From assembly GCA_024137785.1 (NCBI GenBank), contig JAHRHZ010000115.1, positions 189,111 to 253,110 of the forward strand: 64,000 bases of DNA. Reading direction: 5' to 3'. Both the position numbers and the translations under genes were made by a program. Under the pieces are notes generated by a model. The model made no database searches and was not told the DNA's origin. It saw only the letters and a program-made list of their open reading frames with translations. This DNA is from Ginglymostoma cirratum (Eukaryota). Shown here piece after piece: positions 1 through 64,000 of the stretch (position 1 is its first letter; every line of letters starts with the position of its first letter).

Positions 1-37
1 CTCAAACCTTTGAGTGTAGAAGTTGGGATGGTAAAAT

Positions 38-670
38 GAGAGATAGTCGGAACTGCAGATGCTGGAGTCTGAGATAACAAGGTGTAGAGTTGGATGAACA
101 CAGCAGGCCAGGCAGCATCAGAGGAGCAGGAAAGCTGACATGTCAGGTCTGGACCTTTCTTTTGAGCAAGCGCTTGGGAACCCTGCAGCCCAATGGGCCT
201 CAATGTAGACTTCACAAGCTTCAAAATCTCCCCACCCCCAACCCCATGCCAAGACCAGCCCATCTCATCCCCGCCTCCTTCACCTGTCCATCTTTTATCC
301 CATCTATCTGCTCCTCTTACCTGACAGACCAACCCCCACCCCCACTTCCTACCTGCTAGCCTCATCCCCCCTCTCCTTGATCTGTCCATCTTCCCGCCCA
401 CCTACCCACCCCTCCCTCCTCAATGACCAACCGCCATCCCAACTCCCTACGTACACTCAACTTTACTGGCTTCATCCCCACTTCCCTGACCTGTCCATCT
501 TCTCTCCACCTGTCTGCTCCTCTATCCACCTTCTATCATTGCCTCCCCCTATATTTATTTCAGAGCCCCCTTTGCCTCCCCCATTTCTGAAGAAGGGTCC
601 AGATCCGAAATGTCAACTTTCCTGCTCCTCTGATGCTGCCTGGCCTGCTGTGTTCATCCAGCTCTACACT
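38..670. mobile_element. Penelope-like element remnant with inverted 5' arm, inserted in a CR1 LINE
   Basis: 40-160 is the reverse complement of the terminal repeat at 590-670. 167-670 carries the C-terminus of the PLE ORF (RLGTLQPNG) plus the C/T-rich pLTR and hammerhead motif. CR1 sequence is present on both sides. Confidence 0.75.
587..614 (+). ncRNA. minimal hammerhead ribozyme motif (PLE-associated)
   Basis: CTGAAGA-A-GGGTC CA GATCC-GAAA-TGTC. Confidence 0.55.
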
Positions 671-676
671 ATGGTA

Positions 677-1232
677 TATTGAGGTTGTACACAATGTTGG
701 TGAGGCCTCTTCTGGAATACTGTATTAGGTTTGGTCTCCCTGTTATAAGAATGTTATTATTCTCCTGGAGAGGGCTCAGAAGAAATTTGGCAGATGTTGC
801 TGGGAATGGAGTGTTTGAGTATTGAGAAGAAGCTGGATAGCTGGGACTTTTTCATTAGAATGTAGGAGGTTGAGAGGTGATCTTATAGAAGTTTATAAAT
901 GATGAGATAGAGTAAATGGCTGGTATCTTTCCCTAAGGTGGGAATTTCAAGACTGGAAGCGTATTTTTAAGGTGAGAGGAGAAAGATTTAAAAAAGACAC
1001 AAGGGGCATTTTTTTAACACAGTGTTTCATGCATGTAATGAACTTCCAGAGGAAGTGGTGGATGTGGGTACAGTTACAACGTTTAGTAGACATTTAGATA
1101 AGTACATGAAAATAAGAAATGTTTGGAGGAATATGGGCAAAGTGCAGGCAGGTGAACTAGTTTAGTTTGGGACTCTGGTCAGCATGGACTGGTTGGACTG
1201 AAAGGTCTATTTCTGTGCTCTGTGAGTCTATT
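677..1232 (+). mobile_element. CR1-like LINE 3' end, degenerate
   Basis: Decayed ORF2 C-terminus (LVRPLLEYC..., RRLRGDLIEVYK) and a 3' tail shared with other copies in the window. Confidence 0.8.
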
Positions 1233-1401
1233 ACTCAGGGTCGAGGTGCAGGACTGGGTGGTCCTCTGAGCATGGTGGCAGTAGGTATGTGTGGCAGAAG
1301 GAAACTGAGATTCAGGTCAGGAATGGAAACCGTGGAAGGGAAGCCTTAATGGAAGTTAGCAAATCCCCAGGGGAAGCATCAGGGCCCTAAATATGAGCCC
1401 C

Positions 1402-1771
<370 letters not shown>

Positions 1772-3799
1772 GCAACTGCAAGGTTTAGATTCTGCACTTG
1801 CTGATGCTGCTAATCATATCCAGCAATGAACCATGTTCACTCTGATAATCCTGGTTTATTGATGAGTTTGTATATTCTGCATAAATGTAAAATAAATCAC
1901 TTTTTTGAGACTTTTTGTAATATTTTTCACCTGGCTGAAGTCAGAAAGGACAATCTGGGTCAGAAACAGGTCTTTAACCTGGATGTAGTCCATCCGGGTC
2001 ACACTGAGAGACACAAATGGGACTTTTATCTTTCTCATTTCTCCCCACCCACAGCTGAGACCTCATGTTGTCAGTCCTGAGGTATATAACAAATAAATCT
2101 CAGTCACTCTCTTCCTTGATTCAGACACAGAAGAGCAGCTCCCTCGCAAATGTGTTTAGATTCGGGAAGAATAGCGATGAATGCCGAAAACATGCTGGAA
2201 AATCAGAGATTGGTGTCAAACGGTGATCTGTTTTATCACACAAACCAAAGAACTGCAGGTGCCAGAGATCTGAAACACAAAGATGTCTGTTTCTAATCTA
2301 TTCTGACTGAAAGTGAAATGGCAGTGTAAATTTTCAGTGTGAAAATGGCACTTGATAATTCTTCAACATTTGAACCTGTTTGTATTACAATCTTGATTTA
2401 TTGACCAGAAACACATGTAAAATGTGTTAGTTAAAATCTGTCTTAAAATTGCAAGTACATTGACCATTGCTTGATTTGCAGATAAAGAAGGGCCTGTATT
2501 GTGTCCAAAAATTTCCCCTTCTAATGATACTGCTTCCCGCACATTGTCGTTTAAATTTACCTCACTCATACCAGTGCGTCAATATAATCTGGAATGCATT
2601 ACCTGAAAGCTTGATGGAAACAGATTCAATAGGAACTTTCAGGAAATTCCAAGTATATTTGAAACAGAAAGTTTCTAAAGTCTTTGGAGAAAGATTTGGG
2701 AAGTGGAATAATTGGACAGTTGTTTAAAACAGCTGATTGGATGGGGCAAATGGCCTTATTCTCTAGTCAATTTGTATTGTTCAAACGGTACCGTTCACAT
2801 CAATCCAAATGAATGCAATTTAGTTCATGAAGTTGTTGTTCGAGTTATTAACATATGGAAGATTAACAGCAGCAGTGTTACCTAATGTTATGGTCATGCT
2901 ACAGATTTGAATCTGATTTCAGAATCACTGGATTGTGCATTTGATGTCTGCTTCATAACCTGGTCACATTAACCAGGTGTGCAGTCATCTTTTGGGTGAC
3001 GATCTGGACCAATAAAAACATTAATTTTGTTTCTGTTGGGTTACAATAGGACATGTAAGAATTTGTCCCAAATGTACTGTACTCGTCACTGCATTTGATT
3101 AGGTTATGTTTACTTTAACCTCAGCCCTGGATCAGAAAGTCCTGCACGAGAAACTCTGTCAGTTGATAATAATCCAGGCTGCAAGAGCAATCCCTGTTGT
3201 CCACCTCCTGTCAGTTTATTTTAGTCCCAAGCCAGTTGTAAAAACATTCACACCTTAAAACTCGTGGCTGGCAATGTTTGCATGCGTGTGCATGTGTGTG
3301 AAACGGTGGTGAACGTTCAGGGTGTGGAACCTTGCACCCAAGGAAAGCTCAGCTGTTAAGCAAACATTTGTAGGACTTTGCCCCATAACATATTACTTAA
3401 CCCGATTAACAAAATAGAAGTCATGCACTAGATACTGACTTAACCCTCAGATAATTCTGATTGTCAGCAAACAATGAAAAATAGAAGATGTGATATTCAT
3501 TGACTCATACATTTTATCCCAAACTGCTAATCATTGACTGCCTACCGTATTCAAATATGTGATCAGCTCTCAATTGTCAAATGTCATTATCAGGGCTGTA
3601 GCTTCAATCGGTTGGAATAACAAAGCTGGTAAATAAGCACTGAAGGGCTGGTCCTACCAGTTATGTTAATCTTCATGAGTATTAATCCAGACCCTGTTAT
3701 AATGCTCCTGATAGCCAACTGGTGAAGGAAGGAACCAGAGCCAGTCTTGCCTGGGATAGTCTGGAACAGATTTATTTTTAGAGAGTGAAACATGGCAGG

Positions 3800-3910
3800 T
3801 AGGCCGTCTTGTGATGCAGTAGAAGTGTCCCTCGCCCGAACAGGGAAATCTGGGTTCAAGTCCCACCTGCTCTAGAGGTGTGTAATAATATCTCTCAGCA
3901 GGTTGATTAG
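3800..3910 (+). mobile_element. short tRNA-derived SINE
   Basis: B-box-like GGGTTCAAGTCCC; related copies at 4015-4120 (inverted) and ~48226-48322. Confidence 0.55.
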
Positions 3911-4014
3911 AGAAAGAAGTCTTTTTTTTCTTTTAAAGATTTGAAGCATTGCAGGTTTGTAGTTCCTGACTCCCCACTGTTTCTATGTCAGTTACCGCTC
4001 TATGTAATTATTTT

Positions 4015-4120
4015 TAATCAACTTGATCAGACAGGCTATGAAAAACCTCTGAAGCAAGTGGGATTTGAACCTGCACCTTCTGGCCTTGAGGTAGGAATGC
4101 TGCCATTGCATCTCAAAAGC
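4015..4120 (-). mobile_element. short tRNA-derived SINE (inverted copy)
   Basis: Reverse complement resembles 3800-3910 (GGTTCAAATCCCACTTGCT...GTTGATTA). Confidence 0.5.
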
Positions 4121-4602
4121 TCTTTGGTTTTGTTTTCTGAGAAGGGAGACAATAATTGTGTCAATTGAGCTCAAGTATGGTGAATGCATGGTATATGCAG
4201 AGAGGATTGGAGAAGGTGTAAGTAGATCAAGGGTGGTGTTGTATTAAAATACTGAGACCAGCAGCAATCTTTGTGTATGTTCTTGATGCTGTCAATGTGC
4301 GGTCACTCTCACAGCAGGAAGTCTGTTTGTACTGATAACATGAAACTGACCACTTGATTCATTCTCATACAGCACAAATTCCTGTTTCTTTGCTGACAGT
4401 TTGAAACTGCACATCTCAATTCTGAGTAAAAAATAAATCTGAGACCGCTATCTGGTGTAAACATTTGGTCACAGGGTCAGTGCAGAGTTGCACAGATCAT
4501 GTTACGGTGATATTTTAAAATGTAGCTGTTATTTCTGTTTAAAGTTTCCATTTCAGGACAAACTGGTGAGTTCTGTGGAGCACAAGCCATCAGGCCTTAT
4601 GT

Positions 4603-4997
4603 TATAACAAGGTGTAGAGCTGGATGAACACAGCAGGCCAAGCAGCATCATAGGAGCAGGAAGACATTTCGGGCCTAGACCCTTCTTCAGAAATGGGGGA
4701 GGGGAAGGAGGTTCTGAAATAAATAGGGAGAGAGGGGGAGGCGGATAGAAGATGGATAGAGGAGAAGATAGGTGCAGAGGAGACAGACCAGTAGTTGCAG
4801 TGGGAGAGAGATCCACTGAGGTTTTTCTGGAGGGAGGAGGGTAACTTCTTCAGGGAAGGCATCCTTAGAAGAGGCTTCGCAGTGGGGTTAAAATTGTTTC
4901 AGAGACAGTAGGAACTGCAGATGCTGGAGAATCTGAGATAACAAGGTGTAGAGCTAGATGAACACAGCAGGCCAAGCAGCATCATAGGAGCAGGAAG
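4603..4997 (-). mobile_element. internally deleted Penelope-like element with terminal direct repeat
   Basis: ~60-bp direct repeat (4603-4663 / 4938-4997), hammerhead motif at 4663-4690, and pLTR sequence matching 12720-12898. Confidence 0.75.
4663..4690 (-). ncRNA. minimal hammerhead ribozyme motif
   Basis: Minus strand CTGAAGA-A-GGGT CTAG GCCC-GAAA-TGTC. Confidence 0.55.
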
Positions 4998-5339
4998 TCT
5001 TTTTATGTCATCCCTCATCACCGTTATGATTCATTAACCAATAGTGCGACACCTCTACCTTAATTGAATCCCCCTCTTCCTCCTGCCTGAATGCTGTATA
5101 TCAGAGATGTTCAGCTGCAATGTTCCCACTCTTTAAGTGACATTTTCAGGATAGTAATGTTACCCTAACTATTGTGATGGTGTCAAGACATCCAGTTATT
5201 TCAAAACTGTAGCATTCTGCATTCCTTCTCCACTGAAAGAATAATCAACTTTTATTACCCTACTTGCCAAAGTGTACAATCTCTCATTTCATACATTTCA
5301 TCCATCTTCCATTTTTTGCCCACATATTTAATTTCTCTA

Positions 5340-5845
5340 AATCTATTCACCTGCTGTTTTCAGAAATTCCTTTCATGTGCATTCACTGCAGGACTTGATT
5401 CAGAAAATCATCTGAACTCTCTGTACATCAGTGCACCCACACTGGGGAGTGGCCGTACACCTACTCTGCATGTGGGAAGATGTTCATTAAACCAGCAAGT
5501 TCATACTGAGTTGATAACTTCTAAATCTTCTGATTATGAGGAGAATTTTAAAAGCACGAAGAACTTGCTGAGACACCAACACACAAACTGGATAGTAGAC
5601 ATTCACTAGTATGTGTGTAGGAAGGGATTCACTCAGTCATTGGCCCTGGTGACACACCAGCAAATTCACACTGGGGAGAAACTATTCACCCGGTCCATGT
5701 GTGTAAAGAATTCACTTGTGCATCCCATCTTCTGAAACAGCTAAGTATTCACATTGAGGAGAGGAGATATTCACCTGCTCTGTTTGTGGGAAGGGATTCA
5801 CTCAGTCATCCAAACTGCTGCAACATCAGCGAGTTCACCACTGTT
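5340..5845 (+). pseudogene. C2H2 zinc-finger array pseudogene (copy B)
   Basis: Repeated cacactggggag / tgtgggaagggattcactcagtcatcc linker and finger codons; many frameshifts and stops. Confidence 0.85.
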
Positions 5846-6568
5846 TATAAGGGTTTGATTCTGATGATATTGATGTTGTTTATTATAGCCAAGACTGAAC
5901 TAGCAAGTTACTTGTGAGCAGTGCAAGAAATGTTTCAGCCACTTTCTTCCATGGTTCAGAGCTCCCAGACACAAAACAAAAGATCCTTTACAAATGTATT
6001 TAGAGTTAGAAATAACAATGGCAAAAGCTGGAAATGAGCTGTCAAATCAGAGATTAGAAATATGACCTTTCTGACTGGAAGTGAACCAGCAGTGTTAAGG
6101 TTCTACCAAGTTGGTAAAGACAAAACAGGAATAAAGCTTTCCATAGCTAATATCTCACTTCCCCGTCTTCTCTGTTCTTAGGAAGAGAGCTTCAGGCTTT
6201 CCCAATGGTTATAACACGTCCCTTCATGTAACATTTGTCGTTGAAATTTTACTTTTCATGTCCTTGTGAATTATAACAACAGCAGAAATGTTTCATATCT
6301 GAGGGATTTCAGTTTGGTCTATTTGAATTTCCAACACCAATCTCTCCATGTGTCTGTTGGCTTAACAACTTAACCACAGGAATTTGCTATTTGTCTGTTT
6401 AATTATTGCTGAGTAAAAATGTCAATCAACCAACAAACATTCATTGACTTGGCAGTCTTCACCGACAAAGGAACAAACTTTCCTCTTGCATTCGTCTCGA
6501 TCTTTCTGCTGTTTTATCCATGTACTATTTAACACAAACCCATGCAACTAAGTGAATAACTTTTTTTT

Positions 6569-7546
6569 TTAGAAATGGGGAACTGAATGGCACTGACGCA
6601 CACAGAGGAAAACACAAACATAACCGCTGAGAATGACAGCGATCTCAACGAGCCAAACACCTGAAAAATAAGGATGTCCCCAACTTGACTGTGAGCACAC
6701 AGCTGATGAAAGTCTAAAATTAGAACAGAGTTGTTCAATCAAACATCACCCAGTACTCTGTGTTCTTAACTATCGAACGAAATCTTAATATTTGCAAACT
6801 ACACTGAGTAATCAATCTTTGCAGAGCGGTAAGCACATGTGAGAAGTAACTAAGTGCGAAGTTACCCTTTATACTTCTGCAGCAGATATAGATTCCTCTG
6901 ACTCTGCCAGTGGAGCTGTGAAATGAATTGGTTGTGATTTCCCAAGAGCCCAGTTAGATGTGTTGGGCGAACTGATTTCATTTGGCTGCATCATTCCATA
7001 AATTTGACTATTTAGTATATAATTGAGAACGGGAGAGGAATCAGTGGATGTAGGATTGAATACAGCAAGAGTCAATCCTCAGGTATCGATCAGAATGGGA
7101 AGAAGTGAAAAGTTTTCAAAGCTCAGTTAGCCATGTCGAGGTAATGGAGTATGAAAAGTCTTTCAGAAATGGGAGAATGTAAGGAATTGTCGAGAAAAAC
7201 CATGATAACTCATTTATTTTCCAATTAATTTTTGGGATTGAGTAAGATTTTTTTAACTCCCCTTACCGAATATGAATGACGTTCATGTTGGTTGGAGGGC
7301 CAAGCATGAATGGCAGGTCATCCAAACAATCGGAGTGACTGAGGAGCGGGTCTGGGCTGGAGCTCCCCCATTGGATGGAACTCTGCCATCTTTTTGGAAA
7401 CCTGATTTCTCTCAGTCTCCAGGAGAAAAGTGGAATTTTCTGTTTGTGGCTTGAAACAGACGGAATCCTGTAGGCGTCTGGAGCAGACATTTCATAGTGC
7501 TGTTTAAGTTTCAAACCAGGCCGGTTGCCTGTGATTGACATTGCAC
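6569..7546 (-). other. three phase-compatible candidate exons (7546-7267, 6915-6866, 6660-6569) of an unidentified gene
   Basis: Canonical AG/GT sites give a continuous open frame ending in a hydrophobic segment and a stop. No recognisable homology. Confidence 0.25.
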
Positions 7547-8479
7547 CTGAGAAATTAACGACCGAATGGCTGACGCCTTTTTGTTGAATTGAAAGAGACG
7601 AAATGTGCGTACATGTTCTTTCTGTGTGCAAATAACAGGGCCTCGTGTACTAACACACATAGCTTCCAGGGCATGCAAATGCATCCATACTGTGAACTGG
7701 ACTGATAACTCTAAATTGGTTGTGAGTGTAATTCTTAGCAATTACCAATTATAATCAGTAACTATGGAATACTTTGAATATATTGTCCAATTGCAGAATT
7801 GCATTTAACGCTGGACACAGAGTTTTGAATTTTGCGAGCGCAGTCTGGATGAGTATAGTCAGTAACTTGCCATTGCGAACCATCAAAGGGAAATGCTGCT
7901 TGGTACGATCAGCCAGTCTTCAAGATTATAGCCTACAGGCCTGGCATCACACTGATACTGAATATCATATCCAACATTACACATCTATGTGATAGGTGAA
8001 ACTTTTTTTTTTGTTTGGACGGCAGCATTCTGTTAATGTTGAACATCAATCCTGTTACTCATAATTGTAGCAGCAGTATGAATCAGCTGGCTTCAACTGA
8101 TGCTCAAACATTTGATATCCCTTGCCATTCCAGGATAATCTGAGGTGCACAAGGCACTTCTCAGTGTGAAAAGCCTTTCGCTTATCATGATTTGCATGAT
8201 ATACAGCAAGAGATCAAATGATATTGTCATGGGATTCTTACTGGGTTCCAAGAGAAACATGTCATCAGTTGAATGATACATAACATATTTTTTTTCCACA
8301 CAGAGTAGTTCGTATGTGGAATGCACTGCCAGAGGAAGTGGTGGATGCAGATACACCATTTAAAAGACACTTGGACAAGTGAAAAATGGATAGGTTAGGT
8401 ATCATTCCATTAATGACACACATTTCTCCTGGAATCCAATAAGGAGGTTTGCGAAGACCCCATGAACACCATCCGATCT

Positions 8480-9590
8480 CTTGATTTATATTTTGCAAAC
8501 TCTTGACAAGCCAAGGGCTCTTACATTTCACCCTGAAAGTGCATTCCCCACTTTCTCTAGCAGTTCGTTCCACACACAAACCACTCTCTGTGTAAAAAGG
8601 CTGCTCCACACGACATTGAGTCATAGAGGTATACAGCTTGGAAGTAGACCCTTCGGTCCAACTCATCCATGCCAACCAGATGTCCTAAATAAATCTAGTC
8701 CCATTTGCCAGCATTTGGCCCATATCCCTCTAAACCCTTCCAATTTATATACCCGTCCAGATACCTTTTAAATGTTGTAATTGTACCAGCCTCCACCATT
8801 TTCTTGGTAGCTGATTCTATATACGCACCACCGATTGAATGAAAAAGTTGTCAATCAGGTCCCTTTTATATCTTTCCCCTCTCACTTTAAACCTGTTTTG
8901 TACTCACCCACCCTGGGGAGAAGACCTTGTCTATTTACCCTATCCATGCCCCTCATGATTTTATAAACCTCTACAAGGTCACCCCTCAGCCTCCGATGCT
9001 CCAGAGAAGATAGTCCCAGCCTATTCAGCCTCTCCCGACAGCGCAAATGCTCCAACCCCAGCAATATCCTTGTAAATCTTTTCTGAACCCTTTCAAGTTT
9101 CACAACATCCTTCCTAGAACAGGGAGACCAGAAATGAATGCAATATTCAAATAGTGGCCTAACCAAGTCGCAACATGACCTCCCAACTCCTACACTCAAT
9201 CCACTGACCAATAAAGGCAAGCGTACCAAACACCTTCTTCACTGCCCCATCTCCCTGCAATTCCACTTTCAAGGAACTATGAACCTGTACTCCAAAGTCT
9301 CTTTCTTCAGCTACACTCCCCAGCACCTTACCATCATGTGTATAAGTCCTGCCCTGATTTGCCTTACCAAAATGCATCACTAACATTTATCTAAATTAAA
9401 CTCTATCTGCCACTCCTTGGCCCATTGACCCATCTGATCAAGGTTCTGTTGTACTCTGAGGTAACCTTTTTCACTGTCCGCTACACCTCCAATGTCCTTT
9501 TTAAAACTTTGTCCTCTCACTGCAAAAATATGCCTACCTGGTTTTAAACTCACCCATCTTAGGGAAAACAACATTTGCTATTCACATTAT
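8480..9590 (-). mobile_element. CR1-like LINE 3' fragments
   Basis: ORF2 C-terminal peptides LVRPLFEYCIHFWSP..KLERVQKRFTR..RRLRGDLVEVYKIM and MHFGKANQGRTY. Confidence 0.85.
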
Positions 9591-9825
9591 CTTGTTGGGG
9601 ATGGAAATGGAAGTGACTTGAACAGAGTGCTTCAAAAAGGAGCTATCTTCTGTTAAAGATTAAGAAGATTCAACATTTTGCATGTTTAACACATCTGATG
9701 CATTTGATTTTAAGCCAGAACATTAATCCCTATAACTGGGCTGGGGTTTATCCAGCATTATCAGAAACAGACTTCAATGAATATAATTCACCTTAAATAT
9801 GCTTCGCAACAAATTCCTATTCACT

Positions 9826-11045
9826 ACTGTGAACTCTCTGGTGTCTCAGCAGGTTGGACAAGTGAGTGAATCTCTTTTCACATGTAGAGCGAGTGAAAGG
9901 CCTCTCCCCAGTGTGAACTCGTTGGTGTGTCAGGAGATGGGATGACTGAGCAACCCCTTCCTACACTCAGAGCAGGTGAACAGCTCTCCTTGGTGTGTAT
10001 ACGCTGGTGTATAGTGAGTTGAGATGATTGCCTGAAAGCAGTCCCACTGTGAGAGCATCTGAACGGTCTCAGTCAGAGTGAACAAGTTGATGATGTCAAT
10101 ACCCCAGGACATTCATAGCACCTCCCATAATCTGGGCATTTAAAAGGTCTCTCTTTAGTGTGAATTCACTGGTTAAGGTGAGTTGAGATGATCACTTGAA
10201 CCCAGTCCCATGGCGGAAGCACCTGAATAGTCTTTCCTCAATGTGAACTCGTTGATGGGACATCAGGTCCTAAAAACATTTACAGCATTTTCTGCATTCT
10301 GGGCATTTAAAATGTCTTTTGTCAGTATGAACCTGCTGGTGTCTCAGCAGCCGGGATGACTGAATAAATGCCTTTCCACGTTCGGACCAAGTGAACAGTT
10401 TCTCCCCATTGTGCATCTGTTGGTGTTTCAGCAGGATAGATGACTGAGTGAAGACCTTCCGATACTCAGAGCAAGTCTGGCCTCTGCCCAGTATGACCCC
10501 ATTGGTGTACAGTAAGTTGAGATGATTGCTTGAAACCCATCCCACAGCGACAGCACTTGAACGGTCTCTCCTCAGTGTGAACTAGTTGATGGGACATCAG
10601 TTCTCCTGAGTTTTTATAATGCTTCCCACAGTCTGGGCATTTAAAAGGCTTCTCCTCAGTGTGAACGCGCTGGTGTGTCAGCAGTTGTAATGGCTGAATG
10701 AATCTATTCCCACATTCGGATCAAGTGAACAGCCTCTATCCGGTATTTACTCGCTGGTGTTTAAATTGGTTGGAGAACTGATGAATCCCATTCCACACAC
10801 TGGGTAGGTGAATGGTCTCTCCCTGGTGTGACGGCAGTGAAGGGCTTCCAGTTCCAATGGGTAAATGAATCCCTGTCCACAGTCCCCGCATTTCCACGGC
10901 TTTTCCTCAGGATGATTGGTGCCTTTTGCTGCAATGGTCAAAGGCTGATGATAGTCAGGTCCTGGTGAACTGAATAGGTCTATCAGATACTGATGGGATG
11001 TTTGATTTAAGTTTCACGCTGACTGAAAGTCTTCTTCTCACATCC
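9826..11045 (-). pseudogene. C2H2 zinc-finger gene pseudogene (copy C), terminal exon
   Basis: Acceptor ttcacag at ~11046, [14 protein letters not shown], then more than 10 degenerate fingers (HTGERPFxCxECGK) with stops and frameshifts. Confidence 0.9.
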
Positions 11046-11209
11046 TGTGAAATTGAATTTGAAAAGAAAACAGTGTTATAAAAACACAATGGCAGGTTGT
11101 GAAATCAAGTCAATAACTCAGTAATTTATGAAGCAGACCCTTGGAAAATGTGACCATGAAAGCTGCCAGAATATTGTAGAAACCCAGCTTGTTGACGAGT
11201 GCAAAACAA

Positions 11210-11609
11210 NNNNNNNNNNNNNNNNNNNNNNNNNNNNNNNNNNNNNNNNNNNNNNNNNNNNNNNNNNNNNNNNNNNNNNNNNNNNNNNNNNNNNNNNNNN
11301 NNNNNNNNNNNNNNNNNNNNNNNNNNNNNNNNNNNNNNNNNNNNNNNNNNNNNNNNNNNNNNNNNNNNNNNNNNNNNNNNNNNNNNNNNNNNNNNNNNNN
11401 NNNNNNNNNNNNNNNNNNNNNNNNNNNNNNNNNNNNNNNNNNNNNNNNNNNNNNNNNNNNNNNNNNNNNNNNNNNNNNNNNNNNNNNNNNNNNNNNNNNN
11501 NNNNNNNNNNNNNNNNNNNNNNNNNNNNNNNNNNNNNNNNNNNNNNNNNNNNNNNNNNNNNNNNNNNNNNNNNNNNNNNNNNNNNNNNNNNNNNNNNNNN
11601 NNNNNNNNN
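11210..11609. other. assembly gap (400 N)
   Basis: Run of N. Confidence 1.
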
Positions 11610-12371
11610 GGAGGAGATAGGTCAGTCCAGGGAGGACGGACAGGTCAAGGGGGCGGGATGAGGTTAGTAGATAGAAGATGGGGGTGCGGCTTGAGGTGGG
11701 TGGAGGGGATAGGTGAGAGGAAGAACAGGTTAGGGAGGCGGGGATGAGCTGGGCTGGTTTTGGGGAGGGGAGATTTTGAAGCTTGTGAAATCCACATTGA
11801 TACCATTGGGCTGCAGGGTTCCCAGGCTGAATATGATTTGCTGTTCCTGCAGCCTTCGGGTGGCATTATTGTGGCATGCAGGAGGCCCAGGATGGACATG
11901 TCGTCTGAGGAATGGGAGGGGGAGTTGAAATTGTTTGCGACTGGAAGGTGCAGTTGTTTGTTGCGAACTGAGCGCAGGTGTTCTGCAAAGCGGTCCCCAA
12001 GCCTCCGCTTGGTTTCCCTGATGTGGAGGAGGCCACAACGGGTACAGTGGATGCAGTATACCACATTGGCAGATGAACAGGTGCAGGTGAACATCTGCTT
12101 GATGTGGAAAGTCTTCTTGGGGCCTGGGATTGGGGTGAGGGAGGAGGTGTGGGGGCAGGTGCAGCACTTCCTGCGGTTGCGGGGAGAAGTGTTGGGTGTG
12201 GTGGGGCTGGAGGAGAGTGTGGAGCGGACAAGGGAGTCACGGAGAGAGTGGTCCCTCCGGAAAGCAGACAAGGGTGGGGAGGGAAAAATGTCTTTGGTGG
12301 TGGGGTCGGATTGGAGATGGCAGAAGTGTCGGAGGATGATGCGTTGGATCTGGAGGTTGGTGGGGTGGTAC
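11610..12371 (-). mobile_element. Penelope-like retroelement, GIY-YIG endonuclease end plus pLTR (5'-truncated)
   Basis: ORF 11645-12271: CxxC..NVVYCIHCTRCGLLHIRETKRRLGDRFAEH (YIG degenerated to HIR), then frameshifted EQQIIFSLGTLQPNGIN. Confidence 0.85.
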
Positions 12372-12898
12372 TGGCCTCCTGCAATGCCACAATGCTGCCA
12401 CCTGAAGGCTGCAGGAACAGCATATCATATTCAGCCTGAGAACCCTGCAGCCCAATGGTATCAATGTGGATTTCACAAGCTTCAAATTCTCCCCTCCCCC
12501 AACCGCATCCCAAAACCAGCCCAGCTCATCCCCGCCTCCCTAACCTGTTCTTCCTCTCACCTATCCCCTCCTCCCACCCCAAGCCACACCCCCATCTCCT
12601 GTCTACTAACCTCATCCCGCCCCCTTGACCTGTCCATCCTCCCTGGACTGACCTGTCTCCTCTCTACCTCCCCACCTACACTCACCTTTACTGGCACCAT
12701 CCCCGCCTCAGTGACTTGTCCGCCTCCTCTCCACCTATCCTCTCCTCTATCCATCTTCTATCCGCCTCCCCCTCTCTCCCTATTTCCCTCTTCCCCTCCC
12801 CCATTTCTGATGAAGGGTCTCGGCCCGAAACGTCAGCTTTCCTGCTCCTCTGATTGCTGCTTGGCCTGCTGTGTTCATCCAGCTCTGCACGTTGTTCT
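12372..12898 (+). mobile_element. inverted copy of the PLE 3' end/pLTR
   Basis: 12372-12660 is the reverse complement of ~11610-11890 and continues through the hammerhead motif and terminus. Confidence 0.85.
12807..12834 (+). ncRNA. minimal hammerhead ribozyme motif, intact core
   Basis: CTGATGA-A-GGGT CTCG GCCC-GAAA-CGTC: palindromic ACGT helix III and GUC cleavage triplet. Confidence 0.65.
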
Positions 12899-12909
12899 CC
12901 CTTATTCAG

Positions 12910-13020
12910 TCCCATTGATTGGAGGATTAGCCGCTGGGCTTGGATCGCCAAACCCGCCCACTCGACTTCTATTGGTCCGTGAACCTCCGTCAATCATTGT
13001 GAGGTTGGCGGCGGGATCCT
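12910..13020. promoter_or_regulatory. CCAAT/GC-box promoter-like, CpG-enriched segment
   Basis: ATTGG 12918-12922, CCCGCCC 12953-12959, ATTGG 12971-12975; lies between two divergently oriented ZNF copies. Confidence 0.4.
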
Positions 13021-13104
13021 CCCTCTCCTCGACCTCAGCTTCCTCATTCACGGTGAATAGGACAGTGTCACCGGGGTGGGGGGAGGAGGAGGTGGCAGGT
13101 GGGC

Positions 13105-13530
13105 GTTCAGCCCATTGTGAGGACAGTGGTAAAGTATTTAATTATCCATCAGTGCTCGAAATCCATTGGCACAGTAACTTTGGGGCTGGCACCCAGGAGA
13201 AACATTGGAAATGTGAGGATTATGGTAAAGATTCTATTGTCCATCGCAGCTGGAAATTCATCGACACAGTCACACTGGGGAGAAACCATTCACCTGCTTC
13301 TTATGTGGGAAGAGATTTACTAAACCATTTGTCTCATGTTAATCCAGAAAGTTCACAATGGGGAAAGCCCATTCAAATGCATCGACAGTGGAAAGAAGTT
13401 TCAGCAGTTATGTATCCCCACTCCACACAAGGAAATTTACATCGGGGAGAGGCCATTCACCTGCTGTGTATGTGGAGAGGAATTCATTCAGTGACAGCAC
13501 CAACTGACGCAGCAGCAAGGTCATTGGGTA
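13105..13530 (+). pseudogene. C2H2 zinc-finger array pseudogene (copy D)
   Basis: [36 protein letters not shown], frameshifted; same 3' flank as copies A, B and E. Confidence 0.85.
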
Positions 13531-14549
13531 ACTGTAGGTGTTAGATTCCATTGTTATTGCTGTTGTTAATCACATACCATATTGATAATCTGATGATGAT
13601 CCCTATTTTTATTAATGTTGTCAACCCAATTAACTGGTCGAGGACTGGGGTTACCTGATTTACAATGTACAAAAGCTGGTACGTACAAACACAATCTCGT
13701 ATAGGGGTGAAATTCAAACTTGTCTGTCCTAACAAATGGCTCCATTACATTGTCCTGCATTGTGGGCTGACTTGCGTACAAATTGACTTGCAAATAGAGT
13801 CTAGAACGGGATCCATTTGCAACCCACGGACTATCTGTACAATATTGTGGATATGTGGCTTTTTAAAAGTTCCGACTGTGTTTCTTCCCCCAATTCAAGA
13901 GCCTACCTCTCTGCTGTCCTGGGATGAGCTTCATCATTCACAGTGAATGGTGCAGTAGCACAGAGCACTGCGGCTGGTGGCCATTCAGCCTATTGGGGCT
14001 ACACACTCTCACTTGAGAAACACTGCGAATCCACCCCCACTTTGCTGCCCAGTGCTTAAAGCCCACTATATCCTTTTTCATTGTGTTAAATTCCAAACTA
14101 TTTTTGAAATTACTGCAGAACCTGTATTCTTCTACCAATCAGTCTGTTGCAGATCCTTAGAACTTAAGTAAAATAATCTCCACATCTTCACCCCGCATCA
14201 ATTTCCAATTATCTGAAAGCTGCATTGTGTAGTTAGCAAACATTCTGCCAATGTCAGTAATTCTCCTTCTACAGATAAAAACTCCTCGAAGGAAGGCTCC
14301 ACCACGACTCAATCACTGTTTAACTGTCTCAGCCCAAAGGGTAATTGTCAGAACTGCTCTCTTTTTCCAGGTAACAGAAAACCTTTATTGCCTATTTATT
14401 CATGGATGTGATCTTCACTCTATAGATTTACTCCCCATCTTGAATTCGAGGTGGTTGTGAATTGTTTTCTGAAGTGCTGCAATCTACGTGGCGTAGGGAC
14501 ACCTGCAGTACTTTGCAGAGGGGATTTCCAGGACTTTACCCCCACCCCC

Positions 14550-14848
14550 CATAGAATTCCTGCAGTGTGGAAACAGATACTTCGGCCCAACAAGTCCACA
14601 CTGATCCTCAGAGCATCCCGCCCAGACTCCATCCCCTGAAAAGCCACCTAATCTGCACATCCCTAACACTACGCAATTTAGCATGGCCAATCCACCGAGC
14701 CTGAACATCTTTGGACTGTGGGAGGAAACCCACACAGACACGGGGAGAATGTGCAATCTCCACACAGACAGTCAACAGAGGGTGGAATCGAACCCAGATC
14801 CCTGGTGCTGTGAGGCAGCTTTGTTAACCACTGAGCCACTGTGCCACC
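14550..14848 (-). mobile_element. V-SINE (shark HE1-like)
   Basis: tRNA-like head GGCACAGTGGCTCAGTGGTTA..GGTTCGATTCC, V-domain TGTGTGGAGATTGCACATTCTCCCCGTGTCTG, CR1-like tail. Confidence 0.75.
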
Positions 14849-16567
14849 CCATGATCCAACAATGGAGCATTAGACGTAATGTGATTCCAACACAGGATGA
14901 TGCATGAAGGAAATTGTAAGTTGTAGTCTTCTGACAGTTCTGTCACCCTAGCCCTTCTCGGTAGAGGTTGTGCATTTGGAAGGTGACGTAGAAAGAGCCT
15001 TGGTGAGCTACAGCAGTGCAGCTTGTAGGTGGTACACACAGCACTTCAACAATGAAGGAAATGGATATTGAAGCTTGTCGGAACTTCGTCAGTCAGTCGG
15101 ACCAGGATTCACGAGATGGTGTTGTGCTGAGTGTTTTGGAGCTGCACTCACCCAGGCAGGTTGGCGGTATTCCGTTACACACCTGACTTGTGCTTTGCAG
15201 GCTACTAGAACTGGAGTTTATTTACATCAGCAGCAACAGATGAATATAGTTAAGTTCCAAATCATGACACATTTGTTATGTTGCAGGAGGCCATCTGCCC
15301 CATTGTGTCTGCAGTGGCCCTGTGTACGAGCATTGTGACTGAGTACTCCCCTACCCTAAAGAAGAAGCTTTAGCTATTCACGTTACCTATGCCTCCCGTG
15401 ATTTTATCAGCTTCTATAGGGTCACTTCCCCAGAACGTCTTACACTCCACTCAATGCACATTAAGTGTCAGCCGAACTCCCTACTGGATGATTATATTCC
15501 AATTCACTGTCAGCAGTACAAATACTATTTATACATCAACAGTGAAGTTTAAATAAGCAGCATTACAGCAGTCAGTTTGCTGTCACAAGCTGTGACTGAA
15601 TATAAATTGTTAAATTTCACTATTCACACCTTCCTGGATTGTCCTCCCTTTTCCCTGATATTCTGTGTATTAATGAAATAGAAATGATGGTCCAATACCC
15701 GCATGAATGCAATAATTGATCCAGGCAGTGTGTTCTGGATCCTAACTACATGCTACGTGAACAAACGATTTTCTCATCTCACATTGCTTCTTTTACAAAA
15801 AATTTTCAAACTGTGCCATCCCGTTCTTGATCCTTTTCCTGGTGGGAACAGTTTCTTCCTGTCGACTCTGTCAGGACCTCTCAGAATTTTGAAATATCAA
15901 GTCTCCTCTTGTCCTTCTTCTCGCCAACTTCTCTAATCTAACTTAATAGCTTCATTCTGTCCTCATACTTTGAAACTGTCTGCTGTACACCAGGATCTCG
16001 ATTATTCATATAAATCAGGATAAGGAAGGGTCACAATATTGATCCCTAGGGAGCTCTAAGACAAATATTCCTCCAGACCAAAAGATCCTCATTAACCATT
16101 ACTCTGCTTCCATGTACACTGCCAATGTTGTATCGAAGTTTATTCGATGAGCTTTAAATTTCCTCATCGGTATCACAATATGGAAATGACAGATCATCAG
16201 CTATTGTGCCTTCTTTTCATGTCTACAGCCATTTTAGTTTTGTTAAACTGCTGATTCAAACAGGAATTTAGTCATGTTTAATAGAGTAAAGAAGAAAGAT
16301 GGGCGTAATGGGCAGTCTGCGTGCATCCCAGAGGAGAAACAGGATTAGCACCTTCACTTCTTTTGTGAGACAATGCATCAAATACCTTTAGGAAGTCAAC
16401 ATACATTGCATTAACAGCATTACCCTCACCAAAAAAAAAGCTCTGGTAACTTAGTAAGACATGATTTTAAATGAAGAAATCCAGCTGGCTCTCCTTAAAC
16501 GAACACATTTGTTCATCTGACTATTAATTTTATCCTGAAATACTGTTCTGAGAAGTCGTTAAACTCA

Positions 16568-16873
16568 GGGGAAGTAATGGCCTAGTGGTATTATTGCTGG
16601 ACTGTTAATCCAGAGACCTAGATAATGTTCTGGAGACCTGGATTCAAATCCGTCACGGCAGATGGTGAAATTTGAATTATCCGTAATCAAGACTGTAATG
16701 ATGATCATAAATCCATTGCTGTTTGTGGGGAAAAACCCATCTGGTTCACTAATGGCCTACATGTGACTCCAGACCCACACCAATGCAGTTAACCCTGGGC
16801 AATTAGGAAGGGGTGATAACTGCTGCCTAGACAGTGACACCCTCATCTCGTGAATGAGTAAAGGAAAAAAAAA
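16568..16873 (+). mobile_element. tRNA-derived Deu-type SINE (SacSINE1-like)
   Basis: TGGCCTAGTGG head, GGCCTACATGTGACTCCAGACCCACA core, A-rich end; copies at 42939, 48640 and 60555. Confidence 0.65.
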
Positions 16874-17568
16874 ACTGACTGTTCTGGTACTGTTCGGCTC
16901 ATCCTTCCAACTCATTTTAATCAAGGGCGTTATTTGTTTCTAATTCTCCAGTACTCTGGCACCAGCCCTGAGTCTAAGGAGTGCTGAACAATTCTGGCCA
17001 TTGTCCCTGCAATGTCAACTCTCAGTTCTTTCAGTACCTTATACGTATCTCATCTGGTCCTGGTACTTCGCCAACACAAAATACCAACAGCTTCTCCAAA
17101 ACCCCGTCCACATCAATCTCCAACCTTTCCCCGACTAAACTTCCCCCTGTGTCATCATAGCCTGGGGAACATCTCTTTCCTCGTTAGAGACAGATGAAAA
17201 TTGTTTATTCAGTGGGTAATGTCCCTCACTTCCGAGGTCCCGAATCAGTTCTACTCCTCCTTTAACCAACCATTTCCTCTTGATGTGTCTTCAGAATTAT
17301 CAGTGGCTGGATTTCAATATGTACAGGAAAATCATAATTATTTTCAAACCCATCACCGTATTCTTTTCTGATCCTTGTGTCATGAAATGTCAGCCACCTA
17401 AGTTTGTAAAATAAAACTCTTTTTCAACACTTAAGGAGAGAATTTCCCACAGCTGAATGAATCCAGCTCACATTTAGCAGCAAATATTATTTATTCATCT
17501 GTTCCTCATACTTTATTGAAGGCACTTAGAATTAATGGCATTCAAAGCAGAATCAAATCCCTGGGTTA

Positions 17569-18405
<837 letters not shown>

Positions 18406-18834
18406 AAATTGCTGTGAAACAGAAAGAAGGTGCTTAGAGAGAACCCACAGAAACACCAAGACAGGTTGTGAAATGGATGGGAATGAATCTGGTAATTTGT
18501 GGAGCTGGCCCCAGGACAAAATGACCATGAAAGCTGTTGGATTGTGGTTAAAAATCCAGATGATTCAGTAACAACCCACAAACCAGGCTAGACCTGTACA
18601 AGACTCTGGCCTCTATGGGAGGAGGGGTAGGTGGAAGGAGGCAGAGAGAAGAAGACAGAGAAAGAAATGGAGAGAAATGCAGGAGGCAAAGGACAGAGAG
18701 ACTTCATATCATTCATTTGGCTTGAACTTGATCAGAACTTTGACAGAAACTCCCAAACCTTCAGTCTCCACCTCCTAGAAGGATATGGCAGGATAATGTA
18801 AACACAATTACCTTCAAATCACACAATGTCCAGT

Positions 18835-19115
18835 CCCGAATTTAAATATTGGGAAGACTGAAACTATTGTCTTCATATCTCAATAACAACTTTCAGTTTT
18901 TTCACCGAATCCATTCCCACCCTAGTAGCTATCTGAGGCTGAACCAAGCTGTTCAGAAAATATTTCACCCCAAGATGACTTTCTACTGAAATATCTCCAT
19001 CATCACTAAGACCACCTCTTTCCACTTCAGCAACATCACCCGACTCCAGCCTCAGCTCATCTGCTGCTGAAACTCTCATCCATTCTTTAGTCATCTCTAG
19101 AATTAACTCTCCTGT
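18835..19115 (+). mobile_element. old LINE fragment (L2-like RT C-terminal part)
   Basis: LNIGKTETIVF ... AETLIHSLVISR-like degenerate reading. Confidence 0.5.
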
Positions 19116-20854
19116 TATGATTCCAGCTGATGGTATGATTGGACAATTCAGATTCAAGAATGAAACTTGGCTTAATAAATGTTTATTATCTTATTTAGTT
19201 GGGGGACATACTGTTCAACCATTCAGACATATTCACATGAGGCAGTCATGGATTGTGAATAGGGACACTGACAGAAAGATGATTTCCCCCAAATCTTGCT
19301 TGCTCTATTACCCCACGGGTCGCCAAACAGACAATCTTTAAAGCACGGTGCTGCAAATTATGAATAAACAAATTGGAATTTCTGCCCTTAATGTCTATGT
19401 TTAATGTTAGGGAGATCATGTTACAACTATACACGGTGTTTGTGAAGTTTCTTCTGTTGGACTACATACAGTTCTAGTCCTATTATTCAAGGAATAATAC
19501 ATTAACATTGAACACAGTCTAAAAAAAAAACGAGGCTTGGCTTCCATAAATGTTTGGTTTACGAATCGCCAACCTTTCTGTTTACAGCTGAACGTATTGA
19601 CCAATTATCTTGTCCAAGTGCATCCCCTCGCATCCGAAATGCATCACATCACACTTGTCCGTATAAATTGCTATCTTTGATTTCTCCACACAACTTTCCA
19701 ACTGTCTTTATCCTGCTTTGTCCTTTGACAGCCTTCATTACCATCCACATTCCACCAGTTTTTCATGTCATCTGCAAACTTATTAATCAAATTATCTACG
19801 TTTTCATGCTAAACATTTATATAATATTATATATATGTATGTATGTGTATATATATTACAAACAGAGATCCCAGTTCTGATCCTTGTTGAACACCAATCA
19901 AGGGCCTCTGGTCATAAAAATACCCCTCTACAACTGCTCTCATGAACCAAGTCAATATTGAATCCAACTTTGCAAAGCCAAATTGTGCATTTTACTGAGA
20001 AGAAATTGTACTTTTCAAAAGGTAAGATCCAGGAATTTGTAGTTTTATTAATATTGTCCTGATTGAGGTGGTGCGAAAAGAACAGTTGTTTTGCTGCTTC
20101 ATTTAAATTATGTGGATCTTTTCAGATCTTAGATTCGTCTACTTCTGAGCAATCAATTTTGCAGAATGCAACGCCAGTTTCCTGCGTTTCAAATATAAAT
20201 AACAGCACAAATAGATGAGTCTGTGTAACAGCTTTGGGACTGAATAAATACGATGTGCAAAGCAGTGTATTGGAGTCTCTGTCTTCTTGCTTGGGTAGTG
20301 CATCACCCACGCTCAGTGAAGATGACAAATTCCACCTGGCAACGATAATTCACGAGAAGATTGCAAGGAAAACAGATTTTTTAAAAAATGTAATGCTCTA
20401 AAGCAATTATCACAATAACTGTATTCCTTTGAGCAAATTTTCTTTATTCAGTATTGTTAATGTACACTTTGTGTGGGATAAATCTGAAGCATCTGCAGGA
20501 AATGTTTAATTGTTTCCCTTTTGATGGTTAGGCTTTTGTGAAAATCATGAGTCATCTCAGGAAATCTGCCTGTTGCTGATAATGGCAGTGAGTGCTTCCC
20601 ATTCATAACATTTATCATACAATCGAACCATGTGTGAAACTATTAATTGCAGGTGACATTACTCACAACACAGCGCCATGCCAAGCCCAAGCAATAAACA
20701 CAGTAATGTGCTATGCTCAATTTTCATGACCCCGTGCTTTCCCAAAATTACCACTCAGCACCATTCAAACTTGCAAGCGTGAAATATTCCTGCACTAAAG
20801 CTATACATCTAACTTAGGGCTGAATCCCTGTATCATTCACAAATTAGCTCTACT

Positions 20855-23800
20855 GGAACATAGAACACTGCAACACAAGAGCAAGCCAATCGGCCTCCAT
20901 GACAATGCTGATCATGATGCGATTACAAATTAATTCCATTTGCCCAAATATGATCTATATTTTTCTATTTCCTACCTGTTCATGTGTCCGTCTAAGTGCC
21001 CCTTAAATATTGCTGTGGTATCTGCTTCTACCACCTCCTGTAGCAGAATGTTCCAGGTATCTACCAATTTTTCATTTAAAAATAATTATCGCACACCTCC
21101 TTTAAACTTTTGCCCCTTAAACCTTAACCCTGTAACCCCTAGTTGCTGACTTTTTCGCCCCAGGAAAAGACTCCGACTATCCAACGTATCCATAATTTTA
21201 GTATACAGCTGTCACGTGGCACCCTAGCCTCCGATGCTTGAGTAAAATCAATCTAACATTGTCCAAAACTCCTTACAGCTAATCCACTCCAATCCCGGAA
21301 ACATCCTGGCAAACCCTTTTTCACCGTCTTCAAATCGTCCAGATCATTCCTGTCGTATGGTGATGAGAACTGCACAAAATACTCCAAATGTAGCCTTAAT
21401 AAAGTCGTATACAGCTATAACATGACTTGCCAACTTTCACATTCAATGCCCTGACTGATGAAGGCAAGCACACTGCATGCCTTCGCTTTCATTTTATCCA
21501 CTTGTCTTTCCACTTTCAGGGAGCTATTGACTTGCAACCCAAGATCTTGATATATGAAAGCTTCAAAATATTATGCCATTGACAATATACTTTCCTCTTA
21601 CATTTGCCCTAATAAAATGCATCACCTCAGACTTGTCCAAATTAAACCCTATTGCAATTTTCCACCCAAATTTCCAACTCATCCATATCTTGCTGCATCT
21701 TTGATAACTTTCCATTCTATCCACAACTCCACCAATATCCATGTCGCCTGCAGACTTACTAATCAGACTGCCTATATTTTTACACAAATAGTTTATATGC
21801 ATTGCAAACAACCCAGGTCCCAGCACTGTTCCTTGTGGAGCACCATTGATCAGAGATTTCCTGTCAGGAAAACAAGTATCCACGATTACTATCTGTCTTA
21901 TACGAAAAAGCTAATTTTGAATCCAATTTACCAACTCACTGTGGATCCCATGTGACTTAATCTTCTGGCCCATCATACCTTGTCGAAAGCTTTAGTAAAG
22001 TCCATGCAGCCAATGTGCAATGCCTGATTCGGAGGACTGATCTTCATCACTTCTTGAAAAAAAAGTATCAATTTTGTGAGTCATGACCTCCCACACACAA
22101 ATCCATGCTTATATCAAATCCATAAGAACAAAGAAGAAAGTATCAGAACAGGCTCTTTGGCCCACCAAGACCATGCACATGAATTAGGAACAATTTGCCC
22201 CTACATAGACTGTATCCCTGTATTCTCTGCCTGTTCATGTGCCTGTCAAGATGCCTCTTAAATGTTGCTACTTGCTGCCTCCACCACCTCCTCTGGCAGC
22301 GTATGCCAACCACCTATGACCATCTTTGCCACAAATGTACCCCTCACATCTCCTTTAAATTTACCCTTTTCGATTTAAACCTTCATCCCCCGCCCCCAGG
22401 AATTGATATTTCTACCCAGGTGCGGTTAGGGAGTGGGGGAGAGGGAAGTGGAGGGGCCTCTGACGATCCATGCTTCTGTGTATTTCGCAAACTTTTTTTT
22501 CAGTTCGCTTCTCATCCTTCAACATTCAAGTGAAAACAAGCCGAGTTTGTTCAACCTCTCCTGATAGCTAATATTCTACAATCCAGACAACATGCTAGTA
22601 AAACAGTTCTGTATCCACCCCAATGCCTCCACATCCATTTGGTAGCATGGTGAGCAGAACTGTACACAGTGTTCCAAATGTGGCCTAACTAAAGTTCTAT
22701 ACAGCTTTCATACTTTATGCCCTGACAAAAGAAGGCAAGCATACTATATGCCTTCTTGACCAGCTTATCCACTTGTGTTTCCACTTTCAGGGAACATTTG
22801 ACCTGTGCACCCAGGTCCCTCCACAAAGGATTCTGCCATTTACTGCCTACTTCTCTCCTGAATTTGACCTTACAAAATGCATCATCTCCCAGTTGTTCAG
22901 ATTAAATTCCACCTGCCATTTCTCGACCCAAGTTTCTAGCCTATCTATATCCTGTTGTATCCTATGGTAATCCTCCTCACTAACCTTCAAACTTTGCTTC
23001 ATCTGCAAGCTTATTAATCAGGCCGTATACATTCGCCTCCAAATCATTTATCTATGGGTATATAAAAGAAACAACAGGTGTTCCAATACTGATTCGTGTA
23101 GAACACCACTGGTCATAGATCTGTACTCAAAAACAAAATCCTCCCAAAGTTACTCTCTCTCTTGTATGATTGAGACAGTTCTGTATCCACCTTACTAGCT
23201 CGCTGTGAATCCATATGACTACCTTTTACATCAGCCTGCTGGGAGGAACCTTGCTAAAGACCTTGGTAAAGTCCATGTCGACAACATCTAACACACTACC
23301 CTCATGAATGTCCATCAAGACTCTCTCAAATAAACTCAGTCAAGTTTGCAACATGATATTCCCCGCATAAAACCATGCAGCCTATCCCTAATAAGTCCAT
23401 CATTTTAAAATATAAGTCCTATCTTCAATTTTCTCCAATAAATTCTCTGGATCTGATGAATGTCTCACCAGCCTGTATTATCCCTCTTAACCTTCTTAAA
23501 CAAAGGTTAGACCTCTCCAGTGGCTAAAGATGACGCAAAGACTTCATATACGGTTCTAACAATTTCTTCACCTGCCTCTCTCAGCATTCTGGGATCGATC
23601 CCATCAGATCCTTGGGACGTAATGTTTTTCAAAACACCTAACACCTTTTTTTATACTGATGTACACTGGAACATCAACATACTCTTCCTGAGACTCGCCT
23701 TCCACCCTGTTCTTCTCTTATGAGCAGCAATGCAAAATGTTCATTATGGACATCCCGGATTTCCTCCAGCTCCATGCATAAATTCTCTCCTTTGTCGTTG

Positions 23801-25620
23801 AGTGGACTTGCACTTTCGCTAGCAACTCTCTCGCTCCTTATGCAGGTATAAAACTCCTTGGGATTTTCCTTACTCCTGTTTGCCTATTTTATAGCCCCTT
23901 TCAGCTCTCCTAATTTACTGTTTGATTTCTTTCCAGCTATATTGTATTACTTGAGGGCTCTATGTGTCTCCAGTTTCCTAAACCTTACATATGCCTCCCT
24001 TTTCTTTCTGCCTAAACCTGCAAGTTGACTTTTCATCCAAGACTCCCGAATCTTGCCATTCTTATCTTTCATTTTCACAGGAACGTGCTAGTCCTGAAGT
24101 CTAATGAATTTGCCTTTACATATATCCACGTACCAGATGTGGATTTACCCTCAAAAGGCGGTCTCCAATTTACATTCTCTAATTCCTACCTAACCTTGTG
24201 GTCGTTAGCCTTCCCCCAATTTAGCACTTTTAACCTCGGATTACTCCTATCTTTATCAATTAAAAAAATAACTAAAACTAAAAAAAAGTCACTGTTCCCG
24301 AAATGCTCCCAAACTGAATGTTTGATCACCTGCCTGGGCTCATTTTCCAATACCAAGTTTAGTATGACCTCTTCTCTTGTTAAACTATTTACGAAATGCC
24401 GTGTTGGACACACATAACAAATTCACCACGACCCCATCCATTTCAAGTCCGGTCAATATAGTAGGTGTTTAAATCGCTCACCGCAACAACTCTGTTCTTT
24501 TACTTTTTTCAATAATCTGTCCACATATTTTCCTCTATCATCCCCTGGCTCCTGGCAGGCCTTCAGTACAATCACTTCAACGTGATTGCAACCTTCCTAT
24601 TCATGAGTGTTGCATGCTTTGATTTCCCAGCCTCACACCTATAGACTCTAGCCTGCAGCATCTGTAGTCCTCATTGCCTCCTGAGTTTTACTCATATGGC
24701 CTCACTGGAAGAGCCCTCGAATGTGTTCTCCTTTAGAGTAGCTGTGATAGTCTCTATTATCAGTAATGCAGCTCCCTCATCTCTTTTACATCTCTCTCCA
24801 TCTCCCTGGAAACATTTTAAATCCAGGAATGTCAAGATGCTAGTATTGTCCCTCTCTGAACCAAGTTACTGTAATAGCTACAACACTGCTTTCCCCTGAG
24901 AGACCATCTCCCCAACAGTATCCAAACTCCTTTGAGAGAAAGATCATAGAAAGATCACAGAGGACTTGTGCACTGCGCACCCATGCTTACTGATCTTCTT
25001 GGTAGCCACCCAACTCTACCCAACCATGTAGACATTCTTTTATAAATGTGAGCAAATCCTGGCCTTAAGAATCTCTCCAATTATGTTCCTTTCACTTTTG
25101 TAAATCTTACTGGCCTATTATTTCTTGGATTATCCTTATTGCTCTTCTTAAACTAAAAGAACAACACACCATTCCCAGAAGATTGGACAATAACTAAAAA
25201 TCACTGTGAAGGCCACAGCAGCTCCTTCCTTACCAACCTTCAAAAACCTGGGACAGATCCCATCAGGACCTGAGTCTTATATATCTTAATACTTTTTCAA
25301 GAAACCCTACATCACTTCCTTCTTAATATTGACATAGCTCAGTATATCAACATATCTGTCCCTTATCTTAACATCGTTCATGTTCTTCTCATTGGTGAAT
25401 ACCAGTCAAGTAGACCTCATTAAGGACCTTATCCACTTTCTCTAGTTCCAGGCATAAATTCCTTCCTTTGTCCTTGAGTGGATCTACCCTTTCCCTATCT
25501 ACAATCTTGCAAATCATATGTACATAAAATGCTTTGAAATTCTCCTTAAACTTACTTGCCAATAACATTTCATGGCCCTCTTTATCTCTACTGTTTAAGT
25601 TTGTTCCTGCTTTTTAAAAA
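20855..25620 (-). mobile_element. nest of degenerate CR1-like LINE fragments
   Basis: Minus-strand RT/EN peptides (GAPQGTVLGPGLFAMHIN, LTREEVILNLVL..HFGNSD, LNWGKAND); several 3' ends nested. Confidence 0.8.
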
Positions 25621-25627
25621 TATTTAT

Positions 25628-25840
25628 ACAATTCCTATAGTGTGGAAGAAGGCCATTTTGCCCATCCAGTTCACATTGCCCCTCCGAAGTGCATTCCACC
25701 CAGAATCTCTCCACTTCCCTACACCTGCAACCTGGTGGCAAGTTAGCATGACCAATCCACTTAACCTGCATAATTTAGTGGGAACAAAGTGGAGCACCTG
25801 GAGGAAACCCACGCAGACACAGGGAGTATGTGCAAGCTCC
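25628..25840 (-). mobile_element. V-SINE (HE1-like), head-truncated
   Basis: V-domain and tail similar to 14550-14848. Confidence 0.7.
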
Positions 25841-25856
25841 TTCTGCATCATCAGGC

Positions 25857-25950
25857 CTCTTTCTCTCTCTCTCTGTGTCTCTCTTTTTCTCTCTCTTTCT
25901 GTCTCTCTCTCTCACTCTGTCTCTTTCCTTCCCTCCGTCTGTTTCTCCCG
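25857..25950. repeat. (CT)n-rich low-complexity tract
   Basis: ctctctctct / gtctctcttt runs. Confidence 0.85.
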
Positions 25951-27109
25951 GCTCGCCCCCTCACGCCAGCCCTCCTCTCTTAAAGCAGTATGGAGTTACC
26001 AGAATCTTACTTTGGCGTCAATCATTAGGTTTTGCGCAGCAAGGACATAAACTGTGCTTGTATTCATCGTAATTTAAAAGGTTTACAGGTGACTCGTTTA
26101 GAGTGTTAACATTTTGAAAACAAGTGAAAAAAGTGTAACTTTGCACCTGCTCCTGATAGTCTCTGGGATGGAGAGTTCGTAATTGTATATGAGGCCAAAT
26201 CTAATTTCAAGGAAGCGCAAGTATCATGTCTTGTCTTTATTCACCATCACTAATTTCTGCCGATTAAGTAAATGATGAGACTTCTCTCACGTTCGTTGCA
26301 GCGAGGATTTAGTGCGTACCATTTAAATTAGGACCTCACAGTTCTGTGTGCTTAATTGCGAAATCCATGGAAAATTTTGAAGAAGTTTTGATCGCTACCA
26401 ATAAAAGGAGATTACAGCATTCAGGAATGTTAGCCTAGTGAAGTTCATGGCAAGATTGGACTTCATTTATTTCGTTTGTCTTGATGTTAAAATTATGGCT
26501 AAGGCTGTTGTATCTTTCAGTTTCTATTGTCCATTCTGTGCAACACCAAAGGGATGGTTGGTCCACCGAGTGTAAGAATGAAGATTGGCTTCATTCTCAT
26601 GAATGAGTAAAAATCAGAACCACTACGAATAACGCGAAAAATAGTGATGGGATTTTAGAGGAACCAGTGGAGAAGCTAGGTAACTTGATTGACTTAATTC
26701 ATTGGAATTAATGATAGCATATGGCAATGCCTATGTTCCAAGCTGTCAAAGGCCGCTGTCATTATACCTGATCTGTCATTACTCTTGACTAAAGTGTTTT
26801 ACATGTTTGTGGGGAAACATTGAAAAGTTATCAGCCTGTTGTTTCCATAGTGATTCGTTTGTTTCCACGAAGATAAGCAATCAGGAAACAGACGGAAGCA
26901 AAAGCAACACTAACTCACTCACACCACAGGCTAAGTCTTACCGTTCTCTTCCCATAGGACGTTTGCTCGATAGCCTAGAGAAAATAATCCCTTATCTTAA
27001 AAATCGAGCTGCGTGTTCAGATATGTTAATATTAAGGACAGATTAGCTTGTTGCAATTTTATTTTGTTTGATTTGAGTGTTGTTTAATAATGAAGCAACG
27101 CTAATTCAA

Positions 27110-27440
27110 GTAGGTTCTCGAAGCTGACTGCCGAGAACAATCATCGACGCTTTCAACAGTGCATGCAAAGAGTATGGTAATGGTACAACTCGTGTAGTCA
27201 AACAGCTGCTCTGTGAAAGGACGGCCAGGGAGCAGAAAGAACGTCTGGGAGATGTAACCACTTAATGGAACATTTGTTGAGCATGTTGACCAATCAATTA
27301 CATGCTTCCCAAGTGAATTTAGAAGAATCAAGGAAATAAACGGAATTGATTTGACGGTGGGAGTTGCAGACCACATTAGAAATGCAGTGGCTGGCATGTG
27401 ATAAGACCTGAAATCAATTCAAGCTTTGAAAAATTTGGAA
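27110..27440 (+). mobile_element. ancient non-LTR RT fragment (RTE-like)
   Basis: Degenerate readings IIDAFNSACKEYG and LNGTFVEHVDQ resemble the region after the RT YADD motif. Confidence 0.4.
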
Positions 27441-29394
27441 AATCCAAGGTAAGGACAAGAAAGACATTATATGCAAAGAGGAGATACGGAAGCAGCGGTA
27501 ATTTGTCAGAATTAGGCTCGGGCATTAGACCTCGAGCACACGTTCATGTCCATACACAGCATAAACGAAATATGTTGCAGTGTCATTTTAAAAGGTTAAG
27601 TAATTGAGCCATTGGTCTGATATATTTTAGCCAGTTTAATTATTAGAAAATGTAAGCACAGATTTTGGGAGTATGCAAATGTTTAACAGATGTAATCAAT
27701 TATGACGAAAAAAATGCTGGTAACTCCAGTGAAGGAGAGAAGGCAAAGTTTGAATTTTCTTAAATTGTTAGAGTAGGACCAATATGCAGATATAATTTTT
27801 TTTTTAAAAAAATGGGAAGGAACAATAATGAGAAAACAGACAAAGTAATGAACTTCAAATCAGGGAATCAAAGTTTGCAAGGACAGGAGTCCTTCAGTTG
27901 CATAGAATATTGATCAGATCTGATGCAGACACAATGGACGTTTTGAGCTTTGGATGCCCGTTATTTCTGTCAAACGGCTGTGACCTTCTGCCTTAAAACA
28001 TTGGATTCACATTTTGAAGTTGGAGCTCCATTTAACTTGATGGATTACTTTCCAAACTTTACAATATTGTACGAAAGCTTAAAAAGTTAACAACAGCTTA
28101 GAGAATGGTTAAAATGCCAACGTTTTGCTGAATATTTAATTGACTTGGTTACGCTGGCTAATGACCCTGAAGATAATTTGTGGTGAATTATTTCAGTTGG
28201 TTCAGGAATTGCAGCAGCGCTGTCCTCGAGTGAGGGCATTTCGATAAGAAATGTGCGAGCATTATCAAAAAGAAAACTGTAAAGTCTTTAACAGCCAAAA
28301 ATTGCTGTTTTCTGTGGCGCTTAGTTTTCTCCCACTAAGCTTTTTAGGGCATTTTTGTTGTAATTGCCGCCAGAGCGCTTCGAGTTTATGCGGTAAGTTT
28401 AGGTTGTAACCGCATCAATCCAGCTCGAATTGAAGGCTGGAATAATCCAAAGAATCTGAGCGGCTTCCCTTGTCCCGAGTTACATATGTCATTACAATAA
28501 CAGTATGTTGTCACTAGATGGTGTGAATCTCTGTCATTTCAAATGTCATTATTTAACACCAATGCGTCAATAATAACAAATAAAATTGAATTTGATGATA
28601 ATACAGTATTGTATACGTTCTGAAGTTAACGGTTATACATATTACCTCAAGTTAAAAATGCGTTAAAATCGTGGGATTCTGAGATTCATTTTAGTATATT
28701 GCCAAATTTAGCCTTTCATTTGTAATTGTTTATTTTAAGCTAATAGAAACATCTGAGAATATTACTCATTGAATATATTCTTAGTGTAATTTCAGATTAT
28801 GTCAGTAGCAGCATGCACGTTGGTGAGACCAGGTATGTTTTAATATGATACAGGGGTATCATATTTTAATGGTTCTATGCCAAAGGTATGCTTTCTGTTG
28901 ACTCTCAGCTGATCTTACTTAGTTTGTTAATCAACATTGTAGGAACAATTCAATTTGTGGCGCTGGCTTGATATCTTTGAAATTGCAATTTTTCCTTCCA
29001 TTTGAAGTATTCAGCAACTGTTTGTACCAGAACAGTTTCTGTCAGTCTGGTACTCGAGTTATGATCCACCAGTAAATTAAATATTGATACGTTCATTCTC
29101 ATGTTAATTTCATGACCATCTCTTAACACTGTTACAATTACTTCAGATGTTCTACCATTGATAACTTTCCAAAGCAGGAGAAGCTTCAATGTTTGGCTAT
29201 TCTTTAAAAGTAGAGTGATAAAATATGTTGTTTGGACGTAAACTCTCCTCAATCGCCCATTAGATTTATCCACGCTATGTTGCATGCATAGCCCTTTTAG
29301 AAACCGAGTTTCAGCTGACAAATTCTAAGTCATGATGCTGCGAGAAGAACATGCATGTTGCTGTCTTACCATAGTCTGTTATAGTTTCCTTCTA

Positions 29395-32300
29395 GGTGGG
29401 AAAACTCAAGGATTTAAATATAAATGACTATAAATTAAACATTAAACAGCATAAGATAGAAAAGGAACAAATCAGGGAAAGTTCGACAAAGTTTTTTTCT
29501 GGAGAGAGTAGGGCGATCCTGGATGGCCTCAACTTTAACACAAAAATGTTAGAGATAGGACAGATGAGTTGGCAGGGGTAAGGAGGAGATCTGCGATACT
29601 GTTGCCATCACAGAGACATAGTTGAGGGAGGGAATAGCCTAGCAACTCAACATTTCAGGATATAGAATCTTTAGATAGGACAGAGGGCGGCGCATAATAG
29701 TAGGTGGTGTTGCATCATTACCTAGGAAATCAGCCACTGAAGTAAGGAGGGATGTTATTTTGGAAGAGTCTTCAAATGAGGATTTGTTGGGACAGCTCAG
29801 TCATGACAAGTGGGTGTTAACTCTGATAGTAGTGCATTATAATCCCACAAGCTATCAGCAGGCAATTGTGAAACGGCAATGTGGTCAATTCACTAAGCTG
29901 GTTAAAATATTAATTTTATGAGGAGGTTTTAACTATCCCAATATTATTTAGGGTAATCACATTTCACAGAGTTTAGATTTATATATTCATACAGCACAGA
30001 TCTGCACAGGCATAATTATCACTAAAAGTGCTTTAATGCCAATTTTCTGCAATTGTCCCATATCATTGAATTTTATGATATTTGTAGTTTTGTTCCAAAT
30101 ATTTTTAAAGGTTGTAATGTTTCTGGTCTCTATTACCTTCCCAGGCAGTGCATTCCAGATTCCCAACAGCTGCTGAGTGATTCTTTTCCCCCAGATCCCC
30201 TCTGAATCTTCTGTTCCTTATCCTAAAATTCTTTCGTGACTGCCCTCTCATGATTGACCATTCAACCAAGGGGAATAACTCATCTCTATTCACCCCTCCA
30301 TACCTTTCGTAATCTTCTACACCTTAATCATGTCTCCCTTCAGTCTTCTCTGTCCTAAGAAAACAATCTCAGCCTCTTCAATCTCTCCTTATTTCTCAAT
30401 TTCTCCATCCTAGGCAACATCCTGGTGAACCTGCTCTGAGTTCTCTCCAACGCTATTACATCCTTCTGTAGCGAGGCGACCAGAACTGTACATAGTACTC
30501 CAGTTGTGGCCTGACCAACAACTCAAACATTGCATCTTTTCACTTATATATACACCACACATGATGAAAACAAGGGTAAACACAGGGCATAGTTGGGGAC
30601 ATGGGACTGGGATAGCATAGTTATTACGGAGAGTGGCTCAGCGATGGATAGGACTGTCAGCGAAATATTCCAGGGTATAGATGGTACAGGAAGGAAGGAA
30701 AGAGAATAGGTGCAGGTGACGAGATGAGCAGTGTTTTTGATCAGTTATAACATTACAGCTGTACTTAGAGACGATAGTCTAGGGATTGTGTTCAGTGAAA
30801 TTATTTGGGTGAAACTGAAATGCAAGAAAGGAATGACCATCTTATTGGGATTGCACTATAGTCATACAGTATATGGACCAATAGTCATCAGGAAATTGAG
30901 AAACAAATTTGTACGGAGATCTCAGTTATCTGTACAAATAATTCGATGAAAATGATAGGGGGTTTTAACTTCCCAGACATAGAAAGGTACTGTCGTAGCG
31001 TAAATGCCTTGGATGGAAAGGAATTTGTTAAGTGTGTTCAAGAAAATTTTTTTGTTCAGTATGTGGATGTGCGCACTAGAGAAGGAGCAAAACTTGACCT
31101 TTTCTTGGGAACTAAGGCAGGACAAGTGACTAGGGTATCGGAGGGCGAGCACTTTGAGGCCAATTACCATACTTCTATCAGTTTTTAAGTCGTGACAGAA
31201 AAAGGATAGAGTGGATCTAAAAGTTAAAGGTCTAAATTGGAGGGAGACCAAAAACTTTCAAACGTTATTTGCGGTCTGTTATTCACTGGTAAAGGGATGG
31301 CTGGAAATGAAAAACCTTCAAAAACAAGATTACACGAGTCCAGATATAGTGTGTTTTTGTTACAGTGAAGGGTAAGGCTAGTAGGTGCAGGGACTGCTGG
31401 ATGACTAGAGAAATTGAGGTTCTGGGCAAGAAAAAATGAAGGAAGCATATCTCAGGTGTAGACAACACGGATCGAGTGCATCTCTAGAAGAGTATAAGGG
31501 TAGTAGGAGTATACTTACAAAGGAAATCAGGAGGGCAAAAAGGGGACATGAGATAGCTTTGGCAAATCTGGTTGAGGAGAGTGGAAAGAGATTCTACAAA
31601 TGAATTATGGAAAAAGGAGTAAGTAGGGAGAGAATAGGGTGTCCTAAAGATCAATAAGATCACCTATGTGTGGAACCACAGGCGATGAGGGAGAAACCAA
31701 ACGAGAATTTTGCATCAGTGTTTACTGTGGTGAAAAATATGGAAGCTAGAAAACTTGAAGAAATAAACAACAATATCTCCAAAAGTGTCCATATTACAGA
31801 GGTGGAGTCGCTGGACATTTTAAAACGCTTAAAGGTGGAAATATCCACCAAGACCTGATCAGGTGTACCACAGAATCTTGTGTGAAGCTATGGAAGTGCT
31901 TGCTGGGCCCCTTGCTGAGATATTTGCATCATCGAAAGCCAGAGGTGAAGTGCCAGAAGATTGGACGTTGGTGAGCATGGTGCCACTATTTAAGAAGGGC
32001 GGTAAGGAAAAACTAGGGAGATGCAGACCAGTGAGCTTGACATTGATGGTGGGCAAGATGTTGGAGGGAATTCTGAGGGACAGGATTTTCGTGTATTTGG
32101 AAAGGCGAGAACTGATTAGTGATAGTCAGCATGGCTTTGTGCACGAGAAAAATCGTATCTCATTAACTTGATTGAGATTTTTTAAGAAGAGATGAAGAGG
32201 ATTGTTGAAGGCAAGAGTGGTGGACGTAATTTGCATTGACTTCAGTAACATGTTTGACAAGGTTCCATGTGGTAGACTAGTTAATATGTTTAGATAACAT

Positions 32301-33360
32301 AGAATGCAGGGAGAACTAGCCATTTGGATTCAGAACTGGTTGATATGAGAAGCAAAGAGTTATTGGAGCTTCTGGGGCAATAGAAGTGGAGAAATCCTTG
32401 GGTTCGGGTGTGCTTTATTCAAGGCTGCTGTTAAAAAAACTTTAGGAAATTACAGGGGCCATCATCCAAAGTTTTATGTCGTCCCTGGCCTTAGGGTATA
32501 CACCAGGGAACAGAAAGATAGCTCATGTGGTTACACTTTACAAAATGGATTGTAGAGAAAAACTAGGGAACTATAGACCAGTATGTCTCACATGAGTTGC
32601 AACGAAACTATTGGAGAACATTGTGAAAGAGAAAATTATTCTTCGTTCCGAGAGGCAAAACTTGATCAGGGATTGTAAGCATGGCTTTGTCAGAAGGAGG
32701 CCATGCCGAACGAATTTCATTGAATGTTTAGTGGAGATGATCAAATTTGTAGACTAGGGTAGTTGATATATTTTATATGGATTTCAGCTAGTTCTTTAAT
32801 AAAGTCCCACACAAGAAACTGATAAAGAAATAAAATTTCATGGGATCCTGTGTAAATTGGCAAGTTGGATCCAAAATTGGTTGAATGGTGGGAAAACGGG
32901 GTTGGTGCTAGAAATCTGTTTGAAATGATTGAACCCCATTAGTCTTCCAAGGGGATTAACGCTGGTTCCCTTTTGTTTGTGATAGTCTTAAATTATGTGA
33001 ATGAAATTGTGGAGGGTGAATAACAAGTAAGTCTATGGATGACTCAATGAGCCTTGTTGACAGTGAGGAGGAAGGCCTTAGATTACAGGAAGATATAGTC
33101 GACTTGGTCAGAGAGGCAGATCAATCGCAGATGGAACTTTATGCTGATAAATGTGAGGTGACAGACTTTGGAAAGAAGAACAATGAAATGGAGTGCTCAT
33201 TGAATGGCAGGACCATAGGAACGTCCGAGACACAAAGAGATGTTAGGGCGCTTGTCCACAGACACCCGAAGGTAGTTGTACGAGTTAATAGGGTAGTTAA
33301 GAGGCTGTACAAGATGCTGCCTTTATTTGTCGAGGTATAGATTATAAAAGCAGTGAGTTT
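29395..33360 (+). mobile_element. nested CR1-like LINE fragments (EN/RT), with an antisense piece at ~29985-30560
   Basis: MIGGFNFPDI..REGAKLDLFLG, GEVPEDW..VPLFKKG..CRPVSLT, SQHGF. Confidence 0.8.
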
Positions 33361-33529
33361 ATAATGTATAGAAAATGAAAGGACTGCGGATACTGTAAAT
33401 CAGAAACAAAAACAGAAATTGTTGGAAAAGCTCGGTAGGTCTGGCAGCATCTATGGATTGAAATCAGAGCTAACGTTCTCAGAAATGATGGTGAGCAGGG
33501 AAATGTTGGTTTATACGCAAAGGATAGAG

Positions 33530-36500
33530 TCGTAGAGTCATAGAAATGTGCAGCATGGAGCCTTCAGCCAAACTCATCCATGCCAATCAGATTCTAAATT
33601 AATCTAATCAATTTTGCCAGCATTTGGCCCATATCCCTCTGAACCCTTCCTATTCATATACCCATCCAAGTGGCTTTTAAATGTTGTAATTGTACCAGCC
33701 TCCACCACTTCCTTTGATAGCTCATTCCATACACACACAAGTCAACGCATGGAAATTTGCGCCGAGGTCTCTTTTAAATCTTTCCCCTCTCACCCTAAGC
33801 CTGTGACCTCTAGTTTTGGACTCCCACATTCAGGGGAAAAGAGCTTGGCTATTCACCCTATCCATGTCCCTCATGATTTTATAAACCTCCGACGTACCAG
33901 GGAAAATAGTTCCATCCTATTCAGCCTCTCCCTATATCTCAAATCCTCCAAACCAGGCAACATCAATGTAAATATTTTCTGAATCCGCTCAAGTTTCACA
34001 ACATCCATCCCAAAGAAGGGAGACAATAATTGCACGCAGTATTCCAAAAGTGGCCTAACCAATGCCCTGTCCAGCTGCAACAAGACCTCCCAAACCTTAT
34101 ACTAAATACAATAAAGGCAAGCATGCCAAACGCCTTCTTAACTATCCTGTCCACCTGTGATTCCACTTTCAAGGAACTATGAACCCGTACTCCAAGGTCT
34201 CTGTGTTCAACAACACCCCCCAGGGCCTTGTCATTAAGAGTATAAGCCCTGACTTGATTTGCCTTTCCAAAATGCAGTAACTCACATTAATCTAAATTAA
34301 ACTCCAAATACAACTCCTCAGCCCTTTCGCCCATCCTATCAACATCCCGTTGTACACTGAGGTAACCTTCTTCACTTTTCAATATACCTCCAATTTTTGT
34401 GTCATCTACAAACTTACAAACAAATGCCTCTTGTTTCACAGCCAAATCATATATACAAATGACGAAAATACAGTGGACACAGGACCCATCCTTGTGACAC
34501 AACGCTGGTCAGAGGCCTCCAGTCTGAAAAACAACCTTCCACCTTCGAAACAGTTCTGTATCCAAATGGCCAGTTCTCCCTGTATCCCATGTGATCTAAT
34601 CTTGGATACCAATTTACCAAGAGGAACCTTGTTGAATACCTTACTGAAGTCCACATAGATCACTTCCACCGCCCTGCCCTCATCAATCCTCTTCATTACT
34701 TCTTCAAAACACTCAATCAATTTAGTGAGGCATGTTTCCCCACGCTGAAAGCCATGTTGACTATCTCTAATCAGCCCTTTCCTATCCAGATATAAGTAAA
34801 TCCTGTCACTCGGGATTCCCTCCAACACCGTGTTCACCACTGATATCAGGACAACGCCCTATCATTCCCTGGCTTTTCCTTACCACCTTGCTGAAATAGT
34901 GTCACCGCGTTAACCAAACTCCAGTCTTCTGGCACCTCACCTGTGGCTATCGATGATACAGATATTTCAGCAAGGGCTCAGCAAGCAATTCCCTAGCTTA
35001 CCACGCAGTTCTGGGGTACACCTAATCAATTCCCGGGAACTTATCCACCTTTATGCATTCTATGACATCCAGCACCTCCTCCTCTGCAATACGGACATTT
35101 TTCAATATATCACTATTTATTTCCCCACGTTCTCTACTTTCCATATTATTCTCCAAAGTAAACACAGATACAACATATTCGTTTAGTATCTTCCCCATCT
35201 CCTATGGTTCCATACATCAGCAGGCTTTCTGATCTTATAGGGGCCTTATTCTCTCCTCAGTTACACTATTGTTCTTAATGTCGTTGTAGAATCTCTTTGG
35301 ATTCTCCTCAACCCTGTCTGTTAAAGTCATCTCGTGTTCTCTTTTTGGCCTCCTGATATCCCTCCTAAGCATACTCCTACTGTCTTCATACTCCTCTGCG
35401 GATTCACTCAATCCATGCCATCTATACCTGAGATATGCTTCCATCTTTTCTAAAGACCAAAACCCGAATTTCTCTAGTCATCCAGCATTCCCTACACCTA
35501 CCAGACTTGCCCTTCATATTAACAGAAACATACTGTCTCTGGACTCTCGTTATCTCATTCCTTAAAGGTTTCTCATTTTCCAGCAGTCCCTTGACCAACG
35601 AATAATAGCCCCCAATGAACTTTGAAATGTTCTTTCCTAATATAGTCAACTTGGCTTCCCTCCAGAATAGAACTTTACCCTTTAGATTCGGTCTATCCTA
35701 ATCCATCACTATTTTAAAACTAATAGAATTATGGTAATTGGTCGCAAATGCTCCCTCACTGCCCTGCTTTATTTAGCAAGAGTAGTCAAGTTTTGCACTT
35801 TCTCCATTAGGTACATCCACACACTCATTCAGAAAATTTCCTTGTGTGCCCTTAACAGATTTCTCTCCATCCAAGCCCTTAACGTTTTGGCAGTCCCAGT
35901 CTATTGTTGGAAAGTTAAAATCCCCTTCCAAAACTGCCTTATTATTCTTATAGAAAACTGAGATGTCCTTAAGAATTTATTTTTCAATTTCCTGTCGAAT
36001 ATTTAGGGGTCTATAATACAATCCTAAAGAGGTGAATACCCTTTCTTATTTCTCAGTTCCACTCAAATGCCTCCCTTCGATGTATTCCCAGGACTATCCT
36101 CCCTTAATAAAGTCATAACATTATCCCTCATCAAAAACGCCACTAACCCCTCTTCTCTTGTCCCTATTTCAATCCTTCCTATAACATCTATAACCTGGAA
36201 TATTAAACTGACGGTCCTGTCCATGCTTGAACCAAGTCCCCATAATCGCAATGATATCCCAGTGCCATGTTCCCAGCTATGTCCTGAATTCATCTGCCTT
36301 ATCTGTTAGGCCTCTTGCATTGAAATAAATGCAGTTTAATTTATCAGTCCTACCTCGTTCATTGCTTTGTTCCTGCCTGCTCTGACTGTTTGATTGACTC
36401 ATTTTCCCAACTGCACCAGTCTCAGACTGACCTCTTTTCTCACTGTCTCCCTTGGTCCCACCCACTCCGTCCCCCACTTAGTAGTTTGAATCCTCCCAAG

Positions 36501-37450
36501 CAGCTCCAGCGTACCTCCCTGCCAGTGTATTAGACCCCTTTCAATACAGTTGCAATCTGAGATAACAAGGTGTGGAGCTGGATGAACACAGCAGGCCAAG
36601 CAGCATCATAGGAGAAGGAAAGCTTAACGTTTCGGGCCTAGACCCTTCATCAGAAAGTTGCAATCCGTCCTTCTTAAACAGGTCACTTCTACTCCAGAAG
36701 AGATTTGAACAATCCAAAACTGTGAATCTTTTCCCCTTCTCCTCAGCCACGCACTCATCTGCTCTATCTTCCTATTTTACCCTCACTAGCTCCTGACACT
36801 GGATTTAATCCAAATATTACTGCCCTGAGGACCTACTTTTTAAATTCCCACCTAACTTTCTATATTCTTTCAAAATCTCCTTCTTTTCTCATCCTATGTC
36901 GTTCGATCCAAAGTGTACAAAGACCTCCCGCTGGTTCCTCTCGACTGTAATAATATTCAACATCCTCACCGAGATATCATTGATAATGGCAAAATGCTAT
37001 TCTGATGTCTCGTTGTCGTTTGCAGAAACATCGATCTGTGCCTCTGACTAAAGAGTCTCCTATCACAATCGATCACTGGGATCCTGAGGTACCCGTCGTT
37101 ACAGTAGAGCCAATCTCGGTAGCAGAAGCCTGGCTGTCAGGGCCAAAATCCCCCGAGAGTCCATCGCCTCCTACATTTTTCAAAACAGCATATTTGTTCG
37201 AGATGGTGATAGCCACAGGAGACTCCTGTACAACCTGCCTTCTACTCCTATCTTTCCTGGAGGTAAACTATCTGCCTGACTGCATTTGTGGTTTTTCTAC
37301 CTTCCTGCAACTGCCATCCATTACACGCTCTATCTCCTGTAATTCCTCATTGCCTCTAACTGCTGCTCTTACCGATTCATGCAGTCTGAAAGGATTCACA
37401 AACAAACACACTTCCTGCAGACACAATCATCAGTAACATGGAAACTTTCT
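33530..37450 (-). mobile_element. near full-length degenerate CR1-like LINE (ORF1 esterase + ORF2)
   Basis: Minus strand: ORF1 SGNH-like VIGDSLVRGTDRCFC (~37010-37070), KLNCIYFNARGL (EN start), RT DSQHGF..YVDFSKVFNKVP, KFVDDTKIGG, 3' tail at ~33530. Confidence 0.85.
36558..36655 (-). mobile_element. 98-bp PLE-terminal insertion with hammerhead motif (36626-36653) and 10-bp TSD
   Basis: TSD AGTTGCAATC at 36548-36557 and 36656-36665; CTGATGA-A-GGGTCTAGGCCC-GAAA-CGTT. Confidence 0.8.
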
Positions 37451-37829
37451 CTTAGACAAAAGACAATAGACAATAGGTGCAGGAGTACGCCATTCGGCCC
37501 TTTGAGCCAGCACCACCATTCATTATGATCATGGCTGATCATCCACAATCAGTATCCTGTTCCTGCCTTATCCCCATAACCCTTGATTCCATTATCTCTA
37601 ATCTCTCACATCCGACAGGAAGAGCACTTTACTCTACTAAAGGCCATCTTTGGGCCTTAATAGTCTAAATACTCAGAAAATAGTAGTCTTACTACTCTAA
37701 AAACACTGCTCCAGGCTATCATAGTACCGATGTTTTATATTTTTAAAGTCTAATCAAGAGACAGATCTCGATAGAAACATATCATCAAAGAAGAATCCAT
37801 TCTACTCACTATAATAGATTTACAAATAA

Positions 37830-38260
37830 GGACAGGTGGGGGGAAGGAGTAAGGAGTAAACCATAGGTGATTGGGGATAGAGCCCAAAGAGAAAGAAGTA
37901 CTGTTGGACAAAGGAGTGAATAACTATCCAGCTAGGAAGGTGAACAGCTATTAAAAGCTGTTAGTGGCCGACAATTGGTTGTGTGTAATAGTAGACTACG
38001 TAATAGCAAGGCCTGGTATGTGGGGTTGGTGTAAGGAAGTGGGAGAGGTCAAGCCCATTGAGACCAGAAGGTTGCAGGGTCTCCAGGCGGTAAATGAAGT
38101 GCTTTTGTTTCATCTTGTACTCAGTTTCTCTGGAGCGCTGCAGCAAGCCTGAGGCAGAAATATTGACCAGGGAACGGGGTGGTGTGTTGAAGTGGCAATC
38201 CCAGTTTAAGTCCCATGTCCTTACCCCAACCCCACATACCAGGCCTTGTTATCACATACA
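37830..38260 (-). mobile_element. Penelope-like fragment (second family) with short inverted arm
   Basis: KQKHFIYRLETLQPSGLN (PLE ORF C-terminus); 38210-38255 is an inverted copy of ~38000-38040. Confidence 0.65.
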
Positions 38261-39202
38261 AGAAACAGAAATTTCTCGAAAAGATCAGCTGGTCGGGCAG
38301 TATCTGTGGAGATAAATCAGAGACTTGTTATCATGTAGCCTGTTACTACATACAACCCATTGTTAAGAGCTAACAGTCAAACAGAGTTGCGTTTTTGTGG
38401 CTTCACGGCTGTGAAGTGCTGGCCGTGATCTTGATGTGCACGTCCGCTGGTCCTTCCAGGTGTTGGGGCAAACAGCAGATGGAGTACGATTCTTTATTAG
38501 CCAAGACGCAGTGTTTACAGCAGGAAGGTTATGTTGGAAATGTATGAAATGTTGGTTACTCCGCAGCTAGAGTTTTGTGTGTAGTTCTAGTATCCACCTT
38601 ACAGGAGAGATTGCACTGGAAAGGGTGCGATGGAGTTTTACCAGATTTTGTCTGGGTTGGAATGTATAAATAATGAAGAGTGATTACATTGATTGGGATT
38701 ACTTCCTTGGAGCAGTGGAGACTGAGGAAGACATGACTGAAATGTATAAAATTATGAGAGACGTAGAGAAGAAGGTTTTACCATTGGTAGTGGATTTACT
38801 GACCAGAGACATTGATTTAACGGAAGGTACAGGAGGCTTAAAGCGGGTGGGAAGATTTTTTTTTCACTCAGAAATCGGTGAAAATCACTATCTGTAAGGG
38901 TGGTGGAGGTGGAACCACGCATGCTCTTTCAAGATGTATTTCGATTAGTACTTGCAATGCCTTGCCAACAAGGCAAATTTGAATAGCTAGACGTTCATTT
39001 TGACTGACACAGACTCGATCAGTCAAAGGATTTTTTTTTTCTTTCCATGCTATGATCGGGACTGTGTATTCAACGCTATTTCAATCAATTAAACAAAAAT
39101 CATAGAACGTGAGTAAGTGAGTACCACTAAGTCAGTGGTTGATAAAATCTAAATGATTAATATAAACGCAATTGAAATATTGGTGAAACTTAAATCTTGG
39201 TC

Positions 39203-39250
39203 TTTATTTAAATCAATAATGCATAACATTGTGAACGCTATAACTTTATT
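39203..39250 (-). promoter_or_regulatory. candidate poly(A) signals for membrane IgNAR mRNA
   Basis: AATAAA on the minus strand at 39245-39250 and 39203-39208; alternatives at 40526-40531 and 39681-39686. Confidence 0.3.
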
Positions 39251-41245
39251 ATATTTCAAGCACATACTGTGAAAGACTTTAAGAGCAACAACTAATATTT
39301 TTAAAAAAGCAACGCATTAGCATGACAGACAAATTTCACGTTGAAAACAAAACTTTTGAAGGTCCTTAAGAAGCAGAGATAGAACAATTTAACGTAACTA
39401 TGCATTATTTCTTACACGTCATTATGACAACTCATTGCAACAGCTGTCATGACAGAGCACATCGTGAAATGATCTGGAGCCGATGTGACAAAGTGGGTAA
39501 CGTGAAAATTGTCCTGCTCGAAGTCAATAGTGCAAGAAACTAATCAAACTGACTCATTCTCGCTGCATCTCTGCTACAGTGAATGCAAAATCTATTCCAC
39601 TTTAGTATTTGAATCAAATAGCACTTCATTCTTGTTTTCGAAAATAAAGTTATCTAAGCTTTTGTAGCAAAATATACGTTTTTATTTCCAATACGTTTTG
39701 TGGAATTACAATAAGAATACTCTGATGTAAGCTTTCACAGCTTGATCAAGGTATCATTTTCCATGGCCTTTGAATTATATTTCAAATCATCTGAGTAGAG
39801 CCTCCTGTGAGATACCTCTCACGAGAAACAACTGGACCAGCCAGATGAACACCCTGGCTGCAAATGTAGATCATATGCTAGAAATTCAGAGGCAATAAAT
39901 GACTTCCTGCTTCCTAATATCTACCCACTGTCGTGAAGTCAGAGATTGAAAACAAAAGGTCATGAAACACTCTACACTTGCCTGGATGAATGCAGCTCCA
40001 AGTCAACAAACAAAAATCCGCTTCGTCCAGTAGGAGGAGTCCGCATCGTTGTCAGCGAATCCACTCCCTCCCAGAGACACTGACTTCACGAAAAACGTGC
40101 TGTGGTAGCAGTTTATGCAATCTACAGGATGCTCTGCTGTAAGTCTCCAAACCTATCTTAGAAACACCTTCTAGAACCGCAATGTCTATTGCCCAGAATA
40201 TCAAGGCTTAGAGATTAATGTGGATACCACCAAATGGAGCCATCAGGACTAAGTATCGCGCTCAATAATTTTAAAGCCTGCACTCCAGCTTCCATATCGT
40301 TTACGCACCTACAACACTCCAAGTCCTGTCATGACGCGAGTTGCTTTCAGCACAGCCAACCCACTTTCTTGCAGTCATAGCCCCATTACCACCTACCAGG
40401 CTTTTCTTCTTCCCCAGCCAAATATTAACTTTGTCGGCCTACTCTCTCTCTCTCTCTCCCGGGCGTGCTCAGTTTCTCCACAAATTTACGCTTATGTTTC
40501 AGCTTTTCCAGCGCGGCGGTTTTGTTTTATTTTTCACCAAATGGAAGATCCCCTCAAGCCACTCTACATCCTGATTTGCAACGACATTCACGGTCACTGA
40601 GTCGGCATCCTATCTTTCTAACAGCACAGTGGCTGTGATAACACAGAAGGACTAAAACGATACAAAAACTCAGTTCTCAAAACGTTTCCCATGGCAGTTC
40701 AATGAAGTGGAATGAATATTCATCCGAACAGAAACATGCACATTACTGTAAAAATTTTTTAAAAAAAAGTTAGAGCCTTTTCATCTTCTACTGATCAGGA
40801 CTTGTCAAAAACAACATACAATACAGGGGACTCCATGCGCAAGAGAACAGCGCTGATTCTTTCCGAAGTGGACCTTGATTGTTAAAGAATTGCAAAGAAG
40901 AATGCACCATTCAATTTAATTGGCAGTTACCAGCGAGACTTCATCAAAAGTTATTGGACACAAGATTGGTCAAGATGTTGTCCTGTGAAATGATCCAGCG
41001 GGAGGCTATTGCCAATTTTGTTGCGTTGAACCATAGTTTTTGGATTACTCCAACATGCATTTCTCTCTATAGTTAATGCTGAGAATTCTGTAGTGGCCGG
41101 GGGAAAACAGATCCATGATGAAAATTCATCTTCCGTACTGTTTGCCACAAGCCAATGATATGTAATCTATTCTACATCTGAGCTGAGCGATGGTCCGGCA
41201 CATGTCTTGATTTGAGCACGAAAGCAAATTGTTGCCAAATGGCTG

Positions 41246-41254
41246 TTAATTCAT
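41246..41254 (-). CDS. IgNAR: probable IgNAR TM2 exon coding part (M-N-stop), followed by 3' UTR
   Basis: Strong acceptor ttttacttttccccttcag|ATG AAT TAA; phase 0 matches the TM1 donor; two-codon TM2 exons are typical of Ig heavy chains. Confidence 0.55.
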   Translation of the reverse strand: MN

Positions 41255-41896
41255 CTGAAGGGGAAAAGTAAAACTTTGTGTGTGAGTATCAGAGAGAGTG
41301 AGGGAGATGATGTACATTCACGTTGAATCTTCAAAAGCAAGAACAGGAGGAAAAATAAAGCCATTGTCTGTTATGATCGTTTTAAATAATGAATCACAGT
41401 TTAGAAGTAATCCATTTGGCCCATCAATTAGCCCGAAATCTTAGCAACGATAATTTGCTGTTTGCTACTCGTCTTCTTCCCCAATTAGCTCCCCATTTTC
41501 TTCCTTTTGAGGTATAAATTAAATTCACATTTGAGTGTCTACATTGAATCTGCCTTCTTGGCGATATGGGGTCGGTTGCAGGCAGAAGTTGGTGTGTTCT
41601 AGTTTTATACCACTCTCTGCTTGGGAAATGTTACCTCATATTGCATTGCTTGCACAGAAACTTAAATTGGTAATCTCTTATCCTCGATGCTTCTAACAAT
41701 TAAAATTTTACTCCCCATCAGCAGCATGGACTTGACTGAAGCGGAATAGCTTACTTCTGATCATAGGTCTTATAGTCTTACTTCGAAAATAATTATTAGA
41801 TATGTGTTTTCCTTTTCAACTTGGCTTTTACAGAATAGAATCACCGACTTGTTCAATGGCGACGCTGCTGTCAAGCTCTTTTACCTTTTGAACTCT

Positions 41897-42205
41897 TATA
41901 GAATCCCTACAGTGTGGAAGAGCCATTTGGGCCCAGCGAGTCCACAACAACCTTTTGAAGAGTCCGAAACAGACCCAGCCTCCACACTTTATCGACATAA
42001 CCCCGCATTTGCCATGACTAATCCACCAAGCCCGCACATCCCTGGACTCTATGGCATAATTTAACATTGCCAAACCACTTATTCTGCATATCTTTGTACT
42101 GCGGGAGAAGATTAAAGCAGCAGGCAAAGAAAGGAAATGCAACCGCCACACATAGGTAGAATCGATCGCTGTGCGGCATTAGTGCTAATCATTGAGCCAT
42201 CGTGT
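41897..42205 (-). mobile_element. V-SINE (HE1-like), degenerate
   Basis: Head, V-domain and tail similar to 14550-14848. Confidence 0.65.
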
Positions 42206-42938
42206 TAGCCTAGATCTCTCTGATGCCTTCCCAAATGTCGTATATTGTGGCATTAGATTTGGATGCGAAACACTACCTGATATTGAATGAACGTTCTGAG
42301 TAAAGTTCCACGTAGCTTCGCACTTCACATTAGCTTTCATTTTGGTACATAACGATTGCATTCTCCATAGTTCTAATAAGCCTAAGTGTATGTTGCTCCA
42401 TGTTTCATTAACCACACTTTCAAGATATCCTGTGTCCTCCAATTTTGAATCATAAGATGGGGAATACTAGAGACAAACGGGATAGTCTGTGCTGGGGCCA
42501 GAAGGAGGGGTGTGGTCTTAAATGAATATTTCTCATCAGCATTCACAATGAGGAAAAACAGTTAAAGATTTCAGTTGTGAGGTTCTAAAGCATGTAAAGG
42601 TTAGTAAGTAGGAGGTACCAGATGTTTTAGCGGGCACAAGGGTGAATAAATCTCCAGGTCCCGGGAAGAAATATCCCAGGCCGCTACGAGAGGCAAGCGA
42701 GGCAATTAATGGGCGGAGATATTAAATACTTCCCTGGCCACAGGGGAAGTGCCAGATAACTGCAAGATAGCTAACGTGGTTCCTTTGATCAAGAAGTGCA
42801 GCAGGGATAGGCCAGGTAATTACAACCTAGTGAGTTTGACGTCTGTGGTGGGGAATTTGTCGGAAAAGAATTCTGAAGGACAGGACTAATCAACTCTTGG
42901 AATAGCAATTGTTTGCGCCACGAGAGGCCGTGCCTTAG

Positions 42939-43315
42939 TGGGGGGCGATGGCCTAGTGGTATTATCACTGCACCTGTTAATCTAGAGACCCAGATAATAT
43001 TCTGGGGACCCGTGTTTGAATCCGAACACAGCAGATGGTCAAATTTGCATTAAATAAATATCTGGAATTAAGAGTCTAATGCAGACCATGAGCCCATTGC
43101 TGGGGACAGCACATCTGGTTTAATAATGCCCTTTAGAAGGAAACTCCCAACCATATAAGATCTGGCCTCCATGTGACTCCAGGTCCACAGCTATGTTGTT
43201 GAATCTTAACTTCCCTCCAGGCAATTAGGGATGAGCAATAAATGCTGCCTGGCCAGTAATGCCCTCATTACTGCCCCAAGTAATGCCCTCATCATCATGT
43301 GAATGATTTTTTTAA
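42939..43315 (+). mobile_element. Deu-type SINE (SacSINE1-like)
   Basis: Same family as 16568-16873. Confidence 0.65.
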
Positions 43316-43629
43316 AAATCAGGAGAGTGCGCTTAACAGACTGACCACGGTGATGCCAGGGTGCAGAGTATTGGCCTGAAGACGGGTTTTGTAGACCAGG
43401 CTTGTTGGTTGGAAGATGAAATAGTAACTCTTCACCCTCACTGAGCTAACTGAGCTAGTTGGAATATTCATTAGTGAAAAATAAAAGGGGAAAACTGATC
43501 TTCAGCTCAATGCATCGAGATCATGGCTTAGTTAACAACAGAAAAGTCATACTCCAAACACGAATGCTGTTGGAAAACATTTACACACAACTGCTCTGAT
43601 CCACAGTAGCAATCTAACGCAAAAGGGGT

Positions 43630-43768
43630 AAAGGAGATAAAAGGTACTGCAGATGCTGGAGAATCCGAGATAACAAGCATGGGGCTGGATGAACACAGCA
43701 GGTCAAGCAGCATCATAGGAGCAGGAAAACTTGACGTTTCGGGCCTAAACCCTTCATCAGAAATGGGA
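43630..43768 (-). mobile_element. 139-bp PLE-terminal insertion with perfect 14-bp TSD
   Basis: AACGCAAAAGGGGT at 43616-43629 and 43769-43782. Confidence 0.85.
43733..43760 (-). ncRNA. minimal hammerhead ribozyme motif, intact core
   Basis: attt-CTGATGA-A-GGGT TTAG GCCC-GAAA-CGTC-aagt; helix I AUUU/AAGU is possible. Confidence 0.65.
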
Positions 43769-45278
43769 AACGCAAAAGGGGTGCCAATTAGAATTATAAA
43801 CCTTTAGATTAACGCATATTAATATTAACTTCTTAAAAGATGTGGGCGGAAGTGCATATAATTTGATAAGCCTTTGATCCGTTTTCTTCTCAGAGATTGT
43901 GGGAATAGTATTCTTCGTCTTGCTGGTGGTCTTACATTCTATTGGTTTCCTGTTTTTACTCTTGAATAACTAAAAATTTCACTTTGTGGTTCATCACCCA
44001 CGCATTCTATTTGAAAATCTCATGAGGTTATGTGGATCTCAAACATGGTCATAGCTTAGGGGTTCCAAAAGAACTTTTGATAAGGTCCCACATTATGAGT
44101 TTGTGAAGAAAATTAAAGCACACTTGACTGGCATGGATTGAAAAACGGTTAACAGGCAGAAAGCAAAATAGAACATATGGATCATTTTCAGTTGACAGAT
44201 TTTGCCCAGAATGGCAGAACAGGCACAAGGGCTAAAAGGCCCGTTACTGCTCTTGAAATCCTATGTTTCTACGGAGTTTCTGTTCTCAGCTCTGTCTCTT
44301 TCAGTTGTATTCAACATAGCACTCACTTCCGGTTTTTATTAGATATTGGAATTTAACTGCCATCTTATACTGGAATGTGAATTCCATGTTGAAATTCTCA
44401 CTTTGATTCCGCTTATTACATTTGTTGATGTTATTCTCAAATAAATCGCCCCCTTTTATGAATTTCGTGAAGTAAACATTCTACCATCTCTCTCGTTAGT
44501 AATTTCCTTGCACTTCGTGGAATCCGAAATTCCAACTTCTCTGAGACATGTATGTATGATTTGTGTACTATCATCATCCAAAGTTCCTCCGTATCAGTAC
44601 TATCAGTATTTATTCATAATGATCCATCCTTCAGAAGTCAACGTTTCCTAATTTATTTAGAGTGCTCCATGTTCGATTGCAAACTTTTGTTTGCAGTTCA
44701 ACTTTCTCTCTTGGTCTTCCTTTCTAAGGAAAGTTGAATTCTACTCAACTCAACGTTTTCTATTCTTGCTATATTCTGATTCTGATGTTACATTTCATCT
44801 CGTTTGCACACATTCTTACACAATTTCATCATATTGGGAGACTTGATGATTTGGTCAAAGAACTGTTAATAAAGCCAAAATACTGTTAGTGCTAAAAATA
44901 TTTATCAGACATGGAGAATGCAGGAGTAACTTTTTAGTTCTGACAGCATTTGTGGATAGACAAAAATAGTTAACTATTAGTGTTTGACCATTCTTCATAA
45001 TTTTCCTCTCAAGCAGAATCATTCCAGACTCCAAAAGTTAACTCATGTATTCTCCACAAGTGCTGTCAGACCTGGTGATGTTCTTCAGCATTCTCTTGGT
45101 TTCCTGTCAGCAATCGACCTTCAAATGATCTTTCAAAACCAATATGATAAATATCATGAAAGAAACGATTGATATATTGGATTACATACTTCATAATTTG
45201 TATTTCGATACATCTAAAAAATAAGCTGAAGCTTCTTGCAATTTTTTAAATCCGAATTCAATTCACAATTGTTGTTAC

Positions 45279-45433
45279 CTTAAACAGGGTTATACAAGTG
45301 CCGTAGAATATACTGAAAATAAACATGATGGCGAAGGTGATTATAATTGATACACAGTTGGAATCTTCATCAGAAAATTCTAATCCTTCTTCAACCTCAT
45401 AACCTTCTGGTTCTTGACTCACTTGAGGGATTT
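45279..45433 (-). CDS. IgNAR: IgNAR transmembrane exon TM1
   Basis: tttag|..(E)IPQVSQEPEGYEVEEGLEFSDEDSNCVSIIITFAIMFIFSIFYGTCITLFK|gtaac: acidic spacer plus antigen-receptor TM motif (TF..F..S..Y...T); phase 1 in, phase 0 out. Confidence 0.9.
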
Positions 45434-45569
45434 CTAAACGTAATAGAATGACATTGTTACAAATAAAAATAATGTGATTTCCAAATAGCTGCAAAGAGGT
45501 TGCAAAAGAATTCAGAGCAAGAATAAGCAATGTCGAACATTCATTTGGTTCATCCATTAACCAACTCAA

Positions 45570-48150
45570 TGTCGGATAGCCTGATTATCAAAATAATTTG
45601 GGGAAAAAACGACTTGTTGCTTGCTAATAGTAAAAGATTAGTCATTACTTTATCTCTCTCTCTTAAACATACTCAATAATCTGACCTCCAAAACCTTGTG
45701 AGACAATGAGTTCCACAGATTCACTACCCTCAGGCTGAAGAAATTCCTCCTCATCCCAATTCTAAAGAGTTGTCCCTTCACTCTGAGGCTCTACGCTCGG
45801 GATCTATTCTCCCCGACTAATTGAAACTTCTCCTATATGTTCACTCTACCCAGGCTTCTCAGTATTATCTAAGTTTCCATGAGATACCGCACCCCCCCCC
45901 ATCCTTCTAAACCACTTCAAGTACTGACTCAGAGACGTCAACCGCTTCTCATCTGACAAGCCCTCCATCTTCAGGATCATCTTGAGAAAATCCTTTGGAT
46001 CCTTTCCAAGGCCAGCCCATCCTTCATTAGCTATGAGCCTCAAAACTGCTCAAAATTTTCTAAATGCAGTTTTACCAGAGATGTATACATACTCAGATGT
46101 ACAACCTTACGTTTTCGTTTCAATCCTCTTGAAATGAATGCTAACATTGCATTTGCCTTCCTAACTGTCAAAGGAAACCGCATATTAACCTGAAGCAAAT
46201 CTTGAACTAAATCACCTAAATCCCAATTTGCTTTAAACTTTCGAAGGCTTTTCCATTTAGAAAGTAGTGTACGCGTCTATTTTTCCTTCCAAAGTGCATG
46301 AACTCACACCTTCCTACATTGTATTCCATCTGCCACTTTATGGCCCATTCTCTTAGCCCATCCAAGTCCTTCTGTAGGCTCCCGCTTCCCCAACACTCCC
46401 TGTCTCTCTACATATCTTTCTCACCCACAAACCTGACAACAATACACTTAGTTCCTATGTCCAGATAGTGAACGGTTGTGTTCCCACCAACATGGGCCCC
46501 TGTGGATCTCCACGAGTAACGGGCTGCCAATTTATGAAATGCCCCTTTATCCTCACTTTCTGCCTTCCACCAGTAAGCCAATCTGTATTTCCATACCTGT
46601 ACCTTTCCCCTAAAAGCATGGACTCTTATATTATTATCAACACCCTGTGCGACTCTTTGTCAAAGGCCTTCTGGAAATCGAAATAGGTCGCGTCCATTGG
46701 CTCTCCTTTGTTTAACTTGCTCATCACCTCTTCAAAAGATTCTGACAGATTTGCAGGCACGACTTCCCTTTGGCGAAATCATGCAGGCTTAATCCCTTTT
46801 CTACCAAGCACTTCCAAGTCTTCTGTAATTTCTTCCTTAATACTGGACTCTAAGAAGTCAGAAGTCAGGGTAACCAGCCTATAATTTCCCATCTTCGGTC
46901 TCCTTCCCTTCTTACATATTGCTGTTACATAAGCCATTTTTCAGTCGTCTGGGACCGTCCCTGACACCAGTGATTTATTAAATTTCACTACAATCTCCTT
47001 AGTTGTCTCCTTCTCCTGGTGTGTAGTGCATCTGTGTGATTTATTCACATTCAGACCTTTCAGCTTCCCCAGCACAAGATCTTTACTGATGGTCACAACA
47101 GTCACATTTCCTGGACTCTCTTGAAGTTCTAATATGCTACTTGTGTCTTGAACCCTAAAGACTGGTGTGAACTACCTATTCAGTTCCTCTGCAATTTTCC
47201 TGCTCTCAATTACTACTTCTCCTGCCTCATTTTCCAATGGTTCAATGTGCACACTTGCCTCTCTTTTGCTTTTCATATATGTAAAAATAACATCACTTGC
47301 AATCTTCTATTACTGGATCGTTTACACTCACATTGCATCTTCTTCCCCTTTATTGCTTTTGTTTCAATTGCCCTTATGCTGATTTTTTAAAGCTTTCCAA
47401 ACATCTGGCTTCCCACTCAGTCCTTGCAACGTGCATGCTTCCTGTTTTGGGTTTGTGCTGTACCTGACTTTCCTCATCAGCCATAGTTGCCTCCTTATCC
47501 TCTTAACTTGTTCTTTATTCCTTGGGACGGATGTCTGCTGTGTCTCCTGAATTACCCATAGAAACTGCTGTCATTGCTGCTCCACCATCTTCTTTGCTAG
47601 GCTCCATTGCCAACCGACTGTGACCAGTTCCTCTCTCATGTCTTTGTAGTTAACATTAATCAATTTTAGTACAGTTACATCTGATTCAAGATCCCCACCG
47701 CCACCACCCCTCTCCCGCCTCAAATGGCAGGGTGAAGTTTATCATATTATGGTCGCTGACCCCAAGGTCTCCTTTTCCATAATCTCCCTAACCAAGTATG
47801 CTTCATTATGAATCACCAAATCCAGAATTGCCTAATCTCTAGTGGACTCTATTACACTCTGCTCCAACAAAAATCGAAGGCAGTCGACAAAATCATTTTC
47901 TTGGGATCCGATAAAACCTGAACTTCACAATCAACAAGCTTATTGATCATTGTAATTGTGGTTTTCCTGCATGCCTTTTCTACCCTTTTTTGTAGTTTCT
48001 CCCCTCCACCCAGACTATCCCTAGGAGTCTGTATATTACTCCCACCGGGGTATGTTTTCCTTTGTGGTTTCTCACTTTACCCACACAGACTCTATGCCTT
48101 CCAACACTATATCACTTCTTGCTATTTGATTTCATTTCTTACGAACAAGG
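45570..48150 (-). mobile_element. degenerate CR1-like LINE
   Basis: Antisense of RT (DFQKAFDK) and of the ORF2 C-terminus and tail. Confidence 0.75.
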
Positions 48151-48639
48151 CAACCACATTCTTTAGAATTAACAGAATGAAAGATGATTTTGTTCAAGCT
48201 TATAATGTGCTAACAGGGCAGAATAAAGGCTCTTGTAATTCGATGGCAGTGTCTTTACCTCTGAACCAGAAGTCTTGAATTCAAGATCCAACTAGTTCAG
48301 AGATATGCCATACAGGAGGTTAAAAATCTCTAACAGTTCAGGAAAGTCTAAATGCAGGCTATTGACACTTCAAGGCGGCTCTAAAATAGGTTGTCTTGGT
48401 CTCCAGATACAGTCTAACTCACGTAAGACTTAGTCGCAGACAGCAACACCTTCGAAGAGTCCTGAAAAGCCTTCCATGTTGTGGCTCTATTACAACCCTT
48501 TGCACCATAAAATTATGCGGGCGATTGTTGTTCAGCCAGACAATATATCATATACAATATAGTTAGCTTAGACAGAAAAAAAGCCTCGATGCCGGTGAGG
48601 CCAATCGTTTCTATTACTTCAACGCTTGTAATGTTTACC

Positions 48640-48885
48640 GGAGGCGATACTTAATGGTATTATTGCCGGAATGTTAATCCAGAGACTCAGGTAATGTTCT
48701 CGAGTCCCGAGTTTGAACCAAGTTGCAGCAGATATTTGAATTTTAATTCAATAAGAATCTGGAATGAGGTGTCTAATAGTGACCATGATACCATTGTCGA
48801 TTGTCACTAACGCCCTTTAGGGAAGGAAACTGCAAGCTGGAGACCCAGAGAAATGTGATTGAATCTTAACTGCCCTCTGGACAAT
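48640..48885 (+). mobile_element. Deu-type SINE, partial
   Basis: Same family as 16568-16873. Confidence 0.6.
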
Positions 48886-50337
48886 GCATACTCACCACAC
48901 CAACAACGTTCTCGTAAACGTGACTGCATAAAAAAAACATGGTGCCCTGCCTTTAGATGTTGGAGATGTAACTCTGATGGAAGTACTGCGTAATGTACGC
49001 CTGACGGCAGCGCAGTACCCGTGATTCGATTCCCAACAGAGTTTGAAGAGGACGTTGTCCACATTGGGATTCGTCTGTCCCTTCAAGCTGTGGTTGCTCT
49101 GCACTTTTTAGAAAGTGTCCTGAATCGTGATCGCTTCCACCTGCAGATTTCATTTTGGCTGTTGAGCGTTTGGCTCAAGAAAATGGCGAATGGGGTGGAG
49201 CGAGACCATGTCCTCATTTCACATCATAGGAGACTTAGAAGAGATTCGAGATGTCACTACTGTGCTTGAAATTGGTGATTGATAAGATGTGAGATCAAAG
49301 GAAAACAGAGGATCTATACGTTCATAGGAAAGGTCAGTCAACCCGCAACATTATCTTGGCTTTCTCCACACAGATGCTGCAACACCTGCTGAACATTTCC
49401 AGCAATTTATGTTTTTGTTCCACGTTGTATTAGGATAAGGACATTTTGCTGATTTAACCAACTCTGCCACTTGATAAGATCATGACATATCTCATTATTT
49501 CCTCACTCCACATTCCTACCTGACACCCTTGCTATTTGTGAATCTATCTAATAATGTATTTTAATACAATAAATTAACTCACGTCTGTTTCTCTCTGGGG
49601 AAGAACTCCAGGCATTTGCAACCCTCAATGATTTCTCCTCAATGTCCATTTTAATTGACAGATCGCTAATATTAACCTAATTTTAGCCTTTACCGCAGCG
49701 GAGGGAAATTCTCACACATCCCGTTTCCTATAAATTCAGCAGTAATTATTTTGAACTCCAAATAACGCAGGCCAGTCTTGACCATTCTTAACTCTAAATA
49801 CAATATTATCTCACCCTCCCGCCTCCCTCACCTTCAGTTATCTGATGGTATGACCTTCAGTCACCTCCTGTCAACTGATTCTAATAGAGGTCTACAGGAC
49901 AGCAAACGATCCTTCAGCCCATCAAATCTGAGTTGATCACCTATTGGTATTTCCTTTCATCTCATTCCCCATGGGTTAAACGCAAATTTTTCAGAGTCAG
50001 TACAACTTCCTTGAAAGCAAGCTTGAATCTGGCAGCAGAGCAGAAATGGACACGTGTCGCGATATTTTATGGAATGGACATCATACATAAATGGATTCAT
50101 TTATAAATTATCTGCACGAAGATTAAATGCATGCAAAACATAAATATAGATATGGAAATCAGCAGATTTGTTTTTTTAAGTGTCCATTTATTGCAATTAT
50201 ATGAGCCACGTACGGATGAAATACAACTTTCTGTTCATCACCAAGTCACAAAACCCTTCGACATATGTTTAGAATTACTGTAGTGTCAGGCAGGACTAAG
50301 CTAATTCTTTACCATCAGATTCTAAGCACATTTACAT

Positions 50338-50360
50338 TTTATTGATGTATTCAATTTATT
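50338..50360 (-). promoter_or_regulatory. poly(A) signals of secreted IgNAR mRNA
   Basis: Two AATAAA on the minus strand (50355-50360, 50338-50343), ~130-150 nt after the stop; another at 50187-50192. Confidence 0.6.
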
Positions 50361-50485
50361 CTACTCCCTAAAATGTGGGCAAGTGTTTGCTGATCTGGAG
50401 AGTTCTGTGACAATTGATGAATCAGAAACATCTGTGAATTCCACCGCTGAGTTAAATCAATTAAGCAATTATTCAATGCTGGTAG

Positions 50486-50868
50486 TTATACGCAAGGTTT
50501 TAGACTATCAGTTAGAACAACAGACACGTTAAACAATGTAGGTTTACCCCGGAAATTATTTGTACTTCTAATTAAGTTTCTTTTAAGGGACGGGTGTCCC
50601 ACTAAACAGGAATAAGTAACTCCACTGTTCCACTCTGCCGCGGTGACTTGCAATCTGCTGGCAATGGAATTGGAATCCCCTTCCTTCCTGGTGATTGGTT
50701 GGCTCAGCGAACCCGAATCCAAAAGCGTGTCATTGGCCATCCAAGCAATGTAAATATCAGCTGGATAGAAACCAGTGGCGAGACACACTAGAGTAGCTGT
50801 CTTCTCAGTTTTAATCTCATCCGCTGATGGAGGCAGAACGTAGACTTTCGGAGGATGCATTTGTCCAA
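50486..50868 (-). CDS. IgNAR: IgNAR constant exon C5 plus secretory tailpiece (internal donor after 50548 for the TM form)
   Basis: ctttgcag|(V)GQMHPPKVYVLPPS..ATLVCLATGFYP..WMANDTLLDSG..YSCLVGHPSL..G|GTAAA; tail GKPTLFNVSVVLTDSLKPCV* with an NVS sequon and penultimate Cys. Confidence 0.95.
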
Positions 50869-51554
50869 CTGCAAAGAGAATGAGATTTATTACACAGAGG
50901 CTATATTTTGGTTAATTCTCACTTCCAGTGCCCTCTGTTATGAAAAATTTTGTTTGAACATTGAGAAACAGCTTCAGATCCATGCAAGTTTACTTGTATC
51001 TATAATACTGCAAAGAACTGCGGCTGCAAGAGATCTGAAGCAAAGACACACACACACACAAACACACACAAACACAATTGATGGAAAATTTCAGCAGGTC
51101 TGGCAGCATCTGTGGGGAAGAAAAAGCAGATCTTATATTTTGAGTCAGGTGACTCTTCAACAGCGTTCTGATCCACTTCCTGATTCATACGAGGAGGTTC
51201 CGTCAGGGACATTGTGGTTCTTCAACTCTACCCATACATATTTTATGCTTTCTAACTCTATCATTATTTTTGCTATCGATATAATTCCATTTCTTACTAA
51301 CAAGGCAACTCCGCCTCCTCTGCCCGTCTGCCAGTTCTTTTGATAGGATGTGCATCCTTGACAATTTGATAAATAGCTCTCTTTGGCAGCACATATTTGG
51401 GAGCACAGTGCGCGTCAAATTACAAAGAGAAGTCCACAGCAAAAAAGTTCTATTCTATGTCAACAATTAACCGACAAAAATCGCTTTAAAAAAGCCGCTT
51501 TGCTTCCAATGCATTTAAGATGCCAAGTTCTAAACTCAAAGATTCTGACACAAG

Positions 51555-51663
51555 ATAAAAACCGAAAGATCTGAGGAAGGGTCAACAGCCCCGAAACGTT
51601 AACTCTGTTTTCTCCTTACAGATGTTGCCAGACCTGGTGAGCTTTTCCAGCAACTTTGTTTTT
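51555..51663 (+). mobile_element. PLE-terminal insertion (second family) with hammerhead motif 51571-51600 and 14-bp TSD
   Basis: GATTCTG(A/G)CACAAG at 51541-51554 and 51664-51677; CTGAGGA-A-GGG..CCC-GAAA-CGTT. Confidence 0.75.
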
Positions 51664-51814
51664 GATTCTGGCACAAGTCCTGCTTGTCGCAGAAGAGGTT
51701 GGTAACCAAGCCAAGCTAAAGACAAAAGTGATACATCTGATGGCATACTCTTCGGTGTCGCATTGACCGAAAATCATGGACGATATGTTCAACATATGCA
51801 ACAAAATATCTTAC

Positions 51815-52135
51815 CTATGAGTTTTCTGGTGGATGATTTCACTGGAGTTGGCAATGCGTTGTTCTCTACGAAACAAACATATTCCACCCCACTGTTCCAT
51901 TCCACGGTAGTGACTTGGAGTTTGCTAATGATGGCCAATTTACTTCCTCTCCACTCAGGCTTCTGAGTATCGACTCCTTCCGTCCTCCTGCTCCCATCCA
52001 CTTGCCAGGATACGCTGATGTTTTCCAAATCAACGTAGAGAATTTCGCAAACAACAGTAGCAGTCAGCTGGTTCCAAATCTCTTCAAATGAAGGCTTCTG
52101 TACATTGACAGAAATGACTGCCTCGTGACAATCAG
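51815..52135 (-). CDS. IgNAR: IgNAR constant exon C4
   Basis: tttcaag|(A)DCHEAVISV..FEEIW..ATVVCEILYVDLENISVSWQVDG..EYVCFVE..G|gtaag; 321 nt, phase 1-1; extra N-terminal Cys as in IgNAR C4. Confidence 0.95.
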
Positions 52136-54384
52136 CTTGAAATAAAAATAGAGTAGTTATTTTAAGATGATATTTTGAAAACATAACTTGAAACAACTGC
52201 AACATATTCCAAGAGGCAAGAAATAATTACACTTACTCTAAACTGTTCTTCTCAGTATATTTTTTCTTGAATACTTTCTAAAATGATGGACTCCCCTGGA
52301 TTGCGCTTTATTCTTAACTTCCTCCAGCTTCCATGGAGAAAGTTATCTGTAACACTTTCGAACATTCCACAGTTTGCCATTTTTTTCTGACTGGGAAGTT
52401 AATTGTGCAGACTCTTTCGGTTCTGGTGTTGAACACATACCTACCCATGAAATGAAGCATTACCGCTGTTCAATTACTTTTACCTAGAAGCTGCGGATTC
52501 CAAGATTGCACCAGTTAAGATCATCAAAGTCTACTCTGTGCCAGTCTTTATATTGATCTGACTGTGTTCAAGGAATGAAAGACCTTATTACCTTTGGACT
52601 AAACTTCAGATTTCCCACATCAACTCTGCATGGATTTCGTTTGTTTTTTGAGATCAGATTTTTCTTTTGATGAAATAAAGAAATGCAATGCCAGTTTAGG
52701 AAGAAGCTTTGCTGCAAATACGTGGTTACATTGAAATAAAAGTATAACATGAGACGTGTATTACGAGATCATCCATAGCCCAAGGGAACTTCTCCTGACA
52801 GCTCTTCTTACGGAGAAGGTTTTTACAGTCCAGGTAAACTGATATTGCTCATATTCATAATATCAGAGACAGGGAATAGAAGTTGCCACTGTGAGCGGTG
52901 AAACTGCTTTCCTCTTAACAATGGCGAATACATTATTTAGAGACTTTCAGTAGTCACGTATGCTACATTTGTACTCTTCCAGTGGGATAACGTCTTCTAT
53001 TCAGGCGCATAATCACATTATTTTGCCATATCGATGCCAAATTTGTCACTTAATCCAGATGACAAGGGACCAAAATGCTATAGAATGCGTTTCTGGATTG
53101 TTCCCATTTGCACCCAATGTCTATCTTTCCAAATTCTGAGTTCTAAAGACATAGTTTTTACGCGTCCTAGAAGTGCAATGTATTGCTCTTAATTTCGAGA
53201 TGAGGACTCTACATATTCTCAATTGAAAAAAAAGTTATTTCTTTTTCTTTCTCCAGAAAGTAGGGAAATTGATTAAACTATTGATTTAAGGCAGTATTTG
53301 ATAGATGGTTGATGCTCTTGGGAATTGAAGACTGTCAGGTTGGGGAAAATCGAAAATATAACTGAACATGGAAAAAAGTTTGACTGGTTAAAATGAAGGG
53401 GAAAGAGATACAAATTAAGGCTTTCAGGTTGGAAGTAAGTAATATTTGTTGTACCACAAGAATCGGTGCTAATACTTTACAACTTACAGGAAGGATATTG
53501 GACAAATTGTCGGAAGGCATAATTGTCAATTTTGCTCAGGCCGCCAAGAAGACAAGGATTTTACCTTTTGAAAAGGCTATAAGAAGTTTAGAAAAAAGAA
53601 AAAAATAGAAAACATATTAGTTTAGTGATTGGGAAATATTGCTGCAAACAGACTCTGTTAGTGAAAATTGTCATTTTGGCAGCAAAATTGTGATAGAAGC
53701 ATCCAATTATAAGAAATGTCTTCACATTGACACTGTTAAGCCATTGAAAATTTCTGCCACAGAACATGATTGAGGCCAAAATGTTGAATGCTTTCAAAAG
53801 GAATTAGAAGCAACTCTGAGGACAAAGGGGATGGAAGGATATGGGAAGAAAGACGGAACAGAATAGTGAGTTGGATTATGAAAAATCATCGTGTCGAATT
53901 GCAGAGCAGGCTCTGAAGACTGAAAGGTCTAATCCCTGTTCAATCTTTTATATTGAGCAAATGCTGAGAGACTGTAGAGGTCCAAGATGTAGAGAGATCC
54001 CAATGACCTCAGAAATTACAAATGGTACATCGGTGCAGCAAGTAATTAATAATATTAATGCAATGTAATAATTTATCACGAAGGGAATTGAATACAAAAT
54101 AGCAAAGTTATGTTACAACTTTGAAATGACTTGGGAATACATCTGGTGTAATGTGCACGGTATGCTCAATTCATTTAAGAAATGTAAAAGCACTGGGGGT
54201 AGCTGAGAGAGGGATTACTAGACTAAATATTAGAATGTAATGGTAGTCTTCAGAGAAAAAATTTGAAAAATTATGCTCATTTCCACTAGAGTTTAGAAAA
54301 GTAAGAGGCTATTTGAATTAAACATACAGGTGTAGGATCCTAGGCCCTAATATCTGCAGCAGATTCATTAACGTTCGTTGCTCC

Positions 54385-55630
54385 AACATGAGGTTAGACA
54401 GAGGGTGGTAGTGGATGGTTGCTTTTCTGATTGGAGGCTTGTGACCAGCAGTGTGCTACAAGGATCACTGTTGTGTCCACTACTTTTTGTCATTTATGTA
54501 AGTAATTTGGATGTGAATATAGGTAGTGTGGTTAGTATGTTTGCAGACGACAACAAAATTAGTGGTACAGTGGGTATTGAAGAAAGTTACATCAGAGTAC
54601 AAAAACAGAAATTGCTGGAAAAATTCAACAGGTCTGGCAGCATCTGTGAAGAAAAAAATCAGAGTTGATGTTTCGGGTCTGGCGACACTTCCTCAGAACT
54701 TGTTCTTCACAGATGCTGCCAGACCTGCTGCGCTTTTCCAGCAACTTCTGTTTTTGTTTCTGATTTACAGCATCTGCCGTCCTTTTGGTTTTTACCACAA
54801 AGTACAATGGGATCTTGATCAGATGGGCAAACGGGCCAAAGAGTGGCAGATGGAGTTTACTTTAGATAACTATGAGGTCCAGCATTTTGATAAGGCAAAT
54901 CAGGGCAGGACTTCTACACTTAATGTTAAGGCCCTGTGAGTATTGCCGAACAAAGTGACCTTAGGTTGCAGGTTCATAGTTCCTTAAAAGTGGAATCGCA
55001 GGTAGACAGGATAATGAAGAAGGCGTTTGGTACGCTTACCTTTATTGGTCAGTGCATTTAGTATAGAAATTGGGAGGTCGTTTTGCAGCCATACAGGGCA
55101 TTGGTAGGCTACTTTTGGAATATTGCGTTCAATTCCGGTCTCCCTGCCCCAGCAAAGATGTTGTAAAACTTGAGAAGGTTCAGAAAACATTTTCAATAAT
55201 GTGGCCAGAGTTAGCGTGTTTGAGCTATGTGGAGAAGCTGAATAGGCTGGGGCTAATTTCCCTGGAGTGTGACCAGAAAGAGATTGATAAAATCATGAGC
55301 AGCATAGATCTGGTGAATAACCAAGGTCTTTTCCCAGGATAGGAAAATTCAAAACTATACGGCGCAAGTTTAACGTGACAGGAGAAAGATTTGAAACGGA
55401 CCTGAGGGGCACTTTTTTCACACTCAAGGTAATTTGTGTATGGATTAAGCTGCCACTGTACATGGTAGAAGCGACTATAATTACAACACTTAAAACAGAT
55501 TTGGACAGGTACATTAACAGGAAACATTTAGAGAGATGTGGGCCAAATACACGCAAATGAGATTAATTCAGTTTGGGGTACCAGGTCGTCATGTATAAGT
55601 TTGACTGTGGTCTGTATCTATGCTGTATGA
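54385..55630 (+). mobile_element. CR1-like LINE 3' part (interrupted by a PLE hairpin)
   Basis: QRVVVDGCFSDW..QGSLLCPLLFVIY..MFADDNKI, LEYCVQF, 3' tail. Confidence 0.85.
54603..54791. mobile_element. palindromic PLE-terminal insertion with degenerate hammerhead (54667-54696, minus)
   Basis: Arms ~54601-54653 / ~54704-54756 are reverse complements; degenerate 16-bp TSD at 54587-54602 / 54792-54807. Confidence 0.8.
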
Positions 55631-56251
55631 CTTGGTGCTTTGGCAGTTCCGGTGCATTATTTACTTCTGAATGTTCTACTCAGTGGTCATCACAACTGAA
55701 GCAGCAGATCAGCATGTATCCGTGGTGAAAGTCTGAGAGCGCCATTCAGTTCTGCCCGTAGCAGAGGTGAAAAGAACGCCTCAAGTCAATGGGGGACCAA
55801 GTTATGTTTTCTTAGGTTGTGTACAACAATGTGAACTGTAAAATTACACACCTTCAAATGAGATAATTCAGTATTCAGCAATTATTGCATCACAAATCTG
55901 ACGTACAATTTCACGACAATTGTAGAGGCTGAAATTTAGTAACAGTGATCCTTTGTAATAGCAGTGTTTATCCTGTGACATACCCACCATTCATCTCACT
56001 CTGCCGTATATTTTCTGTAGGTTATCCTCTAGAACGTCAGGAGCAGACGTTATCTACCTGTGCAAAATATATCGGCAGGATATGCTGCAATGGACTCATA
56101 ATGGTCAAATTCATTTTGGCTGTTATTAGAAAATGCACTCCAAGCACTTTTCTAAAATCCGAATTGAAAGCAGGCTTTTCTTGCTGCGTGATAAATCTGA
56201 GGGCATTATCCCCGACTCCAAGGCCTCCAAACACAACAAGATGAGACCAAT

Positions 56252-56348
56252 GATAACAAGCGTGGGGCTGGATGAACACAGCAGGTCCAGCAGCATCATA
56301 GGAGCAGGAAAACTTGCCGTTTCGGGCCTAGACCCTTCATCGGAAATG
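56252..56348 (-). mobile_element. 97-bp PLE-terminal insertion, perfect 15-bp TSD, mutated hammerhead
   Basis: CAAGATGAGACCAAT at 56237-56251 and 56349-56363; core reads CCGATGA...GAAACGGC. Confidence 0.85.
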
Positions 56349-57058
56349 CAAGATGAGACCAATAAACTCTTTGCAATCTTGGGAAGGCACCTACTGTTGT
56401 ATCAAGTTTCACTGCTTCCCTGTCACCAACTCCCTGGTACTGCGATGATTTTATTGAAAACATGCATTTCTGCAAAAGTAAATGACCAGAAATAGAAGCT
56501 AGAATTAAAATGGTCTGAGTAGCAGATCATGGCATTCGGCGCCATTCATTTACACGTTGTATTTTCTCCTATGTGTGAATCTGTGTAGCAGAAGATTTTG
56601 CTATTTGACATATATAACTTGGAACAAATGCATCACCGATAACGTGTTCATTTTTTCCCCCTCGTCTATCAGTCTTTAATAGATTTAAACTGGAAAATAA
56701 GGAGGAAAGCTAACGACTTGCAGTTTTCTCCCTTAACATTGTATAGAGCACAATCTCTTTGAATCTATTTAGCACTGTTTATACGCAGCACACAATCGCC
56801 AATTGCCCCAATGAAGTTAGACAAATCTTCACCGGCGTACTATAGGCTTCTCACAAAGTTGGCCGCTATGCATACTTTGACGGTGACTCATTTACTTGAC
56901 GAATTACTGCATGTGAATTAAGGCCATTAATGGAACTAATCAAATCGTGGTACTTCTAGCATGTATAGTAACCTAACTACGTTTCAGTGCTACATTCAGA
57001 CGTAAATGTCTGAATGCAACACTGATCATATGAACGTACTGTGAGAAACTGTTCTTAC

Positions 57059-57376
57059 CTTTCAGGCTTCTAATAACTCTTTTCTCGTTGGATTGTGAAG
57101 GTAGATGAAAAGCAGCACAGGAATATCTTGCTCCTGTGTTCCAATCCGCTGCTGGTACTGTTAAGAGGCTTCTGGCGCTGAACGTCTGGTCTTGTTCCAG
57201 AGCAGTGGGCGAACTGCTGATATTCGAGTGCAAAACAGTCCCATCCTTCTCCCAGGTTATGTTTATTTTTTCAGGATAGAATCCGCTTATCAGGCAAGTG
57301 AGAGTAGCAATTTTGGTATTTTTAACTTCTTCTGGTGATGGAGGCATGAGATGAACCTTTGGCACAACTGGCATGG
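57059..57376 (-). CDS. IgNAR: IgNAR constant exon C3
   Basis: ttacag|(A)MPVVPKVHLMPPSPEE..ATLTCLISGFYPEKINITWEKD..PTALEQDQTFS..YSC..G|gtaag; 318 nt, phase 1-1. Confidence 0.95.
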
Positions 57377-57451
57377 CTGTAACAAAAGTTTAAACCATAT
57401 TAGCCTTCTCTCCATTGACATTCCAAATAATGCTATATTTTCTTTACCTAC

Positions 57452-57754
57452 CCTTTGTCTTTCTTGTTCTTTTTGTAACCACAGTTGATGATTGGCTATC
57501 GTTGGCTGAACAAGTATATTCAACCCCTCGCTCCCATTCCTCCACGCTGCTTGTTAAGCGCCCAATGGTCACGTACTGGTTTCCTTCCCTTCTACCCGCC
57601 TCAATTTGAGTTCCTTCAGTCCTTAACTGTCCATCAACTGTCCAAGTAATCACAACCGCAGTGGGAATTGTAGAAACTACCTCACACACCAGCGTGGCAG
57701 TCTTATCGATCCAGGTTTCTTTTAGCGTAGGTTCTCTGAGAAATACGATGAGAT
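57452..57754 (-). CDS. IgNAR: IgNAR constant exon C2
   Basis: ttggcag|(D)LIVFLREPTLKETWIDKTATLVCEVVST..GNQYVTIGRLTSSVEEWERGVEYTCSA..G|gtaggt; 303 nt, phase 1-1. Confidence 0.95.
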
Positions 57755-58465
57755 CTGCCAATGAGAAACCAGAGATTCGGATTCGGCCAGCTTTAAAGAT
57801 GATGGTTGTTGAGGTTTGGCTGTGATTTAATATCACTGATAATTGATTTGACGAGAACCATTATCTTTCTTTAGCGCAGGCGATTATTGAAAATGAAACA
57901 ATATTTTAATTGTTTTCCCAGGTTTGTTTTTCTTACGGCATTACTGATTCAATTACACATCACTTTAAATCTCTTTCCTCTTGTAATTTATTTTCTTATA
58001 CAAACTACAACAGCTTCTATTCTCTACAGCATTAACGTGATTTTGAAAACATCCTTCAAATCTCTCTGCCTTCTTCACTCCAAAAAGATCAGTCACAAAT
58101 TCTCCAATCTGTCCTCACAACTGATATTTCGCATTCTGGCTTGGTCGAGATTGTTCTGATCAATTTTTGCTCAAACATTAAATGATAAAATCCAATGTTA
58201 ATTAACTCCCTCTATAATGCATATAATTTTTTTTTATAAGCCAAGGCTTCAGATTCACTGATTCTTCCTGTTGAAATATTTCCCATCCTCTTACTGTCGT
58301 TTTTCACTGCGTCATGAACTAACACTACTTCACTCATTGGACCAGTGAAAGAAGACATTAAATCTTATTGATAAGTTAAAATGGCAATATTCCAACTAAT
58401 CCATACCGGACAAACACATTGAGAGTATTCACTTGCAAACCTGTAAAATAGGCCAGTTTCCTTAC

Positions 58466-58786
58466 CTGATGTGAACTGAATTTCTTTTCGCTGATTACTG
58501 TTGGTTGAAGGATGAGTTACTTGGCAACTGTACACATTACTGCTGTTCAATTCCCGCAAAGGTACTTGGAGAAAGCTTATAGAACTATAGGCTCCACTTG
58601 TCATTTTCACTGGGGACGTAGTTGTAATGTTTGAATCTACACGATGGTTGTTTTTCTCCCATTCTATTTCAATGGATTCTGGATAGTATCCGCTGATCAG
58701 ACAGGCGAGCTGCACAAATCCTTTTCCCTTCAGTTCGTCAGTTACAGAATAGAGGAGACTGACGGCTGGAGAAGTGCGTTGTGACG
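58466..58786 (-). CDS. IgNAR: IgNAR constant exon C1
   Basis: ttgtag|..SQRTSPAVSLLYSVTDELKGKGFVQLACLISGYYPESIEIEW..TTSPVK..YSCQVTH..SNQRKEI..G|gtaag; 321 nt; motifs match IgNAR C1 as recalled. Confidence 0.92.
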
Positions 58787-60554
58787 CTACAATTACAAAG
58801 AATGATATTTAGGTTATTCTCATTATGCCAGAGCTCAAATATCTCAGTCAACATCTAAACAGATCAAAAATCAAACGATTATTCTTATTTTGAAGCCTGG
58901 AGCACTCAAATTTTCTGCAGCATTTCTGACATAACAATGGCCTGACATCAAATGGAATTTCACTTGCGCGGATGTCAAAGAACACTGAATAATCAAGTAT
59001 GACTTTTTCCATACGTTCAAATCATCATTTGCGTTAGGATCCATTGTTTTGTCTATTTAATATTGTGTTGGTATTTGACAATATATTGGAGTATTTTCAC
59101 ACTTAGAGACCAAATGTTAATGCAAAATATAACAGTTTTGGTTTGATCTCAGTGCCTGGGAAACCTCTGCACAAATAGACAAATTTGAAAAGTTTGCGTC
59201 TGAAATTAATTCCACTTGAAATGCTACGAAGAATTCATCCACGTTCAAGAATATATTACTGTGTTATGCGCTGCATTAGAAGTGTTTGTTTGTAGAGCTA
59301 GTCAAGTCCTTTCCACGAAGTTGACAAAAAATTTTAAAAAAACAAACATTCGTGGAAATTCTATCGTGGTTGCTCTGGAAATTGTGGTGGTGAGCTGTCT
59401 TATTGAATCAGTGCGTTAAATTAGTTTGGGGTATCCACTCCCAATTGACGTTGGCGTGCTAGTTCTATAATTTTGACCCAGCAACACTGAAGTAATAGAA
59501 ATATATTTGGAATTCAGGATGTTGAATGCCCTGGAGGGAAACTTGAAAGTCTTGGTTTTCCGACGTCTCCGCTAACCTTGTTTTGCAAGATGCAAGCTGT
59601 CGTGTGTTTGAAAGTACTGCCTGAGGAGCTTTGTTGAATTTCGGCAGTGCATCCTGTAGCTGGTATATACCGCTGCGACAGTGCATCAGCAGTGAAGAGA
59701 GAGAATAATTATGGATAGACTGCCAATCTCGAAGCCTGCATTTCCGTGAACAATGTCAAGCTTATTGAAAATTTCAGGAGCTATCCTTATCCATTCAAAT
59801 GGGAAGTTTTCCGTCATTTTTCTGCCGTGTGTCTTCTGGGCTGAGCAGGGTCTGCGGTCTCAGGAAAACAGCTAAACTTACCCTGTTTGTTCTTGGCATT
59901 TCTTGGAAGAGTTTCAGTTGGGAAGCTGAAGCTGGAAGGAAATCTAGTGACATTGTATGGTGCTCTAACAGTAAAAGCGCAGGATTAGCAAACTAAAGGA
60001 TAGAGTAATGATGGGACATGGTCATAGACATCGCGGCCGCAGCACCGCTCGCCCCCTCCCCCACCTTCACCGCACAAATGCGTGTCCACAATTTAACTGT
60101 AATTAACATGCTAGGAAGCCGAATTAGCCCCTTTAAAGTGTTGTAGTTTACCAAAACCTGGCTCAACTATGTCATTTAGCAAAAGAATTATCTCATCCTG
60201 ATGTCTTCCCCATTCCCAAGTAATGTCCTTGACTCTTAAATCTCCTTAAATATGGTCTAGCGATCCTCACCGTCCAAAAGAAGTTAGATATCAATGAAGT
60301 GTAATCGGGCTGGGCCTTTCCGAGATGCACATAACATAAAAAGGAAAACGATTCTATTTGCAATTTGGTACGATGACAAAGTTGACAAACAAACCTTCAA
60401 ATAAGAAACTATAACATTCCAATTTCCAAGTGAAGGACAAATTGCGCCAAGCAAGCGATGTGAAATTTCATTGTAGCATTGCAGCGACTGGGATCAGTTA
60501 TTCTTTCTGTTAATTCAAATAATACCAATCCACACCAGTAATCACCAGTGACAC

Positions 60555-60905
60555 GGGGATGTGATAGGTTAATAGTATGGTCGCTAGGCTGTCAATGTTG
60601 AAACCCAGTTAAATTTCTCGTTACACTGGTTTGAATACTGCCATAGCAGATGGAGGAATTCGAATTCAATAAATATCGGGTATTAGGAGTTTAGTGATAA
60701 CCATGAAACCGTTGCTGATTGTCAGGGAAAAGAAAACCTGTTTCATTATTATCCTTTAGGCAAGGAAAGAGCCGTCCTTACCTAGTTTGTCCTGCATTTG
60801 ACTCCAGACCCACCGTAATGCGATTGCCACTTAACTGCCCTTTGGGCAATAAATGCTAACCTGGTCAGTTACACCCACCTCCCGTGAATGATTTTTTTTT
60901 AAAGA
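60555..60905 (+). mobile_element. Deu-type SINE
   Basis: Same family as 16568-16873. Confidence 0.6.
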
Positions 60906-62532
60906 AAATCAGCGGAATTATTAGTTTTCTCCATATACACTAAGAACACCCAAATGCGCATTGTCATGATCTTCCAATAAGTGTCTACTTCTGCAAAAAA
61001 GTGTTCCGAGGGCTTGCCTCCAAAACATAGCTGATAAGCAGCAATTTCTTTCAAGTAGTCAGAGACCATTGTCTTCTGTCTACATTGCAAACTCCATCCC
61101 TAGACACAAATTACATGAACATCCGAGCGCCTTCTTAAATTAACCATAACGTTTACAATCTGAATGATCTATTCGACAAAGTGGTAACTTCTAACGCATA
61201 ATTATGTCATCACACTTCCACAACTCTCGCCTAGATTCAACCACTATGAACTTTAAAAGAAAAAATCTAGATTTTGACAAGTCCAATCAAGCCATGTCTG
61301 GCATCTTAGATACTATAACAAGTCATTAACGAATTGTTGGCCGCATCATTGTTTTCATTTCATGAAATCTTTATGACAGTGGGTCCTTGAAATTGTGAAT
61401 CAATATTTAGTTAGTGTCATTATGATACCTCTACCACACAGAAAATGAGGACGTAAATGATAAAGAAAGGGCGTATATTACATGAATATAAACTAGGAAG
61501 AAGCGGAAGAAAACATGATAATAAAATATACTACCTCTACATCGGTAGTATGCGCAACTCGGTGGTACAAAGTGATCTGGGGTGTTGTGACTGGAAACAT
61601 TTCAATTAGTACGTAATATAAAAACAACAAAAGGTGAAGACGGCAAGCATAATGTTGCAAGGGTCGTGAGACATAAATATGGAGAAGATTTACTGCAACT
61701 GTGCAGGACGGTGTTGAGAAAATACCGAGAGCTTTGTGCACGTCTTTGCCCCCTTATTTGAAAGAAAACTACTCAATTGCTTCAGGAGCATTTCAAAGAG
61801 TGATTCTCGAAAAGAAAGCATCATCTTACGAAAACAAACTTCATAACATTTTGGGAATGTTCAAATTGGATACTTAAATCTTTAGAGGACATCTTATAGA
61901 AACATTATGATTTTGAGGTGACTGGATAGAGTGAATATTCAGAATACGCCTCCTTTTGCAGAAAAGATGGTAACAAGAGACAACCCTTAAGAATATGCGT
62001 TCTTGATTTTAAAAGAAAATATGGAATAATTTGAATTCTACTCCAATTCTAACCTCTTCTGCATCACCAACTACCATATTCCCAGCATTTGTGGCTAAAT
62101 GAAGAGTTACTTTATGCGTATTAGCGGCTGAAATGCACTAATGGTGAAGCAAGGGGAAAGGTCTTGGAGATACGGCATTCTATGTTAAAACTTGTACAGC
62201 ATCTTTGAAGTAACTATTCAATTAGTGCAACTGACGTCAGTAACTCGGCCACAGTTCTGCCATTTTTCTTCTTTACGTTTCCGTGTAGTTTACCTTTGAA
62301 CGTTGTTAGTCAATATATTTTAACTAGCAGCTGGGGGACAACATTCAACATCTTGGCGACTCAATACTGAAATAAATATCTTCATCTGGTGTCTTCTCAT
62401 TTTGCTAATTATTTATAATTTCTATTGATTCGATAACAACTTTCTTGCTTTGTTCAAAAAGAAAGCTTTTCACTCATCGGTATGATGACATCGACTTAAG
62501 GTTTTAATCCATTCTATATTTGCACGAAACGT

Positions 62533-62753
62533 GAGCAAAAACAGAAGTTGCTGGAAAAGCTCAGCAGGTCTGGTAGCATCTGTGAAGAGAGAATCAGAGT
62601 TAACGTTTCGGGTCCGGTGACCCGTTCTGACGAAGCGTCACCGGACCCGAAATGTTAACTTTGATTTTCACTTCCAGATGCTACCAGACCTGCTGAGCTT
62701 TTCCATCAACTTCTGTTTTTGATCCTGATTTACAGCATCCGCAGTTCTTTTGG
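62533..62753. mobile_element. palindromic PLE-terminal insertion with hammerhead motif (62627-62656, plus) and 14-bp TSD
   Basis: Arms ~62536-62621 / ~62637-62721 are inverted; TTTGCAC(G/A)AAACGT at 62519-62532 and 62754-62767. Confidence 0.85.
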
Positions 62754-64000
62754 TTTGCACAAAACGTAACAGATTTTGTTTCGAGATTGTTCATTCAGTC
62801 TTAGACCTCGACAACACTGAAATTATTTGTTACCTCTTTAGAACTGAGGAAAGCTTTTATTTTCGTCTCTCAGAGTGGTGAGGGACATTCAAACTTTTAT
62901 CATCAGCGAATACTTTTAACATCAAGGTAGATTGTTTCTTCTTAGGGAAGGGACTCAAAGATTATTCAGATTAGATGAACATACGGAATTCCAACCAAAA
63001 ACAGATCGGATAGACTTTTGTTTACGATGCAGTGAAGATAGGGATTTAAATAGCCTGCCTATGCTCCGAATTCTCATATTCACGTTTCTTCAAATTTCTG
63101 CCTGCCGATGTCGCGTATTAGTTTACATTTGAAAAGCACTTGATACTACTTCTTTTGACTTTTGCTTTTTCACAATTCTCGAATCCAGCAGGACACTCAC
63201 TACAAACCTATGGGCTTAAAACTTGCTGACGTAATGCTTAGTAATTTCTCGAAGAACCTTCACTATCTACAGACTGACTGAATAAAGAGAAATTTCGTCG
63301 AAACTGTCGCTCATCAGGACCATTTGCGTGACTGTGCAAGGGAAAATAAAGCACACTGAGTGACAGGCGAGTGCTGATTTCTCAGAAAATGAAGTCTAAT
63401 TGGAATATTAGTTGCCATAGAATACATAATAAATGAAAACTAATTGGCAATCTATGTTACATTTTTAAAGCAGACACTTTGACACTGCTTAAAGTTTTGC
63501 CCTGAAAAATGACCTTCTTTGTCTCTTTTGAAGTCAGTGCTATGTACCATTTATTAGCCATACTTTTTTTTCATGTCTGAGTAAGTCTTTTTCCCTCCGA
63601 ACACTAACTTTAAAAATCTTCCCCAGTCCCAACTGTTGTCTTCTGCCCAAAGCTCTCATGGTTAGATCTCCACAATATTTAGCAGCAAAAGAAACAGGAA
63701 CTGTTTGCACTTTTGGTCTTGCCATCTCAGGACACGTATTACTTCAGCAGTGGGAGAGCAATGAAAGACTTCCTGTCACGGGGTGGTGTTGTTCAATGAA
63801 GACGGAATCAGCAAACTAAGGCTATATTGTGCAGTGTTTTGATGAAAGCGAAGTTAGTTGAAACTTACAAAGTACTTACAGGGATAGAATCGGGTAGGCA
63901 CACGTAAGATGTTTACCCTAGTTGGGGAATAGGGGGCACAATTCAAAAAAAGTAAGGCAGAAGCTCCACTTTCGAGATGAGGATTTGGTGTAAACTCAAT

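Follow-up and report, generated by a model that had tools for sequence, protein, structure and literature searches.

Why do short insertions of two repeat families, A and B, begin or turn into an inverted copy next to the core of a hammerhead ribozyme in the 64-kb window of the Ginglymostoma cirratum genome studied here (the window being the whole stretch of DNA analysed, 64,000 nucleotides)? The insertions of both families are pseudo-LTR (pLTR) ends of Penelope-like elements (PLEs), and the elements themselves are of a known kind. An initial annotation had reported six such insertions, each lying between target-site duplications (TSDs); all six TSD pairs were recovered, with 10/10, 14/14, 13/14, 13/16, 15/15 and 13/14 identical letters. 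Counting minus and plus positions in the element from the C of the hammerhead core CTGANGA, we measured 2-3, 8, 1, 3-4, 5 and 3 nt between that C and the start or inversion junction, in agreement with the offsets first given. The six insertions are the following:

36548..36665, minus strand: family A stub; element 36558-36655 (about -2 to +95; core C at 36653), 10-bp TSDs at 36548-36557 and 36656-36665
43616..43782, minus strand: young family A stub with tail; element 43630-43768 (-7/-8 to +130; core C at 43760), 14-bp TSDs at 43616-43629 and 43769-43782
51541..51677, plus strand: family B insertion; inverted 15-nt piece 51555-51569 and sense arm 51570-51663
54587..54807, both strands: family B head-to-head insertion; degenerate 16-bp TSDs (13/16)
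56237..56363, minus strand: family A stub; element 56252-56348 (-5 to +91), 15-bp TSDs
62519..62767, both strands: family B head-to-head insertion; 14-bp TSDs (13/14)

Two of these descriptions had to be corrected. The copy at 51555-51663 is a small inversion, in which 15 inverted nucleotides of the far tail (read by comparison with family B 3' ends) are followed by a sense arm that begins at -1 (core C at 51571; 14-bp TSDs, 13/14), and the core of the copy at 56252-56348 is mutated (CCGATGA at 56343), as is its triplet. The minus arm of 54587..54807 (about 54600-54700; core C at 54696) reaches -4 and has no tail, and its plus arm (54705-54791) starts at about +44 and is tailed. Similarly, the tailless minus arm of 62519..62767 (62533-62623) stops in the stem II region, and the tailed plus arm (62624-62753; core C at 62627) spans -3 to +126. 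The six are a selected set; 18 arms were found in the window, of which 7 have their end at -8..0, 8 stop within the core or 3' of it, and the other 3 read through. Three further loci of the window bear on the question:

40..669, both strands: older family A head-to-head insertion; the tailed minus arm 40-161 (+3 to +125) ends at about +3, within the core, as had been claimed for an inverted arm at 40-160, and the plus arm 172-669 comes from the endonuclease region and reads through the pile-up site
4604..4996, minus strand: family A composite, recognised from the sequence and from ORF-front loci (L191); pLTR +33 to +126 that continues into the ORF front as far as +232, fused with a read-through pLTR, -102 to +90
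11611..12883, both strands: long family A head-to-head insertion; decayed endonuclease coding region at 11819-12208 (minus strand); its plus arm (12384-12883) reads through the pile-up site

Family A has a C-terminal GIY-YIG endonuclease located 5' of the 3' pLTR. The copy at L014:2099-2425 matches Pfam GIY-YIG (PF01541) with 24.0 bits (cut-off 22.6), and the decayed endonuclease of the window is 87% identical to it and gave no Pfam match itself. The pLTR was found both before the ORF front and after the endonuclease, has two fixed 3' ends at about +93 and +126 (some 33 nt apart), and the long ORF likely begins at about +165. Pieces of the ORF front (L215) had no Pfam match, and these pieces carry a PKIHK...GRPIVS stretch that we take to resemble N-terminal motifs of PLE reverse transcriptases (RTs). 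A PDB search gave no significant match. A C-x4-C-x2-C linker is present in many family A copies and fits the CX2-5CxxC linker before GIY-YIG that defines the Neptune/Nematis clades (PMC8557442), so that by its linker family A appears to be of this type. Family B, 74% identical to family A over 77 nt, is provisionally placed with the PLEs by its architecture and this identity.

We plotted the 5' ends of copies in 160 stretches of 10 kb taken at round coordinates from 11 contigs, where 297 arms were found (39% of the sampled letters were N, which may conceal long copies unevenly). Thirty loci from the first genome search were excluded from every end count because the query spanned the junction. 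The length distribution was not smooth: 55 of the 101 family A arms that reach the core, and 52/74 in family B, end at -8..0, where even the rate seen inside the ribozyme predicts about 5.7 and 5.3 ends (Poisson p ~1e-34 and ~3e-33). Expressed per nt, the end rate was 0.087 (A) and 0.114 (B) at -8..0, 0.009 and 0.0116 in the motif (+1..+30), 0.0047 and 0.0037 at +31..+60, and mostly 0.001-0.003 upstream of the peak (0.0013-0.0016 in A; 0.0012-0.0026 beyond -40 in B). Family A ends have their mode at -3, not -4, with a spread of -7..0, and only 2 fall in -40..-9 against the 55 at the peak; the 7 family B ends at -40..-9 are in part subfamily divergence. An apparent family A cluster at -247 proved to be an alignment artefact (an indel in one reference) and was scored as read-through. 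The peak persisted in copies chosen by their 3' part alone (8/29, 11/37 and 15/29), and one further 3'-part-only query in the genome search had no match. TSDs scoring at least 8 accompany 18 of 61 non-inverted peak arms (the other 43 have none at that score) versus 1.5% of shuffled pairs, and for this reason the peak ends are true insertion ends. The clustering within 0-8 nt of the core first suggested for the window thus holds genome-wide in both families, with the peak just upstream of the core and not in it, and the early argument that random 5' truncation fails to explain the pattern is supported by this peak.

PLEs of the Neptune/Nematis type have been described with a pLTR, an inverted 5'-truncated partner and a one-sided tail of 30-40 bp (PMC8557442, PMC3846280). 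Like them, the elements described here show partial tandems, head-to-head arms, a tail at one end and 8-16-bp TSDs, together with the C-terminal GIY-YIG and CX2-5CxxC linker of EN+ PLEs in family A (PMC8557442, PMC3846280). However, 5' truncation is variable in those reports, while here over half of the arms share a fixed 5' end, and such an end 0-8 nt before the hammerhead is absent from the available parts of both accounts (PMC8557442, PMC3846280).

Boxes of a minimal type I hammerhead can be read in five of the six window copies, the exception being that with the mutated core at 56343, and comprise CUGANGA, stem II, GAAA, a palindromic helix III remnant, NUH and a short helix I of about 3 bp. 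The minimal type I hammerheads of metazoan PLE pLTRs similarly have CUGANGA, one unpaired base, stem II and GAAA, the helix III palindromic remnant and a short helix I (PMC4209133). An Rfam scan gave no hammerhead family match and three chance hairpin matches, and monomers folded no better than shuffles (z of 0.0 to +0.7 in three of four cores, -0.7 in one). The initial annotation had considered that the folded ribozyme, possibly as a dimer, makes RT stall or change template, to which a protein-bound form can be added. The end rate in the motif is indeed 2-3 times that at +31..+60, a fixed roadblock would fit the similar share of stops in arms running from the ORF front and in other arms, and the anole ribozyme is protein-assisted (PMC11167929). 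Nevertheless, RT would meet the motif at about +30 and the peak lies at -8..0, 5' of the entire motif and after the structure has been copied, and on these grounds stalling is not favoured. About half of the ends inside the motif are inversion junctions (27/58 and 27/48), helix I and the monomer folds are weak as given above, and a stall would leave unexplained the TATA-like box at fixed distance and the extra G described below. We consider stalling unlikely.

The role proposed for the hammerheads of PLE pLTRs, self-cleavage with circles as template (PMC4209133), predicts ends at the cut site, whereas here they lie at the 5' edge: just 3 and 2 ends in the two families, of 297 arms, fall at the predicted cut site (+26..+30), and so cleavage products form no visible template class.

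A different kind of landmark does coincide with the peak. The word YYANWYY, with its A at -4, occurs in both families despite their differing upstream sequences (it is found at 4 places per reference). TATTTAT stands 31 nt upstream of this initiator-like A in 68/82 read-through family A copies and is the sole A/T run of at least 6 within 260 nt of the young family A reference, and TATAAA stands 29 nt upstream in 9/13 family B copies; in a standard core promoter TATA is placed at -30/-31 and YYANWYY at -2..+5 of the start (PMC4581360). In family A the box agrees with 5/8 letters of TATAWAAR, and with this partial consensus match the box and the initiator-like A form a candidate Pol II core promoter. 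A TATA box and an Inr-like word were also noted in the pLTR of Adineta Pen2a (PMC8557442, PMC3846280). The window composite carries both putative elements:

4717..4725, minus strand: TATA-like A/T island, presumably promoter; first T 31 nt 5' of the initiator-like A
4690..4696, minus strand: initiator-like YYANWYY, presumably functional; its A (4694) lies at -4, where the pile-up is centred, and the word overlaps the 5' strand of hammerhead helix I

The ends carry marks of their own. An untemplated G adjoins the start in 23/40 non-inverted peak arms versus about 27% expected from composition (p 5e-5), the excess being borderline against the internal control (19/50 at other ends, Fisher p 0.051); for all family A arms the counts were 22/44 versus 28/78 (p 0.09). 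An extra G marks full-length L1 insertions (PMC11702581). The T run was lengthened in 32/95 ended family A arms versus 0/82 read-through arms.

An RNA end at -4 could also arise by non-canonical processing, through a nuclease or, at the 5' edge of helix I, a splicing-related break. An intron of D. virilis Penelope extends up to the 5' end of helix I (PMC4209133), and family B has a pyrimidine tract and a CAG that ends at -3. However, AG is absent at -4/-3 in family A, most family B stubs retain the G at -3 (48/60) and the A at -4 (39/60), both of which a splice would remove, they share no common upstream exon, and a cut end has no cap to supply the extra G, which makes processing improbable. 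Still less probable is a cause at the DNA level, by which the endonuclease would cut its own cDNA at ATT or A/T microhomology would guide end joining at the T run. The anole element PAc prefers 5'-ATT-3' (PMC11167929), and family A has ATT at -4 and longer T runs at ended arms. Yet family A has two further ATT words, at -34 and -30, in an island richer in A/T, with 2 ends in -40..-9 against the 55 of the peak, and family B has no ATT at its peak.

The stubs are uniform in length (about 95-135 nt), very numerous and TSD-flanked, as would be expected if the transposing unit were a discrete non-autonomous small RNA or retrozyme with its own master copies, beginning at -4, and non-LTR retrozymes have been proposed as derivatives of PLE pLTRs (bioRxiv 10.64898/2026.07.22.740005). 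Such a separate RNA, also raised by the initial annotation, should leave its own lineages. All four common family A subfamilies contain both stubs and read-through copies, stubs do not cluster (the nearest neighbour is also a stub in 0.44 versus 0.53 after shuffling), and none among 175 family A arms formed an expanding clade of stubs. Moreover, arms that run into the ORF stop at the identical site, and the unit does not end at the ribozyme cut site. Like the retrozymes, the stubs are PLE-derived non-coding units with a type I hammerhead, but retrozymes form tandem arrays and here the copies are dispersed, single or head-to-head, and without their own lineage (bioRxiv 10.64898/2026.07.22.740005). 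A tandem repeat scan found no ribozyme arrays in the 64-kb window, and one three-unit array was present among the 160 stretches (L131); the tandem units with a hammerhead each and an own lineage that define a non-LTR retrozyme are not what we observe. We give this explanation very little credence. Cut-site ends, a splice acceptor, ATT cleavage and a separate lineage, all tested, fit less well than run-off.

We regard it as probable that RT, after priming some 95-130 nt into the RNA, runs off at the capped start of the element RNA. As the defined end, the point where the element's own mRNA begins is the likelier candidate; of the mechanisms proposed at the outset, a defined RNA end or a template switch is supported, stalling at the folded ribozyme is not favoured, and a separate small transposing RNA finds no support. 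Transcription would start at about -4, at the initiator-like A 29-31 nt below the TATA-like box in the upstream pLTR. The enzyme would nick the target DNA and prime at one of two internal RNA sites 95-130 nt in, as the anole element does in vitro (PMC11167929). The short cDNA would be extended as far as the RNA end, at times with stuttering on the terminal U run or with a copy of the cap. It would give a stub with TSD when linked to the opposite target end, and a head-to-head pair with one tail when linked to another cDNA whose priming took place on the other strand, at the other start site; alternatively, it may be extended via a template jump. The ribozyme would not be required to account for the ends, and its presence at the pile-up site would follow from its being first in the transcript.

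The paired arms agree with priming on both target strands. We counted 49 head-to-head pairs, with exactly one tailed arm in 39/48 (23.5 expected, p 4e-6), a rule that fits such priming, while in PMC3846280 inversions are put down to self-priming on an antisense template. An experimental parallel is Poseidon of Anolis carolinensis (PAc), where the tail is defined by two internal sites, close to the front of the RNA, at which RT starts, both target strands are extended, and ribozyme cleavage is unnecessary, with no reads at the cut site (PMC11167929). The two 3' ends and the lack of any sign of a cut-site template are shared with PAc, although its ORF starts inside the hammerhead and that of family A probably well downstream (PMC11167929); the main text of that report has no map of the 5' ends of genomic copies or of the natural RNA start. 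Full-length and twin-primed L1 insertions are similar in the extra G at cap-reaching ends, inversion through both target strands and RNA template switches, but in L1 priming takes place at the poly(A) end and the twin-primed arms show no overlap, while here the same 5' 90-130 nt are present in both arms (PMC11702581). In Drosophila Penelope an intron separates the ribozyme from a start that lies about 120 nt further upstream (PMC2377424, PMC4209133), and hence the geometry is not universal.

Run-off at a single start does not cover everything. The simplest model predicts a stop at the site in nearly all ORF-front arms, and this prediction failed: of the 13 that reach the site, 6 stopped and 7 read through, a share of stops similar to that of other arms (p 0.55). 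Read-through was also found in 42/101 family A and 22/74 family B arms, so that a single strict start is insufficient, and starts further upstream, transcripts that read through or a seamless homologous jump have to be added. In favour of the run-off reading, an ORF-front piece of variable length (to +258..+770) is fused directly to a stub starting at -8..+4 in 11 of the 30 loci selected through the ORF front.

In LTR retroelements, minus-strand strong-stop DNA is primed near the RNA front and copied as a short cDNA to the cap, with the promoter part lying upstream. PLEs might, as a tentative possibility, replicate in the same manner, always priming near the RNA front, copying about 95-130 nt to the cap and then jumping; the LTR primer is a tRNA, while here it would be nicked target DNA, and the homologous jump is hypothetical. 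A homologous jump to the 3' pLTR would continue seamlessly upstream to give every long copy, rebuilding the TATA-bearing part missing from the transcript, a jump elsewhere would give the ORF-front composites, and no jump a stub. If true, strong-stop replication would account by a single mechanism for the tail, for partial tandems and for how the pseudo-LTR is regenerated, and the hammerhead would be a bystander at the 5' end.

How PLEs rebuild their pseudo-LTRs and what the hammerhead does have been presented as open questions (PMC2377424, PMC8557442), and thousands of solo hammerhead motifs have been attributed to truncated PLEs (PMC4209133). With about 300 arms per Mb of readable sequence, this genome is a very large record of where cDNA synthesis starts and ends, and the pile-up is a testable clue to the copying of a poorly understood element class. 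If the peak is the RNA start, it would map the promoter of two families to the nucleotide, argue for uncleaved RNA as the in vivo template and indicate a defined short intermediate that can be tested in the existing in vitro system.

We sampled the 4.36 Gb genome at round coordinates on 11 large contigs, taking 160 stretches of 10 kb each (630,883 of the 1,600,000 letters were N), using nine references from long copies of the two Penelope-type (Penelope-like element, PLE) terminal-repeat families with a hammerhead ribozyme, A and B. Positions are counted on the ribozyme strand from the C of CTGANGA (0), and alignments ending before +45 were discarded. We found 297 arms (aligned terminal-repeat pieces including part of the region 3' of the ribozyme), 170 of family A and 127 of family B, of which 26 and 10 were censored because they ran into N, the stretch end or the reference end. 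In family A the 5' ends per nucleotide at risk were 0.0047 at +31..+60, 0.0090 at +1..+30 and 0.087 at -8..0, falling to 0.0016, 0.0013 and 0.0015 in the three intervals upstream of this peak; the family B values were 0.0037, 0.0116 and 0.114, followed by 0.0124, 0.0012 and 0.0026. Among arms reaching position 0, 55/101 (A) and 52/74 (B) stop in the peak, with old and young copies behaving alike, and queries restricted to the 3' part agree (ends at -9..0 in 8/29, 11/37 and 15/29 copies, some of these counts excluding the copies of the window). The pile-up of breakpoints that the initial annotation described at the ribozyme core is a real, sharp, genome-wide trait of elements already known. The 107 peak arms comprise 46 inversion junctions and 61 non-inverted arms, 18 of the latter with a target-site duplication (TSD) score of at least 8, against 1.5% of shuffled pairs, and 43 below that score.

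In the window itself, the six TSD-bounded insertions reported before were all recovered, with element starts or junctions just ahead of the core as claimed:

36548/36656: TSD identical at 10/10 positions, start or junction 2-3 nt before the core
43616/43769: TSD 14/14, 8 nt
51541/51664: TSD 13/14, 1 nt
54587/54792: TSD 13/16, 3-4 nt
56237/56349: TSD 15/15, 5 nt
62519/62754: TSD 13/14, 3 nt

The core is mutated in one of them, and the six are a selected subset: among 18 window arms, 7 end at -8..0, 8 stop more 3' than that, and 3 continue past the site. Family B-like copies that are older and have diverged further lie at 44906-45096 and 49322-49422, and the arm at 45007 likewise begins at about -1. 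The window also contains arrays of 84-nt period on both strands with many frame slips (1413-1752, 5438-5838, 9797-10847, 13250-13519 and 17540-18233), which we take to resemble C2H2 zinc-finger coding repeats, and a large inverted pair (30957-32341 and 34548-35926, about 74% identity, more than 1.3 kb per arm).

The family A repeat is preceded by a GIY-YIG domain (PF01541, 24.0 bits) with a C-x4-C-x2-C linker upstream, a linker that PMC8557442 gives as the hallmark of the Neptune and Nematis clades. The same repeat is also found ahead of the start of the element ORF (the ORF front). Flanking both endonuclease and ORF front, it is therefore a pseudo-LTR (pLTR) whose ribozyme strand is sense; family B is filed with the PLEs by architecture. 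The anatomy of the putative ribozyme matches, judging by sequence, the minimal type I hammerhead described in PMC4209133, and an Rfam scan of the window did not detect a hammerhead. At L131:1914-2230 family B has undergone a local tandem expansion to three 70-nt units (+5..+61), accompanied by an inverted arm.

The initial annotation had suggested that reverse transcription stalls at the folded ribozyme. The enzyme copies RNA 3' to 5', so that a block at the fold should leave ends at about +30 or within the motif. However, the peak lies past the last base of the motif, the end rate inside is only 2-3 times background, with half of those ends being inversion junctions, and only 3 (A) and 2 (B) arms end in the predicted cut-site region, +26..+30. 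We consider stalling unlikely. Its other suggestion, a separate small element as transposing unit, should show its own lineage. Yet stubs (arms ending at the peak) and read-through arms are mixed in all four common subfamilies (175 family A arms), and a stub has another stub as its nearest neighbor in a fraction of 0.44 vs. 0.53 when shuffled, which makes such an element very improbable.

At the 3' side there are two end sites, about +93 and +126, the latter including an extra piece or tail. This two-site end is a known PLE feature (PMC8557442 and PMC3846280, accessible parts), ascribed in the anole element to two internal reverse transcription start sites (PMC11167929, likewise). In 48 uncensored head-to-head pairs the tail was on exactly one arm in 39, on both in 1 and on neither in 8 (p 4e-6), and both arms fell within the peak in 10, one in 20 and none in 18. 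Tail-bearing arms of the sampled pairs often end at +55..+89, shortly inside the partner-copied part. Strand displacement that does not get far on a single RNA may be the reason, but partner arms that are short are detected less often than they occur.

Both families share a promoter-like layout at the peak, beginning with YYANWYY that has its A at -4. The first T of an A/T box lies 31 nt upstream of that A in 68/82 A copies and 29 nt in 9/13 B copies, near the textbook TATA spacing of -30/-31 (PMC4581360); the promoter-element match is partial, and YYANWYY alone is present four times in each reference. Junction letters were read in 250 cores (all loci minus those of the first, junction-containing query, window duplicates and one duplicate locus). 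L288 and L289 lie 24 kb from each other on the same contig and carry the same junctions in opposite orientations; they are likely a segmental duplication and were counted once. A G precedes the templated start in 23/40 non-inverted peak arms vs. 27% expected (p 5e-5), although the contrast with control ends elsewhere is borderline (p 0.051) because these also show G (19/50). The T run before the core was longer in 32/95 ended A arms and in 0/82 read-through arms. In full-length L1 insertions an extra G marks cap copying (PMC11702581). The peak junction letters are consistent with a template end; that an RNA end here would be made by other processing seems improbable, and a DNA-level cut or microhomology we regard as very unlikely.

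Among 30 loci chosen by ORF front, the front piece was directly fused to a downstream pLTR piece in 22. In 11 of these the pLTR piece has its start at -8..+4, the end of the front piece varies between +258 and +770, and several of the junctions carry a G; followed along the direction of synthesis, we read them as the enzyme having got to the site, switched template position and continued. A young composite at L185:8300-9060 (minus strand) has a piece entering the ORF front and then a stub, both beginning at -5 and separated by one additional G where they meet, the whole inside a 13-bp near-identical duplication. In nine of the 30 loci (L191, which is window 4604-4996, L192, L199, L203, L211, L213, L217, L218 and L219) the front is fused at +232..+269 with the pLTR at -64..-260. 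These jump or deletion points are tightly grouped, which may be due to pyrimidine microhomology or to bias from the query.

Strong-stop is a comparison from LTR elements, applied here to PLE copying. A literature search on Penelope with strong-stop, strand transfer and pseudo-LTR found nothing, and neither 5' ends fixed just ahead of the hammerhead nor a PLE strong-stop step is described in the accessible parts of the literature searched, which included PMC11167929, PMC4209133, bioRxiv 10.64898/2026.07.22.740005, PMC8557442, PMC3846280, PMC2377424, PMC11702581, PMC6765202 and PMC4581360; subscription papers or supplementary figures may contain it. For the anole PLE, PMC11167929 describes internal priming with both strands extended and cleavage dispensable.

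The observed set comprises the peak, fixed 3' ends, TSDs, the one-tail rule, the composites and the absence of a stub lineage. We think it probable that transcription begins at about -4, that the enzyme runs off the RNA start with cap copying, and that twin priming and jumps complete the insertion products. Contrary to the simplest model, 7/13 ORF-front arms reaching the site read through. To account for these, starts further upstream, transcripts that read through the site or a hypothetical seamless jump to the 3' pLTR have to be invoked. Among these explanations the seamless jump would be the novel case.
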